Positions 1 through 64,000 of a stretch of 64,000 nt of DNA are shown one piece after another; within the stretch, counting starts at the first letter, position 1; every line of letters begins with the position of its first letter. Source of the DNA: Patescibacteria group bacterium (GTDB lineage Bacteria > Patescibacteriota > Patescibacteriia > Magasanikbacterales > GWA2-37-8); the NCBI GenBank assembly GCA_004321885.1, contig SCQK01000004.1, forward strand, positions 22,684 to 86,683, in the 5' to 3' direction. The notes under the pieces are model-generated. The model made no database searches. It was not told the origin of the DNA and worked only from the letters and a program-made list of their open reading frames with translations. The position numbers were made by a program, and so were the translations under genes.

Positions 1-370
1 CGTCTTTGTACACGCGATAAGTGTCGGGAAAAAAATATCCCTCATACGACACGCCATCGGGCTTACCAGAAAGCAAAGGAAAAATTTCAGCGCCGCTGTC
101 GTCCCTAAAATTCAACACCGGCGCGCTTTTGCCAAAGGCCGCGTAATTATAGGCCGGCTGGCCCAGCTTGCCGTAAAATTCATCATCATTTTTCACTATG
201 TTATTTTTCACCAGCATCTCCGCCACCTGCCGCAAATTCCAGCCCGGAATTATGGTGATATTTATTTCCTCTCTGGGAATAATCGGCGCGGGTTTGGGCC
301 TGGCCGATTTTTTTATTAAAAAAAATACAGCGACTCCGATGATTATTACGACAAGCAAAATTTTTTTCAT
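1..370 (-). CDS. mltG: Endolytic murein transglycosylase MltG/YceG-like, N-terminal part; the gene runs off the window start
   Basis: Reverse-strand translation from the ATG at 370..368 gives MKKILLVVIIIGVAVFFLIKK, a TM anchor, then ...PDGVSYEGYFFPDTYRVYKD, the YceG/MltG hallmark. It overlaps the stop of the upstream gene (ATGA). It is absent from the ORF track because it runs off the edge. Confidence 0.6.
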   Translation of the reverse strand, partial: MKKILLVVIIIGVAVFFLIKKSARPKPAPIIPREEINITIIPGWNLRQVAEMLVKNNIVKNDDEFYGKLGQPAYNYAAFGKSAPVLNFRDDSGAEIFPLLSGKPDGVSYEGYFFPDTYRVYKD

Positions 371-1062
371 AACGGCATAAACAATCTCTCCGCGAGCCGG
401 TACTTCTCCAAAGTATCGGTCGGAAACCACTGTTCCTTGTGATGATAGGCATAAACCATTCCCTGCCCGGCCAGCGCCTCAAAACACTGCCTCTCTATGG
501 ATGAAACCCCGTCCGGCAAAATGTCCAGGGCTTTCTTGCGGAGCACAAACGCGCCCGCGTTTATCAAATTGCCCGGCGCTTCTTCTTTTTTGGGCTTTTC
601 CACGAAACCGATAATTTTATCGCCCTCCAGCAAAGCCACGCCAAAATGTTCCACGTCTTCTCTGGGGGTAAGGGTCATGGTGATGAGACCTGGGTTAGCC
701 GCGTGGACTTTGACCAGTTCCGTAATATCAACATTCATCAAATTGTCCCCCCAAATTAGAACAAATTCATCGGCCAAATTTTGCGCCGCCTGTTTTACCG
801 CGCCGCCCGTGCCCAGGGGTTCGCTTTCCACCGAGTACGTCAAATTCGCGCCCAACGCGGCGCCGTCCTTAAAATATTCCCTGATTTTATCCGCGTGATA
901 ACTGACGGCCAAAGTAATGTCTTTGATGCCATGCGCCAGTAAATTTTCAATCGCGTACTGCATAGTGGGCCTGCCTCGCACCGGAAGCAGCGGCTTGGGA
1001 GTATTGTCCGTAAGCGGCCGCAGGCGCGTGCCCAGCCCCCCGACTAAAATTATCGCTTGCAT
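367..1062 (-). CDS. Sugar-phosphate nucleotidyltransferase (mannose-1-P guanylyltransferase / glucose-1-P thymidylyltransferase-like)
   Basis: N-terminal GGxGTRLxPLT NTP-transferase motif (ILVGGLGTRLRPLTDNTPKPLLPV). The stop codon is TGA. Confidence 0.7.
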   Translation of the reverse strand: MQAIILVGGLGTRLRPLTDNTPKPLLPVRGRPTMQYAIENLLAHGIKDITLAVSYHADKIREYFKDGAALGANLTYSVESEPLGTGGAVKQAAQNLADEFVLIWGDNLMNVDITELVKVHAANPGLITMTLTPREDVEHFGVALLEGDKIIGFVEKPKKEEAPGNLINAGAFVLRKKALDILPDGVSSIERQCFEALAGQGMVYAYHHKEQWFPTDTLEKYRLAERLFMPL

Positions 1063-1111
1063 ATTGGTGTATTCTACCAGCTAATTCCGCGTTGCGCAAG
1101 ATGCCGGTCTC

Positions 1112-1140
1112 TTGAAAAAAAACAGCTAAAATGGTATGAT
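1112..1140 (+). promoter_or_regulatory. sigma70-like promoter upstream of the tRNA (TTGAAA-17-TATGAT)
   Basis: TTGAAA at 1112..1117, a 17-nt spacer, TATGAT at 1135..1140, about 15 nt before the tRNA 5' end. Confidence 0.4.
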
Positions 1141-1154
1141 TCCCGCCGAAATAC

Positions 1155-1227
1155 GCGCCTGTAGCTCATCGGTTAGAGCAATTGCCTTATAAGCAATGGG
1201 CAGATGGTCCGACTCCATCCAGGCGCA
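1155..1227 (+). tRNA. tRNA with anticodon UAU (Ile, AUA-decoding); no CCA encoded
   Basis: Hand-folded cloverleaf: acceptor GCGCCUG/CAGGCGC, D-arm GCUC-AUCGGUUA-GAGC, anticodon stem AUUGC/GCAAU with loop C-U-UAU-A-A, 5-nt variable loop, T-arm GAUGG-UCCGACU-CCAUC. Confidence 0.7.
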
Positions 1228-1234
1228 CGAATAA

Positions 1235-1891
1235 TTGTATATGTTTTACAAAAACATCCCAAAACCCGGCGCTAATTTTAGAGCCAAGACCGGACTAAGC
1301 AGTTTTCAAAGAAGAATAAAAAGCGCCGCCTTCTATAATTCCGCCAGTCCGCAGGCCGCGCTAAAACTTCATCCAAAAGCCGTTGACGCCCTCATCGGGC
1401 AGGTGGCCGCCAAAGAAAACGTCATCAGGCAAAACAAACTGACTTCCTATCACGTTACTAAAATGCGCGCGAACATTAAAAAAGCCGACCCTACCCTAAC
1501 CAAAGTCAGCGAGGCGATTATTCGTAAAACCCTCACCGGACTCACGGCCCAGGCCGCCAAAGAACAATCCCCGCAAGAAAAAAAGGCAATTATCGCGCGT
1601 AATCTGGCGCGGCGGCGCGAGGCTGATTCCGAACAGCAAAACCAAAACCAGCTTCGCCAGGGCACAATCAGCAGTATGAATAGGCGGTTTATAAAGGGTT
1701 CGGCCACTGCGCTCGGAAGACGTGGATACGAAACCACGCCGGACAAACTCGGTTCTCGCAACGCCACCTATGGCAGTATAGACGCCAAAGTAAAAGCCGC
1801 TCAATACGCCAAAAAAGAAGTCAAGGGTTCGGCGATTGGGCCGGTAAAGCCCTCGGCCAAACGACCGCCTCTCATGGATTTAGCGATTTAG
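1235..1891 (+). CDS. Hypothetical K/A/Q-rich protein
   Basis: 218-aa ORF that fills the gap between the tRNA and rluA; its stop is 4 nt before the rluA start. No recognizable domain and low complexity. Confidence 0.35.
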   Translation: MYMFYKNIPKPGANFRAKTGLSSFQRRIKSAAFYNSASPQAALKLHPKAVDALIGQVAAKENVIRQNKLTSYHVTKMRANIKKADPTLTKVSEAIIRKTLTGLTAQAAKEQSPQEKKAIIARNLARRREADSEQQNQNQLRQGTISSMNRRFIKGSATALGRRGYETTPDKLGSRNATYGSIDAKVKAAQYAKKEVKGSAIGPVKPSAKRPPLMDLAI

Positions 1892-1894
1892 CGC

Positions 1895-2656
1895 ATGCCC
1901 AAGCAACCTTATAAAATCATTGCTGAAACTGCGGATTATCTGGTGGTGGAAAAACCGGCCGGCCTGTTGACGCATTCCACCGCCAAACGCGAGCCAGACT
2001 CACTGGCTGAGTTGTTGGCAAAAAAATACCCGGAAATGCGCGAGGTGGGCGACTCCCCGGCCGAACGCCCGGGCATTGCGCACCGGCTGGACAAAGAAGC
2101 CTCGGGCTTGCTGGCGGCGGCGCGCACCCAAAAGATGTTTGAACATTTGAAAAAACAGTTCCAGGAACGAACCGTGGAAAAAGAATACATCGCCCTGGTA
2201 CACGGCAAGGTGGCAAAAGATGTCGGCGAAATAAACTTCCCCATCGGCCGAGCGACGAACAAGGAGAGGATGGCGGCCAGGCCGTTTACCCCTCCCTCGC
2301 CACCACACCAAAAATTTTGGTGTGGTGGCGAGCCCTCCCCTTCTAAGGGGGAGGGGAAAATGGCCAGCACTGAATTTGAGGTGGAAAAGCGATTCATCAA
2401 TTTCACCCTATTGCGCGTCAAAATCCACACCGGCCGCATGCACCAGATTCGCGTTCATTTGCTCGCCTACGGCAACCCGCTCGTCGGCGACCCGCTCTAC
2501 ATCAAAAGAAAACAAAAGCGCAAATGGGACCAGGCGCTGGGACGACTTTTCTTGCACTGCGTAAAATTAGTGTTCAAAGATTTGAATGGGGCGCCGCGAA
2601 CATTTACTTCCCCGTTGCCGCTTGAATTGGAAAATTTTCTTAAAAAAATAAAGTAG
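1895..2656 (+). CDS. RluA-family pseudouridine synthase carrying a 24-aa in-frame insertion encoded by a palindromic repeat
   Basis: HRLDKEASG and GRMHQIRVHL motifs. The insertion FTPPSPPHQKFWCGGEPSPSKGEG sits between conserved segments. Confidence 0.8.
   Translation: MPKQPYKIIAETADYLVVEKPAGLLTHSTAKREPDSLAELLAKKYPEMREVGDSPAERPGIAHRLDKEASGLLAAARTQKMFEHLKKQFQERTVEKEYIALVHGKVAKDVGEINFPIGRATNKERMAARPFTPPSPPHQKFWCGGEPSPSKGEGKMASTEFEVEKRFINFTLLRVKIHTGRMHQIRVHLLAYGNPLVGDPLYIKRKQKRKWDQALGRLFLHCVKLVFKDLNGAPRTFTSPLPLELENFLKKIK
2297..2356. repeat. Near-perfect 35-bp palindrome (TCGCCACCACACC..GGTGTGGTGGCGA) plus a family-A GC-rich palindromic element, in frame inside rluA
   Basis: Arms 2297..2309 and 2319..2331 are exact reverse complements. 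CCCTCCCCTTCTAAGGGGGAGGGG lies at 2333..2356. Confidence 0.8.
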
Positions 2657-2657
2657 T

Positions 2658-3242
2658 ATGGGACTTCTCGTCATCATCTCATCTCCCTCGGGCGGCGGCA
2701 AAGACTCGGTTATCAACGGGTTGCTTAAGATAATTCCCAATTCCGGACGCCTGGTAACCGTTACCTCTCGCCCGCCCCGCCCGGGCAATATGGAGGGAAT
2801 TGACTACCACTTCATCAGCCAAAAAGAATTTAAAAAACGGCTAAGCGAAAAATGTTTCTTTGAATATAATATGTATTCAAACCATTATTACGGCACGGAC
2901 AAACATCTGCTCAACGAGGCGCTGGCCAAATATGACGTTATATTTTCCCAAATTGAAATAAACGGCAAGCACAATCTGGACAAGGCCGGGGTGAAAAATT
3001 TGTCCATATTCTTGATGCCGGAAAATCTAAACGATTTGCGCCAAAGAATCGCGCGGCGGGGCGGTTTGACGCCGCAACAGATTGAAGAAAGGATGAAAAT
3101 CGCGGAGAAAGAGATGAAAGAATCGGCGGATTATGATTTTAGGGTGGTAAATAAAGAAGGAAAGCTGGATAAAACCATAGAGCGGGTAAAAAAGATAATC
3201 TTGACAAAAATGAGAAAAAAAGATAGAATGCCTGGTACTTAA
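2658..3242 (+). CDS. gmk: Guanylate kinase
   Basis: P-loop SSPSGGGKDS, TSRPPRPGNMEGIDYHF (the TTRPPR motif), about 190 aa. Confidence 0.85.
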   Translation: MGLLVIISSPSGGGKDSVINGLLKIIPNSGRLVTVTSRPPRPGNMEGIDYHFISQKEFKKRLSEKCFFEYNMYSNHYYGTDKHLLNEALAKYDVIFSQIEINGKHNLDKAGVKNLSIFLMPENLNDLRQRIARRGGLTPQQIEERMKIAEKEMKESADYDFRVVNKEGKLDKTIERVKKIILTKMRKKDRMPGT

Positions 3243-3251
3243 AACAACTGG

Positions 3252-3276
3252 ATTCCCCCGACTAAGTCGGGGGAAT
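3252..3276. repeat. Family-B hairpin ATTCCCCCGACTAAGTCGGGGGAAT overlapping the rplS ribosome-binding site (RBS) and first ATG
   Basis: A 10-bp perfect stem. The 3' arm GGGGGAA is the only SD-like sequence for rplS. Confidence 0.7.
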
Positions 3277-3619
3277 GACAATTATGACCGAAACAACCAC
3301 AAAAGCGGCAGTCTACAAGCCCGGCATGACCGTGAAGGTGCACCAAAAAATCAGGGAATTAAACGTTAAAGGCGAGGAAAAAGAACGCATTCAGATTTTT
3401 GAAGGCATGATTATCGCGGCCAAGCACGGCAATGAGCCGGGCGCCACCATTACGGTGCGCAAGGTTTCAGGCGGCGTGGGCGTGGAAAAAATTTTCCCGA
3501 TTCATTCGCCCATCATAGAGAAAATAGAGGTGGAGCGCGAATACGCGGTGCGGCGCGCCAAACTCCACTATCTGCGCGACCCGAAATTTAAGAGGCGGCT
3601 GAAAGAGAAAACGAAGTAA
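3275..3619 (+). CDS. rplS: 50S ribosomal protein L19
   Basis: [65 protein letters not shown] matches the L19 family. An alternative start lies at 3284. Confidence 0.85.
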
Positions 3620-3628
3620 ATAAAAAAA

Positions 3629-3705
3629 CTGGCTCCATACTCTGTGTGGAGCCAGTTTGCAATACGGCTCCACAGCCCCGACTAAGTCGGGGACTATGGA
3701 GCCAG
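3629..3705. mobile_element. MITE-like family-B element with two stacked hairpins, in reverse orientation relative to the copies at 13683
   Basis: CTGGCTCCATACTCTGTGTGGAGCCAG + TTTGCAATAC + GGCTCCACAGCCCCGACTAAGTCGGGGACTATGGAGCC. It is the reverse complement of the 13683..13769 unit except for the central loop base. Confidence 0.7.
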
Positions 3706-3733
3706 CTACTGACCAGCGATTGGGAGCGGGATT

Positions 3734-6658
3734 TTATCCTTTTAAGTACTTCCCGGTCCAGCTTTTTTTGCTCTTCATAATATCACGCGGAGCGCCCGCG
3801 GCCACAATCTCTCCGCCCTTGTCCCCGCCCTCTGGCCCCATGTCTATCACCCAATCGGCTGAACGTATCACGTCCAGATTGTGCTCTATCACCAGCACGG
3901 TGTTGCCTTTGGCCACCAATCTGTTCAACACTTCCAACAAATGTTTTATATCTTCAAAATGCAAGCCAGTGGTGGGTTCGTCCAAAATATATAATGAATG
4001 TCCGGACGCGCTGCGCGACAGCTCGGCGGACAGCTTTATTCTCTGGGCTTCGCCGCCCGAAACCGTGGTGGCCGGCTGGCCCAGCTGAACATAGCCCAAA
4101 CCGATTTCGCGCAACACGCCCAACTTGCCGGCGATGGGCGGAACGTCGTTAAAAAAAGCAAAGGCCTCGTCTACGGTCATACGCAAGACATCGGCGATAT
4201 TCTTGTTGCGGTAATGTATCTCCAGGGCCTCGCGATTATAGCGGTCTCCGCCGCACTCATTGCACTGCATGTACACGTCGGCCAAAAATTGCATGGGGAT
4301 GCGCACATAGCCCTCACCGGCGCAGGCCTCGCAACGGCCCCCGCCCTTCACGTTAAAACTGAACTTGCCGGCGTCGTAGCCGTTCATTTTGGCTTCGGGC
4401 AAACCGGCGAACAAATCGCGAATCAAAGTAAACAGCCCCGTGTACGTAGCCGGATTACTGCGCGGGGTGCGGCCGATGGGCGACTGGTCCACGGTAATTA
4501 CTTTGTCAATATTTTCAATGCCTTTAATTTTTTTGTGCTCGCCCGGCAAATCTTTGGCCCGATAAAAATGGCGGGCCAGCTGTCTGCCCAAAATATCCAC
4601 GATGAGCGAAGACTTGCCCGAACCAGACACGCCGGTCACGCACACGAATTTGCCCAAGGGGATGTCGGCGTCCACATTTTTCAAATTAAAGGCCCTGGCG
4701 CCGAGGATAGAAATTTTTTTGTTGGATTTTTGCAGACGCGCCCCCATTTTTATGGGCAGGACGCCCCGGCCGACTAGATACTTTCCCGTAACCGATTTTT
4801 TATTTTTTTTTATCTGTTGTAAACTGCCGGCCGCCACGATTTCGCCGCCGGAGAGGCCGGCGCCCGGCCCCATATCAATTAAATAATCCGCGCCGGCCAT
4901 CATAGCGCTGTCGTGCTCCACCACTATTACAGTGTTGCCCAAATCGCGCAAAAATTTCAGGGCGCCGATGAGTTTGGCGTTGTCTTTGGGATGCAGGCCC
5001 ACCGAAGGCTCGTCTAAAATATATATAATGCCGGTAAGGCCCGACGACAGCTGGCCGGCCAAACGCACGCGCGTCACCTCTCCACCCGAGAGCGTGTTCA
5101 TGGCGCGCCCCAGCGACAAGTATCCCAAGCCCACCTCCTGTAAATTTTGCAAGCGCTTGATTGTTTCTTTGATGATGGTTTCACCGTGCTGGGCAAAAAC
5201 TTTGCCTCCCATCCCCCATTTGTCCCCCCCTCTGGCAGAGGAAGAAAGCTTTTCCAAAACCGACACGGCTTGCCCGGCCGACAGCTCGGAAATATCCGCG
5301 ATGCTGTACTGGCCCAGCTTCACGGCCAATGACTCCACGCGCAAACGTTTGCCATGGCACAGGGAACACACCTGCTCGCGCATGTACTGTTCTATTTCAC
5401 CGCGCACATAATCAGAATCGGTCTCCAAATGCCGCTGGGTCAGATTGGTAATCACCCCGGAAAAAACGGTTTTCTTTCCGTCTATTTCGTATGTCTCGTT
5501 GTCGCCGTACAAAATCAGCTTCATCTGCGCATCGGAAAGTTCTGCTACTGGCGCATTCAGAGAAAAATCATGTTTCTGCGCGACCGCGGCCAGAATTTTT
5601 TGGTACCACGTTTGATTGCCGGTAATGCGGGTCCAGGGCTGGATAGCGCCCTCGGCCAAAGTAAGCCGCTTGTTAGGCGCCACCAGCTCCGGGTCAACTT
5701 CCATGGTCACGCCCAAACCAGTACAACGCGGGCAGGCGCCATAAGGGCTGTTAAAACTAAAACTGCGCATGTCAATCGCCGGCATTACTTTGCCGCATTT
5801 AGCGCACAGCCCTTCGGTGGAAAACAACACTTCCCTCCCCCTTTTTAAGGGGAAGGCGGGGTGGGGGTAAGACGCCGCAATCACACTGCCGTTGCTCAAA
5901 TCCAAGGCCGTCTCCACCATTTTGGCGATGTTGGGCTGTTTCTTGGCATTCTGGGTGGAAATATTTCCCACCACCAGTTCCACGTTGTATTTTTTATTGG
6001 GCAAAAAACCAAAACGCGCGAATTCGTTTAGTTTCATCAGCTCGCCGTTTACCCGCACCGTGTCAAAACCCGACTTTTCCACTTTGTCCAGCAATGCGGC
6101 ATGACTGGGTTCCCCTCCCCCTTTTAGAGCTTGTCCCGAACTTGTTTCGGGAGGGAGGACAGAGGAGGGGGTATTTGGCGAGGATGGGGTCAATGGAGAC
6201 AACACCCACACCTCGGAACTATTCCGCGTCATCTTTCTCACTTCCTCGGTAATCTGGCCGGGCGTAAACGACATCACTGGCACGCCGCAACCGGGGCAGT
6301 ATTGCGCGCCCACGCGCGCGAAGAGCAAACGCAAATAATCGTAAATCTCGGTGATAGTGCCCACGGTGGAACGCGGATTCTGCGAAGAACTTTTCTGGCC
6401 GATGGCGATGGTGGGAGAAAGCCCCTCCACGCTGTCCACGTCCGGCTTGTCGCGCACGTCCATAAACTGGCGCGCGAAAGAAGACAGCGACTCGGCGTAG
6501 CGGCGCTGGCCCTCGGCGTAAATTGTGTCAAAGGCGAGCGAGGATTTTCCCGAACCGGACAAGCCGGTAATCACTACCAGCTTGTTCTTGGGAATTTCCA
6601 CGTTTATATTCTTCAAGTTGTGTACTCTCGCCCCTTTGATGATTATTTTATCAGCCAT
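3734..6658 (-). CDS. uvrA: Excinuclease ABC subunit A (UvrA) with two in-frame family-A repeat insertions
   Basis: 974 aa. Two ABC ATPase modules with Walker [11 protein letters not shown] and [10 protein letters not shown], signature LSGGE twice, and zinc-finger cysteines. Collinear with E. coli UvrA apart from the short inserts. Confidence 0.95.
5832..5868. repeat. Family-A GC-rich palindromic element, in frame in uvrA (encodes ..[15 protein letters not shown]..)
   Basis: CCCTCCCCCTTTTTAAGGGGAAGGCGGGGTGGGGGTA. The uvrA reading frame is uninterrupted. Confidence 0.8.
6112..6173. repeat. Family-A element split by a small internal palindrome, in frame in uvrA (encodes ..[31 protein letters not shown]..)
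   Basis: CCCCTCCCCCTTTT..[AGAGCTTGTCCCGAACTTGTTTCGGGAGGGAGGACAG]..AGGAGGGGGTA. Confidence 0.75.
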
Positions 6659-6942
6659 ATAATTGCTATCAAGCCATTATATGCACAAAATACGCCCGTG
6701 TCAACTTCTGCGCCGACAGCCCCATTATATTTCCCAAACCTTAATTATCGGGTAGGAAGCAATTAAATTTTTTCCACATCAAAACACGCGATTTGTAATT
6801 CAAAAAATCCCGTCTTTTCATTATTGAGATTGAAGATATTTATCTCGCTCCATCATTTTCCTTCTTTGCGCCTCAAAACCGATTAACGCTGACAGTAAGT
6901 TATCTATGACCACGCTACAAGTAACGATAATCTCGCCGTATT

Positions 6943-8445
6943 TCACAATGTTTTGTCTTTCCCCCATGGCAGACAGTCGGTTTTATCCGCCCACCCAAGC
7001 ACTGATGACATAATCGTGCCAGCCGTTGCATTATCAATCGCCGGAAATTCGCCTCTATCTATTTTTATATCGCAAAGATAACCTCTTTTTAACTCATCCA
7101 CGGTTATTAAATATTTTTTTATTAATGGAAGTACGCCATTAAGGAGTTTAAGCTCGCTATACGAATAAATATAGGAACACGAACAGCGGGCATCCTTGGC
7201 GCCTTTGCAATTGTCGTTTCCCGCGTTCACCAAGGCTTTTGATAAATTCACGCTGCACGAATGCGACCCGGGTCCGGCCTGCCCCACAGCCATCCAATCA
7301 TCTATGCCCCAAGAAAAAGGCATTCCTTCCATGAATCTGCCGGTGGCGCCTGACTCGTCGTTCACTTCCACCCCCAGATAAAAACCAACCGGGTCAGCCC
7401 CATTTTTACAGATTTTTTCCACATTTTTCACGGGGAAAATATATGACCTACCTTTTTCATCAACATCTATCTTATCGCCAACCTGCAACAAATTTTTGGC
7501 CGTGCCCCCGCTCTCCGGGTCCTCACAAATAGCTATTAATATTGCGTCGTTATTATTATCCACCACCGGCGCCCCGGCGAGCCCGAGGGTCCCGGGAATC
7601 TTGCCGGCCAGCATGCCGTCAGCGCAGTAATTCGGCTGTTGCTTGTCGCTGGAGCCGACATCAAAGCACACTTTTCCCTTTGGGCAATAATTTCCCCAGC
7701 AAGTCGCGGCGCCGCCTTTTTCCATAAAATACCGGTTGCCGCAATAAAAATTCTTATCATTATCGCTTTCCAGTTTAAGATTGTAATCTGGTTTCTCAAT
7801 CTTCACCGGCGAAACCTGGTCCTTGGCCAATGCCGCCACGGAAAATTTTGTGCCCTTGGGAGCCTCCAGACAGTACTGGGGCATGGTTGTCTGCTCTTTT
7901 ATCATATACACCTGGGGCAGACGCAAATCCACTGTGGCCGGATTGATGGCGTGCAAAATAAAATACGACATGTAGGCGATGAACAGGCCGATGAGCGCGC
8001 CGAAGATGCGCTTTTTGGCGCTGGTGATGCGCTCGCTGTTTCCGCCCGAGGTTGTCCATTGCACGCCGGCGATGATAATGACAATCACCGCCAGTATGGC
8101 CGCTATCTGCAGGGCGTACTTATAGAGCATGGCAATGAACTCGCCGACATTCTCAAAATCCTTCCGTCCGCCAAAAGCAATTTGCGTGGTGGTTTTGCCG
8201 GCCGGCAGACACATGCCCCAATCGCCCGCGCAAATCTGCGGATTTTTTACCCAGCCCTGGGCCGCGTCTTTTTTTTCGGCCCCGAATTTAATTCTGACCT
8301 GCTCGCATTCGTCTTTTTTCCAGCACAGCGGATTAAATTCAGGGATTTTACTAACGGCACTACCTTGAGCGAGAGCTGCCAAGGGGGCGACCAGGGATAC
8401 GAAGAGGAAAATTAAAAACAGAAACGCTGGTGTTTTTTTTAGCAT
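6943..8445 (-). CDS. Secreted/membrane Cys-rich protein with a signal peptide, a two-helix hydrophobic hairpin (pilin/VirB2-like topology) and a large Cys-rich C-terminal domain
   Basis: N-terminal MLKKTPAFLFLIFLFVSLVAPLAALAQG. Hydrophobic helices IAAILAVIVIIIAGVQW and IFGALIGLFIAYMSYFILHAI. More than 20 Cys in the remainder. Confidence 0.55.
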   Translation of the reverse strand: MLKKTPAFLFLIFLFVSLVAPLAALAQGSAVSKIPEFNPLCWKKDECEQVRIKFGAEKKDAAQGWVKNPQICAGDWGMCLPAGKTTTQIAFGGRKDFENVGEFIAMLYKYALQIAAILAVIVIIIAGVQWTTSGGNSERITSAKKRIFGALIGLFIAYMSYFILHAINPATVDLRLPQVYMIKEQTTMPQYCLEAPKGTKFSVAALAKDQVSPVKIEKPDYNLKLESDNDKNFYCGNRYFMEKGGAATCWGNYCPKGKVCFDVGSSDKQQPNYCADGMLAGKIPGTLGLAGAPVVDNNNDAILIAICEDPESGGTAKNLLQVGDKIDVDEKGRSYIFPVKNVEKICKNGADPVGFYLGVEVNDESGATGRFMEGMPFSWGIDDWMAVGQAGPGSHSCSVNLSKALVNAGNDNCKGAKDARCSCSYIYSYSELKLLNGVLPLIKKYLITVDELKRGYLCDIKIDRGEFPAIDNATAGTIMSSVLGWADKTDCLPWGKDKTL

Positions 8446-8467
8446 AAGACTTTATAAAGAATGCTTT

Positions 8468-8574
8468 AAATTTCCAATTTCCAATCAATGTCCAATGACC
8501 AATTACCAATATCCAATTTGGACATTTGGATTTTGGCATTGATTTGACATTGGAAATTTGTCATTTGTCATTTC
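8468..8574. repeat. AT-rich CCAAT-word repeat block (family C); direct repeat of the block at 9291..9410
   Basis: CCAATTTCCAATCAATGTCCAATGACCAATTACCAATATCCAATTTGGACATTTGGATTTTGGCATTGATTTGACATTGGAAATTTG. Internally it is quasi-palindromic. Confidence 0.7.
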
Positions 8575-9284
8575 GCCAACACCTTCTCCCACTCGCTCAT
8601 AGGCACTACGCCTTCCACTTTCTCGCTGTTGATAAAAAACGTGGGCGTGCCCTGCACCCCAAATCTAAATCCGTCAGCGTAATCGCGATTCACTTTCACT
8701 CCGGTCCGGCCCGAGTCCACGCATTCTTTTAATTTTTGCGCGTCCAGGTAGGCGGTATCGGCCAAAAACTTGTAATCCTCGCCGGCCAGCTCTTTACTAA
8801 ACGCGTCTTGATTGGAAAACAAGGCGTCGTGCGCCTCCCAAAAACGGCCCTGCTCGGCGGCGCAGGCCGCCACTATGGCAAACTTGTTCGCGCCCGGGTG
8901 AATTGACTCGGAGGGAAAAAGCCGGACCGTTAATTTCACTTTGTATCCATATTGGGCCATCATCTGGCGCATTATGGGCGCGGCCATTTTGGAATTTGGG
9001 CACTTGAAATCCACAAACTCCACAATGGAAATTTTGGCATTGGGATTGCCCAAAAACAGCCCGCCCCCTTCTAACTCGGCTCGGCCCGGCTTGGCCGCGG
9101 CGAGCGGCGTTTTTATGGACCGGTCAAAATTTCCGTAAAATGTCTGCCGCAGTTTCAGCCCCTCGCCATTTTTTATCTGCCGCCAGTACCCAATGGTATA
9201 AAAAACAAAAAGCGCCAAAAACAGCGCCAGCAAAGCGCCCAGCCCCAAAATCACGATAGCCCACCAGTGGTGATACCAACGCAT
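8568..9284 (-). CDS. DsbA-like thioredoxin-fold oxidoreductase with an N-terminal TM anchor and a single-Cys CPNS (CxxS) motif
   Basis: TM WWAIVILGLGALLALFLALFVFY. IVEFVDFKCPNSKM lies at the thioredoxin active-site position. The start is refined to MRWYHHWW, because the ORF-track N-terminus is encoded by the repeat. Confidence 0.6.
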   Translation of the reverse strand: MRWYHHWWAIVILGLGALLALFLALFVFYTIGYWRQIKNGEGLKLRQTFYGNFDRSIKTPLAAAKPGRAELEGGGLFLGNPNAKISIVEFVDFKCPNSKMAAPIMRQMMAQYGYKVKLTVRLFPSESIHPGANKFAIVAACAAEQGRFWEAHDALFSNQDAFSKELAGEDYKFLADTAYLDAQKLKECVDSGRTGVKVNRDYADGFRFGVQGTPTFFINSEKVEGVVPMSEWEKVLAK

Positions 9285-9290
9285 ATGTTG

Positions 9291-9410
9291 AAATGACCAA
9301 TTACCAATAACCAATTTCCAATCAAATCCAAATGCCAAATAACAAACTTGGACATTTTAACTTTGACATTAGGAATTGATTTGATATTAGAAATTTGGAT
9401 TTTGGCATTT
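9291..9410. repeat. AT-rich CCAAT-word repeat block (family C), second direct copy
   Basis: TGACCAATTACCAATAACCAATTTCCAATCAAATCCAAATGCC..TTGGACATTTTAACTTTGACATTAGGAATTGATTTGATATTAGAAATTTGGATTTTGGCATT. Confidence 0.7.
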
Positions 9411-9439
9411 ACCGGATTGTTATATTCTATCATAAATAG

Positions 9440-9468
9440 TTGACATTTGCCATAAGATATGGTAAAGT
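9440..9468 (+). promoter_or_regulatory. sigma70-like promoter of secG (TTGACA-17-TAAAGT)
   Basis: TTGACA at 9440..9445, TAAAGT at 9463..9468, about 18 nt before the secG ATG. Confidence 0.45.
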
Positions 9469-9486
9469 ATCTCTACCCTAAAAAGT

Positions 9487-9705
9487 ATGTCTTCCCCTGT
9501 CTTCAATATCATCCAAGTGATTTTGGCCGCTTTGCTGGTGGCGGTTATTCTTTTACAACAAAAAGGTTCCGGCCTGTCGGGTGTGTTCGGCGGCTCTTCC
9601 AATATCTACAGCACCAAAAGGGGCGTGGACAAGATTCTGCATTATTCCACCATCGTCATCTCTTCACTTTTTTTCCTGGTCTCGCTGGCGAGACTCACCT
9701 TCTAA
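9487..9705 (+). CDS. secG: Preprotein translocase subunit SecG
   Basis: 72 aa with two TM helices and the Gly-rich loop ILLQQKGSGLSGVFGG typical of SecG. Confidence 0.75.
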   Translation: MSSPVFNIIQVILAALLVAVILLQQKGSGLSGVFGGSSNIYSTKRGVDKILHYSTIVISSLFFLVSLARLTF

Positions 9706-9718
9706 ATACCTTTCTAAA

Positions 9719-11632
9719 ATGAGTTGGAAATCTACCAAAGATTTTGATAAAAAATTGGTCAACAAAATCAATGCCGCTTTTTGGCCGAGCCGCGCCCAAT
9801 TCAAATACATTGGCCGGTTCTTAAATCCGGCCGAGCGCAAAATTATCCGCGCCAGCATTTTTCTCATCGTCCTTTCGGTAGTCGTGCTGGGCGTGTCGTT
9901 TTTCATGGCCAACGCGGTGGCGGTGCCAGCCGAGGGCGGGGCGTACAGCGAAGCGCTCGTGGGCCAGCCCAAGCTGGTCAATCCGCTTTTCACGGCCGCG
10001 AGCGACGTGGACGCGGACCTGGCCTACCTGATTTATTCCGGCTTGTTCAAGATAGAAGGGCAAAAACCGATTCCAGACCTCGCCAAATCCTACACGGTCA
10101 GTAAAGACGGCTTAAAATACGACATTGCCTTGCGCGACGACGCGCAGTGGTCCGACGGCGAACCCTTCACGGCCAGCGACGTACTCTATACTTTTGAAAT
10201 GATTACCGACCCCGAGGTGGACAGTCCCCTTCTGCCGTCTTTTGCCGGGGCCGGTGTGGAGCAAATTGACGACTATACTGTTCGCTTTACCCTAAAAGAA
10301 CCATACGCCCCGTTTTTAAGCGCTTTGGCCGCGGGCATTCTGCCCCAGCACTACTGGTCCGACATCCAGCCGGCTAGCCTCAAGCTGGCGCGCAACAATT
10401 TACAGCCCATTGGCACGGGCCCGTGGCAGTTTTCCAAGCTGACCAAAGACGAAATCGGCAACATCCAAACCTATTCCCTGTCGCGCAACGAGAATTATTA
10501 CGGCCAAAAACCCTATCTCAAAAATTTGGTTTTCAAATTTTACGCGGACCAAATTCAGGCGCTCGGCGCCCTGAAAAGCCAGGAAGCGGACGCGCTGGCC
10601 TTTATTCCAAAAAGCGCCAAAGACAAAGTGCCGGGCAAGGTCTATAATTTTTACAGTTTCAAATTGCCCCAGTACACGGCGCTGTTTTTAAACCAGGAAC
10701 AGAACGGGGCTCTAACAGACAACGATTTGCGCGAGGCCCTGGACCTGGCCATAGACAAAGACGCGCTCTTGCGCGAGGCGCTTGGCGGGGCGGCTGAGCC
10801 GGCGAGCTCACCGTTTTTGCCGGGCACGACCGGGTACAACAGCGAAATAAAATATCCGGCGTGGAGCCGCGACGAGGCGAACAAAAAACTGGATAAAAAA
10901 TGGAAAAGAATCCAGCCCGAACAATATTTCAAAACCCAATACGAAAAGGCCCTTAAAGACAGACAGGAGGAGATTGACCGAATTAAAAACAGCACCTCCA
11001 CCCCCGATGCCACCTCCACCATCAAATTGATAGAGGAAGAGGCGGCCAGCGCCATAAGAGAGGAGATGCAGGCAGACCAGCCATACTACCGCAAAGACAA
11101 GGACGACAATATTTTGGCTCTGGTTATTACCACGGCCGATACGCCGGAATACAAAGAGGCGGGAGAATTCGTGGCCAGAATGTGGCGGGCCGTGGGAGCG
11201 CAAACCAGCGTGCGCCTGGCCAGCAGTCTGGAACTGACCAAAGATATTTTGAAAACCCGCGACTATCAAATCCTGCTTTACGGCGAAATCGTGGGCAGCG
11301 ACCCGGACCCGTATCCGTTTTGGCATTCCTCGCAGACCAGCTACCCGGGGCTGAACCTGGCGCTTTTCGCGGATAGAAACGCGGACAAAATTCTGGAAGA
11401 GGCGCGGGGCAAGGCCGAGCCGGAAAAACGGGTTGAGCTTTACAAAAAATTCCAGGAGATTCTATTCAAAGAAAAACCGGCCATATTCCTTTACGCTCCC
11501 ACCTACGAGCTGGCCGCGAATAAAAATATAAGAGGAATTTCCCTAAACCAGATTTCCAATCCGCCGGAACGATTCGCGGATTTAAAAAATTGGTACGTGA
11601 AAATGAAAAGGAAGTGGAAGTTTGGAAAATAA
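9719..11632 (+). CDS. ABC transporter substrate-binding protein, family 5 (OppA/DppA-like), N-terminally membrane-anchored
   Basis: TM ASIFLIVLSVVVLGVSFFMA, then SBP_bac_5-like segments (GTGPW, NENYYG, LYGEIVGSDPDPYPFW). The start is refined to the ATG at 9719; the ORF track extends upstream from an alternative start. Confidence 0.7.
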   Translation: MSWKSTKDFDKKLVNKINAAFWPSRAQFKYIGRFLNPAERKIIRASIFLIVLSVVVLGVSFFMANAVAVPAEGGAYSEALVGQPKLVNPLFTAASDVDADLAYLIYSGLFKIEGQKPIPDLAKSYTVSKDGLKYDIALRDDAQWSDGEPFTASDVLYTFEMITDPEVDSPLLPSFAGAGVEQIDDYTVRFTLKEPYAPFLSALAAGILPQHYWSDIQPASLKLARNNLQPIGTGPWQFSKLTKDEIGNIQTYSLSRNENYYGQKPYLKNLVFKFYADQIQALGALKSQEADALAFIPKSAKDKVPGKVYNFYSFKLPQYTALFLNQEQNGALTDNDLREALDLAIDKDALLREALGGAAEPASSPFLPGTTGYNSEIKYPAWSRDEANKKLDKKWKRIQPEQYFKTQYEKALKDRQEEIDRIKNSTSTPDATSTIKLIEEEAASAIREEMQADQPYYRKDKDDNILALVITTADTPEYKEAGEFVARMWRAVGAQTSVRLASSLELTKDILKTRDYQILLYGEIVGSDPDPYPFWHSSQTSYPGLNLALFADRNADKILEEARGKAEPEKRVELYKKFQEILFKEKPAIFLYAPTYELAANKNIRGISLNQISNPPERFADLKNWYVKMKRKWKFGK

Positions 11633-11637
11633 TCCAC

Positions 11638-11721
11638 GCCGGGGTGGTGAAATTGGTAGACACGCTAGCTTCAGGAGCTAGTTCTCGCAAGGGAATGGAG
11701 GTTCGAGTCCTCTCCCCGGCA
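11638..11721 (+). tRNA. tRNA-Leu (anticodon CAG), class II with a long variable arm
   Basis: Acceptor GCCGGGG/CCCCGGC, anticodon stem-loop CUAGC-UUCAGGA-GCUAG, variable arm UUCUCGCAAGGGAAUGG, T-arm GGAGG-UUCGAGU-CCUCU. Confidence 0.8.
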
Positions 11722-11727
11722 CAACTT

Positions 11728-11785
11728 GGAGGTTCGTCCGGTCATACGACCGGACGCCCAGTCAAATGACTGGGCGAGTCCCTCC
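11728..11785. other. tRNA-3'-like structured element immediately downstream of tRNA-Leu (repeats the T-arm 5' half GGAGGTTCG)
   Basis: GGAGGTTCGT + CCGGTCATACGACCGG + ACG + CCCAGTCAAATGACTGGG + CGAGT + CCCTCC: two hairpins closed by a GGAGG/CCTCC helix. Confidence 0.4.
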
Positions 11786-11801
11786 TTGCCCACGTCTTTT
11801 T

Positions 11802-11836
11802 CCTCCCCTTGTTAAGGGGAGGATTAAGGAGGGGTA
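11802..11836. repeat. Family-A GC-rich palindromic element, intergenic, upstream of rnj
   Basis: CCTCCCCTTGTTAAGGGGAGGATTAAGGAGGGGTA. Confidence 0.8.
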
Positions 11837-11860
11837 TTCTTAATTATTAAAGAGAAATAT

Positions 11861-13675
11861 ATGATTAGACAACATTCACGAGGACGGCATCAGCGCGCGC
11901 GACGCGCCTATAACACGCCGCCCAAAGAAGCGCCGGCGCAAAGCGCGAACGGCAAGCCAAATATTATCCGGCCCATCTACCAAAAGCCGTCGTTTTCGCG
12001 TTTCAAAAACGATGATTTGAAACTAAAAATCGCGGTCTTGGGCGGGCTGGAAGAAGTGGGTCGCAACTGCACTTTATTTGAATACGACGGCGATATTATT
12101 TTGGTTGACATGGGCCTGCAATTCCCCGAAGAAGATATGCCCGGCATTGATTACATCATTCCCAACATCGGCTATCTGAAAGGCAAGGAAAAAAATATCC
12201 GCGGGGTGATTATCACCCACGCTCACTACGACCACATCGGCGGCATACCCCACCTGATTCCGGCTCTCGGCTATCCCCCGATTTACGGCCTGCCGCTGAC
12301 GAACGCCATCATCAAAAAGCGCCAGGAGGATTACCGTGGCCTGCGGCCGCTAAACATTCATAATATAAATGTGGCTGATAAGTTGCAATTAGGAAATTTT
12401 GAACTGGAATTTTTTCACCTGAACCACAACATCCCCGATTCCATGGGCGTGGTGATTCGCACTCCAGAAGGCGTAGTGGTGCACACCGGCGACTGGAAAT
12501 TTGACTACCAACCGGCCGGCGAACAGCCCGCGGACTTGCAAAGAATAGCGTCCATCGGCAGTCAGGGCGTGCTGGCGCTTTTGTCCGACAGCACCAATGC
12601 CTCGTCCCCGGGCCACCAGATCTCCGAGTCCGAAATCCGCACCAATCTGGATGACATCATTGCCAAGGCCCCGGGCCGCATAATCATCGGCACTTTTTCT
12701 TCGCTCTTGTCGCGCATCAAGCAGATTATTGAAATCTCCGAAAAACTGGGCAAGGTGGTGGCCCTGGACGGCTTTAGCATGAAAAGCAACGTGGCCATTG
12801 CCAAAGAACTAAACTACATGCGATTCAGTCCCAAGACCTTGATTGACCTAAACCGCACGCGCGATTACCCGGACAACAAGGTGGTCATCGTGTGTACTGG
12901 CGCCCAGGGAGAAAAAAACGCTTCCCTAATGCGTATTGCCAGCGGCGAGCACCGCTTGATAGAACTGACGCCCGGGGATACGGTGGTGTTTTCTTCTTCG
13001 GTTATCCCGGGCAACGAGCGCACTGTTCAGCGCCTCAAAGACACTCTTTTTCGCAAAGGCGCCGAGGTGATTCATTACCAGATGATGGACGTGCACGCCG
13101 GCGGGCACGCCAAGGCCGATGACGTGAAGCTAATGATACGCCTGCTTTCGCCCAAGTATTTTATTCCCATTGAAGGCAACCACTTTTTATTGCACTACAA
13201 CGCCAAGGTGGCTGAAAGCATGGGCTTTCCCAAAGAAAATATTTTTATCGCCGACAACGGGCAAGTAATGGAATTTTTCCGCGGCGCCGGCCAGCTCACC
13301 AGAACCAAACTGCCGGCCGATTACGTGTTCGTGGACGGCCTGGGCGTGAGCGATGAAACCAACATTGTTTTGCGCGACCGGCAAGTCCTGGCCGAAGACG
13401 GCATGATTGTGGTGATAGCCACCGTGGACAGCAAAACCGGCAAGCTGGTGCAAAACCCGGATATTATTTCGCGCGGGTTTGTGTTTTTGAAAGAAAACAA
13501 GGAGCTGATAGAAGACCTGCGCCACCGCGTAAAAAAGCTGGTTACCGACAGCGACCCGCTTTCCTGGGCCGACACCAACAACATCCGCAACAAAATCCGC
13601 GACTATGTGGGACAATTTCTGTTTTCCAAAACCGAAAAACGCCCCATGGTGCTTCCAGTGGTGATAGAGGTATAA
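11861..13675 (+). CDS. rnj: Ribonuclease J (metallo-beta-lactamase / beta-CASP RNase)
   Basis: HAHYDHIGG motif, beta-CASP region, about 600 aa, with a basic N-terminal extension. Confidence 0.85.
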   Translation: MIRQHSRGRHQRARRAYNTPPKEAPAQSANGKPNIIRPIYQKPSFSRFKNDDLKLKIAVLGGLEEVGRNCTLFEYDGDIILVDMGLQFPEEDMPGIDYIIPNIGYLKGKEKNIRGVIITHAHYDHIGGIPHLIPALGYPPIYGLPLTNAIIKKRQEDYRGLRPLNIHNINVADKLQLGNFELEFFHLNHNIPDSMGVVIRTPEGVVVHTGDWKFDYQPAGEQPADLQRIASIGSQGVLALLSDSTNASSPGHQISESEIRTNLDDIIAKAPGRIIIGTFSSLLSRIKQIIEISEKLGKVVALDGFSMKSNVAIAKELNYMRFSPKTLIDLNRTRDYPDNKVVIVCTGAQGEKNASLMRIASGEHRLIELTPGDTVVFSSSVIPGNERTVQRLKDTLFRKGAEVIHYQMMDVHAGGHAKADDVKLMIRLLSPKYFIPIEGNHFLLHYNAKVAESMGFPKENIFIADNGQVMEFFRGAGQLTRTKLPADYVFVDGLGVSDETNIVLRDRQVLAEDGMIVVIATVDSKTGKLVQNPDIISRGFVFLKENKELIEDLRHRVKKLVTDSDPLSWADTNNIRNKIRDYVGQFLFSKTEKRPMVLPVVIEV

Positions 13676-13682
13676 ATAATCG

Positions 13683-13852
13683 CTGGCTCCATAGTCCCCG
13701 ACTAAGTCGGGGCTGTGGAGCCGTATTGCAAACTGGCTCCACACAGAGTATGGAGCCAGCGGGTGTAGAAAATCGCTGGCTCCATAGTCCCCGACTAAGT
13801 CGGGGCTGTGGAGCCGTATTGCAAACTGGCTCCACACAGAGTATGGGGTCAG
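13683..13852. mobile_element. Two tandem MITE-like family-B elements between the convergent genes rnj and ldh
   Basis: Unit 13683..13769 (CTGGCTCCATAGTCCCCGACTAAGTCGGGGCTGTGGAGCCGTATTGCAAACTGGCTCCACACAGAGTATGGAGCCAG) is repeated at 13776..13852 with a degenerate last arm. Confidence 0.8.
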
Positions 13853-13870
13853 CGAGCAAAGGGAGGGGTT

Positions 13871-14791
13871 TTACAAATACTTCTTTACTGCTTCAGCGGA
13901 TTTTTTGAACTTCTTTTGCTCAACCGAAGGCAATTTCAACGGCCAAATTTTCACAATCCCCTTTCGGCCCAGCACCGCCGGAACGCCCAGACAGACACCG
14001 CTGACACCGTTCCAGCCGTTCAGACGCACCGAGAGGGGTAAAATTTTATTTTGATCATAAAGCACCGCTTCTATAATATCCGCCACCGTCAAGGCGATGC
14101 CGTAAAAAGTGGCGCCTTTGCGGTTGATGATTTCATAGGCCTCATTTTTTACCTTTTCCGCGATTTTATCCAGCTCTTTGGTCTTGATGAAATTGGTCAC
14201 CGGCGCGCCGCCGATCGTTACCGTTGACCAGGCCGCGAATTCGCTGTCGCCGTGCTCGCCGAGCACAAAGCCGCTCACGCTGTGCGCGTTCACTTTCAAT
14301 CTGACGGCCAGCGCGTGCCGCAGGCGCGCCGTATCCAGCGCCGTGCCCGTGCCAAACACCTGGGCGCGCGGCAAACCCGAAACTTTTTGCGCGACGTGGG
14401 TCAGCACGTCCACCGGATTGCTTATCATTATTACAATCGCGCTCGGCTTGATTTTGCCGATGGATTTGAAAATGGATTTTATCACCGCGCGATTTTTCTT
14501 CACCAAATCCAGGCGCGTTTCCCCGGGCTTTTGCGCCAGCCCGGCCGTGACTACGATGATATCGGCATCGGCCGCGTCTTTGAAATCCGCGCCCTTCACA
14601 TTGCCGGTTTCCACGAAAGACAAACCGTCGGCGATGTCCATTACTTCGCCTTTTTCTTTTTTCTCGTTCAAATCAATCAAGAGCACCTCCGAGGCCAAAT
14701 TTTTGACCATGTCCGTGTAGGCCACGGTGGAGCCCACGGCCCCGGCGCCGATAACCGCGATTTTTTGCGCGGGGTATTTTTTGTCAGGCAT
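13871..14791 (-). CDS. L-lactate/malate dehydrogenase (LDH/MDH family)
   Basis: N-terminal Rossmann IAVIGAGAVGST, the GEHGDS active-site loop, 306 aa. Confidence 0.8.
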   Translation of the reverse strand: MPDKKYPAQKIAVIGAGAVGSTVAYTDMVKNLASEVLLIDLNEKKEKGEVMDIADGLSFVETGNVKGADFKDAADADIIVVTAGLAQKPGETRLDLVKKNRAVIKSIFKSIGKIKPSAIVIMISNPVDVLTHVAQKVSGLPRAQVFGTGTALDTARLRHALAVRLKVNAHSVSGFVLGEHGDSEFAAWSTVTIGGAPVTNFIKTKELDKIAEKVKNEAYEIINRKGATFYGIALTVADIIEAVLYDQNKILPLSVRLNGWNGVSGVCLGVPAVLGRKGIVKIWPLKLPSVEQKKFKKSAEAVKKYL

Positions 14792-14805
14792 AATAATAAA
14801 TTATT

Positions 14806-15201
14806 TTATTCTTTCAAGTCCTTCATCAGCGAACTGGCCGGACTAACTTCGCCCGCAGGCATTGGCATAAGCTCAAAATAATTGTCCGCTGAACCTGCTT
14901 CGCGGACCAACAATACGTTAAAACGCGCTTTGCCTTCTTCTGTCTGCAAAACAAAATCACCGATTTCTTGAGGCACAACTGCGTGGGTTAGGATACTGCT
15001 TGTTTGCGGGCCGCTCTTTTCTTTGGTTAAATCAAAGAGCCCTTGTAAAACCTCAACGGCCTCCTCGCGAGGCAAAGTCCTGCCTTTTGTTTCAACCGCG
15101 AGCGCGTTTATGGCCATCTTGACCTCGGCCATTAAAGCCCGGCGCCGCTTTTCCTCCTTGTCTCCTTCCCTATCCCCTTTGCCTTCATTAAACTCTGTCA
15201 T
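14806..15201 (-). CDS. Hypothetical acidic protein
   Basis: 131-aa ORF immediately upstream of ldh on the same strand. No recognizable domain. Confidence 0.4.
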   Translation of the reverse strand: MTEFNEGKGDREGDKEEKRRRALMAEVKMAINALAVETKGRTLPREEAVEVLQGLFDLTKEKSGPQTSSILTHAVVPQEIGDFVLQTEEGKARFNVLLVREAGSADNYFELMPMPAGEVSPASSLMKDLKE

Positions 15202-15243
15202 ACATAAATTTCAAATCTCCTTTTTAGATAGTATAGCAAACAA

Positions 15244-15268
15244 AAACGCCCCTGTTAAGGGGGCGTTT
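15244..15268 (-). terminator. Rho-independent terminator of rnpB
   Basis: AAACGCCCC-TGTTAA-GGGGGCGTTT, followed on the minus strand by a U-rich tract (plus-strand AAACAAAAA at 15232..15243). Confidence 0.6.
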
Positions 15269-15269
15269 G

Positions 15270-15724
15270 TGGTTCATGGTTATAAGCCGAATTTTGTACC
15301 CCGACGTTACGTCGGGGCGATGTTCATTTCTCTGGTCTTGACATTGCTGTCAAAATCTTAGCGAGCGAACTTTTTATCCCGACTAAGTCGGGACTCTGCT
15401 CTTGCGCCAGACAGGGCTTGGCACTCTTCGACGTTGCCGCCGAAGGGAGTATGGTAGCTTTGGTCTCGAGAACCACAACTCCCATACACTTTTCACCTTT
15501 GACGAACCCCGACTAAGTCGGGGTGAACGTCCGCCTGTGGCGGACTCTCATGAATCGCTAGTATTGTCTCTGTGCCGCTTTCCCTACGCCGACGTTGCCG
15601 CCGACGTGGCGGGTGTTACCCGTTGCCTTTTTCTTTACCGGCTAGTTCCGCTAAGGGCGGACAGACGGAAAGGGCGTTCGGACTTTCCTTCCCGACTAAG
15701 TCGGGACGAACATCTGCCACGAAC
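15270..15724 (-). ncRNA. rnpB: RNase P RNA, bacterial type A
   Basis: Minus-strand RNA reads ..GGAAGGAAAGUCCGAAC.. (P4 5' strand), ..GGGUAACACCCGCC.., ..AGGUGAAAAGUG.., ..AUGAACAUCG-CCCCGACGUAACGUCGGGG-UACAAAAUUCGGCUUAUAACC.. (P15-P18 and P4 3' strand; compare E. coli AUGAAUGACUGUCCACGACAGAACCCGGCUUAUCGG). P1 is GUUCGUGG/CCAUGAAC. The ORF-track ORFs 15023..15361 and 15402..15731 lie inside it. Confidence 0.85.
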
Positions 15725-15730
15725 TGATTA

Positions 15731-15760
15731 AATGTAGCACAAAAACGCCGACTTGTCAAG
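15731..15760 (-). promoter_or_regulatory. Putative rnpB promoter (minus strand TTGACA-17-TACATT)
   Basis: Reverse-complement TTGACA at 15760..15755 and TACATT at 15736..15731, about 7 nt upstream of the predicted P1 5' end. Confidence 0.4.
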
Positions 15761-15787
15761 ACAGCTAAAAAAGAGTAAAATGGCAGT

Positions 15788-17203
15788 ATGAAAAGACTTG
15801 ACTACACCTTTACTTTTCTCCAACTTCCGGTGGATTACCTGATGCTTATTCTGGCCGGCTTTAGCGCCTATGGTTTGCGCTTCAGCAAATTCGCGGTCTC
15901 CATCCGCCCCATCATGTTTGACTTGTCCTGGAGTAAATATTGGCCCACAGCGCTTTTGGCCGCCGCGGGCTGGGTGATTATTTTCGCCCTGGCCGGGCTT
16001 TATCACTCCAACCCCAACCGCAAATTACTGCGCGACCTGTCCCGCGTGCTCTTCGCCTGCTCCACCGGCTTCGCGGGCATCACCATTTACGTTTTTTTCA
16101 CCCTGCAAAAATTTGATTCGCGCTTTTTGGTTTTGGCCGGCTGGATTTTGGCCGCGCTCTATGTGAGCGCTGGCAGAATTATCATGCGCGGTCTAAAATT
16201 ATTATTTTATAACCTGGGCCTGGGCCTGCGCCGCACGGTGATTGTCGGCTCGCAAATCATGGCCGAGCAGATTATCGGCGCCCTGGGCGGCCGCCAATAT
16301 CTGGGGTACAAGGTAGTCGGTTTTTTTGACTGTTTTGATATTAGCTCGGCCAAAAAAATCGCCGCCCTTTCCCCGGATGAAATTATTTTCGCGGACCCCA
16401 AAGCCCACGGCGAGGAAGCCGTGGACGCGGTGGATTTTGCCAACGAGCACCATATCGCCTTCAAGTACTCGGCCGACCTCTTTTCCACCATCTCCACCAA
16501 CATGACTGTGTCCACCATTGCCGGCATTCCCATCATAGAGCTGGGGCGCACGCGCCTGGTGGGCTGGGGCATGATTGTCAAGAGAATTTTTGATATTCTC
16601 GGCAGTCTGATTTTGTTAATTTTCTTCTCGCCTATTTTCGCCCTGGCCGGCCTGGCTGTGCTGGCGGAAACCGGCCGTCCGGCGCTGTACCGCAACAGGC
16701 GCGTGGGGCAAAACAACCGCGAGTTTATCGCCCTAAAATTCCGTTCCATGCGCCAAAAAGATTGCGTGGGGGAAGAATACGACAATGCCAAAAAAGCCCT
16801 GGCCAAAGAGCAAAAACTAATAGAAACGCAGAGCGCGAAAAGCGGCCCGATTTACAAGATTAAAGACGACCCGCGCGTCACCAAAGTCGGCGCCTTTATC
16901 CGCCGCTGGAGCATAGACGAACTGCCTCAACTGTGGAATGTGTTACGGGGGGAAATGAGTCTGGTGGGTCCGCGCCCGCACCAGCCCAGGGAAGTGAATA
17001 AATACCCATCGCGCCACAAAATCGTCCTGGCCATCAAACCGGGCATCACCGGCCTGGCGCAAATTTCCGGCCGCAGCAGTTTAAGTTTTGAAGAGGAAAT
17101 CCGGCTGGATACTTTATATATAGAAAAATGGAGCATCATTATGGATTTGATTATTTTGCTTAAAACCCCCTTTATTGTTTTGCGCAAAGAAGGCGCGTGG
17201 TGA
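15788..17203 (+). CDS. Polyprenyl-phosphate sugar phosphotransferase (WbaP/ExoY 'bacterial sugar transferase' family), the glycan-initiating enzyme
   Basis: N-terminal TM bundle and the C-terminal Bac_transf domain (KRIFDILGSLILLIFFSPIFALAGLAVL..GRP..YRNRRVGQNNREF..KFRSM..PRVTKVG..LRRWSIDELPQLWNVLRGEMSLVGPRP). Confidence 0.85.
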   Translation: MKRLDYTFTFLQLPVDYLMLILAGFSAYGLRFSKFAVSIRPIMFDLSWSKYWPTALLAAAGWVIIFALAGLYHSNPNRKLLRDLSRVLFACSTGFAGITIYVFFTLQKFDSRFLVLAGWILAALYVSAGRIIMRGLKLLFYNLGLGLRRTVIVGSQIMAEQIIGALGGRQYLGYKVVGFFDCFDISSAKKIAALSPDEIIFADPKAHGEEAVDAVDFANEHHIAFKYSADLFSTISTNMTVSTIAGIPIIELGRTRLVGWGMIVKRIFDILGSLILLIFFSPIFALAGLAVLAETGRPALYRNRRVGQNNREFIALKFRSMRQKDCVGEEYDNAKKALAKEQKLIETQSAKSGPIYKIKDDPRVTKVGAFIRRWSIDELPQLWNVLRGEMSLVGPRPHQPREVNKYPSRHKIVLAIKPGITGLAQISGRSSLSFEEEIRLDTLYIEKWSIIMDLIILLKTPFIVLRKEGAW

Positions 17204-17210
17204 GACCCCT

Positions 17211-18332
17211 ATGAAAATTGCCCTGGTCCATGATTATCTGGCTCAAGACGGAGGGGCCGAGCGCGTACTGAAAACGTTTCATGAAATCTGGCCGCAAGCG
17301 CCTATTTTTGTTCTTTTCCACAACAAAAAAATGATAGACAGCCTGCCCGAGGCTAAAATCAATCAGTCGTTCATCTCCCGCCTGCCTTTCGGGAAAAAAT
17401 TTTTTCAATGGTATCTGCCTCTCATGCCCGTGGCCACGGAAAAGCACAACCTGCATGAATTTGACGTGGTGCTTTCTTCCACCAGTTCATTTGCCAAAGG
17501 CGTGCTCACGCGGCCCGAAACCCTGCACATCTCCTATTGCCACACTCCCCCGCGCTATTTGTGGACCGAGGCCCACGAATATCTAACCGACCTGCGCCTG
17601 AACCGCGCGGTCAAAGCCCTGCTCCCGCGCATCATTTACAAACTGCGCATGTGGGACCAGATGAGCGCGGACCGCGTGGATTTTTTCATCGCCAACTCGC
17701 GCACGGTGCAGTTGCGCATAAACAAGTATTACCGCCGTGCGAGCGATTTGATTTACCCGCCCGTGGACTTGGAAAAATTTCGCGTCGCGCCCGCCATCAG
17801 CGACTACTTCGCGGCCGGCGGCCGGCTGGTGCCTTATAAAAAAATTGACCTGGTCGTGAAAACTTTCAACCGGCTGAAATGGCCCCTGAAAATTTTCGGC
17901 GTGGGGCCGGAGCTAAACGCTCTGCAAAAAATGGCCAAGCCGAACATAGAATTTCTGGGAAAAATTTCCGATGAAGAGAAAGCGTCTTTGCTGGGTCAGG
18001 CGCGAGCGTTCATTCATCCGCAATTAGAGGACTGCGGCATCACGCCGCTTGAAACCATGGCCAGCGGCCGGCCGGTGATCGCCTATGCGGCCGGCGGGGC
18101 CACGGAAACGGTTTTGCCAAACGAGACCGGCGTTTTTTTCCACAAGCAAAATTGGGAATCGCTTTATAAAATCCTGCTTAATTTTGACCCATATTCCTGG
18201 GACGGCGAGCGCGTGCGCCAGCATGCGGCCAAATTCAACTCCGCCAATTTCAAGCAAAAAATAAAGGATTACGTGGAGCATCGGTACGAAGAATTCAAAA
18301 AGGGACTAAGCCAGGAAAGATTATTTGTATAA
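17211..18332 (+). CDS. Glycosyltransferase family 4 (GT4)
   Basis: MKIALVHDYL..GGAERV N-terminal domain and the GT4 C-terminal E..G.P..E motif (EDCGITPLETMASGRPVIA). The start is refined to the ATG at 17211. Confidence 0.8.
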   Translation: MKIALVHDYLAQDGGAERVLKTFHEIWPQAPIFVLFHNKKMIDSLPEAKINQSFISRLPFGKKFFQWYLPLMPVATEKHNLHEFDVVLSSTSSFAKGVLTRPETLHISYCHTPPRYLWTEAHEYLTDLRLNRAVKALLPRIIYKLRMWDQMSADRVDFFIANSRTVQLRINKYYRRASDLIYPPVDLEKFRVAPAISDYFAAGGRLVPYKKIDLVVKTFNRLKWPLKIFGVGPELNALQKMAKPNIEFLGKISDEEKASLLGQARAFIHPQLEDCGITPLETMASGRPVIAYAAGGATETVLPNETGVFFHKQNWESLYKILLNFDPYSWDGERVRQHAAKFNSANFKQKIKDYVEHRYEEFKKGLSQERLFV

Positions 18333-18335
18333 TAT

Positions 18336-19529
18336 ATGCGCGTTGGCATTGATGTCAGGCCGCTGATGAATGACGTGCGCACCGGCATTGGCGAATACAC
18401 GCATTTTTTGCTGGACACTATTTTTGACATTGATAAAAAGAACGAATATTTTCTGTTTTACAACTCCGGCAAAGATGTCGGCGCCAATATTCCCCAGTGG
18501 ACGCAAAATAATATTCATTATGTCGCGAGCAGATGGCCCAATAAAATTTTCAACGCGTCCATAAAATTTTTCAACCGGCCGCGAATCAAAGAGGTGGACA
18601 TTTTTTTTTCTCCTAATCTCAACTTCACCGCCCTGTCGCCGAAAACAAAATTTATTCTCACGGTTCACGACTTGTCCTTTGAGCTGTTTCCGGAATTTTT
18701 TTCCGCCAAACAGCGGCTGTGGCACAAAATGATAAACCCGCGCAGACAATGCCAGCGGGCCGATATTATTATCGCGCCCTCTGAAAACACCAAGCGGGAT
18801 TTGAGGGAGATATATAATATAGAAGAGAAAAAAATAAAAGTGATTTACCCGGGAATATGTCATCCCGACCCGCCACAGGGCGGGGAGGGATCTCTGTTCA
18901 CGGCTGGCTCCATAATCCCCCCCACAGGGGTGGAGCTAAACTGCAAGCTGGCTCCACAGCCCGCCTTTGGCGGGATTATGGAGCCAGCCAATTCCAATCC
19001 CTACATCCTCTTCCTCGGCACCATTGAGCCGCGCAAAAATATTATCGGCCTGATAGAGGCGTTTGAAAAAGCCTGCCCCTCGCTCCCGGCGCCTTACACC
19101 CTCGTTATCGCCGGGGCCGCGGGCTGGAACAATAAACAGATTTACGAACGCGCCAAAAATTCCCCCATTAAAGATAAAATTAAAATTTTGGGATACGTGC
19201 GGCCGGAAGAAAAGCCGGCTCTGTATGCCGGCGCGGCCTTGTTTTGCTATCCCAGCATTTACGAGGGCTTTGGTTTTCCGGTTTTGGAAGCCATGTCCGC
19301 GGGGACTCCGGTTTTAACCTCAAACCGCTCTTCCCTGCCGGAAATAACGAGCGGCGCCGCGCACCTGGTAAATCCAAACAATGTTTCCGACATGGCCGCA
19401 GGCATAATAAACATTTTAACCAACGAAAAACTGCGCAATTTTTTGAAAGAAAAGGGCCAAGAGCAGGCCGCGAAATTTTTATGGCAAGAAGCGGCGGAAA
19501 AATTTTTAAGCGTTATTCGCTCTTTGTAA
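18336..19529 (+). CDS. Glycosyltransferase family 4 with an in-frame MITE-like (family-B-related) insertion
   Basis: GT4 motifs (LGTIEPRKNI, YEGFGFPVLEAMSAGTPVL). The roughly 30-aa insert SLFTAGSIIPPTGVELNCKLAPQPAFGGIMEPA is encoded by the repeat at 18903..18987. Confidence 0.8.
   Translation: MRVGIDVRPLMNDVRTGIGEYTHFLLDTIFDIDKKNEYFLFYNSGKDVGANIPQWTQNNIHYVASRWPNKIFNASIKFFNRPRIKEVDIFFSPNLNFTALSPKTKFILTVHDLSFELFPEFFSAKQRLWHKMINPRRQCQRADIIIAPSENTKRDLREIYNIEEKKIKVIYPGICHPDPPQGGEGSLFTAGSIIPPTGVELNCKLAPQPAFGGIMEPANSNPYILFLGTIEPRKNIIGLIEAFEKACPSLPAPYTLVIAGAAGWNNKQIYERAKNSPIKDKIKILGYVRPEEKPALYAGAALFCYPSIYEGFGFPVLEAMSAGTPVLTSNRSSLPEITSGAAHLVNPNNVSDMAAGIINILTNEKLRNFLKEKGQEQAAKFLWQEAAEKFLSVIRSL
18903..18987. 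repeat. Variant MITE-like element with CTGGCTCCA..TGGAGCCAG arms, inserted in frame in the GT4 gene
   Basis: CTGGCTCCATAATCCCCCCCACAGGGGTGGAGC + TAAACTGCAAG + CTGGCTCCACAGCCCGCCTTTGGCGGGATTATGGAGCCAG. It shares its outer arms with the units at 3629 and 13683. Confidence 0.75.
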
Positions 19530-19638
19530 AAACCGCCAAACGTAGTAAAATAATAAACAGTAATTGATTTTAGTTAAAAAAACAGAAAATGCTCAATAAG
19601 AAATAAATAAGTTAAAGATCAACTAGAAACCGACGAGT

Positions 19639-20766
19639 ATGGCAGAAAAAAAAATCCTCATCCTGCACGACTACTTCCTGTACAAAGGCGGCGGAGAACG
19701 GCTGGTGATTTCTTTGGCCAAGGGTTTGGGGGCCGATATCGCCACGGCTTTTATCGCGGCCGGCGCCTTTGACCCGCGCGACCACGGCATCAAAACCTTT
19801 GAATTATACAAAGAGAGCCGTTTTTCGCGAATCCCCGGCTTCAGATATTTGCAAACGCAATTCGCTTTTTTGCTCAAAACCGGCTTTGCCAAAAACTACG
19901 ATGTCGTTATTTACAGCGGCGACTGCCTCACAGCGCGATTGCGCCTAACCAAACCAAAAAGCATCGCCTACATGCATACTCCTCCGCGTCATTTGTACGA
20001 CGCCTATAGCGAACGCCTGCGCGAATATCCGTTGTGGAAAAAAATAATTTTTGTTCCCTTTGTTTGGTTCAACCGTTTGCGCTTTTCTTATTTAACAAAA
20101 AAAATGAACGTGATCGTCACAAATTCTCAAAACACGCGCGCGCGCATCAAAGAGTATTTGGGATTGGATTCCATTGTCGTTTATCCGCCCTGCGATGTCG
20201 TGCCCTTGTCCAATCTGGGCTACGGCGATTATTTTTTTTCCTGGGCCCGGCTCTATCCGATTAAACGCGTGGATAAGATCGTGGAGGCCTTTGCCGCCAT
20301 GCCGGATAAAAAACTGGTGGTGGCCTCGGGCGGGCCGGATCTGGAAAAAATCCAAAAACTGGCGGCCGGCTGCCAGAACATCAAAGTGCTGGGCTGGATC
20401 AGCGACCAAGAATTGGAACAACACCTGGGCAAATGTTTGGCCACCATTTACGTTCCGGTGCGCGAGGACTTTGGCATGAGCGCGGTTGAATCCATGAATG
20501 CAGGCAAACCGGTAATCGGCGCGGCCGAAGGCGGGCTCTTGGAAATAATTGAACACGAAAAAAACGGCTTTCTGCTAAAACCCGATTTTAGCGCCGAAGA
20601 TTTACGCGCGGCCGTACGCGCCATGACCGCGGACAAAGCCGCGGCTATGGCCAATGCCTGCCTGGCCACGAGCAAAAAATTCAGCGAGCAAAACTTCATT
20701 GAGGGAATGAAAAAAATAGTGTATAATGTCATTGCGAGGCCGAAGCAAACCCATGCCCAACGATAG
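19639..20766 (+). CDS. Glycosyltransferase family 4 (GT4)
   Basis: MAEKKILILHDYFLYKGGGERLV..; C-terminal REDFGMSAVESMNAGKPVIG..GGLLEII. Confidence 0.8.
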   Translation: MAEKKILILHDYFLYKGGGERLVISLAKGLGADIATAFIAAGAFDPRDHGIKTFELYKESRFSRIPGFRYLQTQFAFLLKTGFAKNYDVVIYSGDCLTARLRLTKPKSIAYMHTPPRHLYDAYSERLREYPLWKKIIFVPFVWFNRLRFSYLTKKMNVIVTNSQNTRARIKEYLGLDSIVVYPPCDVVPLSNLGYGDYFFSWARLYPIKRVDKIVEAFAAMPDKKLVVASGGPDLEKIQKLAAGCQNIKVLGWISDQELEQHLGKCLATIYVPVREDFGMSAVESMNAGKPVIGAAEGGLLEIIEHEKNGFLLKPDFSAEDLRAAVRAMTADKAAAMANACLATSKKFSEQNFIEGMKKIVYNVIARPKQTHAQR

Positions 20767-20784
20767 GGATTGCTTCGCCACTTC

Positions 20785-23214
20785 ATGGCTCGCAATGACA
20801 GCGACACAATGGCTAAGATACAACTGCGCCGGTGCGCTCTTTGCCAAGAGCCCGGCCACAACAAATCCACCTGCCCCCAGCGGCACGATTTTGAAGTAGC
20901 CAAGCCCTCCGCGGCCCTGCATTTTTTTGTGCACCACACGAACCGCGACTCTTCCCCTTCTCCGCACGTAGTAAACCTCAAAGAAAAAGAGGAGCTCTGG
21001 CGCGACATAGAATCTTGCGAGCCAGAACACGGCCCGAAAAATGACGACTATTATTTTTATCACATCAAACACGCTGGCCACGACGACCCGCGCCAAACCC
21101 CGGTCGTCAATATCCTGCCGCAGGACCTGGACGCGCCCACGCCGCGGCCCTTGCCCAAAAAAAGCCAGCCCAAAAACGACAAAAAATTTTTCTCTGGAGC
21201 CGTGAGAAGCTTTAGGAAAACGTTTACTCCGGCGCGGGCCGCAGTCATTGTCTCTATTCTCACGCTGGTCGCGTTCGCCCCGTCCAGCGCGCAAAATTAC
21301 TATCTAAGCGTGAAGTCAACCGCGGCCACGGCGGCCGAAAGCGGCGCCGCCGCTTTTTCGGCCCTGCGCGATTCCACCGCCGCCATTATGAGCGGCCAGC
21401 TGGACCTGGCGAGGAGCGCGCTGGAAAACGCCCTGCGCAATTTCAATCTGGCAGTGGAAACATTAAACAGCAACCATCGTTTTTTACAAACCGCCGCCGC
21501 CAGCCTGCCTATTGTGGGCCGCGACGTTTCGGGTAAGCAAAAACTGCTGCTGGCCGGCCAAGCCATTGCCCGCGGCAATGCCGAGCTTTTGCAAGGCGCG
21601 ACGGAAATGGAGCGCGCAGACGCTGACCTGGCAAAAAAACTTAACGGCCTGGTGTCTTATATACAGCTATCCGTGCCGGAATTTCAAAAGGCCCTGGCCA
21701 GCCTGAAGGACGTAAGTGACGACAGCCTGCCGGAAAATTTTCAGCCGGCCCTGCAAACCGTTAAATCGGTTTTTCCCGCGCTGGTAAATGATTTAAGCGA
21801 CATCGCGCGCCTGGCCCAATCCATTTCCGAAATTTCGGGCGCCCGGGGTTTGCGCCGCTATCTTTTAATTTTCCAAAATCCAAACGAAATCCGGGCTACC
21901 GGCGGATTTATGGGCAGTTTCGCCCTGCTGGAAATAGAAGACGGCAAAATGCGCAATCTGACGGTGCCGCCCGGGGGTTCATACGACCTGCAGGGTCAGC
22001 TGGACACCTACCTGGAGCCGCCGGCGCCCCTGCTTCTTTCCAACAAGCGCTGGGAATTTCAAGACGCAAACTGGTTTCCGGATTTTCCGGCCAGCGCCCA
22101 AAAAATTCTTTGGTTCTATCGCCACAGCCGCGGCATTACGGCCGACGGGGTCATTGCCATAAACGCCACTGCGCTAAACCGCGCGCTTGAGCTCACCGGG
22201 CCCGTGGCGGACAAAAAACGGGGGCTGATTTTGGCCAAAGACAACGCCCTGGACGTCATTTCCAAGGTGGTGGAATTTGGTCCGGAAAAGAAGGACAAAA
22301 AACCAAAGCAGATTTTATCCGACCTGGCGCCAATTTTCGCGGACTATTTTCAAAATCTTAAAGCCGGCGAAACCCTGCCCGCCCTGTCCTCCCTGCTTGA
22401 CGCCTTGCAAAAAAAAGAAATTCAGGTATATTTCAACGACAAGGCAACGCAGAACATTATGGAAGAATTCGGCTGGGCCGGCAAAATGGCGAATACCTAC
22501 CCGGACCAGGATTATTTAATGGTGGTTAATTCCAATCTGCAGGGTCAAAAAAGCGACGCGGCCATTTCCCAGCTGGTCAGTCACCAGGCGGTAGCGCAAG
22601 CCGACGGCAGTATCATAGACAGCGTGGTGATAGAACGAAAACACAACGGCGTCCCCGGCGAACCACTCTACGGCCAGACCAACATAGATTATATCCGCGT
22701 CTATGTGCCGGCCGGCAGCGAACTCAAGAGCGCCAGCGGTTTTGTCTGGCCCGATGAAAAAAAATTCAAAGCCCCGGCCGCCTTTTATCAAAAAGACGCT
22801 TTCCTGGCCGGCCTGGAAAAAGAAATAGCCATAGACGACAGGTCTGGCACGCGCGTAACCGATGAATTCGGCAAAAGGGCTTTCGGCAACTGGCTCATCA
22901 CCGAACCGGGCCAGACCAGCCGCGTGGAATTCGTATATCAGTTGCCTTGGCTGGCTTTTGCCGCCGATAAAGCAAACTCGCTAAAATGGGCGGAAAAAAT
23001 TTTTGGCGGAGCAATTTCGGCCCGCTATCAGTTGGTGGCTCAAAAACAATCCGGGGTGGAGTCCGCGTTTGAAAGCCAATTTATTTTCCCGGCCGGTTGG
23101 ACGCCGGTTTGGCGCCAGGGCGAAAATATGACGTTGGCCGGAAACGGCGCCGATGTTTCCCAAACTATGTTGGACACGGACAAGATTTGGAGTTTGGTTT
23201 TAGAAAAAGAATAA
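20785..23214 (+). CDS. DUF4012-family protein (cell-surface glycan cluster) with a cytoplasmic N-terminal CCHC zinc-knuckle-like motif and a TM anchor
   Basis: NPNEIRATGGFMGSFALLEIEDGKM resembles the DUF4012 core. N-terminal CALCQEPGHNKSTC = C-x2-C-x4-H-x4-C. TM AAVIVSILTLVAFAP. The ORF track starts at a TTG at 20770; the first ATG is 20785. Confidence 0.6.
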   Translation: MARNDSDTMAKIQLRRCALCQEPGHNKSTCPQRHDFEVAKPSAALHFFVHHTNRDSSPSPHVVNLKEKEELWRDIESCEPEHGPKNDDYYFYHIKHAGHDDPRQTPVVNILPQDLDAPTPRPLPKKSQPKNDKKFFSGAVRSFRKTFTPARAAVIVSILTLVAFAPSSAQNYYLSVKSTAATAAESGAAAFSALRDSTAAIMSGQLDLARSALENALRNFNLAVETLNSNHRFLQTAAASLPIVGRDVSGKQKLLLAGQAIARGNAELLQGATEMERADADLAKKLNGLVSYIQLSVPEFQKALASLKDVSDDSLPENFQPALQTVKSVFPALVNDLSDIARLAQSISEISGARGLRRYLLIFQNPNEIRATGGFMGSFALLEIEDGKMRNLTVPPGGSYDLQGQLDTYLEPPAPLLLSNKRWEFQDANWFPDFPASAQKILWFYRHSRGITADGVIAINATALNRALELTGPVADKKRGLILAKDNALDVISKVVEFGPEKKDKKPKQILSDLAPIFADYFQNLKAGETLPALSSLLDALQKKEIQVYFNDKATQNIMEEFGWAGKMANTYPDQDYLMVVNSNLQGQKSDAAISQLVSHQAVAQADGSIIDSVVIERKHNGVPGEPLYGQTNIDYIRVYVPAGSELKSASGFVWPDEKKFKAPAAFYQKDAFLAGLEKEIAIDDRSGTRVTDEFGKRAFGNWLITEPGQTSRVEFVYQLPWLAFAADKANSLKWAEKIFGGAISARYQLVAQKQSGVESAFESQFIFPAGWTPVWRQGENMTLAGNGADVSQTMLDTDKIWSLVLEKE

Positions 23215-23224
23215 CTATAATTTT

Positions 23225-25120
23225 ATGGAAAAAGACCCCCGATTTGTCTCTAAATCTTTGGACAATCCGGAGGAGCCGGCCAAAGTCATAAAACCGCGCC
23301 GAAAAGTGACACGCAAAAAAATCGCGCCGGTCAAAAGGGTGAGCAAAAAAGAAAGGCAAATCAATTCCCAGCTCACTTCCATATACAGCGACGCCAACGG
23401 CCGCATCCCCAGCATGGACCGCATTATCATCAAACGAAATCATCCGCTGGTGAAGATTTTTTTCTTTCTGCTCGTCGTGGGCGGGGCCCTGGCCGCGGCG
23501 GCCTGGTCTGGCCTTTTGGTTTTGCCGGAAAAAAAATTCGCCGAAGAAAAAGTGTCGCTAGTCGTGCGCGGGCCAATGGCCGCCGCCCTGGGCGCCACCA
23601 CCACCTATACTATTGCCTACAAAAATGACCAAAACGCCACTCTGAATAACGCGGTGCTCTCGACGCAATTTCCCAAAGACTTTGTTTATCTCTCCAGCGA
23701 ACCAACGGCCCGCAACTCGGGCAACAGCGAATGGCAGCTGGGCTCGGTGGGCCCGGGCGAGGGCAGACAAATCACGATTACCGGCCTGCTCTACGGCCGG
23801 CCCGGGGGCGAGCAGTCGTGGCGCGTCTTTCTCACCTACCGGCCGCAAAACATGAACTCTGACTTGCAAAAAATCGCCATCTACAACGTGGCCGTGGAAG
23901 AGGCCGGCGTGTCGCTCGCTATTGCCGGACCGGCCAAGGCTGTCTTGGGAAACAAAGCAGAATATACTTTCCGCGCCACCGCCGCCGACAAATGGCCGGC
24001 CGGCAAATTGGAGCTCCAGCCAATCCTGCCGGATAATTTTTACCTTGTTTCTTCCTCGCCGGCTTTGGATAAAAACAAAATTTGGACCATTAAAAATACG
24101 CCCGCGACCAGCACTATTGTTTATAAAATCGCGGGCAAGTTCAGTACTTCCTCGGAAAACGCGGCGGTCATAAAAGGAACCCTGTCGCTGGCGGCCAAAG
24201 AAACCGGCCGGCTGTTTGAGCTGGCCAGCGCCGGCGCCGACACCCAGTTGGAAGACAACGACATCAGTCTTAATCTGGCAGTCAACGGCTCCACCGGCAA
24301 TATGAACGCGAGCCCGGGAGAACTGCTCAATATGTCGCTGTTTTTGAAAAATATGACGCGGCTGGAAATGAAAAACGCGGCCATCAAGTTGGCGATAGAC
24401 GCGCCTTCGTACAAAAAACAAAGCGTGCTCAACTGGACGGAAATCACCGACGAACTGGACGGCGTCATCAGCGGAGCCCAGCTTGGAGATAATGTGCGGC
24501 GGGGAGAAATCACCTGGGACAAAGCCAAATTGCCCGCGCTGGCCAAACTAAAGCCCAATGACTCGGCGAGCATAGACGTGCGCCTGCCCATCAAAGACAG
24601 CCAGGCATTCGCCTTGGCCGAACTGAAAACCTTTGAAATAAAAATCGCGGCCGAGCTGACTTACACCGACAACAACAACAAAACGCAAGTCCTGGCTACC
24701 GCTCCCATCGTCATCAGATTAAATTCCGACCTTAAGTTAGAAGTGCGCGATACCATCACGAGTGGCGACGCGGCCAAAGAAGAGCATAAAGCCGTGTGGG
24801 TGCTGACCAATAATTTTCATCCGGTGAAAAACATAAATATATCCGCGGATATCTACGGCCTGATTGACTGGTTTGGCGGCAATACCTCCACGGTGCCGGC
24901 CGGCCAGCTGACCTACGACCCCAAGGCGCAAAAAATCACGTGGACCGTAAACGAGATGCCGCTTTCCGTGGATACCCTGGCCCTGCCGTTTACTTTCACT
25001 TTGAAGCAAAAAAATACCACGCAAAAAGTGCTGGTATCAAAGGCGCATGTGCAGGCCGTGGATGCGACCACCGGCGAAGCGCTTGATTTTATGGGCGATG
25101 CCATCGGCCTCAATCCTTAG
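23225..25120 (+). CDS. Membrane-anchored protein with repeated beta-sandwich (DUF11/CARDB-like) domains
   Basis: Basic N-terminus, TM IFFFLLVVGGALAAAAW, then a roughly 550-aa T/S/N-rich repetitive extracellular region. Confidence 0.5.
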   Translation: MEKDPRFVSKSLDNPEEPAKVIKPRRKVTRKKIAPVKRVSKKERQINSQLTSIYSDANGRIPSMDRIIIKRNHPLVKIFFFLLVVGGALAAAAWSGLLVLPEKKFAEEKVSLVVRGPMAAALGATTTYTIAYKNDQNATLNNAVLSTQFPKDFVYLSSEPTARNSGNSEWQLGSVGPGEGRQITITGLLYGRPGGEQSWRVFLTYRPQNMNSDLQKIAIYNVAVEEAGVSLAIAGPAKAVLGNKAEYTFRATAADKWPAGKLELQPILPDNFYLVSSSPALDKNKIWTIKNTPATSTIVYKIAGKFSTSSENAAVIKGTLSLAAKETGRLFELASAGADTQLEDNDISLNLAVNGSTGNMNASPGELLNMSLFLKNMTRLEMKNAAIKLAIDAPSYKKQSVLNWTEITDELDGVISGAQLGDNVRRGEITWDKAKLPALAKLKPNDSASIDVRLPIKDSQAFALAELKTFEIKIAAELTYTDNNNKTQVLATAPIVIRLNSDLKLEVRDTITSGDAAKEEHKAVWVLTNNFHPVKNINISADIYGLIDWFGGNTSTVPAGQLTYDPKAQKITWTVNEMPLSVDTLALPFTFTLKQKNTTQKVLVSKAHVQAVDATTGEALDFMGDAIGLNP

Positions 25121-26048
25121 CATCCAAAAATTTTTCAACCAACTCTTCGGCCTTTTTTGGGTCGCTTCCCTCAATCCATTTTATCCTCTGGTCGCGCTTA
25201 AACCATGTAATCTGGCGCTTGGCGTAATTTTTTGTGTCTTTTTTGAGCGTCGCCAAGGCCTGCTCCAAACTCATCTCGCCGCGCAGATAATAGCCGATTT
25301 GCCGGTAGCCGAGCGTGCTCATGCTGGGCAAATCCCATCCGTATTTTTGCTTGGTTAAGCCAGACACTTCTTCAAGCAGGCCGCGCTTAATGTATGAATC
25401 GCATCTTTCCTCTATGCGCTTTAACAAAATTTCTTTGGGCCAGTGAAGGCCGATTTGCAAAACGTCAAACAAGGGCGCGCCCTTTTTTCTTTGCGATGAA
25501 AATGACGCGCCCGTGATTATTTGCACTTCCAGGGCGCGAATCACGCGGCGCGGATTTTTGAGGTCAATTTTACGGGCGCCGGCCGGGTCAAGTTGCCGCA
25601 ACAACCTGGCCAACTCGTCCAAACCCTTGCTTTCCAGACTGCGGCGCAAATTTTTGTTTGGCGCGATGGCCGGGATGTCAAGATTGTCAATTAAAGACCA
25701 GAGGTAAAGGCCGGTGCCGCCCACGACAATCGGCAATTTCCCGCGCGCGCTGATATCGCGGCAAATTCTGATTGCCGCGGACTTAAAATCAGCCACCGTG
25801 TAATTTTTGCCCGGGTCTATGATGTCCATCAGATAGTGCGGCACGGCTTCCACGAAATACGCTTTGTGCCGGCCGTGGCGGCGCCACTCGCCCACGGGCT
25901 TGTCCGTGGCAATGTTCATTTTTTGATAAATCTGCCGCGAATCAGCCGAAACAATCTCGCCGTTAAATTTTTTGGCCAGCGCGATGCCCAGCTCGGTTTT
26001 GCCCGAAGCCGTGGGCCCGACAATGGCGATGATTTTAGGAAGAGACAT
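25110..26048 (-). CDS. miaA: tRNA dimethylallyltransferase
   Basis: P-loop IAIVGPTASGKTELG, SADSRQIYQKMNIATDKP. The start is refined to MSLPKII (ATG 26048), because the ORF-track N-terminal extension is translated repeat sequence. The stop is TGA. Confidence 0.85.
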   Translation of the reverse strand: MSLPKIIAIVGPTASGKTELGIALAKKFNGEIVSADSRQIYQKMNIATDKPVGEWRRHGRHKAYFVEAVPHYLMDIIDPGKNYTVADFKSAAIRICRDISARGKLPIVVGGTGLYLWSLIDNLDIPAIAPNKNLRRSLESKGLDELARLLRQLDPAGARKIDLKNPRRVIRALEVQIITGASFSSQRKKGAPLFDVLQIGLHWPKEILLKRIEERCDSYIKRGLLEEVSGLTKQKYGWDLPSMSTLGYRQIGYYLRGEMSLEQALATLKKDTKNYAKRQITWFKRDQRIKWIEGSDPKKAEELVEKFLDAKD

Positions 26049-26056
26049 AGGTCGTT

Positions 26057-26165
26057 CCCCTCCCCTTGATATCTGCGGATATTTACTCATTCGTTCGGAA
26101 GTAAAAGTATAAACTTTTACTTCACTCACTCATTTCGTAAATAAGGGGAGGGTTAGGGAGGGGTA
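26057..26165. repeat. Composite: a family-A element (CCCCTCCCCTTGAT ... ATAAGGGGAGGGTTAGGGAGGGGTA) split by a 70-bp AT-rich GAGTGA-family element
   Basis: Left half at 26057..26070 and right half at 26141..26165. The insert at 26071..26136 contains the palindrome GAAGTAAAAGT-ATA-AACTTTTACTTC and ATATCTGCGGATAT. The right half encodes the miaB C-terminus LPLPNPPLIYEMSE. Confidence 0.75.
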
Positions 26166-27456
26166 AAATAATTTCACCCTTTAAGACCCAAACATCAGCG
26201 GAAGTAATCTTAACATCCAAAATTTTTCCAATCAAATTTTTTGCGCCGGCAAACTGCGCGAGCTTCATTTCCGAAGAGTTGCCCGAGCAAATCCCTGCCT
26301 CGCATTTGTCCGCCAATACCGAAACTGTTTTGCCGATGTATTTTTGATTTTTGCGATAAGTTGTTTCTTCCATCAATTCTTGTAAAATCTGCCAGCGGCG
26401 CTTTTTTTCTAGGCGCGGCACATCATCTTTGAAGGCCCTGGCCGCGGCCGTCCCACTGCGCTGACTATACATGGCCGTGTAGGAAATGTCAAAATCACAC
26501 TCTTTGTACAGAGCCACCGTGTTTTGAAACTGTTTCTCGGTCTCGCCGCAAAAACCCGCGATAATATCCGTGCCAATGGCGATACTTGGTTTGGCCTGGC
26601 GGATTTTTTTTATCAAATCAATATATTGCTCCCGCGTGTACTGGCGATTCATCTTGCGCAAAATTTCATTATCCCCGCTTTGAACCGGCAGGTGCAGATA
26701 ATTCACCTGCTTGGGCAGTTTCAGCGCCTCTATTTGCGCGTCGGAAAAATAACGCGGGTCCGCGGCGGTAAAATGCAAGCGCTCCAACCCAGCCAACTTA
26801 TTCAGCTCTTTCAGTAAATCGACGAAACTGTCCCCCTCCCCCTTTTTAAGGGGGAGGTTGGGTAGGGGTAAATCCGGATCGCGGTAATTATTCACCACCT
26901 GCCCGAGCAGAATAATTTCTTTCGCGCCATTTTCAATCGCTATTTTTACCTCGTTAATAATTTCTTTGGCCGGCCGGTTTTTCTCGCGGCCGCGCGCCTG
27001 CGGCACCACGCAATAGGTGCAATAATTATCACAGCCGGTCTGAATAGTGATAAACGTTTGAAATCTACTCGTTCGCGCCGGCGCCAACTCTAAATAATCT
27101 CCAAGGTCAGCGCCTCCCAGCCATCTTGACAGCACCCCCATTTCGTGTATCGGAAAATACAAGTCAACCCCTTTTAGCCTGCTTTTTAACTTCCCGTCTT
27201 TGTCGCGGCCCGGCATACAGCCGGTAACAGCGATTGTCAAATCCGGCTTTTTTGCCTTAAGTTGGCTCCAATTTCGCACTAGCCCGTGAACGCGGTCTTC
27301 GGCGCTTTGGCGCACCGAGCAGGTATTGACAATTAGTAAATCCGAGTTTTCGGCTTTGGCGCTTCTGGTCATCCCCAAGAAATTCAAAAAACCGGCGATT
27401 CTCTCTGAATCGTTTTTGTTCATCTGACAGCCGAAGGTAACGAGAAAATACTTCAT
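26122..27456 (-). CDS. miaB: tRNA methylthiotransferase, radical-SAM MiaB family
   Basis: MTTase N-terminal domain (FLVTFGCQMNKNDSE), radical-SAM CxxxCxxC (GCDNYCTYCVVP), TRAM C-terminus. Contains an in-frame family-A insert ([16 protein letters not shown]). Confidence 0.85.
   Translation of the reverse strand: MKYFLVTFGCQMNKNDSERIAGFLNFLGMTRSAKAENSDLLIVNTCSVRQSAEDRVHGLVRNWSQLKAKKPDLTIAVTGCMPGRDKDGKLKSRLKGVDLYFPIHEMGVLSRWLGGADLGDYLELAPARTSRFQTFITIQTGCDNYCTYCVVPQARGREKNRPAKEIINEVKIAIENGAKEIILLGQVVNNYRDPDLPLPNLPLKKGEGDSFVDLLKELNKLAGLERLHFTAADPRYFSDAQIEALKLPKQVNYLHLPVQSGDNEILRKMNRQYTREQYIDLIKKIRQAKPSIAIGTDIIAGFCGETEKQFQNTVALYKECDFDISYTAMYSQRSGTAAARAFKDDVPRLEKKRRWQILQELMEETTYRKNQKYIGKTVSVLADKCEAGICSGNSSEMKLAQFAGAKNLIGKILDVKITSADVWVLKGEIILPLPNPPLIYEMSE
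26832..26870. repeat. Family-A element in frame inside miaB
   Basis: CCCCCTCCCCCTTTTTAAGGGGGAGGTTGGGTAGGGGTA. Confidence 0.8.
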
Positions 27457-27854
27457 TAGTTAGACAGCTTCTTTTTTGGCCGGCTTCCCAACTGAATCCT
27501 GGATACCATCGCGTGAATCCTATCAACAATCTGCCCAGCCTCATGTTCAATCGCGATTTCTTGCTGATTAATTCTTTGAGCCAACGACGTTCCTTTTTCC
27601 ACAGCCTTTTTTTGCCGCTTGAGGTGAGTTTGATTTTGTCTCGCCTGCGCCTCGGTCCATTCTGCGGCCGCCAGCGCCAAAGCGCCCGCTTCAATTTCTT
27701 CCTCGGTCCATTTTGCCAGTTCAAACAAAGTTATCGGCCCATTTTTCTGGTCTATCTTTAACAGAATCTGTTTATCAACATTGTCCAGGGTCTCGTTTCT
27801 ATTTATTTCGTCCAAAATACCCGCGTGAAAAATATCGCCTGATTCTCCATTCAT
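27456..27854 (-). CDS. Hypothetical coiled-coil protein
   Basis: 132-aa ORF between thrS and miaB on the same strand; its stop overlaps the miaB ATG by 1 nt. Confidence 0.45.
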   Translation of the reverse strand: MNGESGDIFHAGILDEINRNETLDNVDKQILLKIDQKNGPITLFELAKWTEEEIEAGALALAAAEWTEAQARQNQTHLKRQKKAVEKGTSLAQRINQQEIAIEHEAGQIVDRIHAMVSRIQLGSRPKKKLSN

Positions 27855-27865
27855 ATTGTTCTACA

Positions 27866-29686
27866 TTATTTCCTCCCGCTGATTTCGGTTTTCAAGCGAG
27901 AGATAAAATTTTGTTTAGACATTTTTATCTGGTCCTTTTGCCCGCGCGCGCGAATCATCCACGGCTCGCCGCCGATTTCCTTGTCGCCCACCACCACCAC
28001 GTACGGAATTTTGCGCTCGGCCGCTTTGCGGATTTTATTGCCCAAGGTTTCGTTGGCCTCGTCTGTTTCCACTCGTATGCCCGCGTCTTTCATTTCACCC
28101 TCAATGGCGCGAGCGCCACCGACGTGCTTTTCCGAAACCGAAGCCAACAAAACCTGGACCGGCGACAGCCAGAGCGGCCATACTCCCCCGTAATGTTCTA
28201 TCAAAAACGCCGTGAACCGCTCGTGCGTGGACAGCGGGGCGCGATGAATGACAAACACCTCGTTATTTTCTTTGCCGCTTTCGTCCGTGTAACTCAACTC
28301 AAATCTTTTCTTGGCCGCGAAATCAAGTTGAATCGTTGACATCGTCTCTTCGCGCCCGACGATTGATTTGAATTGCACGTCAACTTTGGGTCCGTAAAAC
28401 GCCGCTTCGTCGTCAACTTCAACAAAATCCACAAATGCTTCTTGGAGAACTTCACGAATAACGCTTTCGCAAAATTCCCAATTTTTTGGCTCATTGATAT
28501 ATTTGTCCAGACGCTCCGGGCTCCACTTGGACAAACGAAACCAATAATTTTTTAAGCCGAAAATTTCAAAATATTTTATATTTAATTGCAATACATCCAT
28601 GAATTCTGCCTTGATTTGATCTTTGCGGCAATAAATATGCGCGTCATTCATGGCCAAACAGCGCACGCGCAACAATCCGGCCAGGGTACCGGATAACTCA
28701 TTGCGGTAAACCGTGCCGTATTCAGCCATGCGCAAAGGCAATTCGCGATAACTGCGTTGGTTATGTTTGTAAATCAAATGGTGGTGCGGGCAATTCATGG
28801 CTTTCAGATAATACGTGCCATCATCCATTTTCATGGCCGGATACATACTGTCTTTGTAGTACGGCAAATGCCCGGATTTAATGTACAGCTCTTCCTTGGC
28901 CAAATGCGGAGTTACGACGCGCGTGTAGCCGTGTATGTTTTCCATCTCAATGGCTAACTTTTCTATCTCATTTCTTATCACAGTTCCGTTTGGCAACCAC
29001 ATGGCCAATCCTTTACCCACCATGTCATCAATAAAGAACAGGCCTTGCTCCTGCCCAATTTTGCGGTGGTCGCGCTTTTCGGCTTCGGCCAGCATGGCCA
29101 AATATTCGTCCAATTCTTTTTGCGAAGCAAAACAAGCGCCGTAAATTCTTTGCAGCATTTTATTTTTTTCGCTTCCGCGCCAGTAGGCCCCGGCCAATTT
29201 TGTCAGCTTGAACGCGCCGATTTCTTTAGCTGATTGCACGTGCGGCCCGCGACACAAATCCACAAATTTACCCGTTTTGTACAAAGATACAATTCCTTTT
29301 TTCGGCTTTTCGCCAATCACATCGGCTTCGTCTTTCGTCACTCTTGTTGTTCCCTTTTTCTTCAAATCCTTTAACAATTCAACCTTGTAATCCTGCTTTT
29401 CTTTTTTGAAAAACTTTACGGCGTCGTCAATATCCAATTCATTTTTTTCAAACAACAAATCTTTTTCAATCAGCTGGCGCGCCTTGATTTCTATCTTTTC
29501 CAAATCCGCTTCGCCAATGGGCTCTGAAAAATCTATGTCATAATAAAAGCCATTCTCCACCACCGGTCCCACGCCAAACTTGGCCTTGGGATAAAGCTCT
29601 TGTACCGCGGCCGCTACCACATGCGCGCACGAGTGGCGCATTGTCTCCAATTTTTTGTTTTTCTCGTACATATTTAATACAAACAA
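27866..29686 (-). CDS. thrS: Threonyl-tRNA synthetase
   Basis: 606 aa with the N-terminal editing-domain motif RHSCAHVVAAAV, a class II catalytic core and a C-terminal anticodon-binding domain. Confidence 0.9.
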   Translation of the reverse strand: MFVLNMYEKNKKLETMRHSCAHVVAAAVQELYPKAKFGVGPVVENGFYYDIDFSEPIGEADLEKIEIKARQLIEKDLLFEKNELDIDDAVKFFKKEKQDYKVELLKDLKKKGTTRVTKDEADVIGEKPKKGIVSLYKTGKFVDLCRGPHVQSAKEIGAFKLTKLAGAYWRGSEKNKMLQRIYGACFASQKELDEYLAMLAEAEKRDHRKIGQEQGLFFIDDMVGKGLAMWLPNGTVIRNEIEKLAIEMENIHGYTRVVTPHLAKEELYIKSGHLPYYKDSMYPAMKMDDGTYYLKAMNCPHHHLIYKHNQRSYRELPLRMAEYGTVYRNELSGTLAGLLRVRCLAMNDAHIYCRKDQIKAEFMDVLQLNIKYFEIFGLKNYWFRLSKWSPERLDKYINEPKNWEFCESVIREVLQEAFVDFVEVDDEAAFYGPKVDVQFKSIVGREETMSTIQLDFAAKKRFELSYTDESGKENNEVFVIHRAPLSTHERFTAFLIEHYGGVWPLWLSPVQVLLASVSEKHVGGARAIEGEMKDAGIRVETDEANETLGNKIRKAAERKIPYVVVVGDKEIGGEPWMIRARGQKDQIKMSKQNFISRLKTEISGRK

Positions 29687-29689
29687 TTA

Positions 29690-29728
29690 AAATTTAACAA
29701 AAACCCCAATACTACTTAAAGTATCGGG
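29690..29728 (-). terminator. Rho-independent terminator after the DUF4258/DUF2283 pair (minus strand)
   Basis: Minus-strand CCCCGAUACUUUAAGUAGUAUUGGGG followed by UUUUUGUUAAAUUUU. Confidence 0.5.
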
Positions 29729-29875
29729 GTCCTTCATTTTTGAAAGACGGTTCCACCCGAAGTTTAACTTTTACCCTGTTAAATCGCCCCATAGGGACGT
29801 CGGCCTTTGGCCGAATTTAACAGGGTTGAATTTGTAGATACTCCGAGAGTGGTTAGTTCTCGTGCAAACGTATCG

Positions 29876-30085
29876 CTACGCACGGTTGATGCAAAGATTC
29901 CTCATCTGCCTCACCGGAACAAAATTTTCTAAATTAATATCCATTATGTCAATTCCCACAACTTCGCCTTTTTTATTATAATCCACCACCACATTTCCCG
30001 CGATATCAGAATCAACACTTTTTTCTTTTCTAAAGCGTATGGATAGAATGCGATCTTTTTTTATGAAATTGATTTTAGGCGCCAT
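29876..30085 (-). CDS. DUF2283-family small protein (putative antitoxin-like partner)
   Basis: 69-aa MAPKINFIKKDRILSIRFRKEKSVDSDIAGNVVVDYNKKGEVVGIDIMDI: matches the DUF2283 pattern (..D.LYI.....S.E....ILDYD..G.IVGIEI.). Confidence 0.6.
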   Translation of the reverse strand: MAPKINFIKKDRILSIRFRKEKSVDSDIAGNVVVDYNKKGEVVGIDIMDINLENFVPVRQMRNLCINRA

Positions 30086-30240
30086 ACTAGTGGAAAAATC
30101 TTTTTGGCAACGAATCTGTTGAAGCTTGTGCGATCACGGGCAATTTCGTCTGGACTGTTAATCGCGCCGATTACCTCTGTCCGCGATATACCCCGCTCGC
30201 GCATTCTTTTTATCGCGTGGGTAGTAAAACTGACCCGCAT
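30061..30240 (-). CDS. DUF4258-family small protein (putative toxin-like partner); overlaps the DUF2283 gene by 25 nt
   Basis: Hand-translated 59-aa ORF MRVSFTTHAIKRMRERGISRTEVIGAINSPDEIARDRTSFNRFVAKKIFPLVWRLKSIS with the DUF4258 H-x3-RM-x-ERGI-x3-V motif. Below the ORF-track length cutoff. Confidence 0.5.
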   Translation of the reverse strand: MRVSFTTHAIKRMRERGISRTEVIGAINSPDEIARDRTSFNRFVAKKIFPLVWRLKSIS

Positions 30241-30280
30241 AGGGATAAACTATCAATAAATAGCTAAATAGTCAACAGCT

Positions 30281-30361
30281 CTACTTCTTCCCTTTTTTTG
30301 CTTTCTTGGGCGCTTTTTTGGCCTTCTTCATCGGGCCGCAAGCGCATTTGCAGCATCCCAT
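30281..30361 (-). CDS. Tiny ORF encoding a Cys4 + Lys-rich 26-aa peptide (MGCCKCACGPMKKAKKAPKKAKKGKK)
   Basis: Hand-translated; immediately downstream of the 30375..31517 gene on the same strand. Speculative. Confidence 0.25.
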   Translation of the reverse strand: MGCCKCACGPMKKAKKAPKKAKKGKK

Positions 30362-30374
30362 AGAATAAAGTTAA

Positions 30375-31517
30375 CTATTTCACATTTTTCACAATCACTT
30401 TTATCCTGTCCCCCACGCTCGGGGCCGTGCGCATCCAGGAGGGCGAAAATTTCACTTCCACGCCGACCACATGGCTGATGCCCATGATGTCGCGCTCAAT
30501 CTCATCTTTCTTTTTGCCGAAAAAATTGCTGGCCGCGAAGCGCGAACCGTTTACGTCTATGGTCGCCAGCACGTCTTGCGTAGCCGCAATCCGGGCCGTC
30601 TCTTTTTCCAAATCATAATTGGCCAGAGAAATTACAGGCTCTTTGCCCACGGATAAAACTTTTTCAAAACTGACGTCCACTTTGCCCCGCACTTCTTTGG
30701 CGACCAGCTCATTCAAATCAGCGGTTTTAACGCTGACCATAGCCAGGGTGCTGGTGCCGGAAATGAAAAATTCCGAAACCTGGTCCCCGGCCTTGGCGCT
30801 GGCGCGGGTATCGCCGGTCTTTACGTCCACCACTGTTTTTACGCCCGCGTCCGGCGAAGCGAATTTTATTTTGGCTTGCTCTTTGATTTTAGACAAATAA
30901 TCCAGCTCGGCCTGTTTTATGTCAGCCTCGGCCAGCACCCCGATTTTGCGCGTGCCGCCGGTCATGGCCTTGGCGCTTTCACCGTAAATGTATTTTTGCT
31001 TTTCAGCCGACAGCCCGGGAATGGTAAACTTGCTCGGGCCGATGTTGTACGCCGCGCCCTGGCCGTCGGCATAAACCCCGGCAATAATCTGCCCGTTCGC
31101 CGGCACCAGCACATTGTTGGCCAGCCTAAACAAAACCCCGTCGGCCGTGATAAATCTGGTAATTTTTACCAGCGTCTGGCTGGCCGAGGTTTTATTGTAA
31201 ATGGTGATTTCGCCGGTCGCGGTCCCGTCTTCCTCTTTGTTGCCGGTGGGATAATATTTTTCGGTCCAGGCAAAAACAGCCGAGGTGACTGTGCCGCTGA
31301 TGGCGCCCGGCCCTGCCTTTTTGGCCACTGGAATTTCCAAACTCACGTTTTTATTGTCGGTTTTGGCCACCACCACGATGGTGGCTTTTTTGGAGGTGAA
31401 AAAAATCACCACGCCGAGCAGGGCAATGGTGAGAACCAAAAAAGTAATCGCGATGGTGCGATAAAAACCGACCGGCGCCTCGGGCGTCATTTGGGTGGTT
31501 ACGCGATGAGTAATCAT
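30375..31517 (-). CDS. Membrane-anchored hypothetical protein (possibly pilus-associated; downstream of pilB)
   Basis: N-terminal TM AITFLVLTIALLGVVIFF, then a roughly 330-aa extracytoplasmic domain with no recognizable motif. Confidence 0.5.
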   Translation of the reverse strand: MITHRVTTQMTPEAPVGFYRTIAITFLVLTIALLGVVIFFTSKKATIVVVAKTDNKNVSLEIPVAKKAGPGAISGTVTSAVFAWTEKYYPTGNKEEDGTATGEITIYNKTSASQTLVKITRFITADGVLFRLANNVLVPANGQIIAGVYADGQGAAYNIGPSKFTIPGLSAEKQKYIYGESAKAMTGGTRKIGVLAEADIKQAELDYLSKIKEQAKIKFASPDAGVKTVVDVKTGDTRASAKAGDQVSEFFISGTSTLAMVSVKTADLNELVAKEVRGKVDVSFEKVLSVGKEPVISLANYDLEKETARIAATQDVLATIDVNGSRFAASNFFGKKKDEIERDIMGISHVVGVEVKFSPSWMRTAPSVGDRIKVIVKNVK

Positions 31518-31555
31518 ATAATTATATTACACAATTATCGCCTTCAGCGCAAGGC

Positions 31556-33304
31556 TTATTCCGTCACCCTAAACACCTCCTCCACCGAGGTGATTTTTTG
31601 CAAGGCTTTCAAAAGCCCGTCTTGCGCCATGGTGACCATACCGCTTTTTACGGCCAATTCTTTGATAACATATTCCGAAACCTGGGCGCCCAGTATGGTC
31701 TGCTCCAATTCTTTGTTCATCGTAAAAATTTCATAAATGCCGATGCGGCCTTTATAGCCCAGGCCGCTGCACCCGGCGCACCCGCGGCCGCGATAAAATT
31801 GCAAATTTTTCAAATCAATTTTGGTTTTTTTCCCGGGCGGCAAACTGCCTAAAATCTCGGCCGCTCTTGCCATTTTTTCATTGTCCAGCTTGTCTTCTTC
31901 CATGCAACTTGGACAAACGCGGCGCACCAGACGCTGGCCAATGACCGAGTTGATGGCCGGAGCCAGCAAAAACGGCTTGACGCCCATAGACAGAAAACGC
32001 GGCACTGCCCCGGAGGCGTCGTTGGTATGCACCGTGGAAAGCATCAGATGGCCGGTAAGCGCAGCCTGAATGGCGATATCAGCCGTTTCCAAATCGCGAA
32101 TTTCGCCCACCATGCAAATATCCGGGTCCTGGCGCAATAAACTGCGCAGGCCCTTGGCAAATGTGTAATCACGGCCCGGGTCAACCTGGCTTTGATTAAT
32201 GCCCTCCATTTTTATTTCCACCGGGTCTTCCAAAGTGATAATTTTTACCCCGGGCTTGTTCAGCGCGCGCATGATGGCGTACATGGTGGTGGTCTTGCCC
32301 GAGCCGGTCGGGCCGGTCGTGATAATCATGCCGTTGGGCCGCTCCATTTCTCTTTTTAATTTGTCGTACGCGCTGCCGAGCAATCCAAGCTCGTCAAAAG
32401 TAACTCCCTTTTGACTGCTATGCAAAATTCTCATCACCACGCTCTCGCCCCAGGTGGTGGGCATGGTGGACACGCGCACATCCAGCGTGCCCGAAGACAA
32501 GCGCAAGGTAACGCGGCCGTCCTGGGGCTTGTCCGTAATATTTATTTTCAACGCGGCCAAAAGCTTGATGCGCGAGACAAATCTCTTCCACTGCTCTTTG
32601 GGCAAAACAGCCACATCGTGCAAAACCCCGTCTATGCGGTAGCGCACGGCGATGCCATTTTCTTCGGCTTCCACGTGGATGTCCGAAGAGTTGACTTTCA
32701 AAGCCGAAGCCACCATCAGGGTGAGGATGTCGGTGATGGAAACATTTTCAAAAAGGGTTTTCAAGTCGCGAAAGTCGGTGACGTTGGCTTTAAATTTTTC
32801 CAATTCTTCATCCGTGATATTGATGTCTTTGGAAATGGGTTTTATCTGGGGCAAGTTGGTATAAAGTTTCAATACGCTGTCAAAGCTGTGTTGTGAAATA
32901 AGGTAAAGCCGGGCGGCCACATGATGCCGTTCGCCGAATTGATAAACCAATTCTTTTATTTCATCGCCCGGCTCCACGCAAGCCAGCCGCGCGTCTTCTG
33001 GGGAAAAATAAAAACAGATAATTTTTTTATCGCGCGCTGTTTTTTCGGGTATGGCCGAAAGCGCCTCGGAGGAAATGGGAAACTTGGATAAATCTATAAA
33101 CGGCAGACTCGCGCTGGCGGCCGCCGCGCCGGCCAGCTCTTCCCTGGCCTTGATATCCAGAGTTTTCATTTTTTGCTCAAATTTTTCTTCGGCCGATTCC
33201 TCGCCCTTGGCGGTTTTTTGGGCAGGCTTTTTCGCGCCGCCCGGGCCTTTGAGCAAGCTGTTAATTGAAGGAAAATCCGACATAGAACCACTAATCTTTT
33301 TCAC
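31556..33304 (-). CDS. pilB: Type IV pilus / type II secretion assembly ATPase (PilB/GspE family)
   Basis: Walker A GPTGSGKTTT, Asp/His boxes, the C-terminal CxxC...CxxC zinc motif (CPSC..CAGC), an N-terminal GSPII_E_N-like region. Confidence 0.85.
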   Translation of the reverse strand: MKKISGSMSDFPSINSLLKGPGGAKKPAQKTAKGEESAEEKFEQKMKTLDIKAREELAGAAAASASLPFIDLSKFPISSEALSAIPEKTARDKKIICFYFSPEDARLACVEPGDEIKELVYQFGERHHVAARLYLISQHSFDSVLKLYTNLPQIKPISKDINITDEELEKFKANVTDFRDLKTLFENVSITDILTLMVASALKVNSSDIHVEAEENGIAVRYRIDGVLHDVAVLPKEQWKRFVSRIKLLAALKINITDKPQDGRVTLRLSSGTLDVRVSTMPTTWGESVVMRILHSSQKGVTFDELGLLGSAYDKLKREMERPNGMIITTGPTGSGKTTTMYAIMRALNKPGVKIITLEDPVEIKMEGINQSQVDPGRDYTFAKGLRSLLRQDPDICMVGEIRDLETADIAIQAALTGHLMLSTVHTNDASGAVPRFLSMGVKPFLLAPAINSVIGQRLVRRVCPSCMEEDKLDNEKMARAAEILGSLPPGKKTKIDLKNLQFYRGRGCAGCSGLGYKGRIGIYEIFTMNKELEQTILGAQVSEYVIKELAVKSGMVTMAQDGLLKALQKITSVEEVFRVTE

Positions 33305-33338
33305 TAATCACACTAACTAACGACAGACGCTTGGGTAA

Positions 33339-34307
33339 TTACGCTCTGCGCGCTATCCAATGCAAAAAGCGCACGATGCGGCTGGGTATGCCCACATGAT
33401 GCATTTTCACGAACAAATGCATCCAGATGCTGATGTTGTAGGCATTAAACACGCCAGCGCAGAGCGCGGCGAAAATCATCCAGAAAAATACCCCCACTGC
33501 CAACCCGCCCGTCACCAGCAGGGCGGACGGGCCCAAAAATCCGGCCAATAGCCACAAAATTAAAGACGGGGTAAAGGCCAGGAAAAATGACATAAAAACA
33601 GCGCCCACAAACAGCAGATTCAAAACGACCAGAATAACTCCCACTTCCAGCGAAACCAGCACGTGCTCCCAAAACATTTTCGCGCCCTTGGCCAGGGCCT
33701 CGGGCATTTTTACATTCGTGGCCACGGCATAGCCAATGGCATAGATTGAGACGGCGTACACGGCCACATAAACAAAAAACAGCAGGCCCAACACAAGCAA
33801 GACCCCGAAATTGACCGCCCAGCCGGCTTCACTCTCCAAAACAAAACTCAAATAGTACAGGAAGAGCGCCATCAGGGCCGTGGCCAAAATTTTACGCAAA
33901 AAATTTATTCCCAAGACGCGCCAAAAATGATTGACCCCGCGGCGCCAGGCCTTGGTCGCGTCGGCGCGCCCTTTTTTGTACCATTCTAAAGCATAGGCCG
34001 CAGCCGCGCCCTGGGCGCAGGCAGTAAGGCAGGCGGCCGCCAAAAGTATTAAAAGCAAAATGCCCACGGCCCAGGTAAGACCCACGATGCTTTGCCAGCC
34101 CGCGGGCCAATCAGCCGTAAAAAAATCCAGCCACCATAAATTGACGGCCTGGCCGCCGCGCAAGAATAAATAGAGCTGGCCGAAAAAATCGCTTAGGCCG
34201 AACTGGCCCAAAAAAGTGGCGGCCAAGCCAAAAATCCACAGCACTTTATGGCGCCAGACCAAATGCCAGGCCTTGGCCAGGGCCTCGGTATAATGCGGCT
34301 GATGCAT
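33339..34307 (-). CDS. Polytopic membrane protein, function unknown
   Basis: 322 aa with about 8 predicted TM helices and no catalytic motif recognized. Confidence 0.5.
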   Translation of the reverse strand: MHQPHYTEALAKAWHLVWRHKVLWIFGLAATFLGQFGLSDFFGQLYLFLRGGQAVNLWWLDFFTADWPAGWQSIVGLTWAVGILLLILLAAACLTACAQGAAAAYALEWYKKGRADATKAWRRGVNHFWRVLGINFLRKILATALMALFLYYLSFVLESEAGWAVNFGVLLVLGLLFFVYVAVYAVSIYAIGYAVATNVKMPEALAKGAKMFWEHVLVSLEVGVILVVLNLLFVGAVFMSFFLAFTPSLILWLLAGFLGPSALLVTGGLAVGVFFWMIFAALCAGVFNAYNISIWMHLFVKMHHVGIPSRIVRFLHWIARRA

Positions 34308-34363
34308 AAAATAATATTAGAGACTTAGGTCTCTAATATTATACCACAATTTAGGACGCGCGG

Positions 34364-36208
34364 CTACTGGCCGGCGGTTTCCTTTTCCACGCCTAAAATT
34401 TGCTTGATTTCTTCCTGTTCAACCGTTTCTTTCACCATTAGAACTTCCACCAGTTTATCCAGCTTGTCGCGCCGCGCCACCACCACTTCCCGCGCGCGGG
34501 CCTGGGCCTCTTCCACCAAGCGCCGTATTTCTTCGTCTATTTGCTGGGCGGTCTTGTCGCTGTAATCGCGCTCTTCGTGAATTTCGCGCCCCAAAAATAT
34601 CAGCTCTTCGTGTTCGCCGAACGTGCGCGCGCCCAAACTTTCGCTCATGCCGAAACGGGTAATCATATCGCGCGCCGCGCGGGTGGCGTTTTTCAAATCG
34701 CTGGCCGGGCCCGTGGAAACATCGCCGAAAATCATTTTTTCCACCACAAAGCCGCCCATCAGCATGGCCAGCTCGTCCTTAAATTGCGCCGAGGTGTGAT
34801 AGCGCTTGTCCTGCGAGGGCATTTTTAGAGTATAGCCGCCGGCCTGGCCGCGGGAAATGATAGACACCTTGCGCACCTGGTCGCAGTTGGGCAAAAAATA
34901 TCCCACCACGGCGTGGCCGGCTTCGTGATAAGCCGTTACTTTTTTGTCATGCTCGCTGATAACGCGCGTTTTTCTTTCCGGGCCAAGCAAAACTTTTTCC
35001 ACGCTCTCTAAAATCTCCTGCTCACCGATTTTTTTCAGTCCGCGGCGCACTGTCAGGATAGCCGCCTCGTTGAGCAGATTTTCCAAATCAGCCCCGGAAA
35101 ACCCGGGCGTGCGTTCGGCGATTTTGCGCAGGGAAAGGGTTTTGGCGAGCGGTTTGCCCACCGCGTGAATAGCCAGAATTTCTTCGCGGTCGCGGATGTC
35201 GGGCATATCCAGCACTACGCGTCTGTCAAAACGACCAGGGCGAAGCAGGGCCGGATCAAGTACATCTGGCCTGTTAGTGGCCGCCATAATAATAACGCCC
35301 AAATTCGGCTCAAAGCCGTCCATTTCCACGAGTATTTGGTTCAAAGTTTGTTCTCTTTCATCGTGCCCGCCGCCCAGCCCGGCTCCGCGCCGACGGCCAA
35401 CCGCGTCTATTTCATCTATAAAAACAATAGCCGGGGCCACTTTTTTAGCTTTGTTAAACAAATCGCGCACGCGGCTGGCGCCCACGCCCACAAACATTTC
35501 CACAAATTCCGAACCAGACATGTGAAAGAAAGGCACATCAGCCTCGCCGGCCACGGCCTTGGCCAAGAGGGTTTTGCCCGTGCCCGGACTGCCCATCAGC
35601 AAAACGCCCTTGGGAATTTTCGCGCCCATATCAGCGAATTTTTTGGGGTCTTTCAAAAATTCCACCACTTCCACTAACTCCTGTTTGGATTCCACCACCC
35701 CGGCCACGTCTTTAAAAGTTTTTTTATTTTTTTCATCCGGCTTCATCTGTTTGGGATTGCTCTGGCCAAAACCCATGGCGCGATTGTTCATACCCTGCAT
35801 GCCGCGCGTCATAAAGTAGAAGAAAAGGACGAAAATGATGAGAGGCAAAAGCGCGGGAAGCAGATTGGCCGCCCAAAATTTCCACGAGCTCTCGCTTTTT
35901 ACTTCCACGTCCAAGGCCTTGCGCGCGTCTTCGGACACGCCATAATTTTTAATGATGTCGCCAAACGACTCGCCCGGCTCTTTTTGCACTTCCTGGAGTT
36001 TGGCCTTCTGGTCTTTCAGCTCGGCGCGAATAATACTGCCCTCCACGGTTATTTTTTTTATCTGTCCCGCATTTATTTCTTCCACCAGTTTGCCCACGCC
36101 GATTTTTTCCGGCTTTTTGTCTTCGCCGGTTTTCACCATGCTTAAAACACCGGCCACTAAGAGCAGTGAGATAAAAATGATGAGAAAATTCTTTAAAAAA
36201 TTGCGCAT
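34364..36208 (-). CDS. ftsH: ATP-dependent zinc metalloprotease FtsH
   Basis: AAA+ Walker [19 protein letters not shown], the second region of homology, the HEAGHA zinc motif. The start is refined to [12 protein letters not shown] (ATG 36208); the ORF-track extension overlaps asnS. Confidence 0.9.
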
Positions 36209-36216
36209 AAATATTA

Positions 36217-45253: not shown

Positions 45254-45268
45254 CCCGACTCAGTCGGG
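45254..45268. repeat. Short family-B hairpin CCCGACTCAGTCGGG embedded in a larger inverted repeat (GGATGTGTTC..GAACACATCC, 45228..45312)
   Basis: Nested stem-loops that also include GAGGCCTC and CTTTTCCGCGCGCGAAAAG palindromes. Confidence 0.6.
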
Positions 45269-45332
45269 ATGGCCGAGGCCTCGCGGCCGAGGAAAGTGAG
45301 AACACATCCAGACGCGTGAGTCATTACAAAAA

Positions 45333-46604
45333 CTACATCACATCGTACGCGTGCATTGTTAATTGCGCGTCTATCTGCTTGGCGGTCTCAATGGCCACGG
45401 CCACCACGATAAGCAAACTGGTGCCGCCGATAACCAAATTCTGCGTACCCATGGCGCCCTGCAAAATCAAAGGCAAAATCGCGATAAGCCCCAAAAATAG
45501 CGCGCCTATTAAATTGATCCTGTTCATAGTAGCGCCCAGATACTTCTGGGTTTCATTGCCCGGCCTGATGCCCGGAATAAAGCCGCCCTGTTTCTGTAAA
45601 TTCTCGGCTATTTTTTGCGGATGAAATATCACGGCCGTGTAAAAATACGTAAAAGCGAAGACTAACAAGAAATAAGCCAGGCCGTAAAACAACTGGTTCT
45701 GAAATAAATTGATGGTGCCGGCGGCAACGCGCGCCAGCCAGGCGGTTTTAGCGGCCGTGAAAAATTGCGCTATCATGGGCGGAAACAGCACCAATGAAAT
45801 GGCAAAGATAATCGGAATCACTCCGGCCATATTGACGCGCAAGGGCAAATGGGTGGTGTTGCCGCCGTACATGCGGTTGCCGCGCACCTGCTTGGCGTAG
45901 TTTACCGGAATATTGCGCTGGCCCTCATTGATAAATACCACCCCTACCACGGTCAGAACAGCTATCAAAACAAACAGCACAATCATGTACAAATCCGCCG
46001 AAGTGTAATTGATGAAAACATTGCGCACCGCGCCGGGCAGGCCCGACACAATGCCGGCAAAGATTAAGAGCGAAATGCCGTTGCCCACTTTTTTTTCGGA
46101 AATCAGCTCGCCCAGCCACATCAAAAACATGGTGCCGGCCGTAATGGTAAGCATGATAATGACAAAACGCGCGACATTCAGGTCGGGCAGAACCGCGGCC
46201 GAGCGGTTGAGCAATTTGATGGTGGCGTAGGATTGCAGAAACGCCAGCGGCACGGTGAGAAAACGGGTGTACATGTTTATTTTCTGCTGGCCGCTTTCGC
46301 CTTCCTTGGACATCTCTTCCAACTTGGGCACTATCATGGTGAGCAACTGAAAAATAATGGAAGCCGTGATGTAGGGCCCCACGCCCAGCATGACAATGGA
46401 AAAATTTTCCATGGTGCCGCCGGAAAAAACATTGAGCAGGCCCAGGATTTGATTGCCGGCCAAAATGCGCCGCATGGCCGCCAGGTCAACCCCGGGAATG
46501 GGGATGTGGGCGACCAGCCTGAAAATAACGAGCAGGGCCAGCACGAACAGAATCTTGTTGCGGACGTCTTTTATTTTCCAAACTTGCAGAATTTTCTCCC
46601 ACAT
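45333..46604 (-). CDS. secY: Preprotein translocase subunit SecY
   Basis: 423 aa with 10 TM helices, starting MWEKILQVWKIKDVRNKILFVLALLVIFRL. Confidence 0.9.
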   Translation of the reverse strand: MWEKILQVWKIKDVRNKILFVLALLVIFRLVAHIPIPGVDLAAMRRILAGNQILGLLNVFSGGTMENFSIVMLGVGPYITASIIFQLLTMIVPKLEEMSKEGESGQQKINMYTRFLTVPLAFLQSYATIKLLNRSAAVLPDLNVARFVIIMLTITAGTMFLMWLGELISEKKVGNGISLLIFAGIVSGLPGAVRNVFINYTSADLYMIVLFVLIAVLTVVGVVFINEGQRNIPVNYAKQVRGNRMYGGNTTHLPLRVNMAGVIPIIFAISLVLFPPMIAQFFTAAKTAWLARVAAGTINLFQNQLFYGLAYFLLVFAFTYFYTAVIFHPQKIAENLQKQGGFIPGIRPGNETQKYLGATMNRINLIGALFLGLIAILPLILQGAMGTQNLVIGGTSLLIVVAVAIETAKQIDAQLTMHAYDVM

Positions 46605-46605
46605 A

Positions 46606-47046
46606 TTATTTTACTTCTCCGCCCGCCGCCCTCACCTGCTCCACCGCCGCCTTGGTCAATCTCAATCCTTCAATCGTCAACTTCTTGGTCAATGCGCCGG
46701 TGTTCAAAATTTTGGCGGCCAGAGCGTTCTTGCTTATTATACCCTTTTCCGCCAAACTCTTCAAAGTGACTGTTTCGTTGGCGCTAAAATTTTTTTCCAA
46801 ATCGCCAAGCAAAACCTCGGCCGGCTTTACGGCCAAACTCTTGAACCCGCGCAGTTTGGGCGTGGACTGCATTTGAAATTTGAAACCCAGCAATTTCAAT
46901 CCGGCGCTGCCGCCCGAGCGGGCGGTCTGGCCCTTGCCGCCGCGGCCCGAATAATTGCCGTGTCCAGACGCGTTGCCGCGCCCCCGTTTTTTCTTGGCAT
47001 GGCGCGCGCCTTTAGCCGGCTTGATTGTATGGGGTTGTAAAATCAT
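46606..47046 (-). CDS. rplO: 50S ribosomal protein L15
   Basis: Gly/Arg-rich N-terminus (KKKRGRGNASGHGNYSGRGGKGQ). Position after rpsE. Confidence 0.85.
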   Translation of the reverse strand: MILQPHTIKPAKGARHAKKKRGRGNASGHGNYSGRGGKGQTARSGGSAGLKLLGFKFQMQSTPKLRGFKSLAVKPAEVLLGDLEKNFSANETVTLKSLAEKGIISKNALAAKILNTGALTKKLTIEGLRLTKAAVEQVRAAGGEVK

Positions 47047-47534
47047 ACTGTTTTTTGGCTTACAGGCTTAAACATCTGCAAGGCTTCAAACGTTGCTTTG
47101 GCAATCGTCACTTTATTTTTAGTCTTGCCCAAAATTTTGGAAGAGACATTGGGCACGCCGGCCAATTCCAAAATGGCGCGCACGGCCCCGCCGGCGATAA
47201 TACCCGAGCCCTTGGGCGCCGGCATCAGCAATACCGTGGCCGCTTTGAACTTGCATAAAATAGAATGCGGAATGGTTTCGTTTATAATGGGAACCGTAAT
47301 CATTGATTTTTTGGCCTTGTTGCCGGCTTTTTCCACGCCGATTTGCACGTCGCGGCCCGTGGCCAAACCCAAACCAACCCGTCCGCGGCGGTCGCCCACG
47401 ATAACGCAGGCGCGAAAACTTAAATGCTTGCCGCCCTTGGTCACGCGCGTTACGCGGCTCAAATCCAAAATATGCTGGTCCAAATCGGATTTTTCCGGCC
47501 GCTCGCCTCTTTTGCCTCTGCGCATTGGTTTCAT
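47043..47534 (-). CDS. rpsE: 30S ribosomal protein S5
   Basis: dsRBD + S5 C-terminal domain (VTKGGKHLSFRACVIVGDRRGRVGLGLATGRDV). Its stop overlaps the rplO start, so no L30 gene lies between. Confidence 0.9.
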   Translation of the reverse strand: MKPMRRGKRGERPEKSDLDQHILDLSRVTRVTKGGKHLSFRACVIVGDRRGRVGLGLATGRDVQIGVEKAGNKAKKSMITVPIINETIPHSILCKFKAATVLLMPAPKGSGIIAGGAVRAILELAGVPNVSSKILGKTKNKVTIAKATFEALQMFKPVSQKTV

Positions 47535-47552
47535 ATATTTTCCTTAGTTTTT

Positions 47553-47585
47553 CCTCCCCTTTTAGGGGAGGGACAGGGTGGGGTA
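47553..47585. repeat. Family-A element between rplR and rpsE
   Basis: CCTCCCCTTTTAGGGGAGGGACAGGGTGGGGTA. Confidence 0.75.
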
Positions 47586-47587
47586 GA

Positions 47588-47962
47588 TTAAAATTGCAAG
47601 CCGCCGGCCCTGGCGCCTTCAGCCAAGGCTTTGACGCGGCCGTGGTACTTGTATCCGCCGCGGTCAAAAACTATTTTGACTATATTTTTCTTCTGCGCTT
47701 TTTCGGCCAATAATTTTCCCGTCAAAAAACTCTGCGCCGCTTTGCCGCCATATCCTTCGGCTTTTTTCTCCTTGATTTGCGAGCCGTCGGCCGCGCACAG
47801 GGTCTGGCCCTTGTCGTCATCTATCAGCTGGGCGGAAATTTTTTTCAAACTGCGGAAAACCGAAAGCCGCGGCGTTTGGGCCGTGCCTTTAACATCGGCG
47901 CGCACGCGGCTGTGGCGCGCTTGCCTTAATTTATTTTTTGTGGGATTGAATAATCTTTTCAT
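47588..47962 (-). CDS. rplR: 50S ribosomal protein L18
   Basis: 124 aa; ..RHSRVRADVKGTAQTPRLSVFRSLKKISAQLIDD.. matches the L18 family. Confidence 0.85.
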   Translation of the reverse strand: MKRLFNPTKNKLRQARHSRVRADVKGTAQTPRLSVFRSLKKISAQLIDDDKGQTLCAADGSQIKEKKAEGYGGKAAQSFLTGKLLAEKAQKKNIVKIVFDRGGYKYHGRVKALAEGARAGGLQF

Positions 47963-47966
47963 ATTC

Positions 47967-47979
47967 TAAGGGGGAGGGC
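47967..47979. repeat. Half family-A element (TAAGGGGGAGGGC) between rplF and rplR
   Basis: Only the right arm is present. Confidence 0.4.
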
Positions 47980-47983
47980 AATG

Positions 47984-48535
47984 CTACGCGGCGGCCGTGC
48001 CCTTGGCCGCGGTCTTGCCGGCTTTGCGCCGCACAATTTCGCCGACATACCTGATGCCCTTGCCCTTGTACGGCTCGGGTTTGCGCACCGCGCGCACGCG
48101 CGCGGCCATTTCGCCCACGGCCTGCTTGTCGGCGCCTTCAACCGTAATAATATTTTTTTCCACTCTGAATTTAATTCCCTTCTCGGGCTTGATTTCCACT
48201 GGATGCGAAAAACCCACCTCCAACGCCAAGTCCTCGCCTTTCATGGCGGCTTTATAACCCACGCCGCTGATTTCCATTTGTTTGCTAAACCCCTCGGTTA
48301 CGCCTTTGAGCATATTGCCGATAAGCGCGGAAAAAGTGCCCCACAAAGCGCGAGCCTGCTTGTCTGCCCCGCCGGTCTCAACACTAACCGCGCCGTCTTT
48401 TACGACAATACTTATCCGCGGATGCAACTTTTGCTTCAATTCTCCCTTGGGGCCTTTCACGCTCACTTCGCCCGCGGTCACGTTTACTGTCACCCCGGCC
48501 GGAATTGTTCTAATTTTTTTTCCAATTCTTGACAT
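47984..48535 (-). CDS. rplF: 50S ribosomal protein L6
   Basis: MSRIGKKIRTIPAGVTVNV..; two L6 repeats. The start is refined to MSRIGKK. Confidence 0.9.
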   Translation of the reverse strand: MSRIGKKIRTIPAGVTVNVTAGEVSVKGPKGELKQKLHPRISIVVKDGAVSVETGGADKQARALWGTFSALIGNMLKGVTEGFSKQMEISGVGYKAAMKGEDLALEVGFSHPVEIKPEKGIKFRVEKNIITVEGADKQAVGEMAARVRAVRKPEPYKGKGIRYVGEIVRRKAGKTAAKGTAAA

Positions 48536-48540
48536 AAATT

Positions 48541-48930
48541 TTAATACACTTCGCAAATCACTTCTCCGCCCACTTTGCCTTGGCGCGCTTCTTTGTCGGT
48601 GAGAAGTCCCTTAGGCGTGGAAAGAATCGCCAAACCAAAGCCTTCCAAAACCGGTTTTATCTCATCTTTTTTGATGTACTGGCGCTGGCCGGGCCGGCTC
48701 ACTCTTTTGATGCTGGAAATAGCCGGCTGGCTGTTGTTGTACTTCAAAACCAACACGATAAAAGGATGCTTCTCTTTTTTCTCTTCGGCTTTCTGCAGGT
48801 AGCCGTGCTTTACCAAAAGCTCCGCGATATTCATCTTGAGTCTGGAAAACGGCACAACGACTTCTTTCTTTTTTGCCATGCTCGCGTTGCGGATTCTGGT
48901 TAACATGTCGGCGATTGGGTCGGTCATCAT
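48541..48930 (-). CDS. rpsH: 30S ribosomal protein S8
   Basis: MMTDPIADMLTRIRNA.. S8 signature. Confidence 0.9.
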   Translation of the reverse strand: MMTDPIADMLTRIRNASMAKKKEVVVPFSRLKMNIAELLVKHGYLQKAEEKKEKHPFIVLVLKYNNSQPAISSIKRVSRPGQRQYIKKDEIKPVLEGFGLAILSTPKGLLTDKEARQGKVGGEVICEVY

Positions 48931-48956
48931 AGATATTGAAAAACTTGAAAATTTAT

Positions 48957-49142
48957 TTACCAGCTTGATTTTTTAATGCCTGGAATTTTGCCCTGATTGG
49001 CCAGCTCGCGGAAACAAATTCGGCACAAACCGAACTTGCCCATATATCCCCGCACGCGGCCGCACTTCCAACAGCGCCGGACAACGCGGGTGGAAAACTT
49101 GGGTTTTCTGTTTGATTTGGCGATTTGCGACTGGGTGGCCAT
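48957..49142 (-). CDS. rpsZ: 30S ribosomal protein S14, zinc-binding type Z
   Basis: 61 aa with [20 protein letters not shown] (C4 zinc ribbon). Confidence 0.9.
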
Positions 49143-49175
49143 AAAAAATCAAAATTCAAAAATCAAAATGTAAAA

Positions 49176-49733
49176 TTACTTTACGAACGGAAAGCCAAGT
49201 GATATTAAAAGCGCTTTGCCCTGCTCTTTGTTTTTGGCGCTGGTCGCGACAGTAATTTCCAGGCCGTGCATCTTGTCTACTTCTTCGGCGCGCACCTCGG
49301 GAAAAGCCAAATTTTCCTTAAAACCCAGGGTGAAATTTCCATGCGCGTCAAAACCCTTGTCCGACAGACCGCGAAAGTCGCGCACCCGCGGCAGGGTGAT
49401 ATTGACCAACTTCTCCAAAAAATAATACATGCGCGGACCGCGCAGGGTGGCCTTGGCGCCGATGGCCATGCCTTCGCGTATCTTAAAATTGGATATTGAT
49501 TTTTTGGCTTTGGTGAGCACCGGTTTCTGGCCCGTAATTTTGGCGATGGTGGCGGCCACGTTTTCGGCAAAATGCGGCTCTTTCACAAAGCGGCCAAAGC
49601 CGGAATTAACAACCACCTTTGTTGCTTTGGGCGCTTGCATCGGATTCTTGAAGCCGAATTGCTTCATCAAAGCGGGCCGGGCGGTTTTGTTATATTTTTC
49701 CAACAAATTGATTTTCATAATTTCAACATTCAC
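49176..49733 (-). CDS. rplE: 50S ribosomal protein L5
   Basis: ..LEKYNK..RPALMKQFGFKNPMQAPKATKVVVNSG.. L5 family. The start could be the internal MKINLLEKY. Confidence 0.85.
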   Translation of the reverse strand: MNVEIMKINLLEKYNKTARPALMKQFGFKNPMQAPKATKVVVNSGFGRFVKEPHFAENVAATIAKITGQKPVLTKAKKSISNFKIREGMAIGAKATLRGPRMYYFLEKLVNITLPRVRDFRGLSDKGFDAHGNFTLGFKENLAFPEVRAEEVDKMHGLEITVATSAKNKEQGKALLISLGFPFVK

Positions 49734-49788
49734 GATTCATGGAATAACATACAAATTGTATTTTTCTCCATGAATATTGTATTTTGTA

Positions 49789-50097
49789 TCAATCAATAGC
49801 ATCGTTGCATTTTTTGCATCGCCTTTTTTTCTCTCCAGCTTCCAGCTTAAATCCCACCCGGGTTTCCTTGCCGCACTTGGGGCAAATCAACATTACGTTG
49901 CTAACTTGCACCGGACCGGCCAAAGAAATCTTCTGGCCCTTTTCGCCGGACTTGCGGGCGCGCACGTGCTTGGTCATCATATTGGCGCCTTCCACCACTA
50001 CCTTGCCCTCGGCCGGGAAAGTCTGAACGACCTTGCCTTCTTTGCCCCGATCTTTGCCGGCGATTAATCTTACTTTGTCATTGGTTTTTATTTTCAT
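49789..50097 (-). CDS. rplX: 50S ribosomal protein L24 with a C-terminal Cys4 zinc-ribbon extension
   Basis: KOW motif [23 protein letters not shown]. The C-terminal CPKCGK..CKKC is absent from typical bacterial L24. Confidence 0.85.
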
Positions 50098-50465
50098 AAG
50101 ACTTCGGGAGCGAGCGAAATTATTTTTTGAAATCCCTTGGCGCGCAATTCGCGGGCCACCGGACCCAAAATGCGCGTGCCCTTCGGCTCTCTGCTTTTCC
50201 GGTCCACAATCACGGCCGCGTTGTCGTCAAATCTGATATACGTGCCGTCGTCGCGGCGATATTCTTTCCTCTGGCGCACGATAACCGCGTGCACCACCTC
50301 GCTCTTTTTCACCAGCCCGCGGGGGGCCGCTTCTTTGACGGCGCAAGTAACAATATCGCCCAGGCGGGCATAGCGCTTTTTGTAGCCGTCAAGCACGCGA
50401 ATGCACTGAATTTTTTTCGCTCCAGTATTGTCCGCCACTTCTAACATTGAACGATGCTGTATCAT
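50094..50465 (-). CDS. rplN: 50S ribosomal protein L14
   Basis: [27 protein letters not shown].. The start is refined to MIQ (ATG 50465); the ORF-track upstream extension is not L14-like. Confidence 0.9.
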
Positions 50466-50467
50466 AA

Positions 50468-50728
50468 TTATGCTTGATTCTTGTTCAAAATTTCCACCAA
50501 TCTCCATCTCTTGGTTTTGGAGAGCGGCCGGCATTCCGCGAATTTCACTTCATCTCCGGGCCGGGCCGCTGTTTTTTCGTCGTGAATATAATACTTCCGA
50601 CTTACTTTATAGCGCTTGCCGTATTTGACGTTCATCTTCATGTTGTCAACCACAACCACAGCCGTCTTGTTCATGTTCGCGGAAACCACTTTGCCGATAA
50701 ATTCCCTTTTTACAACGGTTTTTTGCAT
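50468..50728 (-). CDS. rpsQ: 30S ribosomal protein S17
   Basis: 86 aa, OB fold, ..[40 protein letters not shown].. Confidence 0.9.
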
Positions 50729-50898
50729 AAAAGCATGTTAATTCTGGCCGCTGTTTTCTTCAGCTCGCCGATTTTGTGTACCTGCTTTAACTGGCGGGCC
50801 CGCGCCAAGGTGCGCGATTCATGCAGTTCGCGCCGGGTCTGCGCCAACAGCTCTTTCAATTCGCTTTCGCCTTTGTTTTTTAGTTCAGCCCAATCCAT
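50710..50898 (-). CDS. rpmC: 50S ribosomal protein L29
   Basis: 62 aa, helical ..LKELLAQTRRELHESRT.. Overlaps the rpsQ start by 19 nt. Confidence 0.85.
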   Translation of the reverse strand: MDWAELKNKGESELKELLAQTRRELHESRTLARARQLKQVHKIGELKKTAARINMLLCKKPL

Positions 50899-50902
50899 AC
50901 TA

Positions 50903-51313
50903 TTATTTTGTCACAAATTTAGTTTTCACGGACATTTTGTACGCGCAATCCTCTATGGCTTCTTTGGCCGCCTCCAATTTTATGCCGCCCATTTCAAACA
51001 GCATCGTGCCCGGCTTGACCACGACCACGTAATGGTCCGGGGAACCCTTGCCCCCGCCCATGGGCGTTTCGTTGCCTTTTTTGGTAACCGGCTTATCCGG
51101 AAAAACCCGTATCCAAATCTTGCCGCCCTTGCGCACATAGCGGGTGAGCACGCGCCGGGCCGCTTCTATCTGGCGGCTGGAAATCCAGCCGTGCTCCAGG
51201 CTCTTCATGCCGAATTCGCCAAAAGACAAGCGGTTGGTTCGGGTGGCCACGCCCAGCCCCCTTTTTCTGCCCTTATGCCATTTTCTGTGTAAAACCTTTT
51301 TTGGCATCAACAT
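50903..51313 (-). CDS. rplP: 50S ribosomal protein L16
   Basis: [19 protein letters not shown].. Confidence 0.9.
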
Positions 51314-51318
51314 ATTGA

Positions 51319-51996
51319 TTATTGCTTCTTCGCCTCGGTTTGAGAAAATTTATCTCTCCGGCCAAAGGCCTCGCCGCGATAAATCCAAACCTTGACGCCG
51401 ATTTTTCCGTAAAGGGTATGCGCCTCGGCGAAGGCAAAGTCAACATCGCTGCGCAAAGTGATGAGCGACATCTTGCCGGCCGACAATTTTTCAGTGCGCG
51501 CGATTTCCACGCCGTTCAGTCTGCCGCCCAAAGAAATCTTCACCCCTTGGGCGCCCGCGCTCATCACCCGTTCAATGCTTTGCTTCATCACGCGCCGAAA
51601 CGGAATGCGCCTTTCTATTTCCGCGGCAATGCCCGCGGCCACAATAGTCGCCGACAAAGCCGGCTGGCGCACTTCGCGCACGTCTAATTTAACTTTCAAC
51701 CTAAACTGCAAAATTTCTCTTTCAATCTGCTTGCGAATGGCTTCCAAACCCTGGCCGCCGCGGCCCACGATAAAACCGGGCTTGGCCGCCAGCACGATAA
51801 TGGACAATTCCTTGTCATTGCGCTCAATGCTAAAGGCATCCACCCCCGCGTCTTTTAGTTTTTGCGCCAGCAAATTTCTAATCGCCACTTCCTGCTTTAA
51901 ATACAAGGGCATCTGCCCTTTTCTGGCAAACCATTTTGAATCCCAAAAATAAATGGTGGGAATGCGGTGAATTTTCGGATGGACTTTATGACCCAT
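51319..51996 (-). CDS. rpsC: 30S ribosomal protein S3
   Basis: [14 protein letters not shown].., KH domain + S3 C-terminal domain. Confidence 0.9.
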
Positions 51997-52009
51997 AAAC
52001 TAAACGAGT

Positions 52010-52104
52010 GAGGAAATGAATTAATTCATTTCCGAGCGAATGAGTTTATATCCGCAGATATAATTTAAAATTTCCAATTTACAATTACCAATTTCCAATT
52101 ATTG
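52010..52104. repeat. AT-rich composite repeat between rplV and rpsC: a GAGTGA-family element (perfect palindromes GGAAATGAATTAATTCATTTCC and TATATCCGCAGATATA) followed by a CCAAT-word block
   Basis: GAGTGA-GGAAATGAATTAATTCATTTCC-GAGCGAATGAGT-TTATATCCGCAGATATAATT + AAAATTTCCAATTTACAATTACCAATTTCCAATT. Confidence 0.7.
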
Positions 52105-52108
52105 AAAA

Positions 52109-52477
52109 TTATTTTTTCTTAATATCCTTTTTTTTATTTTCTATCTCAGACAAAACCAAATTAATATGCGACGTCCTCTCCCTTACCGGCGTGGCGCGGC
52201 CATGGGCCTTGGGCATGTATCTTTTCAGCGCCGCGCCGCCGTCAACGGTCAATTTGGCGATACGCAAATTTTCCGGCTCAAGCGAGTGATTGTGTTTGGC
52301 GTTGGCCAAAGCGGATTTTAATAATTTCAAAACCGGATGCGCCGCCCGCTTGTTCAGCAGAGACAGTATTTCCACCGCTTGCAAAGCGCGGCGACCGCGA
52401 ATAGCATCGGCCACCAGCCGCACCTTGCGCGGACCGATTCTTAAATATTTAAGTTTTGCTGTCGCTGTGGTAGGCAT
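52109..52477 (-). CDS. rplV: 50S ribosomal protein L22
   Basis: ..AKLKYLRIGPRKVRLVADAIRGRRALQAVEIL.. Confidence 0.9.
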   Translation of the reverse strand: MPTTATAKLKYLRIGPRKVRLVADAIRGRRALQAVEILSLLNKRAAHPVLKLLKSALANAKHNHSLEPENLRIAKLTVDGGAALKRYMPKAHGRATPVRERTSHINLVLSEIENKKKDIKKK

Positions 52478-52480
52478 AAA

Positions 52481-52834
52481 TTATTTTTTCGGGCCTGCTT
52501 TCGCCGGCGCGCCTTTGACCGGCGCCCCGGCAGAAGCGCCCGCTTCCGCGGCCGCGGTTTCCTGTTCCTTGGCCATCTTGCCGCCATGCCTGACAAACTT
52601 TCTGGTCGGAGCAAACTCTCCCAAACGATGGCCGACCATGTTTTCTTCCGCGAACACTGTTAAAAAATCCTTGCCGTTGTGCACCAAAAAAGTAACGCCC
52701 ACCATTTCCGGAGAAATAACGCAGGCACGCGACCAGGTTTTAATGGGCGCCCGGCTCTTGATTTGTTTGGCTTTTATGACCTTGGCGAGCACGCGCTCGT
52801 CCACGTAAGGTCCTTTTTTTAAACTGCGGGACAT
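52481..52834 (-). CDS. rpsS: 30S ribosomal protein S19 with a C-terminal Ala/Lys-rich extension
   Basis: [27 protein letters not shown]... The start is refined to [12 protein letters not shown]. Confidence 0.85.
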
Positions 52835-52835
52835 A

Positions 52836-53684
52836 TTATTGCTTGGTTTTTGCTTTTCTTGATTGAACCACAAACTTGTCACTCCACTTGCCCGGCTTTC
52901 TGGTCTTCACCCCCATGGCGGTTTTGCCGTAAACCGTCTGCGGACCGCGCTTCTGGCCGATGGGGCTATGCCCCTCGCCGCCGCCGTGCGGATGGTCAAC
53001 CGGATTCATATTTTTACCCTTCACTGTCGGACGAATTCCGCGTCGGCGCACACGGCCGGCCTTGCCCCAGCGAATAAGGCGCCTATCGGCATTGCCCAAT
53101 GCGCCCACCGTAGCCGCGCATCCCTTCAAAACTTTTCTAATCTCGCCCGAGGGCAATTTGATTAGGGCGTAGTTGCCATCCAGGCCCGCCAACTGAGCCG
53201 ACAAGCCCGCGCCGCGCACCAGCTGGCCGCCCTTGCCCGGCGTCGCTTCTATATTATGAATAAATGAACCGGCTTGAATGAATTCCACAGGCATGTGATT
53301 GCCCGGTTTTACTTCAATGGCTTTATCCGCCGACAGCACCCTGTCGCCCACTTTTAATCCCTCGGGGCACAAAATATATGCTCTCTGCCCATCGCTGTAT
53401 TGCAGTAAAGCCAGACGCGGACCGCGATTCGGGTCGTATTCAATGGCGATTACTTGCGCCTCGGCGCCAAATTTTTGCCTTTTGAAATCAACAATCCGGT
53501 AAAACTTTTTCACGCCGCCGCCCTGATGCCGGACAGTTATAACCCCCTGATTATTACGACCCGATTTGGAACGCAAATAAACCACCAGCGATTTCTCGGG
53601 TTTGTGCTTGGTAATGTCGGCGAACGCAACCACGCTGGATTGTCTGCGCCCGGGACTGGTTGGATTGTATTTATTAATCGGCAT
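52836..53684 (-). CDS. rplB: 50S ribosomal protein L2
   Basis: 282 aa; ..[26 protein letters not shown].. and the C-terminal ..HPHGGGEG.. Confidence 0.9.
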
Positions 53685-53686
53685 AT

Positions 53687-54130
53687 CTACACGCCTTTAT
53701 GCAAAGTTAATGTTTCCCCCGGCGGCAAAGCGACAACCGCTTTTTTGTAATCAGAGCGGCGGCCTGCTCTGCGGCCAAATCTGACCGTGCGCCCCATAAT
53801 ATTGGCCGTCCTTACTTTCAGGGGAGAAACGTCGTATAATTCTTGAATCGCTTTTGTTATTTCGTCTTTGCCAGCCCAGCCCGCCACCACAAAACTGTAT
53901 TTGTTTTGGCTTTCATGAACGGCGCTCTTTTCGCTGACCAGGGGATGCAAAATAATCTGATATGATTTGGCGGAAACATTCTTGCCGCCTTGGCCGCTCA
54001 AAACAACCGGCGCTGATTTTGGCTGCGCTGCTTTAGCCGGTTCAGCTTTCTTTTCATCCGCTTTTTTTTCGGTCACCTGTTCAAGCTGTTGCTTTTTCTT
54101 TTTTTTGAACCAATTTCCCAATAAACCCAT
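53687..54130 (-). CDS. rplW: 50S ribosomal protein L23 with a Lys/Ala-rich N-terminal extension
   Basis: C-terminal ..[55 protein letters not shown].. L23 core. Confidence 0.8.
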
Positions 54131-54182
54131 ACGAACTTATTAGCTGGCGGGTTTGAGTTTTTTCGAGCCCGCCGGCTAACAT

Positions 54183-54818
54183 TTATTTCAAAATATTCTC
54201 CAATTTCTTCAATCCGTCTTTGCCGGCCAAAACCAAACCAACATTTAAAATATCCAGCGCGCTTACGTCCTCGGCGCGCATTGTTTTTACTTTTTGCAAA
54301 TTATTGGTCGCGCGCAAAAGATTTTCATCCTTGCCGTCGGCCAGCACCAAAACTTTCTTTGTCGGAAGCGGCAAAACTTTCAAGAATTTGGCAAACAACT
54401 TTGTTTTCGGTTCGGCAAAATTAAAACTTTCCACCGCCAACAAAACGCCGGCGCCGGCGCGGTCGCTTAAAAGCATTTTCAAAGCCAGACGGCGCGTCTT
54501 TTTATTGATTTTGGTTTTGTAATTTCTTTCGGTTTTGGGGCCAAAAACCACGCCGCCGCCCTTCCAGATGGGCGAGCGAATAGAGCCGTGGCGCGCGCGG
54601 CCAGTGCCCTTCTGTTGCCAGGGTTTTTTGCCGCCGCCAGCCACCTCGCCCTTGCCCTTAGTATCGGCCCAGGGTTCGCGCTGATTGTTGGCCATGGCTA
54701 CGGCCACTTCATGCACTACTGACGGTTTAATCTTTACTCCAAAAACAGCGTCTGATAATTCCAGCTCGCCGATTTCTTTTCCTTCCAGATTGTACATTTT
54801 TACTTTCATAAATCCCAC
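54183..54818 (-). CDS. rplD: 50S ribosomal protein L4
   Basis: 211 aa; ..GGGKKPWQQKGTGRARHGSIRSPIWKGGGVVFGP.. Confidence 0.9.
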   Translation of the reverse strand: MGFMKVKMYNLEGKEIGELELSDAVFGVKIKPSVVHEVAVAMANNQREPWADTKGKGEVAGGGKKPWQQKGTGRARHGSIRSPIWKGGGVVFGPKTERNYKTKINKKTRRLALKMLLSDRAGAGVLLAVESFNFAEPKTKLFAKFLKVLPLPTKKVLVLADGKDENLLRATNNLQKVKTMRAEDVSALDILNVGLVLAGKDGLKKLENILK

Positions 54819-54833
54819 AGCCGCGCAAATCGC

Positions 54834-64000: not shown

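What the first reader, a model, noticed from the sequence alone, without database searches (positions are those of the whole stretch)
1155..1227. A genomically encoded tRNA with a UAU anticodon
- Most bacteria read AUA with a lysidine-modified tRNA-Ile(CAU), and few encode tRNA-Ile(UAU).
- The hand-folded cloverleaf places UAU at positions 34-36, with U33 and A37.
- If correct, this implies a TilS-independent or supplementary AUA-decoding strategy.
Basis: partly seen in the sequence, partly recalled or inferred. Interest (0 to 1): 0.5.

Follow-up and report, generated by a model that had tools for sequence, protein, structure and literature searches.

The report
Conserved tRNA-Ile(UAU) in a Patescibacteria genome
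The window really does encode an intact isoleucine tRNA with a UAU anticodon, and related ultra-small (CPR/Patescibacteria) bacteria carry it at the same chromosomal spot, so it is a new lineage for an already known, unusual way of reading the AUA codon rather than a new mechanism.

Summary
ARAGORN and Rfam both call a 73-74 nt tRNA-Ile(TAT) at 1155-1228(+), with perfect stems, U33, A37, A38 and A73.

The window comes from an NCBI 'Patescibacteria group bacterium' MAG whose nearest relatives are Candidatus Magasanikbacteria. Four related genomes, reached through the neighbouring rluD-like gene and not through the tRNA, all carry a tRNA-Ile(UAU) at the same position. In seven orthologs, 9 of 21 stem pairs show compensatory changes and the anticodon loop CUUAUAA never varies.

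AUA makes up 21% of Ile codons in the window, and AUA codons align with Ile or Val positions in homologs. The tRNA is therefore a functional, vertically inherited AUA decoder. It is not a phage tRNA and not a pseudogene.

TilS independence is likely but not shown. There is no tilS in the 64 kb, and the tilS-ftsH linkage seen in CAU-type Saccharimonadales contigs is replaced here by asnS or an S1-domain gene. The rest of the genome, its IleRS and its other tRNAs could not be reached.

This is a new member of a known kind (Mycoplasma mobile, Bifidobacterium, Neorickettsia). One oddity: C55 replaces the near-universal U55 here and in one ortholog.

The parts
1112..1140 (+). Sigma-70-like promoter TTGAAA-17 nt-TATGAT with an extended -10 TG, ending 14 nt before the tRNA 5' end
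   Evidence: The consensus scan gives 10 of 12 matches. A similar element (TTGAAA or TTGCCA, then a TATAAT-like hexamer) lies upstream of the orthologous tRNA in L250, L252, L260 and L261. Function is inferred, not shown.
1155..1228 (+). tRNA-Ile, anticodon UAU (positions 34-36); A73 discriminator; no encoded CCA; C55 in the T-loop
   Evidence: ARAGORN and Rfam tRNA at 67.2 bits. Orthologs sit at the syntenic site in L250, L252/253/254, L260 and L261/262. In seven orthologs 100% of cells pair and 9 of 21 pairs have changes on both sides.
1235..1891 (+). Conserved hypothetical ORF (218 aa) directly downstream of the tRNA, probably co-transcribed
   Evidence: No Pfam or NCBIfam hit. It is 27% identical (E 1e-9) to ORF189 at the same position in L252. 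No terminator-like site on the + strand between the tRNA and this ORF.
1895..2656 (+). RluA/RluD-family pseudouridine synthase (253 aa, no S4 domain), the conserved downstream neighbour of the tRNA
   Evidence: PF00849 and TIGR00005 RluA subfamily. It is 100% identical to NCBI TAN34025.1. It neighbours tRNA-Ile(UAU) in L250, L252, L260, L261 and L123.
2658..3619 (+). gmk and rplS, the housekeeping genes that complete the syntenic block
   Evidence: Guanylate_kin and Ribosomal_L19. The same order is found in L250, L252, L260 and L261.
34364..37518 (-). ftsH with asnS directly upstream. This is the place where tilS sits in CAU-type CPR contigs, and there is no tilS here
   Evidence: Peptidase_M41/AAA and tRNA-synt_2. 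In L144 and L159, tilS (PF01171) lies directly upstream of ftsH. No SGGxDS PP-loop motif in six frames and no tblastn hit with E. coli or CPR TilS in the window.

Best explanation
The gene at 1155-1228 is a functional, chromosomal, vertically inherited tRNA-Ile(UAU). It belongs to a Magasanikbacteria-like Patescibacteria (CPR) bacterium.

It is probably transcribed from its own sigma-70-type promoter as the first element of a tRNA-ORF-rluD-gmk-rplS transcript. It would then be trimmed, receive CCA from a CCA-adding enzyme, be charged with isoleucine, and read AUA by U34:A pairing.

Shown here: the tRNA, its conservation with compensatory substitutions, its fixed genomic position, heavy use of AUA, and AUA meaning Ile.

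Inferred, at about 0.6: it is the sole or main AUA decoder, and this lineage has given up the TilS/lysidine tRNA-Ile2(CAU) system, as Mycoplasma mobile, Bifidobacterium and Neorickettsia have.

Inferred by analogy only: the IleRS of this lineage accepts U34, either as an IleRS2-type enzyme or as an IleRS1 with Arg or Lys in place of the wobble-stacking Trp. AUG misreading would be limited by competition with tRNA-Met, by the ribosome, or by an unknown U34 modification.
For: The tRNA is called by two independent methods.

The source is a Patescibacteria MAG. Window proteins are 100% identical to TAN34025.1 and TAN34051.1 on an 86,683-bp contig. The nearest homologs are named Candidatus Magasanikbacteria, with FtsH at about 72-80% and RluD at about 56-67% identity.

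The neighbours are core genes: gmk, rplS, uvrA, the ribosomal-protein operon, tuf and secY.

Four relatives were fetched through RluD homologs, so the sample is unbiased with respect to the anticodon. All four (L250, L252, L260, L261) carry tRNA-Ile(tat) at the same place. Falkowbacteria (L122) and one Saccharibacteria MAG (L123) carry close homologs.

In seven orthologs, 100% of 147 cells pair, 9 of 21 pairs change on both sides including all 5 anticodon-stem pairs, and the covariation score is 0.499 against 0.134 for shuffles, with 0 of 500 shuffles reaching it. The loop CUUAUAA, A73, C4:G69 and U12:A23 are invariant.

AUA runs at 14.7 per 1000 codons, 21% of Ile codons. The nine AUA codons of ftsH align to Ile 72%, Val 28% and Met 1% in 119 homologs, the same profile as AUU and AUC.

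No tilS lies in the window. tilS sits directly upstream of ftsH in the CAU-type Saccharimonadales contigs L144 and L159. UAU-type genomes have asnS or an S1-domain gene there, with no PF01171 within 10 kb either side.

The promoter-like element is shared by five orthologous loci.
Against: Only 64 kb of the genome was visible, plus about 20 kb pieces of relatives. A tilS gene and a tRNA-Ile2(CAU) elsewhere cannot be excluded. Some bacteria carry both systems (Lactobacillus casei, Cyanothece, Ferrimonas; PMC3575796).

IleRS was not found in any sequence I held, so the charging step is untested.

C55 replaces U55, a rare state: 10 of 637 distinct tRNAs in the loci held. It might weaken the elbow.

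AUA is avoided in tuf and ribosomal-protein genes, at 0-13% of Ile codons. This fits a low-abundance decoder of either kind.

Expression, aminoacylation and the modification state of U34 are all inferred.
Confidence: 0.62

Rival explanations
1. Supplementary decoder. The genome also keeps tilS and a tRNA-Ile2(CAU), and the UAU tRNA reads AUA redundantly. This matches the 'transition state' bacteria described for Lactobacillus casei, Cyanothece and Ferrimonas.
For: Such coexistence is documented (PMC3575796, read). TilS and Ile2-like tRNA(CAU) genes exist in another CPR class, Saccharimonadales, so the ancestral CPR state may have included them. Most of the genome was not examined.
Against: The UAU tRNA is kept with an invariant anticodon loop across relatives that differ by 20-45% in protein sequence. 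Long-term retention is less expected for a redundant gene. No tilS was found in the window or at the ftsH-linked position in four UAU-type or closely related genomes.
Confidence: 0.28
2. U34 of this tRNA is modified, for example to pseudouridine by the co-transcribed RluD-family enzyme, as a bacterial parallel to the eukaryotic PsiAPsi anticodon. That modification, and not ribosome or IleRS adaptation alone, would restrict reading to AUA.
For: The tRNA lies directly upstream of an RluA/RluD-family gene in the window, L250, L252, L260, L261 and L123. In L250 the rluD ATG is 4 nt after the tRNA 3' end. The window enzyme lacks the S4 domain typical of rRNA-directed RluD.
Against: The homologs are ordinary S4-plus-PseudoU_synth_2 proteins that JGI annotates as 23S rRNA Psi1911/1915/1917 synthase. 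The whole block (NTP-transferase ... rluD-gmk-rplS-uvrA) is syntenic, so adjacency can be plain gene-order conservation. In L158 the two genes are 2.5 kb apart on opposite strands. In M. mobile U34 is unmodified (PMC3575796). No known bacterial enzyme makes Psi34.
Confidence: 0.06
3. Decaying or non-functional tRNA gene, because C55 breaks the universal T-loop.
For: C55 is rare, at 10 of 637 distinct tRNAs. The tRNA-Leu(CAG) in the same window has the normal TTCGA.
Against: All 21 stem pairs are intact. A diverged ortholog (L250) also carries C55 and differs from the window tRNA by compensatory pair changes, so the variant has persisted under selection and is not a sequencing error. A promoter-like element is conserved. 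AUA is frequent, so a decoder is required.
Confidence: 0.03
4. Accessory tRNA acquired from a phage or other mobile element.
For: In metagenome contigs they often sit in arrays with tRNA-Arg(UCU), Leu(UAA) and Lys(UUU).
Against: This is a single tRNA among housekeeping genes in a block syntenic across at least five genomes. The best viral tRNA scores only 57 over the 73-nt query, against 67 of 73 identical for the Falkowbacteria homolog. Window G+C is even at about 0.50.
Confidence: 0.02

Closest known systems
Mycoplasma mobile tRNA-Ile2(UAU) system (Taniguchi et al. 2013, PMC3575796)
   Same: A bacterial, genome-encoded tRNA-Ile with a UAU anticodon and A37 (the t6A site) that reads AUA. The host is a reduced-genome bacterium. 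tilS is not detectable where I could look.
   Different: The lineage is different (Patescibacteria, not Tenericutes). Here the gene is conserved across a whole clade and not confined to one species within a tilS-positive genus. The IleRS Trp-to-Arg signature, unmodified U34 and ribosomal discrimination against AUG are all untested. C55 stands where M. mobile has Psi55.
Bifidobacterium and Neorickettsia tRNA-Ile(UAU) with a eukaryote-type IleRS (IleRS2), discussed in PMC3575796
   Same: Clade-wide tRNA-Ile(UAU) in bacteria reported to lack tilS.
   Different: There the mechanism rests on an IleRS2-type enzyme. The IleRS type of this lineage is unknown, because no IleRS is present in any locus I held.
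Canonical bacterial tRNA-Ile2(CAU) plus TilS (lysidine)
   Same: It performs the same task of reading AUA as Ile. The body of the window tRNA resembles Ile2-like CPR tRNAs, sharing the D-arm with U15, A48 and the T-stem GAUGG/CCAUC, and carrying C4:G69.
   Different: The wobble base is an encoded U, so no lysidine is needed. In Saccharimonadales contigs the CAU tRNA lies near tilS-ftsH, whereas the UAU tRNA lies upstream of rluD.
Phage-encoded tRNA-Ile(UAU)
   Same: The same anticodon and a similar D-arm.
   Different: The phage copies sit in tRNA arrays on viral contigs and score at most 57 over the 73-nt query. The window gene is chromosomal and syntenic.

Membership tests
Bacterial tRNA-Ile(UAU) AUA decoder (M. 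mobile, Bifidobacterium and Neorickettsia kind) | Canonical cloverleaf tRNA gene with T-A-T at positions 34-36, U33 and A37 | tested here: met
   ARAGORN and Rfam.
Bacterial tRNA-Ile(UAU) AUA decoder (M. mobile, Bifidobacterium and Neorickettsia kind) | The gene is under purifying selection as a tRNA: stems kept by compensatory change, anticodon loop fixed | tested here: met
   Seven orthologs, 100% of cells paired, 9 of 21 pairs changed on both sides, loop CUUAUAA invariant.
Bacterial tRNA-Ile(UAU) AUA decoder (M. mobile, Bifidobacterium and Neorickettsia kind) | AUA is used in the genome and means isoleucine | tested here: met
   14.7 per 1000 codons. AUA codons of ftsH align to Ile 72%, Val 28% and Met 1% in 119 homologs.
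Bacterial tRNA-Ile(UAU) AUA decoder (M. mobile, Bifidobacterium and Neorickettsia kind) | Sequence elements of isoleucine identity: A73, C4:G69, U12:A23, A37, A38 (the E. coli set, recalled from the literature and not re-read here) | tested here: met
   All are present and invariant in the seven orthologs. The 29:41 pair varies. Actual charging by IleRS cannot be tested here.
Bacterial tRNA-Ile(UAU) AUA decoder (M. mobile, Bifidobacterium and Neorickettsia kind) | The genome lacks tilS and tRNA-Ile2(CAU) | tested here: inconclusive
   None in the 64-kb window and none at the ftsH-linked site in the window, L256, L257 or L123.
Bacterial tRNA-Ile(UAU) AUA decoder (M. mobile, Bifidobacterium and Neorickettsia kind) | IleRS able to accept U34: Arg or Lys in place of the wobble-stacking Trp in the Zn-binding domain, or an IleRS2-type C-terminus | not testable with these tools
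   No IleRS in the window or in any held locus.
Bacterial tRNA-Ile(UAU) AUA decoder (M. mobile, Bifidobacterium and Neorickettsia kind) | State of U34 (unmodified in M. mobile) and discrimination against AUG | not testable with these tools
   Needs tRNA mass spectrometry and ribosome-binding assays.
Canonical lysidine system (tRNA-Ile2 CAU plus TilS) | C34 in the gene and a TilS (PP-loop, PF01171) enzyme | tested here: not met
   The gene has T34. No PP-loop motif and no TilS similarity in the window.
Phage or mobile-element tRNA | Located in a tRNA array or among phage genes, and absent from sister genomes | tested here: not met
   Housekeeping neighbours. Present at the syntenic site in four related genomes.
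tRNA pseudogene | Broken stems, a low covariance-model score, or decay among orthologs | tested here: not met
   67.2 bits against a 29-bit threshold and all pairs intact. The only anomaly is C55, which L250 shares.

The most novel reading that the evidence does not exclude
A whole CPR clade (Magasanikbacteria-like ABY1, Falkowbacteria and some Saccharibacteria) has abandoned lysidine. It reads AUA with a U34 tRNA that is co-transcribed with, and modified by, the adjacent RluD-family pseudouridine synthase, giving Psi34 and/or Psi36 as a bacterial counterpart of the eukaryotic PsiAPsi anticodon.
Probability: 0.05. Interest if true: 0.7.

Novelty: new member of a known kind. Interest (0 to 1): 0.3.

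Why it matters
Reading AUA as Ile without misreading AUG is a classic weak point of the genetic code. Bacteria normally solve it with the essential enzyme TilS. By 2013, nine bacterial species in three clades were known to do without TilS (PMC3575796).

If tilS loss is confirmed, this would add a large, uncultivated and deeply branching radiation in which the alternative is the rule. It would supply many natural IleRS and ribosome variants for asking how U34 is tolerated. It would also caution annotation pipelines that expect tilS as a universal bacterial marker.

In my full-text searches no paper linked CPR/Patescibacteria with lysidine, TilS or AUA decoding.

Tried and rejected
1. Finding the source contig by exact protein look-up. 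It failed for UvrA, L19, MiaB and P0001. LDH matched only a 1.1-kb Logan contig. So the 22.7 kb of the 86.7-kb contig that lies outside the window stayed unseen.

2. The genome-contig scan with the anticodon-arm pattern gave only 7 hits.

It returned mostly Saccharimonadales-type tRNA(CAU) genes and phage arrays. It gave no second copy of the exact window tRNA.

4. The TilS profile search returned only Saccharibacteria and Saccharimonadales TilS in its top 120. It therefore says nothing about Magasanikbacteria.

5. The contig-length trick located ftsH on the 963-kb relative. It could not locate a tilS or an ileS there.

6. tblastn with E. coli IleRS against every held locus found nothing.

7. 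I asked whether ORF 1235-1891 hides the missing S4 domain of the RluD-like gene. It does not.

8. I asked whether AUA might be reassigned to Met. That is rejected.

9. Literature searches for CPR/Patescibacteria together with lysidine, tilS or anticodon found nothing relevant.

Full report
**1. The observation**

ARAGORN reports two tRNAs in the 64-kb window. One is tRNA-Ile with anticodon tat at 1155-1228(+). Rfam's tRNA model matches 1155-1227(+) at 67.2 bits against a gathering score of 29, E 1.9e-12, over the full model.

The cloverleaf drawn has these features:
- An acceptor stem GCGCCUG/CAGGCGC of 7 pairs.
- A D-stem GCUC/GAGC.
- An anticodon stem AUUGC/GCAAU.
- The loop C32-U33-U34-A35-U36-A37-A38.
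- A 5-nt variable loop.
- A T-stem GAUGG/CCAUC.
- The discriminator A73, with no encoded CCA.

The single-sequence MFE fold keeps the acceptor, D and T arms and is more stable than all 200 shuffles.

The T-loop is U54-C55-C56-G57-A58, so C55 replaces the near-universal U55. The tRNA-Leu(CAG) at 11638-11722 has the usual UUCGA.

**2. Whose genome this is**

The neighbouring genes are housekeeping genes:
- A sugar-nucleotidyl transferase, an RluA/RluD-family pseudouridine synthase, gmk, rplS, uvrA, a T4SS-pilin-domain protein, dsbA, RNase J and L-LDH.
- miaA, miaB, thrS, ftsH, asnS and recO.
- The ribosomal-protein operon with secY, adk and map, and tuf.

G+C is even at about 0.50.

The RluD-like protein and FtsH are 100% identical to NCBI proteins TAN34025.1 and TAN34051.1. 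Both come from a 'Patescibacteria group bacterium' MAG, on a contig of 86,683 bp. The nearest named homologs are Candidatus Magasanikbacteria, with listed FtsH hits at about 72-80% identity and RluD hits at about 56-67%.

**3. The tRNA is conserved, not an accident**

I fetched related loci through RluD homologs, without reference to the tRNA. Four relatives were recovered:
- A 963,177-bp contig (L250).
- A Magasanikbacteria contig (L252, with L253 and L254).
- L260.
- A 732-kb contig (L261, with L262).

All four show the same gene order as the window: NTP-transferase(-) ... rluD, gmk, rplS(+), uvrA(-). L250 and L252, fetched with 10-kb flanks, continue through the pilin gene, dsbA, secG, a solute-binding protein, tRNA-Leu(CAG) and RNase J. 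All four carry tRNA-Ile(tat) just upstream of rluD, or of a small ORF plus rluD.

The single genome-contig scan added two close homologs. One is in Candidatus Falkowbacteria (L122, 67 of 73 identical by the count on the identical metagenome copy L158). The other is in a Saccharibacteria MAG (L123), arranged as ftsH - tRNA-Ile(UAU) - tRNA-Val - rluD - rplS.

On the seven-sequence alignment:
- Every one of 147 cells forms a standard pair.
- 9 of 21 pairs have changes on both sides, including all five anticodon-stem pairs.
- The covariation score is 0.499 against 0.134 for shuffles, and 0 of 500 shuffles reach it.
- Sliding the partners by 1-3 columns removes the signal.
- The loop CUUAUAA, A73, C4:G69 and U12:A23 never vary.

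A sigma-70-like promoter (TTGAAA-17-TATGAT with an extended -10 TG) ends 14 nt before the tRNA. A similar element is present at all five Magasanikbacteria-type loci. No terminator-like site on the + strand separates the tRNA from the downstream genes. In L250 the rluD ATG is 4 nt after the tRNA 3' end. Co-transcription is therefore likely, though it is inferred.

**4. AUA in this genome**

In ORFs of at least 150 aa, AUA accounts for 14.7 per 1000 codons and 21% of Ile codons. It falls to 0-13% in tuf and ribosomal-protein genes, the usual pattern for a codon read by a minor tRNA.

The nine AUA codons of ftsH align with Ile (72%), Val (28%) and Met (1%) in 119 homologs. AUU and AUC give the same profile, whereas AUG aligns with Met at 70%. 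AUA therefore means isoleucine, and the genome needs an AUA decoder.

**5. Rivals set aside**

*Phage origin.* tRNA(UAU) genes are abundant on viral contigs and in phage-like arrays in metagenomes. The best viral sequence scores only 57 over the 73-nt query, and the window gene is a syntenic chromosomal singleton.

*Pseudogene.* The only anomaly is C55. This state is rare, at 10 of 637 distinct tRNAs in everything I held. The diverged ortholog L250 also has C55, and it differs from the window tRNA by compensatory pair changes. C55 is therefore neither a sequencing error nor a sign of decay.

**6. TilS-independent or supplementary?**

This part could not be closed.

Evidence pointing to independence:
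- There is no PP-loop SGGxDS motif in any frame of the window.
- tblastn with E. coli TilS or with two CPR TilS proteins finds nothing in the window or in any UAU-type locus.
- TilS was found only on L144 and L159, with a fragment on L170. All three carry an Ile2-like tRNA(CAU). In L144 and L159, tilS sits directly upstream of ftsH. The profile search shows these are Saccharibacteria or Saccharimonadales TilS proteins.
- At the same position the window has asnS.
- The 963-kb relative, a Magasanikbacteria CG10 genome and the UAU-type Saccharibacteria MAG have an S1-domain gene there. The first two have no PF01171 within 10 kb either side, and tblastn finds no TilS in the third.
- Long-term conservation of the UAU tRNA also argues that it is not redundant.

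Evidence leaving the question open:
- Bacteria with both systems exist (PMC3575796).
- I saw only about 6-15% of any one genome.
- IleRS, the enzyme that must accept U34, was found nowhere in the held sequence.

I put TilS independence at about 0.6 and coexistence at about 0.28.

**7. Mechanism**

*Shown:* an intact, conserved tRNA(UAU), and frequent AUA codons that mean Ile.

*Inferred from established knowledge:* U34 pairs with A. A37 would carry t6A, and a TsaD gene is present in a relative. CCA must be added enzymatically. IleRS must tolerate U34. In M. mobile this is achieved by Arg865 replacing the wobble-stacking Trp. In Bifidobacterium and Neorickettsia it is linked to a eukaryote-type IleRS. 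AUG misreading is limited in M. mobile by the ribosome and by competition with tRNA-Met (PMC3575796).

*Speculative:* the constant adjacency to an RluD-family pseudouridine synthase might reflect Psi formation in the anticodon. The window copy of that enzyme uniquely lacks the S4 domain. Plain synteny explains the adjacency equally well, and I give this reading about 0.05.

**8. Comparison and novelty**

The system works like the known bacterial tRNA-Ile(UAU) decoders. The membership features I could test are met: a tRNA with UAU, selection on the structure, AUA meaning Ile, and the identity nucleotides. The features that define the tilS-less subtype remain untested: absence of tilS and tRNA-Ile2, IleRS adaptation, and the state of U34.

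It is a new member of a known kind. What is new is the lineage (Patescibacteria) and the clade-wide, syntenic conservation. I found no paper linking CPR/Patescibacteria with lysidine, TilS or AUA decoding.

**9. Verdict**

Interest is moderate to low at 0.3. A tRNA specialist would note the lineage and the C55 variant but would not be surprised by the principle.

Noticed in passing
window 1208-1214 (T-loop of the tRNA); L250:9923-9997: C55 replaces the near-universal U55 (the Psi55 site) in tRNA-Ile(UAU) of the window and of one diverged ortholog. Five other orthologs, and the tRNA-Leu in the window, have U55. Among 637 distinct tRNAs in all held loci, this position is T in 621, C in 10 and G in 6.
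   Followed up: partly
window 1895-2656 (+): The RluD-family pseudouridine synthase is 253 aa and lacks the N-terminal S4 RNA-binding domain. Most of its 119 closest listed homologs (about 320 aa) carry that domain. The upstream ORF does not contain the missing domain.
   Followed up: partly
window 1228-1241; L250:9997-10003: The protein-coding genes start 4-13 nt after the tRNA 3' end. Processing of a tRNA-mRNA co-transcript would therefore leave an almost leaderless mRNA for the ORF/rluD-gmk-rplS genes.
   Followed up: no
window 1235-1891 (+): A 218-aa ORF with no Pfam or NCBIfam match. It is weakly similar (27% identity, E 1e-9) to a 189-aa ORF at the same position in a Magasanikbacteria contig (L252:9430-9999), so it may be a lineage-specific conserved protein.
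   Followed up: partly
window 15267-15725 (-): Bacterial class A RNase P RNA (131.8 bits). It spans 459 nt against a 367-position model, so it carries sizeable insertions.
   Followed up: no
window 38568-38631 (+) and 38653-39195 (-): A DUF3800-II RNA motif (67 bits) lies just beyond the 3' end of a DUF3800-domain gene, on the opposite strand from it.
   Followed up: no
L144:2374-9134 and L159:670-11944: Saccharimonadales-type contigs carry an Ile2-like tRNA(CAU) a few kb from a short (284-293 aa) tilS that sits directly upstream of ftsH. Many of these tRNA(CAU) genes have a C29-A41 mismatch in the anticodon stem.
   Followed up: partly
L121:75-4343 and L124: Planctomycetota MAG contigs hold dense arrays of up to 21 tRNA genes in 4.3 kb. 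The arrays include both tRNA-Ile(GAU) and tRNA-Ile(UAU) and look like a mobile or phage tRNA island.
   Followed up: no
L208:9390-9479: ARAGORN calls a tRNA with a CUA anticodon (labelled Pyl, so a possible amber suppressor) inside a 10-tRNA array that also holds tRNA-Ile(UAU). The contig is from a sloth-gut metagenome.
   Followed up: no

Follow-up and report, generated by a model that had tools for sequence, protein, structure and literature searches.

BoxC, PIT and TM repeats have been known since the 1990s, and to our knowledge neither a function nor a route by which they spread has been established. BoxC, PIT elements and TM/TMECO are class II (purine-motif) intrastrand triplex motifs (Hoyne 2000; Holder 2015, PMC4666352). 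TMECO, CCCTCNCCC-N3-6-GGGNGAGGG-N3-GGGNGAGGG, forms a stable triplex in vitro and is wide in Proteobacteria and Cyanobacteria; in vivo, the E. coli motif showed no DMS protection, and double-stranded oligonucleotides remained duplex (PMC4666352). Purine-motif triplexes are not formed in RNA, and PIT elements displayed neither promoter nor terminator activity in E. coli (PMC4666352). The published picture, drawn from E. coli, confines such motifs to intergenic DNA and sees no link to mobility, whereas the CPR loci described here show insertion in conserved genes. We analyzed a 64-kb stretch of Patescibacteria DNA (the window) and consider it likely, at roughly 80%, that its Family A repeat represents class II intrastrand triplex motifs of the BoxC/PIT/TM kind, in the form of a small non-autonomous repeat.

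A sequence-only reading of the window had listed a GC-rich palindromic repeat, which was present at every site named. The census gave ten loci and one arm-only relic at the coordinates listed below, and none further. A covariance model built from the window copies and run with filters off returned seven intact copies on the plus strand (5832, 11799, 26833, 41218, 42491, 43716, and 47550; E 5e-10 to 3e-16), one mirror copy using the same hairpin as the 41207 copy, and three interrupted copies (6112-6176, 26057-26168, and, on the minus strand, 2284-2356), with no further match at E <0.1 on either strand of the window. The 12-nt relic at 47967 has no partner arm or tail and falls below detection by this model. 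A strict pattern matched three times in the window versus 0.00 in shuffles, and a general finder with ITxF-like rules gave seven matches, exactly the intact copies, versus 0.03 expected from Markov simulations; a chance origin of the repeat is excluded. The unit is GC-rich, 32-39 bp long, and lies in the same orientation (+) in 9 of 10 copies. Its consensus, CCTCCCCTT-N3-4-AAGGGGAGG-N3-5-GG[A/T]GGGGTA, comprises three blocks on one strand, the third being the mirror image of the second (the purine arm). The copies are as follows.

2287 to 2356, minus strand: interrupted copy inside the gene of an RluD-like pseudouridine synthase (1895-2656, plus strand)
5834 to 5869, plus strand: intact motif with 9/10 triads, in-frame in uvrA (3734-6658, minus strand), 12 residues encoded
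6114 to 6173, plus strand: in-frame copy in uvrA whose loop 1 holds a 29-nt insert that bears a hairpin
11801 to 11836, plus strand: intact motif with 10/10 triads, in the spacer separating tRNA-Leu (11638-11722) from the RNase J gene (11861-13675, plus strand)
26059 to 26165, plus strand: copy with 10/10 triads that overlaps the miaB 3' end, its loop 1 holding a foreign palindrome of 75 nt (26069-26143)
26835 to 26870, plus strand: intact motif with 9/10 triads, in-frame in miaB (26122-27456, minus strand), 14 residues encoded
41207 to 41257, no single strand: two opposed motifs with one common hairpin (the 51-nt 'full palindrome'), in the spacer between the MgtE-N/CBS gene (41263-42474, minus strand) and the Nramp gene (39968-41200, minus strand)
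42494 to 42528, plus strand: intact motif with 10/10 triads, forming the last ~15 codons and stop of ruvX/yqgF (42486-42896, minus strand)
43718 to 43749, plus strand: degenerate copy with 6/7 triads and a truncated purine arm, in the 43 nt that separate ORFs 43752-44411 and 42902-43708 (both minus strand), an adenylate kinase and a methionine aminopeptidase, respectively, to judge solely by their translations
47553 to 47585, plus strand: intact motif with 8/8 triads, in a ribosomal protein operon between ORFs 47588-47962 and 47043-47534 (both minus strand), read by eye as L18 and S5
47967 to 47978, plus strand: arm-only relic TAAGGGGGAGGG, between ORF 47984-48556 (L6 by eye) and ORF 47588-47962 (L18 by eye)

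The description of a dispersed hairpin-forming repeat was borne out by this census and by folding. With ViennaRNA, which represents the hairpin alone, the proposed copy-by-copy check gave hairpins throughout (-13 to -23 kcal/mol, with interrupted or compound copies reaching -51). The palindrome itself, however, had to be reinterpreted. The ~50-bp imperfect palindrome at 41207, earlier taken as the full form, is exceptional, its left outer arm recurring in 7 of 127 copies elsewhere, and a typical unit consists of a hairpin followed by a 3' tail. Moreover, the 'outer arm' repeats the purine arm in mirror form rather than completing a palindrome, which places the element in the BoxC/PIT/TM class.

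All seven intact copies, as well as the interrupted copies at 6112 and 26057, carry the blocks in the order 5' pyrimidine, purine, reverse-Hoogsteen 3'. Triads were valid at 10/10 positions in four window copies and at 9/10 in three, the others having 8/8, 7/8, and 6/7. The ITxF definition specifies a stem of 6-15 triads with at most one mismatch if longer than 7, and loops of 1-6 nt. The seven matches obey these stem and loop rules with stems of 10-11 and 0-1 mismatches; at 6112, 26057, and 2287, foreign palindromes nested within a loop are all that takes the copy outside the loop rule. Block 3 follows the antiparallel code G.G-C, A.A-T, and T.A-T. In a set of 308 hairpins that had not been chosen by search patterns, 122 had a perfect mirror tail, compared to a mean of 21 and a maximum of 36 for permuted tails, and these 122 span 34 different purine arms and loci from other phyla. 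Across the full set (704 hairpins, all loci), G stood opposite G 2171 times (A 15, T 7), and A stood opposite A in 470 cases and opposite T in 543 (C 8, G 15). In the window, the lengths of runs are also matched between arm and tail: 5-G tails accompany the 5-C cores of the copies at 5832 and 41220, and the 43718 copy combines a CTCT arm with a GAGAG tail, its tail GAGAGGGGTA being the mirror of the complement of the CTCTCCCCTT arm.

The window repeat and the BoxC/PIT/TM elements share consecutive Y-loop-R-loop-R(mirror) blocks, GC-rich stems of 9-10 nt, a first loop of 3-6 nt and a second of 3-5 nt (commonly TTA), many near-identical dispersed copies, occasional inverted doublets, and a lack of associated mobility genes. 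They differ in stem sequence. The window stems read CCTCCCC(C)TT/AAGGGG(G)AGG, and the E. coli pattern, recovered in 5409 of 5426 E. coli genomes, is another stem variant; since CCTCCCCTT/AAGGGGAGG here replaces the CCCTCNCCC/GGGNGAGGG of TMECO, the TMECO pattern itself is not matched. The host is also different (Patescibacteria, CPR), the density is far higher (~10 copies per 64 kb versus 23 copies across the 4.6 Mb of E. coli K-12), and the strand bias of the window has no counterpart in E. coli. Finally, TMECO is 'always intergenic' in E. coli, while window copies lie in-frame inside genes. What is new here is the presence of in-frame copies in essential genes, whose proteins gain proline/glycine-rich loops from them, together with the copies that supply C-termini, the C-rich sense strand of all coding-overlapping copies, and the palindromes nested in loops.

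Coding sequence is overlapped by 6 of the 10 copies, four internally and two at C-termini. Five copies had been placed inside genes; four are internal, and all four are indeed in-frame. These intragenic copies are insertions: the two in UvrA and those in MiaB and the RluD-like enzyme are true in-frame additions, with orthologues or solved homologues that do not carry them. Most of the 21 aligned UvrA orthologues are without the insert at 5834. The 6114 copy accounts for a 25-residue UvrA insertion missing from 20 of these 21 orthologues, the exception (P0013) having a short, different insert. Both UvrA inserts are predicted to be disordered loops, with pLDDT <50 in the AlphaFold model for residues 268-273 (5834 copy, coil) and 159-183 (6114 copy). 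In MiaB, the 26835 copy makes a net insertion of ~8 residues relative to structure 7mjz, and the 21-residue insert of the RluD-like protein falls exactly between residues 137 and 138 of PDB 11wx. As had been claimed, two further copies supply gene 3' ends, namely, the C-termini of MiaB and RuvX. The tail side of the 26059 copy provides the last ~15 residues and stop codon of miaB, where homology stops at residue 429 of 444; in RuvX, homology stops at residue ~120 of 136. The remaining copies had been assigned to convergent or tandem genes; all intergenic copies turned out to lie between tandem genes and none between convergent ones.

The intragenic copies use all three reading frames (YPHP.., LPLP.., and TPP..), and the C-rich strand was the sense strand in all six coding-overlapping window copies. 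This 6:0 tally becomes roughly 11:3 upon adding related loci, a count of few events; elsewhere, no orientation bias was observed relative to GC skew or flanking genes (32 versus 26). Only in the 11801 copy is the G-rich strand the sense strand with respect to the flanking genes. Nesting of other repeats was specific to loops, foreign palindromes being found in 3 of 10 copies, each within loop 1 or loop 2. The 2287 copy illustrates this arrangement, with block 3 at 2287-2295 (TACCCCTCC on the plus strand), a 37-nt foreign palindrome (2296-2332) in loop 2, and the hairpin at 2333-2356.

Outside the window, the same module was found in at least 120 loci from many phyla, including Cyanobacteria, Nitrospirota, Proteobacteria, and other CPR, where its position was mostly intergenic. 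This wide distribution rules out a lineage-specific palindromic element. The module also occurs in the folK-sul4 spacer of class 1 integron plasmids. Filled and empty orthologous sites were identified in a WecG/NUDIX glycosyltransferase of Falkowbacteria, and an insertion in QueA was found in another Patescibacteria genome. Inserts can persist through speciation with the hairpin kept.

Could such repeats instead be moved by a dedicated transposase, as a MITE or REP/REPIN-like element (by an IS630/Tc1 type that duplicates TA, or by an HUH enzyme of the RAYT/IS200 type) whose tail is an outer terminal inverted repeat or a recognition tail? The 41207 copy, a 51-nt palindrome with TA on both sides, fits this explanation, as do the REPIN-like inverted doublets in other genomes, the excess of copies between convergent over divergent genes elsewhere (29 versus 9), and the resemblance of a hairpin plus conserved tail to REP. 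However, a full palindrome bordered by TA at each end is seen in the window only at 41207, and one-armed copies showed by eye neither TA-TA flanks nor any other duplication. Because both outer arms occur in only 7 of 127 copies elsewhere, the common unit is without one inverted-repeat end. A scan of the 20 less obvious window ORFs detected no transposase, RAYT/Y1 included, no protein family was recurrent beside 131 copies, and no arms split by 1-3 kb were found. The REP linked to the Nostoc punctiforme RAYT differs in sequence, and the GTAG head is missing from the window hairpins. An inverted-repeat model would also leave unexplained a tail that mirrors, rather than complements, its arm across 34 stem variants, and we regard this origin as improbable.

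Two explanations based on other nucleic acid structures fare worse. Purine arm and tail could together supply the four G-tracts of a G-quadruplex, with the C-rich arm competing as an i-motif: four G3+ runs exist in 85 of 127 copies from other phyla (e.g., GGGGAGGGTTAGGGTGGGG) and in the window copies at 26141 and 47553, and the mirror-tail rule is partly compatible with such a fold. Yet the window/Falkowbacteria subfamily AAGGGGAGGATTAAGGAGGGGTA, which includes 54 complete three-block copies from metagenomes, offers just two tracts of G4 grade, stems like AAGGGGGGA with tail AGGGGGGTA obey the mirror rule without four tracts, and a G-quadruplex needs no A opposite A or T, making it very unlikely as the basis of the element. 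Less credible still is a functional RNA element of operon spacers, acting by sequestration of a Shine-Dalgarno-like GGAGG and translational coupling, or by transcript stabilization or termination. Every copy does form a hairpin, and the mRNA-strand purine arm lies 8-11 nt upstream of the starts of miaA (8 nt from its likely ATG, on the minus strand, for the 26059 copy), ORF 42902-43708, and the Nramp gene. On the other hand, the distance to the next start codon is 18-25 nt in three other copies, four copies lie within coding sequences, neither strand has a U-run after the hairpin, and orientation to flanking genes is unbiased in other genomes. The inactivity of PIT elements as promoters or terminators points the same way; the repeat matches no Rfam family, and an RNA role offers no reason for a mirror tail.

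As an intrastrand triplex motif, the element would act at the DNA level. On the G-rich strand, the pyrimidine block would pair with the purine block to form a hairpin, and block 3 would fold back antiparallel into the major groove, giving G.G-C, A.A-T, and T.A-T triads; this triplex may form transiently in single-stranded DNA in vivo. Encoding nothing itself, the repeat would be copied to new sites, possibly via a single-stranded intermediate and by a host or trans-acting function. As neither an enzyme nor a target-site duplication nor a parent element came to light, the case for mobility rests on presence and absence among orthologues (66-75% identity). Many of the copies that survive in this gene-dense CPR genome are located in narrow operon spacers or within genes, and the intragenic survivors seem to be those that keep the frame, fall in a surface loop, and place the C-rich strand in the mRNA, being translated as Pro-rich and K/R-G-rich loops or C-terminal tails. 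The orientation bias could reflect selection against G-rich non-template strands that can fold, or against mRNAs that are SD-like or prone to G4 formation. More speculatively, and we would sooner bet against it than for it, intrastrand triplex motifs might be genuine mobile DNA across phyla without a transposase of their own, with the folded hairpin-triplex as intermediate or target mark, loop nesting as a footprint of the fold in vivo, and the repeats as a recurrent source of new loops and C-termini in essential enzymes of compact CPR genomes. The locus offers a handle on two questions, namely, whether the motif is mobile and whether its fold matters in vivo. For annotation, it is relevant that CPR proteins bear short Pro/Gly-rich inserts and tails derived from repeat DNA rather than from protein evolution.

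Among other small repeats, REP/REPIN elements (PMC3116915) are alike in their short GC-rich hairpins with a conserved single-stranded extension, their position mostly at gene 3' ends, their inverted doublets, and their proposed single-strand DNA biology, but REPs have no mirror rule on the tail. Integron attC sites, with their R''/L''-L'/R' layout and RYYYAAC ... GTTRRRY cores that pair at the hairpin base, were also considered and rejected: the window spacers read ATTAA/AGTAA, the left core is usually absent, and GTTAGGT/GTTAGGG-like strings occur only in some subfamilies. The small dispersed repeats (SDR) of Nostocaceae (Elhai et al. 2008, as cited in PMC3116915 and PMC5861425), reportedly 21-27 nt long, nesting in other repeats or hairpins and co-occurring with heptamer repeats, are similar by description only, as very small, nesting repeats. 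Rickettsia palindromic elements (RPEs), the analogy proposed at the outset, are 100-150 bp, AT-rich, and confined to Rickettsia. They are described as ~150 bp with a conserved encoded peptide (Ogata et al. 2000, summarised in PMC10969869), in contrast to a GC-rich window element of 32-39 bp that is read in three frames, is a triplex motif and not simply a palindrome, and extends across phyla; on size and conserved peptide, family membership fails. The analogy holds for behavior, as in-frame insertions and gene 3' ends make the window repeat act like RPEs: in both cases, selfish-looking repeats sit in-frame in unrelated housekeeping genes of a small genome (here UvrA, MiaB, RluD-like, and RuvX) and are tolerated as additional surface segments.

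A covariance model trained on 16 copies, eight of the window and eight of other origin, and run with filters off on both strands of the window, recovered seven intact plus-strand copies (E values of 5e-10 to 3e-16), one reverse copy, and three interrupted copies, with no further match at E <0.1 on either strand.

2284-2356, minus strand, interrupted copy inside the gene for an RluD-like synthase
5832, plus strand, intact copy inside uvrA
6112-6176, interrupted copy inside uvrA
11799, plus strand, intact copy
26057-26168, interrupted copy at the end of miaB
26833, plus strand, intact copy inside miaB
41207, reverse copy, and 41218, plus strand, intact copy, with one hairpin common to both units
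42491, plus strand, intact copy at the end of ruvX
43716, plus strand, intact copy
47550, plus strand, intact copy
47967, relic, a 12-nt arm only

The repeat was present at each of the sites proposed by the sequence-only reading, and all copies lie before 48 kb. Since a strict pattern gave three matches in the window versus 0.00 in shuffles, a chance origin of the set is excluded. A hairpin was predicted in every copy upon folding (-13 to -23 kcal/mol, stronger in compound copies). Rfam contained no family for the element when the window and 18 related loci were searched, and a literature search by sequence string returned no relevant match.

The unit had been taken for a palindrome, a description that had to be revised. 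The left outer arm occurs in only 7 of 127 copies from other genomes, so that a hairpin followed by a 3′ tail is the usual unit; at 41207, two units on one common hairpin make up the 51-nt palindrome. The tail, GG[A/T]GGGGTA, mirrors the purine arm AAGGGGAGG. When every pyrimidine-loop-purine hairpin in all collected loci was considered (704 distinct), the tail mirrored the arm across dozens of stem variants, such as AAGGGGGGA with AGGGGGGTA, AAGGAGGGG with GGGGAGGTA, GGGAGAGGG with GGGTGAGGG, and AAAGAGGGG with GGGGAGATT. Within a restricted set of 308 hairpins beyond the reach of the search patterns' own selection, 122 had a perfect mirror tail, spanning 34 distinct purine arms, versus a mean of 21 and a maximum of 36 for permuted tails. 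Across the 704 hairpins, G was faced by G 2171 times and by another base 22 times, and A was faced by A (470), T (543), or another base (23), which is exactly the code that an antiparallel (reverse-Hoogsteen) triplex would follow. The window copies covary in the same manner: the 5-C cores at 5832 and 41220 are paired with 5-G tails, and the CTCTCCCC arm at 43718 has the tail GAGAGGGG. Triads, the matched positions of the three blocks, score 10/10 in four copies and 9/10 in three, followed by 8/8, 7/8, and 6/7. Under ITxF-like rules, a motif finder gave seven matches, intact Family A copies only, versus 0.03 in simulations. At the level of sequence, these data establish the three-block design and its covariation according to a predicted triplex code.

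Six of the 10 window copies overlap coding sequence. Five copies had been counted inside genes, a number that drops to four (two in UvrA, one each in MiaB and the RluD-like synthase), and the two copies said to form gene 3′ ends were borne out: they provide the final ~15 residues plus stop codon in MiaB and in RuvX/YqgF, at the point at which homology to solved structures stops. The remaining copies occupy short spacers between tandem genes, including a ribosomal protein operon, as had been proposed; none was found between convergent genes, the other location suggested. In UvrA, which is identical to an NCBI protein of a Patescibacteria group bacterium MAG and whose next-closest relatives are only 68% identical, the two copies correspond to insertions of 25 and roughly 10 residues, the former missing in all but one of 21 orthologues compared and the latter in most. 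AlphaFold assigns a pLDDT of <50 to UvrA residues 159-183 and 268-273, predicted to be disordered loops between regular secondary-structure elements. The internal MiaB copy adds a net ~8 residues relative to structure 7mjz, and the RluD-like copy adds 21 residues exactly between residues 137 and 138 of PDB 11wx. Identity between copies of unrelated genes reaches 90%, which shows that the intragenic copies are insertions of pre-formed sequence; they are tolerated in predicted loops.

The same subfamily is also present in other CPR. A metagenome scan for AAGGGGAGG-N2-5-AAGGAGGGGTA returned 101 loci, with the full three blocks in 54 of 88 distinct matches. The motif is in-frame in a WecG/NUDIX glycosyltransferase gene in three Falkowbacteria-like contigs. 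It is present in orthologues of 66-93% identity, one of which (L238) kept the peptide with a decayed hairpin, and orthologues at 74-75% identity have an uninterrupted site. Between orthologues L157 and L144, the motif is ~88% identical and the coding flanks ~73%, as counted by eye on small numbers. The orthologues with filled and empty WecG sites have diverged too far for their comparison to give a base-exact boundary or a target duplication. In an alignment across CPR lineages (A3), the WecG/NUDIX loop following WIYHNLP holds at least three unrelated insert types (the triplex motif, a ITPPPTPPIGKERGA-type insert, and a longer insert of roughly 35-55 residues with RRGTGGGEDLNL), suggesting recurrent insertion at permissive sites. 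One PrmC gene contains a pair of copies with opposing orientations. The uvrA genes of other CPR contain related but different GC-rich palindromes, placed in-frame and at or near the two UvrA loops that host the window copies (L123, 1204-1362; L125, 1352-1429; L124, 1276-1341). One of these, CCCCACCCCTA-CCCCGCCCAAGCGGGG, forms a REPIN-like inverted doublet in L123, and its stem contains a C-G inversion, opposite which the tail has T.

Orientation was biased in genes: all six coding-overlapping window copies have the C-rich strand, the complement of the G-rich three-block strand, in the mRNA, and our own tally with related loci included was ~11 sense to 3 opposite. In other genomes, intergenic copies showed no bias relative to flanking-gene transcription (32 versus 26) and no replication-strand (GC skew) bias (72 versus 59).

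A scan of one genome per species for the hairpin-plus-tail pattern detected at least 120 loci, of which an estimated ~10 are chance matches. These were distributed among Cyanobacteria (Nostocales, Microcoleus, Pseudanabaena, and Chamaesiphon), Nitrospira/Nitrospirales, Nitrospinota, Deltaproteobacteria, Sphingomonas, Lysobacteraceae, Elusimicrobia, Planctomycetota, Peribacteria, and another Patescibacteria MAG, while searches of plasmid sequences brought in Photobacterium, Aeromonas, Moraxella, Azospirillum, and Pelobacter. In other phyla, ~120 of 131 copies are intergenic. Inspection left just two or three that appear genuinely intragenic, found in QueA of a Patescibacteria MAG and in two linkers, one of a Nostoc RluA fusion and one of CobB type in Nitrospirae; candidates L006, L009, L019, L036, L065, and L107 were discarded, being in the wrong frame or upstream of the start. 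Only 9 matches were found in 2.9 million viral contigs; phage carriage is negligible, and a phage origin was rejected.

Two replicons outside CPR showed further arrangements. On an Aeromonas plasmid (NZ_CP077204, ~3975-4040), the spacer from a folK fragment to sul4, beside a class 1 integron cassette array, contains a second pyrimidine-purine hairpin and then a complete triplex motif whose C-rich strand is sense. This motif is also found on Aeromonas caviae and Moraxella plasmids and presumably arrived with sul4 from the donor genome. The 1.69-Mb replicon of Photobacterium sp. GJ3 carries a tandem array at 19.2-20.8 kb (period of ~142 nt), each unit having a pair of pyrimidine-purine hairpins, of which one or both are followed by a mirror tail, and BLAST matches to it lie at at least 40 places in that replicon.

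Foreign dispersed palindromes were found in 3 of 10 window copies, each within a loop: loop 2 in the copy at 2287-2356 and loop 1 in the two at 6112 and 26057. Guest sequences are seen again elsewhere in the window, at 52025-52061 and 38077-38109. Such loop-specific nesting is consistent with a folded form existing in vivo, with an ascertainment bias, as stem-broken copies are hard to recognize. One palindrome, CCACCACACCAAAAATTTTGGTGTGGTGG, lies at 2296-2332 in loop 2 of the RluD-like motif, where it is translated in-frame as PPHQKFWCGG, and at 38077-38109. Another element of ~70 nt (ATATCTGCGGATAT...) lies at 26069-26143, nested within loop 1 of the miaB/miaA junction motif, and at 51996-52061, directly 5′ of the start of ORF 51319-51996, rpsC (S3)-like by translation.

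The window contains other repeats and features. A second palindromic family, GGCTCCACAGCCCCGACTAAGTCGGGGACTATGGAGCC, lies at 3629-3716, 13669-13854 (two tandem repeats of a 93-nt unit), 18930-18962, and 45109-45165. Its core, CCCGACTNAGTCGGG, occurs 13 times, with core hairpins also at 15361-15394 and 15674-15707, and is part of the RNase P RNA gene (15267-15725, minus strand) in three helices, namely, P3 and two other hairpin regions, of which at least one is an insertion relative to the Rfam model. AT-rich heptamer-type tandem repeats (ATTACCA/ATTTCCA/TGACCAA) at 8468-8573, 9283-9410, and 52060-52099 resemble cyanobacterial STRR heptamers and co-occur with small palindromes as in Nostoc. A tRNA-Ile gene at 1155-1228 has the anticodon UAU, which is uncommon in bacteria. 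A DUF3800-II RNA (Rfam, 67 bits) adjoins a DUF3800 protein gene at 38568-39195; the 38-40 kb part has the lowest GC of the window (0.38), and this stretch may be an acquired island.

We propose that the G-rich strand, once single-stranded, would fold at least transiently, and that new copies would arise via a single-stranded DNA step through a host or trans-acting activity. Selection would then purge intragenic copies that break the frame or hit structured regions, as well as those whose non-template/mRNA strand is the foldable, SD-like G-rich one. Mobilization by a transposase as a MITE or REP is unlikely, as it leaves both the mirror rule and the prevalence of one-armed units unexplained. 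The window ORFs, copy neighborhoods, split-arm search, and WecG sites yielded no enzyme, target duplication, or parent element: a Pfam scan of 20 less obvious window ORFs gave no transposase, the 2071 ORFs surrounding 131 copies formed clusters of unrelated housekeeping or sensor genes only, and no arms split by a 1-3 kb insert were detected. The RAYT/REP and attC candidates were also rejected, the REP linked to a Nostoc RAYT differing in sequence, and attC cores not being conserved, with the left core mostly missing.

A G-quadruplex would suit many cyanobacterial copies, 85 of 127 having four G-tracts, but it fits neither the subfamily of the window and Falkowbacteria contigs nor the rule that A faces A or T, making it a very improbable account. 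A regulatory RNA hairpin is more doubtful still and is contradicted on several counts: copies lie inside genes, the distance to start codons varies, no U-run is present, and published assays were negative (PMC4666352). An intrastrand triplex motif is our preferred reading.

Motifs of this architecture were initially recognized in E. coli under the name BoxC and then described as potential intrastrand triplex (PIT) elements (Hoyne et al., 2000). Holder et al. (2015, PMC4666352) defined TMECO as CCCTCNCCC-N3-6-GGGNGAGGG-N3-GGGNGAGGG, with 3610 occurrences in 262 proteobacterial genomes, and reported GC-rich motifs to be very numerous in Microcystis, Anabaena, and Nostoc. In that study, the single strand formed a stable triplex in vitro with no DMS protection in vivo, promoter or terminator activity and links to a transposase or integrase were lacking, and local sequence instability was raised. 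Our search recovered TMECO in 5409 of 5426 complete genomes, at a median of 17 places per genome. Judged by its architecture, the window repeat is of the class II purine-motif intrastrand triplex kind; its stem differs, so it is not TMECO itself. The analogy with Rickettsia palindromic elements holds for behavior but not for identity, as the three-block mirror rule marks a BoxC/PIT/TM motif. The element is a new stem variant of these known motifs in a new host group, and in-frame residence in essential genes is a behavior unreported for them. The window holds 10 loci in 64 kb, compared to 23 TMECO copies in the whole E. coli K-12 genome and, for Microcystis, 443 motifs of the GC-rich type (PMC4666352), and 6 of the 10 overlap coding sequence, whereas the E. 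coli K-12 copies are strictly intergenic and without strand bias.

What the first reader, a model, noticed from the sequence alone, without database searches (positions are those of the whole stretch)
2297..2356. RluA-family gene contains a 35-bp near-perfect palindrome plus a family-A element in frame
- TCGCCACCACACC-AAAAATTTT-GGTGTGGTGGCGA is immediately followed by CCCTCCCCTTCTAAGGGGGAGGGG.
- Together they encode a 24-aa insert (FTPPSPPHQKFWCGGEPSPSKGEG) between the conserved RMAA and the downstream RluA motifs.
- The pair looks like two stacked hairpins.
Basis: seen in the sequence. Interest (0 to 1): 0.6.

Follow-up and report, generated by a model that had tools for sequence, protein, structure and literature searches.

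The report
Nested palindromic repeats inside rluD
A pseudouridine-synthase gene of a Patescibacteria (CPR) bacterium carries, in frame, two small hairpin-forming repeat elements, one nested inside the other; this is the known "selfish palindromes inside genes" phenomenon, here in a new lineage and in an unusually small form.

Summary
An 18+18-nt perfect palindrome (2296-2332) and a G/C hairpin (2333-2356) lie in frame in an RluD-like gene (1895-2656).

The anatomy needs correcting. The "family-A element" starts upstream at 2285 and encloses the palindrome. Family A is a ~35-nt unit of C-arm, loop, G-arm, short loop and mirror G-arm. This is the architecture of E. coli BoxC/PIT/TM_ECO "intrastrand-triplex" repeats. 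The window holds 10 copies, and 6 overlap coding sequence in frame (rluD, uvrA twice, miaB twice, ruvX). In rluD the palindrome ("P") replaces the unit's 2-5-nt second loop.

P is itself a dispersed element. A second copy (38077-38109) is a precise 33-nt in-frame insertion in recO, absent from an 85-89 % identical ortholog. Palindromes with identical 12-nt arms occur in other CPR genomes, including in frame in a Falkowbacteria mnmA.

Relative to 119 orthologs the rluD loop is 13 aa longer, not 24. The insert is predicted to be a disordered surface loop. The same loop carries unrelated palindromic inserts in other lineages.

Verdict: nested REP/RPE-like selfish repeats tolerated in a permissive loop. 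This is a new member of a known kind, of moderate interest.

The parts
1895..2656 (+). Host gene: RluD-like pseudouridine synthase (RluA family), 253 aa, lacking the N-terminal S4 domain of most orthologs.
   Evidence: Pfam PF00849, E 4.8e-29. 100 % identical to an NCBI MAG protein from 'Patescibacteria group bacterium'; best other hits are 66-68 % identical Magasanikbacteria-type RluD proteins. AlphaFold model pLDDT 88.
2285..2296 (.). Distal arm of the family-A unit: TTTA + CCCCTCCC. On the minus strand this reads GGGAGGGG-TAAA, the mirror G-arm plus the conserved TA tail.
   Evidence: All 10 window copies end ...GG(A/T)GGGG-TA. This arm is a perfect 8/8 mirror of the arm at 2333-2340.
2296..2332 (.). 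Palindrome P: arms 2296-2313 and 2315-2332. The 29-nt core CCACCACACC-AAAAATTTT-GGTGTGGTGG spans 2300-2328, and 2296-2328 corresponds to the 33-nt unit inserted in recO. P occupies loop 2 of the family-A unit.
   Evidence: Alignment with the recO copy and copies from other genomes.
2333..2356 (.). Core hairpin of the family-A unit: CCCTCCCC-TTCTAA-GGGGGAGGGG.
2280..2365 (.). Whole composite, including the outer inverted repeat GGCCGTTTACCCCTCCC / GGGAGGGGAAAATGGCC. It encodes residues 129-157 (RPFTPPSPPHQKFWCGGEPSPSKGEGKMA).
   Evidence: inverted repeat I2. Folds (z -8.7 as RNA, -9.9 as DNA).
38077..38109 (.). Second copy of P: a 33-nt in-frame insertion in recO (37541-38290, minus strand). 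It encodes ACHHTKNFGVV.
   Evidence: The protein alignment shows an 11-aa gap in all 7 orthologs. DNA alignment with the empty site in L178. The same filled allele occurs in an independent Logan assembly.
5834..5872 (.). Family-A copy A2, in frame in uvrA (3734-6658, minus strand). It encodes [13 protein letters not shown], a 9-aa insertion relative to the syntenic ortholog.
6113..6176 (.). Family-A copy A3, in frame in uvrA, with a different hairpin (TCCCGAA..TTCGGGA) nested in loop 1. It is a 22-aa insertion relative to the ortholog.
11802..11838 (.). Family-A copy A4, intergenic, between tRNA-Leu and the RNase J gene.
26058..26168 (.). Family-A copy A5, with a 76-nt insert in loop 1. It lies between miaB and miaA and supplies the last ~15 codons and the stop codon of miaB.
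26835..26873 (.). Family-A copy A6, in frame in the miaB-like gene (26122-27456, minus strand). It encodes [15 protein letters not shown].
41205..41259 (.). Family-A copy A7, a fully palindromic form with mirror arms on both sides, between the mgtE-like and Nramp genes.
42494..42530 (.). Family-A copy A8. It encodes the last ~13 aa of RuvX (..FTPPYSSPYKGEDN*).
43717..43752 (.). Family-A copy A9 (degenerate), directly downstream of adk.
47553..47588 (.). Family-A copy A10, between rplR and rpsE inside the ribosomal-protein operon.

Best explanation
The feature is a nested pair of small, non-coding, structure-forming repeat elements that landed in the coding sequence of rluD and were kept because they stay in frame, carry no stop codon and fall in a permissive surface loop.

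The outer element ("family A") is a ~33-40-nt unit: C-arm, loop 1, G-arm, short loop 2, mirror G-arm, TA. This is the architecture of the E. coli BoxC/PIT/TM_ECO intrastrand-triplex / G-quadruplex-hairpin repeats.

The inner element (P) is a 33-nt unit: a 29-nt palindrome plus 4 nt. It sits where loop 2 of the family-A unit should be.

Shown:
- Both are dispersed families.
- Both occur in frame in other genes of this genome.
- P in recO is a precise 33-nt gain relative to a close relative.
- The rluD loop is 13 aa longer than in its nearest orthologs.
- The inserted peptide is predicted to be disordered.

Inferred:
- Order of events: family A first, then P into its loop 2.
- Mode of spread: copying of single-stranded hairpin DNA by a trans-acting enzyme of the REP/RAYT (IS200/IS605 Y1-transposase) kind, or a replication template-switch / short-patch gene-conversion process.
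- The peptide has no function of its own.
For: Family A is a repeat:
- The window holds 10 copies. A strict architecture pattern gives 4 matches against 0.00 expected.
- The G-arms are mirror repeats: 5 of 9 arm pairs are perfect and the others differ at 1-2 positions.
- Unit length is 31-40 nt without nested inserts.
- The architecture equals the published TM_ECO description (PMC4666352) and the G4-hairpin switch (PMC5100583).

Family A enters genes in frame:
- uvrA carries +22 and +9 aa relative to the syntenic ortholog.
- miaB carries an internal copy and a 3'-end copy.
- The RuvX C-terminus is encoded by a copy.

P is nested: on the minus strand the sequence reads GGGGAGGG-[36 nt holding P]-GGGAGGGG-TA, whereas other copies have 2-5 nt at that position.

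P is an insertional element:
- The second copy matches 27/29 of the core.
- The 11-aa insertion in recO is absent from 7 orthologs, including one 85-89 % identical.
- The DNA empty site is GAGTTCGCG|ATTGGGAAAG.
- The same filled allele is present in an independent assembly.
- The same 12-nt arms occur in Kaiser-, Falkow-, Moran-, Saccharibacteria and other MAGs, several copies per genome.
- P is a 12-aa in-frame insert in a Falkowbacteria MnmA relative to solved MnmA structures.
- P supplies the C-terminus and stop codon of a Kaiserbacteria uvrB.

The rluD loop:
- Its length is 13 aa in 64 of 120 orthologs and 26 aa here. The nearest neighbours in the tree have 13-14 aa.
- AlphaFold gives overall pLDDT 88. 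Residues 129-154 are coil, and 139-150 have pLDDT below 50.

Nested hairpins in loop 2 of identical-arm units recur in metagenomes, with other hairpin sequences.

Published precedent: REPs inside ORFs, notably uvrA, uvrB and recombination genes, and REPs inserted within other palindromes (PMC3733652); RPEs in Rickettsia (PMC10969869).
Against: - No transposase or RAYT-like gene was found among ~55 window ORFs, so the mobilising activity is unidentified.
- The rest of the genome could not be searched.
- No empty or "family-A-only" allele of the rluD site was found. The closest rluD relative is only 66-68 % identical, so the two-step order is inference.
- The sizes do not add up simply. Family A (~37 nt) plus P (33 nt) is ~70 nt, but the net gain is 39 nt. 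About 10 native codons must therefore have been lost or overwritten.
- There is no clear target-site duplication at the recO site.
- P lacks the GTAG/CGTC tags of classical REPs.
- Only two P copies lie in 64 kb.
Confidence: 0.8

Rival explanations
1. The composite is a selected cis-acting nucleic-acid structure. As RNA it could be a translational pause site or an mRNA-stabilising or processing hairpin. As DNA it could be a triplex / G-quadruplex / cruciform switch. On this view it is kept in rluD for regulation and is not merely tolerated.
For: - The fold is extremely stable (-63.6 kcal/mol, z -8.7).
- All 7 expanded RluD loops whose DNA was fetched are strongly hairpin-forming (z -5.5 to -8.9).
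- The recO copy of P differs from the rluD copy by two C->T changes that keep G.U pairs on the mRNA strand.
- In other genomes P sits 12-13 nt after stop codons, as REPs and terminators do.
- TM_ECO forms a triplex in vitro and HPG1 forms G4/hairpin structures (PMC4666352, PMC5100583).
Against: - 64 of 120 orthologs, including the nearest ones, have the short 13-aa loop.
- The inserts in different lineages belong to at least 4 unrelated sequence families.
- The same elements sit in unrelated genes and in intergenic spacers with no common position.
- Published tests found no promoter, terminator or expression effect for PIT/BoxC (PMC4666352).
Confidence: 0.1
2. The palindrome arose in place by a replication template switch or inverted duplication, triggered by the structure-prone family-A unit. 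On this view it is not a copy of a mobile element.
For: - The 18-nt arms are perfect with a single central base.
- The outermost 4 bp (CTCG/CGAG) are specific to this copy.
- Triplex motifs are reported as sources of local genomic instability (PMC4666352).
Against: - The same 29-nt core (27/29) is a clean 33-nt insertion in recO, 36 kb away.
- The 12-nt arms are identical in many other genomes.
- Independent local genesis of the same sequence is very unlikely.
Confidence: 0.04
3. The inserted peptide is an adaptive protein feature, for example an RNA- or ribosome-contacting extension of the beta-hairpin next to the active site. On this view the hairpin-forming DNA is incidental.
For: - The insert is in frame and stop-free.
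- The loop is already expanded in CPR RluD (13 aa against 3 aa in E. coli RluD).
- About 30 of 120 orthologs have longer loops.
Against: - The same DNA elements are translated in different frames in different genes: P gives SPPHQKFWCGGE in rluD but ACHHTKNFGVV in recO. Family A is read in three different frames (TTT-ACC-CCT, TAC-CCC, TTA-CCC).
- What is conserved between copies is the DNA and its pairing, not a peptide.
- The insert has pLDDT below 50.
Confidence: 0.04
4. The feature is an assembly or binning artefact of the MAG.
For: - The rluD protein is known from a single NCBI MAG record, and no independent contig encoding it is on record.
- Palindromes can arise from chimeric reads.
Against: - The reading frame is kept across 74 nt.
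- Family-A copies are consistent across 10 loci.
- The recO P allele is reproduced in an independent Logan assembly.
- Analogous inserts occur in many independent assemblies.
Confidence: 0.02

Closest known systems
Rickettsia palindromic elements (RPEs) and intragenic REPs (Ogata et al. 2000; Di Nocera et al. 2013, PMC3733652; review PMC10969869)
   Same: - Short palindromic repeats are dispersed in the genome, and a large share is inserted in frame in housekeeping genes without destroying them.
- Inserts land in loops.
- DNA-repair genes (uvrA, uvrB, recombination genes) are frequent hosts.
- Repeats sometimes supply C-termini and stop codons.
- REPs inserted inside other small palindromes have been described.
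   Different: - The host is a Patescibacteria/CPR genome.
- P is only 33 nt (11 aa), against ~100-150 bp for RPE-1 and 20-30 aa for typical intragenic REP dimers.
- Neither element carries the GTAG or CGTC terminal tag (tested, not met).
- There is no sequence similarity to RPE families.
- P's 12-nt arms are identical across several CPR classes, whereas REP families are usually species- or genus-specific.
BoxC / PIT / TM_ECO intrastrand-triplex motif and HPG1 G-quadruplex-hairpin switch of E. coli and other Proteobacteria (Holder et al. 2015, PMC4666352; Kaplan et al. 2016, PMC5100583)
   Same: - The architecture and size match: C-rich arm, 3-7-nt loop, G-rich arm, ~3-nt loop, second G-rich arm that mirrors the first, ~37 nt in all.
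- Some copies have the TTA second loop.
- Palindromic double forms exist.
- Many copies occur per genome.
- No associated transposase is known.
   Different: - The arm sequence differs: CCTCCCC/GGGGAGG here, CCCTCNCCC/GGGNGAGGG in TM_ECO. The exact TM_ECO pattern gives 0 matches in the window.
- TM_ECO is reported as always intergenic, whereas 6 of 10 copies here overlap coding sequence in frame.
- Here the loops host other hairpins (P in loop 2 of A1; other hairpins in loop 1 of A3 and A5).
- The TA tail is conserved here.
REP/BIME elements mobilised by RAYT (IS200/IS605-type Y1 transposases)
   Same: - The elements are 20-40-nt imperfect palindromes.
- Intergenic copies lie next to 3' ends between co-directional or convergent genes.
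- There is no target-site duplication.
- G.U-compatible stem changes occur.
   Different: - No RAYT gene is seen in the window.
- There is no GTAG head.
- Mobilisation was not demonstrated.
Bacterial MITEs (e.g. Correia, ERIC, QMITE)
   Same: They are non-autonomous, structured and dispersed, and occasionally form in-frame fusions.
   Different: The elements here are far smaller (33-40 nt). They have no terminal inverted repeats flanking an internal region, and no target-site duplication at the one site where an empty allele is available.

Membership tests
Intragenic palindromic repeats (RPE / intragenic REP kind) | Short palindromic sequence present in several dispersed copies in the same genome | tested here: met
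   Family A has 10 copies in 64 kb. P has 2 copies.
Intragenic palindromic repeats (RPE / intragenic REP kind) | In-frame, stop-free insertion in a conserved gene, absent from orthologs | tested here: met
   rluD loop is 26 aa against a modal 13 aa. recO has +11 aa against 7 orthologs, and an empty site is seen at DNA level. uvrA has +22 and +9 aa.
Intragenic palindromic repeats (RPE / intragenic REP kind) | Insert lies in a surface loop and leaves the fold intact | tested here: met
   AlphaFold model has pLDDT 88. The insert is coil between strands 126-128 and 159-166, and residues 139-150 have pLDDT below 50. This is a prediction only.
Intragenic palindromic repeats (RPE / intragenic REP kind) | The host protein with the insert is expressed and active | not testable with these tools
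   This needs proteomics or enzymology.
GTAG/CGTC-tagged REP superfamilies (Di Nocera 2013) | Conserved GTAG or CGTC tetranucleotide at one end of the palindrome | tested here: not met
   P is flanked by CTCG../..CGAG in rluD and by CTTG../..TCGG in recO. Family A ends GGGG-TA-(A/T/G); only A10 reads GTAG.
GTAG/CGTC-tagged REP superfamilies (Di Nocera 2013) | RAYT / Y1 transposase gene in the genome, flanked by the repeats | tested here: inconclusive
   None was found among ~55 window ORFs. The rest of the genome is not available.
BoxC / PIT / TM_ECO triplex motif | C-arm, loop (3-6), G-arm, loop (~3), second G-arm that mirrors the first; ~37 nt | tested here: met
   Parsing 9 arm sets from 8 of the 10 copies gives mirror matches of 8/8, 7/7, 8/8, 8/8, 7/7, 7/8, 6/8, 6/8 and 6/8. 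Lengths are 31-40 nt without nested inserts.
BoxC / PIT / TM_ECO triplex motif | Sequence pattern CCCTCNCCC-N3-6-GGGNGAGGG-N3-GGGNGAGGG | tested here: not met
   0 matches in the window. The arms here are CCTCCCC/GGGGAGG.
BoxC / PIT / TM_ECO triplex motif | Strictly intergenic location | tested here: not met
   6 of 10 copies overlap coding sequence.
BoxC / PIT / TM_ECO triplex motif | Forms an intrastrand purine-motif triplex (or G4) in vitro | not testable with these tools
   This needs CD/NMR on the oligonucleotides.
MITE | Terminal inverted repeats plus a target-site duplication, 50-500 bp | tested here: not met
   The P insertion is 33 nt and shows no convincing duplication at the recO site.

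The most novel reading that the evidence does not exclude
P may be more than a lineage-specific selfish repeat. It could be a hairpin element shared across CPR. Its 12-nt arms (CCACCACACCAA/TTGGTGTGGTGG) are identical in Magasanik-like, Kaiser-, Falkow-, Moran- and Saccharibacteria MAGs, and in MAGs labelled Bdellovibrionales and Gammaproteobacteria, while its loop varies freely. That pattern would fit recognition as a hairpin by a conserved, still unknown protein. Such an element could insert into structured DNA (the loop of a triplex-type repeat) and into genes, with DNA-repair genes over-represented: recO, the 3' end of uvrB, and upstream of recG and radA. If true, it would be a REP-like system of very broad host range and the smallest known protein-decorating mobile element (11 aa).
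Probability: 0.2. Interest if true: 0.65.

Novelty: new member of a known kind. Interest (0 to 1): 0.4.

Why it matters
It extends the "palindromes inside genes" phenomenon, known from Rickettsia RPEs and intragenic REPs, to the Patescibacteria, whose small genomes might be expected to exclude such DNA.

It shows that a BoxC/PIT-type triplex / G-quadruplex-hairpin motif, described as strictly intergenic in E. coli, can live in frame inside essential genes and can host a second hairpin element in its loop.

There are three practical consequences:
- Such inserts inflate and distort protein alignments, and they create spurious "lineage-specific loops" in CPR proteins. The same RluD loop carries at least 4 unrelated palindromic inserts in different lineages.
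- They mark permissive sites in enzymes.
- The recO filled/empty pair offers a clean natural example for studying how 33-nt hairpins are copied.

Tried and rejected
- **Known RNA families.** Rfam found nothing at the site at the gathering threshold. In E-value mode it gave only chance microRNA-like hits with E of 0.59 or more.
- **P as a LexA/SOS operator.** P lies upstream of recG and radA and inside or next to recO and uvrB. I rejected this as the main reading for three reasons. Spacer length varies from 4 to 11 nt, most copies lie 5-13 nt after stop codons or between convergent genes, and the recO copy is a clean insertion. The Patescibacteria SOS paper is not held.
- **An empty or intermediate allele of the rluD site.** The nearest rluD ortholog is only 66-68 % identical, and the MAG's own rluD protein is not indexed on any contig.
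- **Phage association.** P has 2 hits in IMG/VR, which are the same sequence on opposite strands. The family-A architecture has 64 hits across contigs of 42-72 % GC. This shows that the architecture is widespread, not that a phage is a vector.
- **Transposase search.** Pfam scans of ~55 window ORFs found none.
- **Metagenome scan for family-A units with a long loop 2.** At least 120 contigs matched. 129 of 158 distinct inserts are simply a second, inverted unit (double forms). About 10 carry other simple hairpins, and none carries P.
- **Target-site duplication at the recO site.** None is convincing.
- **Literature.** Full-text searches for palindromic elements in Patescibacteria and for the translated repeat peptides gave nothing.
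Full report
**1. What is there**

The quoted sequence is present at the stated coordinates. The inverted repeat is slightly larger than reported. Its arms are 2296-2313 and 2315-2332, 18 nt each and 100 % complementary, with one base between them. It is the longest perfect hairpin in the window and never appears in shuffled sequence. The G/C hairpin CCCTCCCC-TTCTAA-GGGGGAGGGG follows at 2333-2356.

A third inverted repeat, 2280-2296 / 2349-2365, closes the two hairpins into one structure. As RNA the 92-nt region folds at -63.6 kcal/mol (z -8.7). As DNA the opposite strand folds at -36.3 kcal/mol (z -9.9).

Everything lies in frame in ORF 1895-2656(+), a PseudoU_synth_2 protein. The protein is 100 % identical to an NCBI MAG protein from a "Patescibacteria group bacterium". 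Its relatives are Magasanikbacteria-type RluD proteins at up to 68 % identity.

**2. Anatomy re-read**

Searching the window for the C/G-rich core found ten related elements. Oriented alike, they read as follows:

(TTTT)-C-arm (CCTCCCC) - loop 1 (TTnnTAA) - G-arm (GGGGAGG) - loop 2 (2-5 nt) - second G-arm (GGAGGGG or GG[T]GGGG) - TA.

The second G-arm is the mirror image of the first. It is a perfect mirror in 5 of the 9 arm sets parsed and differs at 1-2 positions in the rest. A strict version of the pattern gives 4 matches against 0.00 expected.

In rluD, read on the minus strand, the sequence is CCCCTCCCCC-TTAGAA-GGGGAGGG-[36 nt]-GGGAGGGG-TAAA. The 36 nt are the palindrome. So the palindrome is not next to a family-A element. 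It sits in loop 2 of one, and the element reaches upstream to 2285. This also explains the outer stem.

**3. It is an insertion, but a 13-aa one**

In 120 orthologs the stretch between the conserved RMAA and the invariant Lys of GKxAxTEF is 13 aa in 64 cases. Here it is 26 aa. In a neighbour-joining tree built without the loop, this protein groups with orthologs that have 13-14-aa loops.

The two elements together are ~70 nt but the net gain is 39 nt. About ten native codons must therefore have been lost or overwritten. The element-encoded GEGK may also partly coincide with the native xxGK. This cannot be resolved without a closer relative.

AlphaFold with the 120-sequence alignment gives a confident fold (pLDDT 88). 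Residues 129-154 are coil between two strands, and residues 139-150 have pLDDT below 50. In E. coli RluD the corresponding turn is 3 residues long.

**4. Family A is a triplex-type (BoxC/PIT/TM_ECO-like) repeat that lives in genes here**

A full-text search with the related E. coli sequence led to two papers:
- Holder et al. 2015 (PMC4666352) describe a 37-nt motif CCCTCNCCC-N3-6-GGGNGAGGG-N3-GGGNGAGGG. It was formerly called BoxC or PIT. It occurs 3610 times in 262 proteobacterial genomes, forms an intrastrand purine-motif triplex in vitro, and is "always located intergenically" in E. coli K-12 with no linked mobile element.
- Kaplan et al. 2016 (PMC5100583) read the same motif as a G-quadruplex/hairpin/duplex switch.

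Family A has the same architecture and size but different arms. The TM_ECO pattern itself has 0 matches in the window.

Unlike TM_ECO, six of the ten copies overlap coding sequence in frame:
- rluD;
- uvrA twice, as +22 and +9 aa relative to the syntenic ortholog in GCA_023246655.1;
- a miaB-like gene, internally and at its 3' end including the stop codon;
- the last ~13 codons of ruvX.

The other four copies lie next to 3' ends between co-directional genes. One of them sits between rplR and rpsE inside the ribosomal-protein operon, so it cannot be a strong terminator.

The reading frame differs between copies (TTT-ACC-CCT in rluD, TAC-CCC in uvrA, TTA-CCC in miaB). What is shared is DNA, not peptide.

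The architecture is widespread. It gave 64 hits in IMG/VR contigs of 42-72 % GC, and at least 120 metagenome contigs carry units with identical arms.

**5. The palindrome P is a second, independent repeat family**

A relaxed search found a second copy at 38077-38105, matching 27 of the 29 core positions. It lies in recO (37541-38290, minus strand) and encodes ACHHTKNFGVV. All seven RecO orthologs lack these 11 residues, including one that is 85-89 % identical.

At DNA level the relative (L178, a Logan contig) reads GAGTTCGCG|ATTGGGAAAG. The window has a 33-nt insertion at that point, CTTG-TCACCATACC-AAAAATTTT-GGTGTGGTGG, with no convincing target duplication. The filled allele is reproduced in an independent assembly.

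Part of these are probably chance hairpins of high-GC actinomycetes.

About 20 loci share the longer arms CCACCACACCAA/TTGGTGTGGTGG with variable loops. They come from Kaiserbacteria (3 copies), Falkowbacteria (2), Saccharibacteria, Moranbacteria and other CPR MAGs. A few MAGs are labelled Bdellovibrionales or Gammaproteobacteria.

Contexts in those genomes include:
- In a Falkowbacteria MAG, P is a 12-aa in-frame insert (INHHTNHVGVVV) in MnmA relative to solved MnmA structures.
- In a Kaiserbacteria MAG, P supplies ...KPPHQ and the stop codon of uvrB.
- Elsewhere it lies 5-13 nt after stop codons or between convergent genes, or just upstream of recG and radA.

The question "does the palindrome occur elsewhere?" is therefore answered yes, both in this genome and beyond it.

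**6. The RluD loop is a recurrent landing site**

About 30 of 120 orthologs have loops of 18-42 aa, scattered over the tree. DNA was fetched for six of them. Together with the window, all seven expanded loops are strongly hairpin-forming (z -5.5 to -8.9) and belong to at least four unrelated palindrome families:
- family-A-like double units in L001, L003 and L300;
- a GACTCGCGAAGCGAGTC type in L301;
- a GTCATCCTGAGCG... type in L302;
- the GTCATCCCCGCGAAAGCGGGGAT type, translated IPAKAGIQ..SRFHGNDN, in L303.

This fits a permissive turn that repeatedly survives insertion. A sequence preference is possible, because the native purine-rich GAG-GGN-GAR codons resemble a G-arm, but this was not tested.

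**7. How it most likely works**

Shown:
- Two dispersed families of structure-forming DNA exist in this genome.
- Both are gained in frame inside conserved genes.
- In rluD one is nested in the loop of the other.
- The resulting peptide is a disordered surface loop of an otherwise intact catalytic domain. The HRLD motif and all invariant residues are kept.

Inferred:
- Family A inserted first and P then entered its loop 2. Loops of family-A units are repeatedly occupied by other hairpins (A3 and A5 in the window). About ten environmental units with identical arms also carry other simple hairpins in loop 2.
- Copying proceeds through single-stranded hairpin DNA, either by a REP/RAYT-like trans-acting enzyme or by template switching or short-patch conversion.
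- Only in-frame, stop-free, loop-located copies survive selection. In the opposite orientation family A carries TAA and TAG codons in two frames.

No transposase was found among ~55 ORFs of the window, so the enzyme is unknown. I put about 0.8 on this overall reading.

Rivals are a selected regulatory nucleic-acid structure (0.1), in-place genesis of the palindrome (0.04), an adaptive peptide (0.04) and an artefact (0.02).

**8. Comparison with what is known**

The phenomenon matches the intragenic REP/RPE kind. Ogata et al. found RPEs in frame in Rickettsia genes (review PMC10969869). Di Nocera et al. 2013 (PMC3733652) report:
- REPs entirely within ORFs;
- many hosts in DNA synthesis and repair, with uvrA and uvrB hit more than once;
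- REP termini providing stop codons;
- REPs inserted within other small palindromes.

All of these traits recur here. The membership tests show that neither element carries the GTAG/CGTC tag. Family A shares the architecture of TM_ECO but not its sequence. Neither element is a MITE.

What is new:
- the host phylum;
- a BoxC/PIT-type unit inside genes;
- the very small size of P (33 nt, 11 aa);
- the nesting in loop 2;
- the identity of P's arms across several CPR classes.

**9. Verdict**

The feature is an ordinary but neat instance of selfish palindromic repeats tolerated in a permissive protein loop. It is a new member of a known kind (interest 0.4).

The most novel reading not excluded is that P is a hairpin element of broad host range, recognised by a conserved factor and biased towards repair genes (probability ~0.2).

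Noticed in passing
window 15267-15725 (minus strand): The RNase P RNA gene is 459 nt against the 367-nt class-A model. Several of its helices or insertions are the same hairpin, CCCGAC-TTA-GTCGGG (for example 15299-15317 and 15506-15524). The hairpin also occurs after gmk (3252-3276) and at 45252-45270. This is a third palindrome family, here inside a structural RNA gene.
   Followed up: partly
window 1895-2656; alignments A1/A2: This RluD (253 aa) lacks the ~70-aa N-terminal S4 RNA-binding domain present in most of the 120 orthologs. The upstream gene ends 4 nt before its start codon.
   Followed up: partly
RluD orthologs: L001 4279-4437, L003 3824-3973, L300-L303: The turn between RMAA and GKxAxTEF carries hairpin-forming inserts of at least 4 unrelated palindrome families in different CPR lineages (z -5.5 to -8.9). 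It is a recurrent landing site.
   Followed up: yes
window 3626-3658, 13714-13836, ~18900-18990: A fourth hairpin family, built on TGGAGCCAG...CTGGCTCCA, is present. Three copies lie in tandem around 13.7-13.8 kb.
   Followed up: no
window 1155-1228: tRNA-Ile with anticodon UAU. Most bacteria instead use a lysidine-modified CAU tRNA to read AUA (from general knowledge).
   Followed up: no
window 38000-40000: A low-GC island (38 % against ~50 %) holds a DUF3800 gene (38656-39195, minus strand) with its DUF3800-II RNA motif (38568-38631) beside it, directly next to recO.
   Followed up: no
L054 1518-2714 (Falkowbacteria mnmA): Besides the P insert, this MnmA has a second 10-aa G/C-rich insertion (RVPRPRAGRS) relative to solved MnmA structures.
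   Followed up: no
L011 4119-4146, L047 4129-4156, L053 1938-1965, L111 2457-2485: P-type palindromes lie upstream of recG and radA start codons: 45 nt in L011 and 31 nt in L111. In L011, L047 and L053 they are flanked by TATA..TATA. This could reflect a regulatory use in some genomes.
   Followed up: partly
window 38077-38105 compared with 2300-2328: The recO copy of P differs from the rluD copy by two C->T changes in one arm. Both changes keep G.U pairing on the recO mRNA strand.
   Followed up: no
metagenome loci L179-L258 (many contigs of sample Ga0209792): One environmental genome carries dozens of ~67-nt double units: CCCTCCCC-loop-GGGGAGGG, a ~21-nt spacer, then CCCCCTCCCCC-TTGAG-GGGAGGGGTA. 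The arms are identical to family A.
   Followed up: partly

Follow-up and report, generated by a model that had tools for sequence, protein, structure and literature searches.

How does a DNA repair gene come to carry two copies of a dispersed repeat within its reading frame, and what becomes of the protein? The question is raised by uvrA in the 64-kb stretch of DNA analysed here (the window), which comes from an ultra-small bacterium of the Patescibacteria. Very probably, the repeat, which we call family A, is a short, multi-copy, selfish REP-like palindromic element, two copies of which landed in uvrA and were tolerated in permissive loops. The argument turns on the following parts of the gene.

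3734 to 6658, minus strand: uvrA, a class I UvrA of 974 aa, intact ORF (from the ORF list, phmmer, Pfam and AF2)
6287 to 6298, minus strand: CPGC (C121, C124), first half of zinc module 1 (from codon mapping and the cysteines)
6110 to 6173, minus strand: family-A element 2, 64 nt or about 22 codons (aa ~162-183), with the hairpin and tail of family A, the hairpin loop being interrupted by a foreign segment
6129 to 6152, no strand assigned: the nested segment of element 2, with a core hairpin CCCGAA-CTTGT-TTCGGG of 17 nt (6135-6151)
5831 to 5869, minus strand: family-A element 1, 39 nt or 13 codons (aa 264-276), boundaries from the family consensus
5795 to 5806, minus strand: CAKC (C285, C288), second half of zinc module 1 (from codon mapping, alignment and Pfam)

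The uvrA ORF encodes two ABC ATPase modules, three zinc modules, and UvrB-binding and DNA-binding (insertion) domains, as class I UvrA does. Its product is identical to TAN34028.1, which NCBI names 'excinuclease ABC subunit UvrA [Patescibacteria group bacterium]' and lists with no pseudogene flag. It matches the solved UvrA structures 2R6F and 3UWX across aa 3-973 (phmmer, E = 0), contains the Pfam domains UvrA_inter, UvrA_DNA-bind and ABC_tran, and gives an AF2 model (mean pLDDT 85, confident outside the inserts) that superposes on solved UvrA, with 3uwx_A and 2r6f_A as the best Foldseek matches (TM 0.76-0.82). We aligned it with 119 Patescibacteria orthologues of about 62-68% identity. The window protein keeps every invariant column of this 120-sequence alignment, which is true by definition for one of the aligned sequences; both Walker A motifs and the zinc cysteines are among the residues retained. 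C121 and C124 are invariant or nearly so, and C285 and C288 are also conserved. Judged by the open ORF and these columns, selection is apparently still acting on uvrA.

The minus-strand ORF runs through both elements and holds the peptides quoted for them in the initial annotation, at aa 263-277 (5828-5872) and aa 155-185 (6104-6196), so the frame is open as claimed there. Their placement after the first ATPase half but ahead of the UvrB-binding/insertion domain had to be revised. Zinc module 1 has one CxxC pair on either side of the two elements (C121/C124 and C285/C288), which puts both of them inside the UvrB-binding domain (limits from PMC3167621 and PMC12796330). This domain is mobile and controls the hand-off to UvrB (PMC12796330, PMC11985968). 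Element 2 splits the UvrA_inter match, leaving profile positions 32-106 alone to align (aa 185-262), and element 1 is located at the domain's C-terminal edge. AlphaFold modelling, suggested earlier as a check on whether the inserts fall in surface loops, places element 2 in a disordered loop (pLDDT < 50 for aa 160-182) and element 1 at the tip of a β-hairpin, in the loop joining strands 258-264 and 276-280 (pLDDT 73-78).

Comparison with the orthologues confirmed that two in-frame segments of a dispersed repeat are present here and absent elsewhere: neither peptide is conserved in any of the 119 orthologues (0/119), nor did we find equivalent residues in any of them. At the element-2 site (P155-L189), 118 of the 120 sequences have 11-12 aa and the window protein has 33; excising aa 162-183 restores exactly the usual 11-residue loop. 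The other long sequence, P0013, has 21 aa there and carries a different small palindrome. At the element-1 site (G257-S280), 13 aa is the length in 91 of the 120 sequences, against 22 aa in the window protein. Element 1 is 39 nt long yet adds a net nine residues, and therefore either about 12 nt of the original loop were lost or the ancestral loop was shorter. The element-1 site is a hot spot, with about 12 orthologues having 20-50 aa. Their DNA holds palindromic repeats unrelated to family A: loci L121 and L122 have a CCCCGC..GCGGGG repeat with a TAGGGGTGGG tail, L123 has the palindromic repeat CATCCTGAGCGAAGCGAAGGATC, and in L124 CATCCTGAACTTGTTTCAGGATC is present as an inverted pair. Because the next UvrA is just 68% identical (in the searched protein collections, the protein itself was the sole closer match), insertion is deduced from distant orthologues rather than seen directly; on the alignment, both elements look like insertions and not ancestral sequence. 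A candidate third insertion in uvrA, at the G-rich positions 5209-5247, was rejected, as the region encodes 44 aa and 44-45 aa is the commonest length among the 120 sequences.

What kind of DNA was inserted? The family-A unit is about 39 nt long. Its hairpin has the form CCTCCCC(C)TT...AAGGGG(G)AGG, and after it comes a G-rich tail, a mirror of the G-arm, with GGGGTA at its end. Element 1 has this structure on the plus strand, TTCCCTCCCCCTTTTTAAGGGGAAGGCGGGGTGGGGGTA, and its coding strand is the C-rich strand; its stem has one mismatch and a DNA fold z of −0.4, and its nhmmer E-value of 3.6e-10 is that of a copy itself among the seven seeds of the profile. Element 2 holds an exact 13-mer common to other family-A copies, and its tail, ACAGAGGAGGGGGTA, is similar to that of the copy at 41220. 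With the 24-nt nested segment removed, it matches positions 4-40 of the profile at 18.5 bits (E = 2e-4, nhmmer).

The nested palindrome reported earlier in the second element was found at 6135-6151 as CCCGAACTTGTTTCGGG, the single copy in the window, and we therefore rejected it as a window repeat family; its relatives occur only in orthologue loci. It is identical to CCTGAACTTGTTTCAGG at 15 of 17 positions, and both stem changes are compensatory. Hairpins of the CCTGAACTTGTTTCAGG type form an inverted pair, in-frame, in the P0010 UvrA (L124 6925-7002), and another lies at L122 4145.

The 13-mer, CCCTCCCCCTTTT, occurs exactly three times in the window (5833, 6113 and 26834) and 12 times at ≤2 mismatches, compared with 3.1 ± 1.9 times in shuffled sequence, where 0 of 100 shuffles reached 12. 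A profile built from seven copies, whose own scores (E = 1e-11 to 1e-7) are high by construction, recovered non-seed copies at 43715 (E = 5e-5), 26141 and 2332. In all, the window has about 10 copies, five in coding sequence and five intergenic. Besides the two in uvrA, these are:

2288 to 2358, plus strand: copy in an rluD-like pseudouridine synthase gene (1895-2656, plus strand), in-frame as TPPSPPHQKFWCGGEPSPSKGEGK
26832 to 26870, minus strand: copy in miaB (26122-27456, minus strand), in-frame (nhmmer E = 1e-10)
26141 to 26165, minus strand: half copy (G-arm and tail) that gives MiaB a C-terminal extension, LPLPNPPLIYEMSE
11798 to 11836, plus strand: intergenic, between a tRNA gene and the RNase J gene (from the profile; DNA fold z = −3.4)
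41205 to 41257, no strand assigned: intergenic two-tailed unit (TACCCC tail, hairpin, GGGGGTA tail) between mgtE-like and Nramp genes (DNA fold z = −3.5)
42490 to 42528, plus strand: intergenic, between map and mgtE-like genes (from the profile and folding)
43715 to 43749, plus strand: diverged intergenic copy upstream of map (profile E = 5e-5)
47548 to 47585, plus strand: intergenic, in the ribosomal-protein operon between rplR (L18) and rpsE (S5) (from the profile)

The spacer of the rluD copy also holds a nested palindrome, of 37 nt, which recurs at 38077-38109; without the nested part, the rluD copy scores 19.5 bits (E = 9e-5, nhmmer). In L121, the syntenic rluD orthologue has a different family-A-like insert at the same site in the opposite orientation. 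The miaB copy at 26832-26870 is read in a different frame from element 1 and adds about eight residues compared with the solved structure of MiaB (7MJZ). Eight copies were folded, and six of them have DNA stems with z = −2.4 to −3.5; the two others, both coding copies, are weaker (z = −0.4 and −1.3), and the uvrA hairpins are the weakest of the family. At the Rfam gathering scores, no RNA family had a match overlapping a copy of family A, whether in the window or among 10 loci of other phyla.

All five coding-region copies (two in uvrA, one in rluD and two in miaB) preserve the reading frame of their host gene and have no stop codon in it. They are read in three frames, giving KRGRE, KKGEG and KGGGE, with no conserved peptide, which favours a DNA-level element over a protein module. 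Pooled, four inserted peptides are 21% Pro and 15% Gly.

Under the favoured explanation, two copies of family A would have inserted into uvrA and survived because they added whole codons, the frame used was stop-free, and they came to lie in two length-tolerant surface loops of the mobile UvrB-binding domain. Both elements would be transcribed and translated along with uvrA, with the C and G runs read as Pro- and Gly-rich peptides containing Lys, Arg and Ser that would act as flexible loops. If the inserts behave in this way, UvrA has most likely retained its function, although they sit in the domain that contacts UvrB and may conceivably alter UvrB binding. Element 2 might have gained the second kind of small hairpin later, in its loop, or might have arrived with it already aboard. 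The inserts are best seen, on this evidence, as neutral or slightly deleterious passengers and not as functional modules.

Which known elements does family A resemble? The REP elements of Proteobacteria, and their REPIN doublets, are imperfect palindromes of 20-40 nt, present in many copies per genome and mobilised by their cognate RAYT, a Y1 HUH transposase; classical REPs are extragenic, and those of E. coli bear a GTAG head. Like REPs, family A is a short imperfect palindrome with many copies (about 10 in 64 kb) that is tolerated in operons. Unlike them, half of its window copies are intragenic, and its conserved end is GGGGTA and not a GTAG head. In the window, one unit is two-tailed (41205-41257) and the remainder are singlets. 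A tblastn search of the window and 171 loci (1.4 Mb in total) gave no RAYT match, a weak negative, as the query was an approximate E. coli RAYT and the window covers 64 kb of the host genome; nor was any transposase found in the same data. Family A may be a mobile element.

To our knowledge, protein-coding palindromes have so far been treated as a peculiarity of Rickettsia. As summarised in PMC10969869, Rickettsia palindromic elements (RPEs; Ogata 2000, 2002) lie in-frame in unrelated housekeeping genes, compatibly with the protein fold, and also between genes; they are about 100-150 bp long, occur in Rickettsia only, and have a conserved peptide per family. Family A is like them in being a palindromic repeat scattered through a reduced genome, with copies that lie in-frame in unrelated housekeeping genes and fit the protein fold, as well as intergenic ones. 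It differs in its length of 39 nt (64-71 nt with nested inserts), its hairpin and mirror tail, and its reading in three frames where an RPE has a fixed-frame peptide. With a Patescibacteria MAG as the host, membership in an RPE family is very unlikely. MITEs located within genes, among them ERIC and further small mobile sequences of enterobacteria, occasionally form in-frame ORF fusions (Delihas 2007, cited in PMC10969869), and family A is likewise a small non-autonomous repeat found in-frame inside ORFs. MITEs, however, have terminal inverted repeats and target-site duplications, whereas by eye we saw neither in the flanks of the family-A copies inspected, beyond the hairpin itself, and family A is several times shorter.

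Elements with a hairpin and tail similar to those of family A are found across many phyla and also in viral contigs, and the relatives in Betaproteobacteria, Cyanobacteria and Devosia are clear inverted doublets, REPIN-like in form. A search of 596 Gb would be expected to yield roughly 16 (uniform composition) to 260 (65% GC) matches by chance. Because the raw match count includes such matches, the reality of the family beyond the window rests on stem extension, conserved spacers and doublets; the stem is extended inward by at least 2 bp in 59% of matches, against a rough chance expectation of 6-10%. We looked among these relatives for in-frame copies in other phyla and set them aside, since ten ORFs that span such copies, from GC-rich genomes, were inspected and the majority appear spurious; those in L079 and L044 may be real. 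A broader reading joins these observations, and we hold it tentatively, as possible but on balance doubtful: REP-like G/C palindromes would generally colonise essential Patescibacteria proteins in-frame, an apparently undescribed behaviour that would repeat the Rickettsia phenomenon independently in another lineage of reduced genome, with the same UvrA and RluD loops hit repeatedly by different repeat families, and family A would belong to a structural class spanning phyla and viral contigs, defined by a hairpin and a G-rich tail that mirrors the G-arm. Within this reading, the hairpin and mirror-tail geometry may favour an intramolecular triplex or G-quadruplex, which could be recognised by the copying machinery.

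The outcome is the same as in Rickettsia, here in an unrelated, free-standing lineage with a reduced genome and with a much smaller element. The 64 kb hold four insertions in housekeeping genes, and the loops of UvrA are struck by different repeat families in many Patescibacteria. If this is general, part of the odd variation in Patescibacteria protein length would be explained, and Pro/Gly-rich inserts of 10-50 aa in these genomes would be repeat DNA and not domain features, a warning for annotation and structure prediction. Such inserts would also provide a natural map of insertion tolerance in UvrA, especially in the UvrB-binding domain, and selfish DNA would be a seed of new loop sequence in essential proteins.

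Could the inserts instead be adaptive loops, particular to this lineage, whose role is to tune UvrA, perhaps through the docking of the UvrB-binding domain to UvrB or release from it? Both lie within the mobile domain that governs the hand-off (PMC12796330, PMC11985968), and the element-1 site has repeatedly gained inserts in other lineages. Yet those inserts, of 20 to 50 aa, are unrelated in sequence, neither window peptide is conserved and element 2 is modelled as disordered. The same DNA is read in three frames in the unrelated uvrA, rluD and miaB and also lies between genes. We consider adaptive tuning improbable.

Still less probable is that uvrA is an incipient pseudogene, with the repeat insertions as the first lesions in a gene no longer needed. 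Patescibacteria genomes are reduced and have lost repair genes, and the weaker stems of the two coding copies, as against z = −2.4 to −3.5 elsewhere, would fit age. No uvrB was found in the window, which tells little because the window is just 64 kb. Against decay, all 974 codons are open and free of frameshifts, the columns invariant across the 120 sequences are kept, confidence in the AF2 model is high except at the inserts, and essential genes of the window, such as miaB, bear inserts of this type.

The elements can form hairpins, and one might imagine that they are left untranslated, by an excision resembling that of a mini-intron or by translational hopping; this we regard as highly improbable, since five frame-keeping, stop-free coding copies would be needless if the segments were removed, and there is neither an Rfam family match nor, in uvrA, a strong hairpin. 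Least probable of all is an assembly or binning artefact that wrongly joined a repeat into uvrA. The metagenome-assembled source speaks for it, but elements of 39-64 nt are shorter than one sequencing read, the uvrA frame is preserved and collinear on both flanks, and orthologues assembled independently from other samples have comparable inserts.

A minor observation concerns orientation. In all five coding copies the C-rich strand is the sense strand, a bias that is not significant. We considered stop codons as its cause, expecting every frame of the G-rich orientation to be closed, and rejected them, because about two-thirds of frames are open either way (20 vs. 23 of 33 in the window), and 180 copies from outside the window have 2.39 vs. 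2.36 open frames per copy in the two orientations. Counter to the stop-codon explanation, the L121 rluD carries the G-rich orientation in-frame.

Family A, a dispersed, G/C-rich hairpin-plus-tail element, is a real repeat family: the 13-mer CCCTCCCCCTTTT occurs in 3 exact copies in the window, and in 12 when up to two mismatches are allowed, compared with 3.1 ± 1.9 in shuffled sequences. On the G-rich strand, the ~39-nt unit comprises the hairpin (T)TCCTCCCC(C)TT-nnn-AAGGGG(G)AGG, 3-5 nt of spacer and, last, a G-rich tail with GGGGTA at its end. Seven seed copies, including element 1 of uvrA, were used for a profile (seeds score E = 1e-11 to 1e-7 by construction), which recovered non-seed copies at 43715 (diverged), 26141 (a half copy) and 2332 (in rluD). 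No Rfam family matched family A in the window or in 10 loci from other phyla. The copies within uvrA are arranged as follows.

3734-6658, minus strand: uvrA, class I UvrA, ORF of 974 aa (ORF listing and homology)
5831-5869: element 1 of family A, 39 nt, exactly 13 codons, aa 264-276 of UvrA
6110-6173: element 2 of family A, left arm separated from the G-arm and tail by a foreign segment
6129-6152: foreign segment within element 2, 24 nt, holding the hairpin CCCGAACTTGTTTCGGG

The UvrA protein aligned along its whole length with that of Geobacillus (2R6F/3UWX; E = 0), contained the Pfam domains UvrA_inter and UvrA_DNA-bind, and is identical to NCBI TAN34028.1, encoded on an 86.7-kb contig of a Patescibacteria MAG; the closest other UvrA in a collection of 5.8 billion clusters is 68% identical. 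Both peptides quoted in the initial annotation were found exactly, one at aa 263-277 and the other (PLTPSS...GGGEPS) at aa 155-185.

We aligned this UvrA with 119 Patescibacteria orthologues (~62-68% identical by BLASTP; 120 sequences in all). The element-2 site, from the invariant P155 to L189, holds 11-12 residues in 118 of the 120 sequences and 33 in the window protein, and deleting aa 162-183 from the latter leaves exactly 11. One orthologue, P0013, has 21 residues here, its extra DNA being a different small palindrome. The element-1 site (G257 to S280) holds 13 residues in 91 of the 120 sequences and 22 in the window protein; since element 1 is 39 nt long yet adds a net 9 aa, this implies that some 12 nt of the earlier loop were lost, unless the ancestral loop was shorter. 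The proposal of two in-frame repeat insertions was thus supported: residues equivalent to either insert, which the initial annotation had named as the evidence that would speak against it, were present in none of the 119 orthologues.

The inserts had been placed ahead of the UvrB-binding domain, but both sites fall between the CxxC pairs of zinc module 1 (C121/C124 and C285/C288) and are therefore inside it. In M. tuberculosis UvrA this domain comprises residues 129-255, with the zinc-module stem on its flanks (PMC3167621); it is mobile and joined via a flexible zinc-finger region (PMC12796330). Only positions 32-106 of the UvrA_inter profile aligned, to aa 185-262, so that the domain is interrupted by element 2 and has element 1 at its C-terminal edge. 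Apart from this placement, the original interpretation was supported, and the observation as a whole was confirmed. In an AlphaFold2 model from the 120-sequence alignment (mean pLDDT 85, pTM 0.80; top structural matches 3uwx_A and 2r6f_A, TM 0.76-0.82), pLDDT dropped below 50 in two segments only, aa 160-182, which correspond to element 2, and the short 791-796. Element 2 was modelled as a coil linking strand 149-155 to helix 186-196, and element 1 as a loop between strands 258-264 and 276-280 (pLDDT 73-78).

The nested palindrome claimed for element 2 is present as the hairpin within 6129-6152. Without this 24-nt segment, element 2 matched positions 4-40 of the family-A profile (18.5 bits, E = 2e-4). 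The 64-kb window holds no second copy of the nested hairpin. It differs solely by a compensatory stem change from CCTGAACTTGTTTCAGG, a hairpin that occurs as an inverted pair, inserted in frame, in the orthologous UvrA P0010 (locus L124); a further copy of CCTGAACTTGTTTCAGG lies in locus L122. The nested segment is therefore most likely a small repeat of another, unrelated kind. Within family A, the two stems in uvrA are the weakest (fold scores z = −0.4 and −1.3, vs. −2.4 to −3.5, more negative being stronger), as would fit with age or with counter-selection of strong mRNA hairpins.

Besides uvrA, three more family-A copies in the window are in frame. The copy in a rluD-like pseudouridine synthase reads TPPSPPHQKFWCGGEPSPSKGEGK and contains one of two 91% complementary copies of a palindrome, read there as PPHQKFWCGG.

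2296-2328: palindrome CGCCACCACACCAAAAATTTTGGTGTGGTGGCG, ~33-37 nt, inside the rluD family-A copy
38077-38109: its second copy

At the same position, the syntenic rluD of orthologue locus L121 carries a different family-A-like insert in the opposite orientation; the uvrA of L121 also holds a family-A-like copy, at a different site. The copy in miaB makes the protein ~8 residues longer there than the solved MiaB 7MJZ, and the C-terminal tail of MiaB is a half copy. Five more copies are intergenic, one of them between rplR and rpsE in a ribosomal-protein operon. The G-arm is read in three frames (KRGRE, KKGEG, KGGGE) and no peptide is conserved; pooled, the inserted peptides contain 21% Pro and 15% Gly.

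Other repeats occupy the UvrA loops of relatives. About a dozen orthologues in the alignment have 20-50 residues at the element-1 site, and we inspected the DNA of five orthologue loci. At this site, P0024 has one copy, and P0060 several, of a hairpin laid out like family A (CCCCGC-nnnn-GCGGGG with a TAGGGGTGGG tail); P0066 carries CATCCTGAGCGAAGCGAAGGATC and P0010 a CATCCTGAACTTGTTTCAGGATC inverted pair. In P0024, P0060 and P0094, repeats have also given rise to inserts at three other positions in UvrA. G/C palindromes have thus entered UvrA loops repeatedly and independently across the group. The UvrA proteins of L121 (650-3661), L122 (469-3636), L125 (799-3711) and P0094 show inserts of repeat origin at up to four additional positions (about columns 208, 670, 706 and 895 of alignment A2); examples are NPPLKKGGKDEPPLFKAGAGG, LGGEGLKARGGLANVGQPPPT and TRSVIARSEATK. 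UvrA may be a handy marker gene for surveying repeat colonisation.

The pattern CCTCCCC-N5-9-GGGGAGG-N3-8-RGGGGTA matched GTDB representative genomes in at least 120 stretches (L001-L120), as well as 46 IMG/VR viral contigs (L126-L171). We estimate roughly 16-260 chance matches to the bare pattern in 596 Gb. The matches listed include Alpha-, Beta-, Gamma- and Deltaproteobacteria, Cyanobacteria, Chloroflexota, Acidobacteriota, Nitrospirae, Bacteroidales and several Patescibacteria. Among them, the stem extends inward by at least 2 bp in 59% (by rough estimate, ~6-10% is expected by chance), the spacers TTA and CTA are conserved, and several genomes are multi-copy. Betaproteobacteria elements pair as inverted doublets, tail to tail around a variable centre of 12-15 nt, and Cyanobacteria elements form doublets with tails outward; both are similar to REPINs. 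In 159 parsed copies, tail and G-arm have mirrored G-run lengths (r = 0.63 and 0.64 for matched runs, ~0 for crossed ones; relatedness inflates r), and the base interrupting the tail is A in 81 and T in 74. A mirror repeat beside a hairpin hints at an intramolecular triplex geometry, and the four G-runs could form a quadruplex. Family-A-like elements were also seen in long ORFs of L079 (Nitrospirae, 1208-2704) and L044 (Anaerolineae, 5847-7391), whose flanks are protein-like (IAVAHDKAFCFYYEDNLDLL; a CAVCH haem motif), so in-frame insertions may occur outside Patescibacteria too.

The Rickettsia palindromic element (RPE), which PMC10969869 (citing Ogata 2000 and 2002) describes as inserted in frame into many housekeeping genes, is the closest functional analogue. 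Family A works like an RPE, yet is not an RPE: it is 3-4 times shorter, with another layout, no conserved peptide and a different phylum. It resembles REP/REPIN elements in size and copy number but falls outside their extragenic definition. Full-text searches of the literature turned up no account of elements of this type in Patescibacteria.

We propose that family A is a DNA-level, REP-like selfish repeat. Because the unit is ~39 nt, a clean insertion would keep the reading frame, and about two thirds of the frames, in either orientation, are stop-free. C-runs and G-runs would encode Pro and Gly with Lys, Arg and Ser, compatible with loops. In a genome with little intergenic space, persisting intragenic copies would be those in surface loops tolerant of added length, of which the UvrB-binding domain may supply two. 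We infer mobility, translation and neutrality of the inserts; tblastn with an approximate RAYT query found no transposase in the window or the 171 loci, and no target-site duplication was seen by eye at the flanks of family-A copies in the window. The collections searched contained no empty-site allele, their closest other UvrA being 68% identical.

The window contains another dispersed repeat, family B: a long palindrome (GGCTCCATAGTCCCCGACTAAGTCGGGGCTGTGGAGCC...) with copies that are mutually 94-99% complementary. Every copy seen is intergenic, one directly 3′ of uvrA, before rplS.

3629-3706: family B
13669-13854: family B, 93-nt tandem pair
18930-18962: family B
45109-45165: family B
38568-38631, plus strand: DUF3800-II RNA motif (RF02961, 67 bits, E = 1e-11)

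The core hairpin of family B, CCCGAC-TTA-GTCGGG, occurs three times in the RNase P RNA gene (15267-15725, minus strand; RF00010, 131.8 bits; 459 nt vs. a 367-position model): it replaces P3, sits inside an extra ~46 nt of the P12 region, and recurs at P18; repeats may thus have colonised a structural RNA gene too. Finally, a 105-nt direct repeat (8469-8573 and 9306-9410; 70% identical, rich in ACCAAT/TCCAAT motifs) sits upstream of a T4SS-pilin-like and a DsbA-like gene, which are consecutive on the minus strand, and may represent duplicated promoter or leader regions.

What the first reader, a model, noticed from the sequence alone, without database searches (positions are those of the whole stretch)
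15270..15724. RNase P RNA on the minus strand, masked by spurious ORFs; four helices are capped by the same dispersed hairpin motif
- The minus strand carries the P4 strands (GGAAAGUCCGAAC / ACAAAAUUCGGCUUAUAACC) and a P15-P18 region closely matching type-A RNase P.
- P3-, P12/13/14- and P18-position stem-loops are CCCGACUUAGUCGGG three times and CCCCGACGUAACGUCGGGG once.
- The same palindrome forms the core of the MITE-like family-B elements elsewhere in the window.
- Identical peripheral hairpins in rnpB are unusual. They could be insertions of the mobile hairpin into tolerant helices, or a shared protein-binding module.
Basis: partly seen in the sequence, partly recalled or inferred. Interest (0 to 1): 0.75.

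Follow-up and report, generated by a model that had tools for sequence, protein, structure and literature searches.

The report
RNase P RNA capped by promiscuous hairpin
This is a genuine RNase P RNA gene from a Magasanikbacteria (CPR) genome in which four non-essential helix tips consist of one GC-rich palindromic hairpin that also recurs in terminators, small mobile repeats, 16S rRNA and pseudo-tRNAs of many uncultured bacteria, which suggests a hairpin "cassette" that repeatedly replaces helix tips in stable RNAs.

Summary
Rfam RF00010 matches window 15725-15267 (minus strand) over the whole model at 131.8 bits (gathering score 100), and the gene has its own promoter and terminator.

Three exact copies of (U)CCCGAC-UUA-GUCGGG(A) and one variant, CCCCGACG-UAA-CGUCGGGG, cap helices. 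The helix labels need correcting: the sites are P3, one branch of an expanded P12, the P16/17 position inside P15, and the P19 position. None is at P13, P14 or P18. The loops that make the known tertiary contacts (L9, L14, L18, all GCAA) are untouched.

The same palindrome occurs six more times in the window, four of them as the core of composite repeats.

Thirty-five relatives' rnpB genes carry the cassette patchily and at different positions, and unrelated hairpins occupy the same sites in the other species. It is the commonest perfect hairpin in 1 Mb of Magasanikbacteria DNA. Elsewhere it forms terminator stems, MITE cores, a helix at the helix-40 position of 16S rRNA, and the anticodon arm of pseudo-tRNAs next to GIY-YIG genes.

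Best reading: a palindromic cassette spread at the DNA level and tolerated only where the ribozyme allows any hairpin. The agent that spreads it is unknown. A shared RNA-binding role is not excluded. Interest is moderate.

The parts
15267..15725 (-). rnpB, bacterial type-A RNase P RNA (459 nt)
   Evidence: RF00010 131.8 bits, E 3.7e-40, full model 1-367. P4, P8, J11/12, J12/13, P9/P14/P18 GCAA loops read directly.
15731..15759 (-). sigma-70-like promoter of rnpB (TTGACA-17-TACATT, TG-extended), ending 5 nt before the predicted 5' end
   Evidence: Consensus scan, 10 of 12 matches. A consensus match only.
15244..15268 (-). intrinsic terminator of rnpB (AAACGCCCCC-UUAACA-GGGGCGUUU + U run)
   Evidence: sequence.
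15690..15706 (-). cassette copy 1, UCCCGAC-UUA-GUCGGGA, which is the whole of helix P3
   Evidence: Rfam alignment places it on the P3 pairs. The same P3 occurs in L017, L023, L034.
15502..15558 (-). expanded, bifurcated P12. The segment between the J11/12 and J12/13 anchors is 62 nt, against a median of 24.5 in relatives
   Evidence: Fold -31.3 kcal/mol, z -4.7; lengths. Relatives have a 6-7-bp P12 with a GNRA loop.
15506..15524 (-). cassette copy 2, ACCCCGAC-UUA-GUCGGGGU, the 3' branch of P12
15529..15545 (-). second recurrent GC hairpin, GUCCGCC-ACA-GGCGGAC, the 5' branch of P12
   Evidence: UCCGCC-type stems are the next most recurrent GC stems in the clade.
15377..15393 (-). cassette copy 3, UCCCGAC-UUA-GUCGGGA, the hairpin inside P15 (P16/17 position)
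   Evidence: The flanks GAGCAGAG / AUAAAAAGUUCGCUC are conserved in relatives. The same hairpin is in L011 and L015, and unrelated hairpins are in L012, L023, L051, L052, L053.
15299..15317 (-). cassette variant CCCCGACG-UAA-CGUCGGGG at the P19 position (between P2-3' and P4-3')
   Evidence: The canonical cassette occupies this position in L032, L035, L124, L152.
3252..3276 (+). dispersed copy: 11-bp hairpin AUUCCCCCGAC-UAA-GUCGGGGGAAU between gmk and rplS
3626..3706 (.). composite 'GGCTCCAYAG' palindromic element with the cassette as core (3677-3691), between convergent rplS and uvrA
13669..13854 (.). two tandem 93-nt composite elements with cassette cores (13697-13711, 13790-13804), between convergent RNase J and mdh genes
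   Evidence: one unit folds at -52.6 kcal/mol, z -8.5.
45109..45165 (.). half composite element with core CCCGAC-TGA-GTCGGG
45180..45320 (.). structured palindromic element downstream of secY carrying UCCCGAC-UNA-GUCGGGA (45254-45268)
   Evidence: No Rfam family matched.

Best explanation
**What it is.** The locus is a functional, self-contained rnpB gene encoding a type-A RNase P RNA of a Candidatus Magasanikbacteria (CPR) genome. Four of its peripheral helix tips are copies of one short perfect palindrome, (T)CCCGACT-N-AGTCGGG(A). As RNA this is a 7-bp GC-rich stem closed by a U-N-A triloop.

**How it most likely got there (inferred).** The palindrome behaves as a promiscuous hairpin cassette that spreads at the DNA level.
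- It is found solo, as the stem of intrinsic terminators, as the core of several unrelated MITE/REP-like elements, and in frame in coding linkers.
- It survives in stable-RNA genes only where any hairpin is structurally acceptable.
- In rnpB it therefore replaces P3, the P16/17 hairpin and P19, and extends P12.
- It is never found at P8, P9, P13, P14 or P18, whose loops or stems make the tertiary contacts of the type-A fold.

**What is shown.**
- The identity of the gene and the positions of the copies.
- That relatives carry different hairpins at the same sites.
- That the cassette occupies different sites in different species.
- Its over-representation and its range of contexts.

**What is inferred.**
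- That copying happens in DNA rather than being selected in RNA.
- That a sequence-specific agent keeps the 15-17 nt constant across lineages. The small GIY-YIG nucleases found next to cassette-bearing pseudo-tRNAs are one candidate. No such enzyme is encoded in this window.
- That within RNase P RNA the copies act as inert, stable helix caps.
For: **The gene**
- RF00010 at 131.8 bits over the whole model, with promoter and terminator.

**Excess over chance**
- 10 copies in the window against 0.02 expected.

**Not ancestral at each site**
- In 35 related rnpB genes the cassette is in about 9, at P3, post-P5, P12, P16/17 or P19.
- Between near-identical flanks, L011 has the cassette at two sites where L012, L051, L052 and L055 have unrelated hairpins.
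- L015, the closest rnpB, shares only the P16/17 copy.
- Carriers are scattered on a neighbour-gene tree.

**Sequence constancy**
- P18 stems differ in every species, whereas the cassette is invariant wherever it is present.

**Over-representation**
- It is the commonest perfect hairpin in 0.99 Mb of unbiased Magasanikbacteria DNA: 19 copies in 9 genomes, and the next most common has 7.
- 17 of 31 loose matches lie in rnpB, which is 1.65% of that sequence.

**Evidence for DNA-level behaviour**
- It is the core of composite elements in the window.
- A ~150-nt MITE with terminal inverted repeats carries it in 6 contigs.
- It lies inside long ORFs.
- Related palindromic elements are inserted in frame in a glycosyltransferase linker.
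- L125 rnpB carries UCCGCC-GAUGA-GGCGGA at P12 and the reverse-complement loop UCCGCC-UCAUC-GGCGGA at P16/17. The two RNA loops differ, while the DNA palindrome is the same in opposite orientations.
- All four central bases occur.
- Single arms alone are not enriched: 17 observed against 32 expected.

**Other contexts**
- The rnpB terminators of L017 and L023.
- 30 of 129 metagenomic copies have A or T runs beside them.
- 16S rRNA in L081 and L137.
- The anticodon arm of a tRNA or pseudo-tRNA next to GIY-YIG ORFs.

**Exclusion from contact loops**
- L9, L14 and L18 are GCAA in the window.
- No cassette copy was found at P8, P9, P13, P14 or P18 in any of the rnpB genes inspected.
Against: - No transposase, RAYT or GIY-YIG gene is present in the 64-kb window, so no mobilising enzyme is tied to this genome.
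- No target-site duplication or conserved insertion target was seen. Flanks show only a purine at -1 and a pyrimidine at +1.
- At P16/17 and P19, and by inspection at P3, the cassette replaces a helix of equal length. A simple insertion does not explain that.
- P3 and P19 in many relatives have a 'CCNGAC...GUCGG' flavour. Part of the pattern could therefore be old descent within rnpB.
- In relatives' ~20-kb loci the cassette is mostly in or beside rnpB rather than dispersed. That would also fit an RNA-level role.
- Relative to non-coding DNA only, the rnpB enrichment is modest, roughly 3-4 fold by my estimate.
Confidence: 0.57

Rival explanations
1. Shared RNA-level module. The hairpin would be the binding site, or folding clamp, for a trans-acting factor used by several stable RNAs (RNase P RNA, 16S rRNA, tRNA-like RNAs, mRNA ends). 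This would resemble the way archaeal L7Ae binds K-turns in rRNA, RNase P RNA and sRNAs. Its sequence would be kept constant by selection on the RNA.
For: - The 15-17 nt are invariant across species whose other rnpB stems all differ.
- The copies are strongly concentrated in rnpB in relatives.
- The hairpin is present in 16S rRNA and in tRNA-like genes.
- It replaces native arms length for length, for example the 17-nt anticodon arm.
Against: - The hairpin is a perfect A-form stem with a 3-nt loop, with no internal loop or K-turn to give a protein specificity.
- The central loop base is free: U, A, G and C all occur.
- A sister palindrome occurs in both orientations within one RNase P RNA (L125).
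- The site of the hairpin differs between species, and most relatives lack it altogether.
- It also lies in MITEs and inside ORFs.
- No candidate binding protein was identified.
Confidence: 0.2
2. Old rnpB hairpins homogenised within the gene. P3, P16/17 and P19 would be ancestrally 'CCCGAC-like' in Magasanikbacteria, kept identical by drift or short-patch conversion between copies. The genomic copies (terminators, MITE cores) would be derived from rnpB or coincidental.
For: - CCNGAC...GUCGG-like P3 and P19 stems are widespread in the clade.
- The P16/17 copy is shared by the window, L015, L011 and, as a variant, L035. These lie in more than one part of the neighbour-gene tree.
- A 34-nt stretch (hairpin plus the following A-rich/GUYCG segment) is 82% identical between the P3-P4 region and the P16/17-P15 region (family D9).
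Against: - The identical 17-mer occurs in more than 120 metagenomic contigs of GC 0.30-0.66, mostly unrelated to rnpB. These include Ignavibacteria/Bacteroidota-like tRNA clusters.
- A 15-nt homology is very short for recombinational conversion (established knowledge of RecA-dependent recombination).
- The P12 copy is clearly an addition.
Confidence: 0.12
3. Convergence. In AT-rich genomes, selection for very stable short hairpins would repeatedly arrive at the same GC-rich stem, with no copying and no specific factor.
For: - The hairpin is stable, at -10.1 kcal/mol for 17 nt.
- Other GC stems (UCCGCC, CCCGCC) also recur.
Against: - Thousands of equally stable 7-bp stems exist, yet one exact sequence has 19 copies against at most 7 for any other.
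- The UCCGCC family has no dominant loop, whereas this one does.
- Identity extends to the U...A closing the triloop and to the flanking U/A.
Confidence: 0.06

Closest known systems
Bacterial type-A RNase P RNA (Rfam RF00010); diverged CPR forms described by Lui et al. 2021 (PMC8172020)
   Same: - Full-length match above the gathering score.
- P1-P5, P7-P15 and P18 are present, both P4 strands are conserved, and L9, L14 and L18 are GNRA loops.
- As reported for many CPR RNase P RNAs, helices are extended or remodelled and the canonical L15 CCA-binding motif is not evident (PMC8172020).
   Different: - P16/P17/P6 are reduced to one hairpin, P12 is bifurcated, and there is an extra post-P5 region and a P19.
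- Four tips are the same repeated palindrome. The sections of that paper that I read do not mention such a feature.
STRR repeats inside the RNase P RNA gene of heterocyst-forming cyanobacteria (Vioque 1997, Nucleic Acids Res 25:3471; title seen in the reference list of PMC2858038; the paper itself is not held)
   Same: A genome-wide dispersed repeat family is found inside rnpB. From my own recollection, which I did not verify, the repeats extend helix P12.
   Different: - STRRs are short tandem repeats. Here the unit is a single palindromic hairpin.
- It is present at four different helices and replaces helices as well as extending one.
REP/BIME and REPIN elements, Neisseria Correia elements and Rickettsia palindromic elements (own knowledge, not checked here)
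   Same: - Short GC-rich palindromes are dispersed in intergenic DNA, often between convergent genes.
- They sometimes act as or sit beside terminators, are sometimes nested in larger MITE-like units, and occasionally lie in frame in proteins, as Rickettsia palindromic elements do.
   Different: - The unit is much smaller (15-17 nt) and is shared by several unrelated composite elements.
- It is concentrated in stable-RNA helix tips and found across distant lineages.
- No RAYT-type transposase is associated. The only recurrent neighbour is a small GIY-YIG ORF.
Archaeal L7Ae / K-turn system (own knowledge)
   Same: One RNA motif is shared by rRNA, RNase P RNA and other stable RNAs.
   Different: No K-turn or other irregular motif is present, no binding protein is known, and the site varies between species.

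Membership tests
Bacterial RNase P RNA, type A (RF00010) | Covariance-model score at or above the curated gathering score, over the full model | tested here: met
   131.8 bits against 100; model positions 1-367; E 3.7e-40.
Bacterial RNase P RNA, type A (RF00010) | Conserved P4 strands and J11/12, J12/13 core sequences | tested here: met
   AGGAAAGUCCGAAC, ACAAAAUUCGGCUUAUAA, CACAGAGACAAUAC and GGUGAAAAG align to the consensus.
Bacterial RNase P RNA, type A (RF00010) | GNRA loops L9, L14 and L18 for long-range contacts | tested here: met
   All three are GCAA in the Rfam alignment.
Bacterial RNase P RNA, type A (RF00010) | L15 GGU motif that pairs with tRNA 3'-CCA; P16/P17 with the P6 pseudoknot | tested here: not met
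   - The P15 interior is AGAGU-[hairpin]-AUAAAAAGUUC, with no GGU.
- The model's P16 pairs are flagged as non-canonical or absent.
- This is common in CPR (PMC8172020) and is not required for family membership.
Bacterial RNase P RNA, type A (RF00010) | Expression and pre-tRNA cleavage activity | not testable with these tools
   Only promoter-like and terminator-like sites are available.
REP/MITE-like dispersed palindromic repeats | Many dispersed copies, far above chance, mainly intergenic | tested here: met
   - 10 copies against 0.02 expected in the window.
- Top hairpin in 1 Mb of related DNA.
- More than 120 metagenomic loci.
REP/MITE-like dispersed palindromic repeats | Embedded in units with terminal inverted repeats found at unrelated sites | tested here: met
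   - Composite elements at 3626-3706, 13669-13854 and 45109-45165.
- A MITE with terminal inverted repeats in 6 contigs.
REP/MITE-like dispersed palindromic repeats | Target-site duplication or a defined insertion target | tested here: inconclusive
   Flanks of 123 copies show only purine at -1 and pyrimidine at +1. No duplication was seen.
REP/MITE-like dispersed palindromic repeats | Cognate transposase (RAYT, or a parent IS) in the genome | tested here: not met
   - None found in the 64-kb window. The rest of the genome is unavailable.
- GIY-YIG ORFs adjoin the cassette in other organisms.
STRR-type repeats in rnpB | Short tandem repeat units extending P12 | tested here: not met
   The P12 expansion consists of two different hairpins, not tandem repeats.
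Intrinsic terminator | GC-rich hairpin followed by a U run | tested here: not met
   - None of the four copies inside rnpB has a U run.
- The same hairpin with A and U runs is the rnpB terminator in L017 and L023.
DNA uptake sequence (DUS/USS) | Over-representation of the single motif, not only of inverted pairs | tested here: not met
   CCCGAC outside hairpins: 17 observed against 32 expected.
K-turn / L7Ae-type shared protein-binding module | Kinked helix with tandem sheared G.A pairs | tested here: not met
   The hairpin is a perfect 7-bp helix with a 3-nt loop.

The most novel reading that the evidence does not exclude
A previously undescribed 'hairpin cassette' system. One 15-17-nt palindrome would be actively written into the tips of helices in stable RNA genes (RNase P RNA, 16S rRNA, tRNA-like genes), into terminators and into MITEs across distant bacterial lineages. 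The writer would be a sequence- or structure-specific enzyme, with the small GIY-YIG nucleases found next to cassette-bearing pseudo-tRNAs as the leading candidate. Alternatively, the palindrome would be maintained as the docking site of a shared RNA-binding factor.
Probability: 0.15. Interest if true: 0.8.

Novelty: new variant of a known kind. Interest (0 to 1): 0.5.

Why it matters
**If the cassette is a selfish DNA palindrome**
- Essential ribozyme and rRNA genes in reduced CPR genomes would be remodelled by repeat invasion at exactly the helices that tolerate it.
- That would help explain why CPR RNase P RNAs are so divergent and hard to detect, with several relatives falling below the Rfam threshold.
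- It would also give a natural map of the dispensable helix tips.

**If the hairpin is kept for an RNA-level reason or moved by GIY-YIG nucleases**
- It would be a new kind of cross-RNA module or a new mobile-element mechanism.

**Practical consequence**
- Gene callers place ORFs over this rnpB.
- Annotation pipelines and covariance models for CPR would benefit from allowing for cassette-type helix replacements.

Tried and rejected
- **DNA-uptake-sequence idea.** Rejected: single arms are not enriched.
- **Phage origin.** Rejected: only one match in the viral contig collection.
- **Loop-orientation bias (UUA against UAA) as a test of RNA-level selection.** Abandoned. The motif is a perfect palindrome with a single central base, so UUA and UAA differ by one substitution and do not mark orientation.
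- **A genuine ochre-suppressor tRNA.** ARAGORN calls 'tRNA-Stop(tta)' in L112 and Rfam tRNA scores 47.5 bits. I consider this unlikely, because the loop would have C at position 33. The same hairpin also replaces anticodon arms in truncated tRNA copies.
- **Known RNA family in the secY-adk spacer.** An Rfam E-value search of 44800-45600 found nothing credible.
- **Recovering the source contig.** An exact-protein look-up of the neighbouring gene returned nothing on record.
- **Mobilising enzyme in the window.** Pfam on about 38 ORFs found only housekeeping genes.
- **CCGCC-type hairpins as a second fixed cassette.** They have no dominant loop, so this is a weaker pattern.
- **Literature.** The Vioque 1997 paper is not held. 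A full-text search for the hairpin sequence found no paper.
- **Rfam threshold in relatives.** L017, L032 and L035 carry both P4 strand motifs but do not reach the RF00010 gathering score.
Full report
**1. The gene**

A scan of the whole window against Rfam gives one match to bacterial type-A RNase P RNA (RF00010). It lies at 15725..15267 on the minus strand, scores 131.8 bits against a gathering score of 100, has E 3.7e-40, and covers model positions 1-367.
- Both P4 strands, P8 (ACGGGUAACACCCG), J11/12 (CACAGAGACAAUAC), J12/13 (GGUGAAAAG) and the three GNRA loops L9, L14 and L18 (all GCAA) are in place.
- A TTGACA-17-TACATT promoter ends 5 nt upstream of the predicted 5' end. A GC hairpin with a U run follows the 3' end.
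- The plus-strand ORFs that overlap the gene have no Pfam match.
- Neighbouring genes are housekeeping: RNase J, malate/lactate dehydrogenase and a sugar transferase.
- The sugar transferase retrieves 57 loci at 55-71% identity. Most are labelled Candidatus Magasanikbacteria or Patescibacteria, so the window comes from that CPR lineage.

**2. The hairpins**

CCCGACUUAGUCGGG occurs at 15705-15691, 15522-15508 and 15392-15378. CCCCGACGUAACGUCGGGG occurs at 15317-15299. The pattern CCCGAC-N(2-8)-GUCGGG is found 10 times in the window against 0.02 expected.

The Rfam alignment and folding place the four copies as follows.

| Copy | Position | Note |
|---|---|---|
| 1 | P3 | forms the whole helix |
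| 2 | P12 | one of two branches; the other is GUCCGCC-ACA-GGCGGAC |
| 3 | inside P15 (P16/17 position) | the only hairpin there |
| 4 | P19 position, between the 3' strands of P2 and P4 | the variant copy |

P18 is an ordinary GCAA-capped helix.

Relative to 18-33 related genes:
- The P12 segment is expanded, 62 nt against a median of 24.5.
- The P16/17 segment (22 nt against 29) and the P19 segment (19 nt against 23) are not expanded. There the cassette replaces a helix of similar size.

**3. Copies elsewhere in the window**

Six further copies exist.
- Four (3677, 13697, 13790, 45126) are cores of ~80-93-nt composite 'GGCTCCAYAG' palindromic elements that lie between convergent genes.
- One is an 11-bp hairpin between gmk and rplS.
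- One sits in a ~140-nt structured element downstream of secY.
- A fifth composite element (18895-18990) has different core hairpins. Together with a GTCATCCCGA...GAGGGATCTC element, it lies in frame in the inter-domain linker of a GT4 glycosyltransferase. Homologues carry other inserts at the same linker.
- No transposase, RAYT or GIY-YIG gene is encoded in the window.

**4. Relatives**

Thirty-five of the 57 loci contain an rnpB near the sugar-transferase gene. Six of ten tested pass the Rfam threshold. Nine of them carry the cassette (canonical in eight), and it occupies different sites in different species.

| Position | Loci with the cassette |
|---|---|
| P3 | L017, L023, L034; variant in L043 |
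| post-P5 hairpin | L011, L017 (relatives have a GNRA-capped hairpin here) |
| P16/17 | L011, L015; variant in L035 |
| P19 | L032, L035 |

Among the metagenomic contigs of section 5, L125 carries it at the post-P5 position, L067 at P12, and L124 and L152 at P19.

Further points:
- In the subclade L011/L012/L051/L052/L055 the flanks are nearly identical. The post-P5 and P16/17 hairpins are nevertheless unrelated in sequence, and only L011 has the cassette, at both sites.
- L015 has the rnpB closest to the window's. It shares only the P16/17 copy, with central base A instead of U. It has a simple 7-bp GAAA-capped P12 and unrelated P3 and P19 helices.
- On a neighbour-gene NJ tree the carriers are scattered. 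This is a single-gene tree and is not robust.
- Stems that are under structural constraint only, such as P18, differ in every species. The cassette is sequence-invariant wherever it occurs.
- No copy was seen at P8, P9, P13, P14 or P18 in any of these genes. From established knowledge of the type-A fold, L9, L14 and L18 dock on P1 and P8.
- L017 and L023 use the same hairpin, flanked by A and U runs, as the terminator of rnpB.
- L125 carries a different palindrome twice. UCCGCC-GAUGA-GGCGGA is at P12 and UCCGCC-UCAUC-GGCGGA is at P16/17, so the loops are reverse complements of each other. This is the signature of a DNA palindrome placed in both orientations, not of an RNA loop under selection.

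**5. How widespread and how special**

- In the unbiased 0.99 Mb (the window plus L001-L057), CCCGAC-TWA-GTCGGG is the commonest perfect hairpin, with 19 copies in 9 genomes. The next commonest has 7 copies and is the orthologous P8.
- 17 of 31 loose matches fall in rnpB, which makes up 1.65% of that sequence. Counted against non-coding DNA only, I estimate the enrichment to be a few-fold.
Most have GC 0.30-0.46 and a few reach 0.66. The viral collection holds one match.

Contexts of the metagenomic copies:
- 30 of 129 copies have A or T runs beside them, as terminators do, and many look bidirectional.
- Four are in rnpB genes.
- Two are in 16S rRNA genes (Rfam SSU hits). By comparison with the E. 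coli sequence from memory, they sit where helix 40 lies.
- One is the anticodon arm of a tRNA-like gene: Rfam tRNA 47.5 bits, called 'tRNA-Stop(tta)' by ARAGORN.
- Six contigs share a ~150-nt MITE with terminal inverted repeats that carries the cassette.
- Several lie in 'GTCATYSYGAG...GAAGSAATCT' palindromic elements.
- 15 lie inside stop-free stretches of at least 120 codons.

Other properties:
- Sixty per cent of copies have no further flanking complementarity.
- Position -1 is a purine in 76% of copies and +1 is a pyrimidine in 78%.
- Single arms are not over-represented.
- A full-text search found no paper containing the sequence.

**6. A recurrent neighbour**

Clustering of ORFs within 1.5 kb of the metagenomic copies gives small GIY-YIG proteins as the top family, in 6 loci. 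A database search with one of them confirmed Pfam PF01541.

The typical architecture is as follows.
- A complete tRNA comes first, for example tRNA-Gly(UCC) in the Tyr-Gly-Thr-Trp-secE-nusG cluster.
- The GIY-YIG ORF starts right after its 3' end.
- A partial copy of the tRNA follows, in which the 17-nt anticodon arm is replaced by TCCCGAC-TAA-GTCGGGA.

A protein-first sample gave these results.
- Three loci with the closest protein (P0001) had the exact cassette.
- More distant homologues had TCCCGC-CAAA-GCGGGA, or TCCCG-TTCAG-CGGGA together with a T arm replaced by TCCCGACACGTCGGGG.
- One had no pseudo-tRNA.

Source names of homologues point to Ignavibacteria, Bacteroidota and Chlorobi rather than CPR. 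The link is therefore real but partial. It is not demonstrated for the genome of this window.

**7. Interpretation**

The gene is an ordinary, if CPR-typical, RNase P RNA. Extended helices and a missing CCA-binding motif are already reported for CPR (PMC8172020).

The unusual feature is that four tips are one palindrome. The most economical reading is a promiscuous hairpin cassette that is copied at the DNA level and filtered by selection. The evidence for this reading:
- The site varies between species.
- The sequence stays identical while other stems drift.
- The central base is free.
- The related L125 palindrome occurs in both orientations within one rnpB.
- The cassette is found in MITEs and ORFs, and related palindromic elements lie in frame in a coding linker.
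- The cassette is excluded from tertiary-contact loops.

In rnpB the cassette would survive only as an inert cap at P3, P12, P16/17, P19 and the post-P5 hairpin.

What remains unexplained:
- How a native helix is replaced length for length.
- What keeps 15-17 nt constant across distant lineages.

I rate this explanation at about 0.55-0.6. The rivals are:
- a shared RNA-binding or folding module (0.2);
- old rnpB hairpins homogenised within the gene (0.12);
- pure convergence (0.06).

**8. Comparison and novelty**

The closest precedents are the following.
- The STRR repeats in cyanobacterial rnpB (Vioque 1997; only the title was seen).
- REP/REPIN, Correia and Rickettsia palindromic elements (own knowledge).

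This case differs in four ways:
- The unit is tiny.
- It is shared by several unrelated composite elements.
- It replaces helices at four positions of one ribozyme.
- It recurs in 16S rRNA and pseudo-tRNAs.

I class it as a new variant of a known kind, of moderate interest (0.5). A more novel reading is an enzyme-driven cassette-writing system or a cross-RNA docking module. The evidence does not exclude it, and I give it a probability of about 0.15.

Noticed in passing
window 18868-18990 (inside ORF 18336-19529): Two palindromic elements lie in frame in the inter-domain linker of a GT4 glycosyltransferase (about aa 178-219). They are a GTCATCCCGA-CCCGCCACAGGGCGGG-GAGGGATCTC unit and a GGCTCCAYA composite. 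Homologues L003, L004 and L012 carry other inserts at the same linker, which recalls the Rickettsia palindromic elements.
   Followed up: partly
window 3252-3276: An 11-bp hairpin, AUUCCCCCGAC-UAA-GUCGGGGGAAU, lies between the gmk stop codon and the rplS start codon. Its 3' arm covers the likely Shine-Dalgarno sequence GGGGGA, so it may control translation or processing of the L19 mRNA.
   Followed up: no
window 44412-45332: There is an unusual 920-nt gap between secY and adk. It holds a plausible plus-strand 92-aa ORF (44664-44942), a half composite element (45109-45165), and a ~140-nt structured element (45180-45320; -67 kcal/mol, z -3.9) that contains the cassette. No Rfam family matched.
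   Followed up: partly
window 38568-38631: DUF3800-II RNA (RF02961, 67 bits) lies next to a DUF3800 protein gene (38653-39195, minus strand). This is the known association for that motif.
   Followed up: no
window 5831, 11798, 26127, 26832, 42490, 47547: A second dispersed repeat family has six copies: CCTCCCCTTnTTAAGGGGAGG followed by GGAGGGGTA. It looks like a terminator hairpin with a conserved tail.
   Followed up: no
L179-L188, L087, L112, L132, L175: Small GIY-YIG ORFs start immediately after a tRNA gene, for example tRNA-Gly(UCC). A partial tRNA copy follows, with its anticodon arm (and in L184-187 also its T arm) replaced by CCCGAC-type hairpins. The unit is sometimes tandemly repeated. 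This may be a tRNA-targeting mobile cassette.
   Followed up: partly
L081 114-130; L137 8914-8930: The identical 17-nt hairpin lies inside 16S rRNA genes of low-GC contigs. By comparison with the E. coli sequence from memory it is at the position of helix 40.
   Followed up: partly
L112 6955-7028: This tRNA gene scores 47.5 bits with the Rfam tRNA model, and its anticodon arm is the cassette. ARAGORN reads it as tRNA-Stop(tta), but the loop would have C at position 33. A truncated copy next to a GIY-YIG ORF lies 390 nt away.
   Followed up: partly
L125 1033-1483: This rnpB carries the same palindrome twice with reverse-complement loops: UCCGCC-GAUGA-GGCGGA at P12 and UCCGCC-UCAUC-GGCGGA at P16/17.
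   Followed up: partly
L083, L126, L148, L078, L092, L166: A ~150-nt MITE with terminal inverted repeats TTGAGWCCACTCTAAAAAGTC carries the cassette internally. It sits at six unrelated sites in contigs of GC 0.30-0.34.
   Followed up: partly
window 15361-15394 vs 15674-15707: A 34-nt stretch comprising the cassette and the following A-rich/GUYCG segment is 82% identical between the P16/17-P15 region and the P3-P4 region of rnpB. This could be chance, or the trace of an internal duplication.
   Followed up: no
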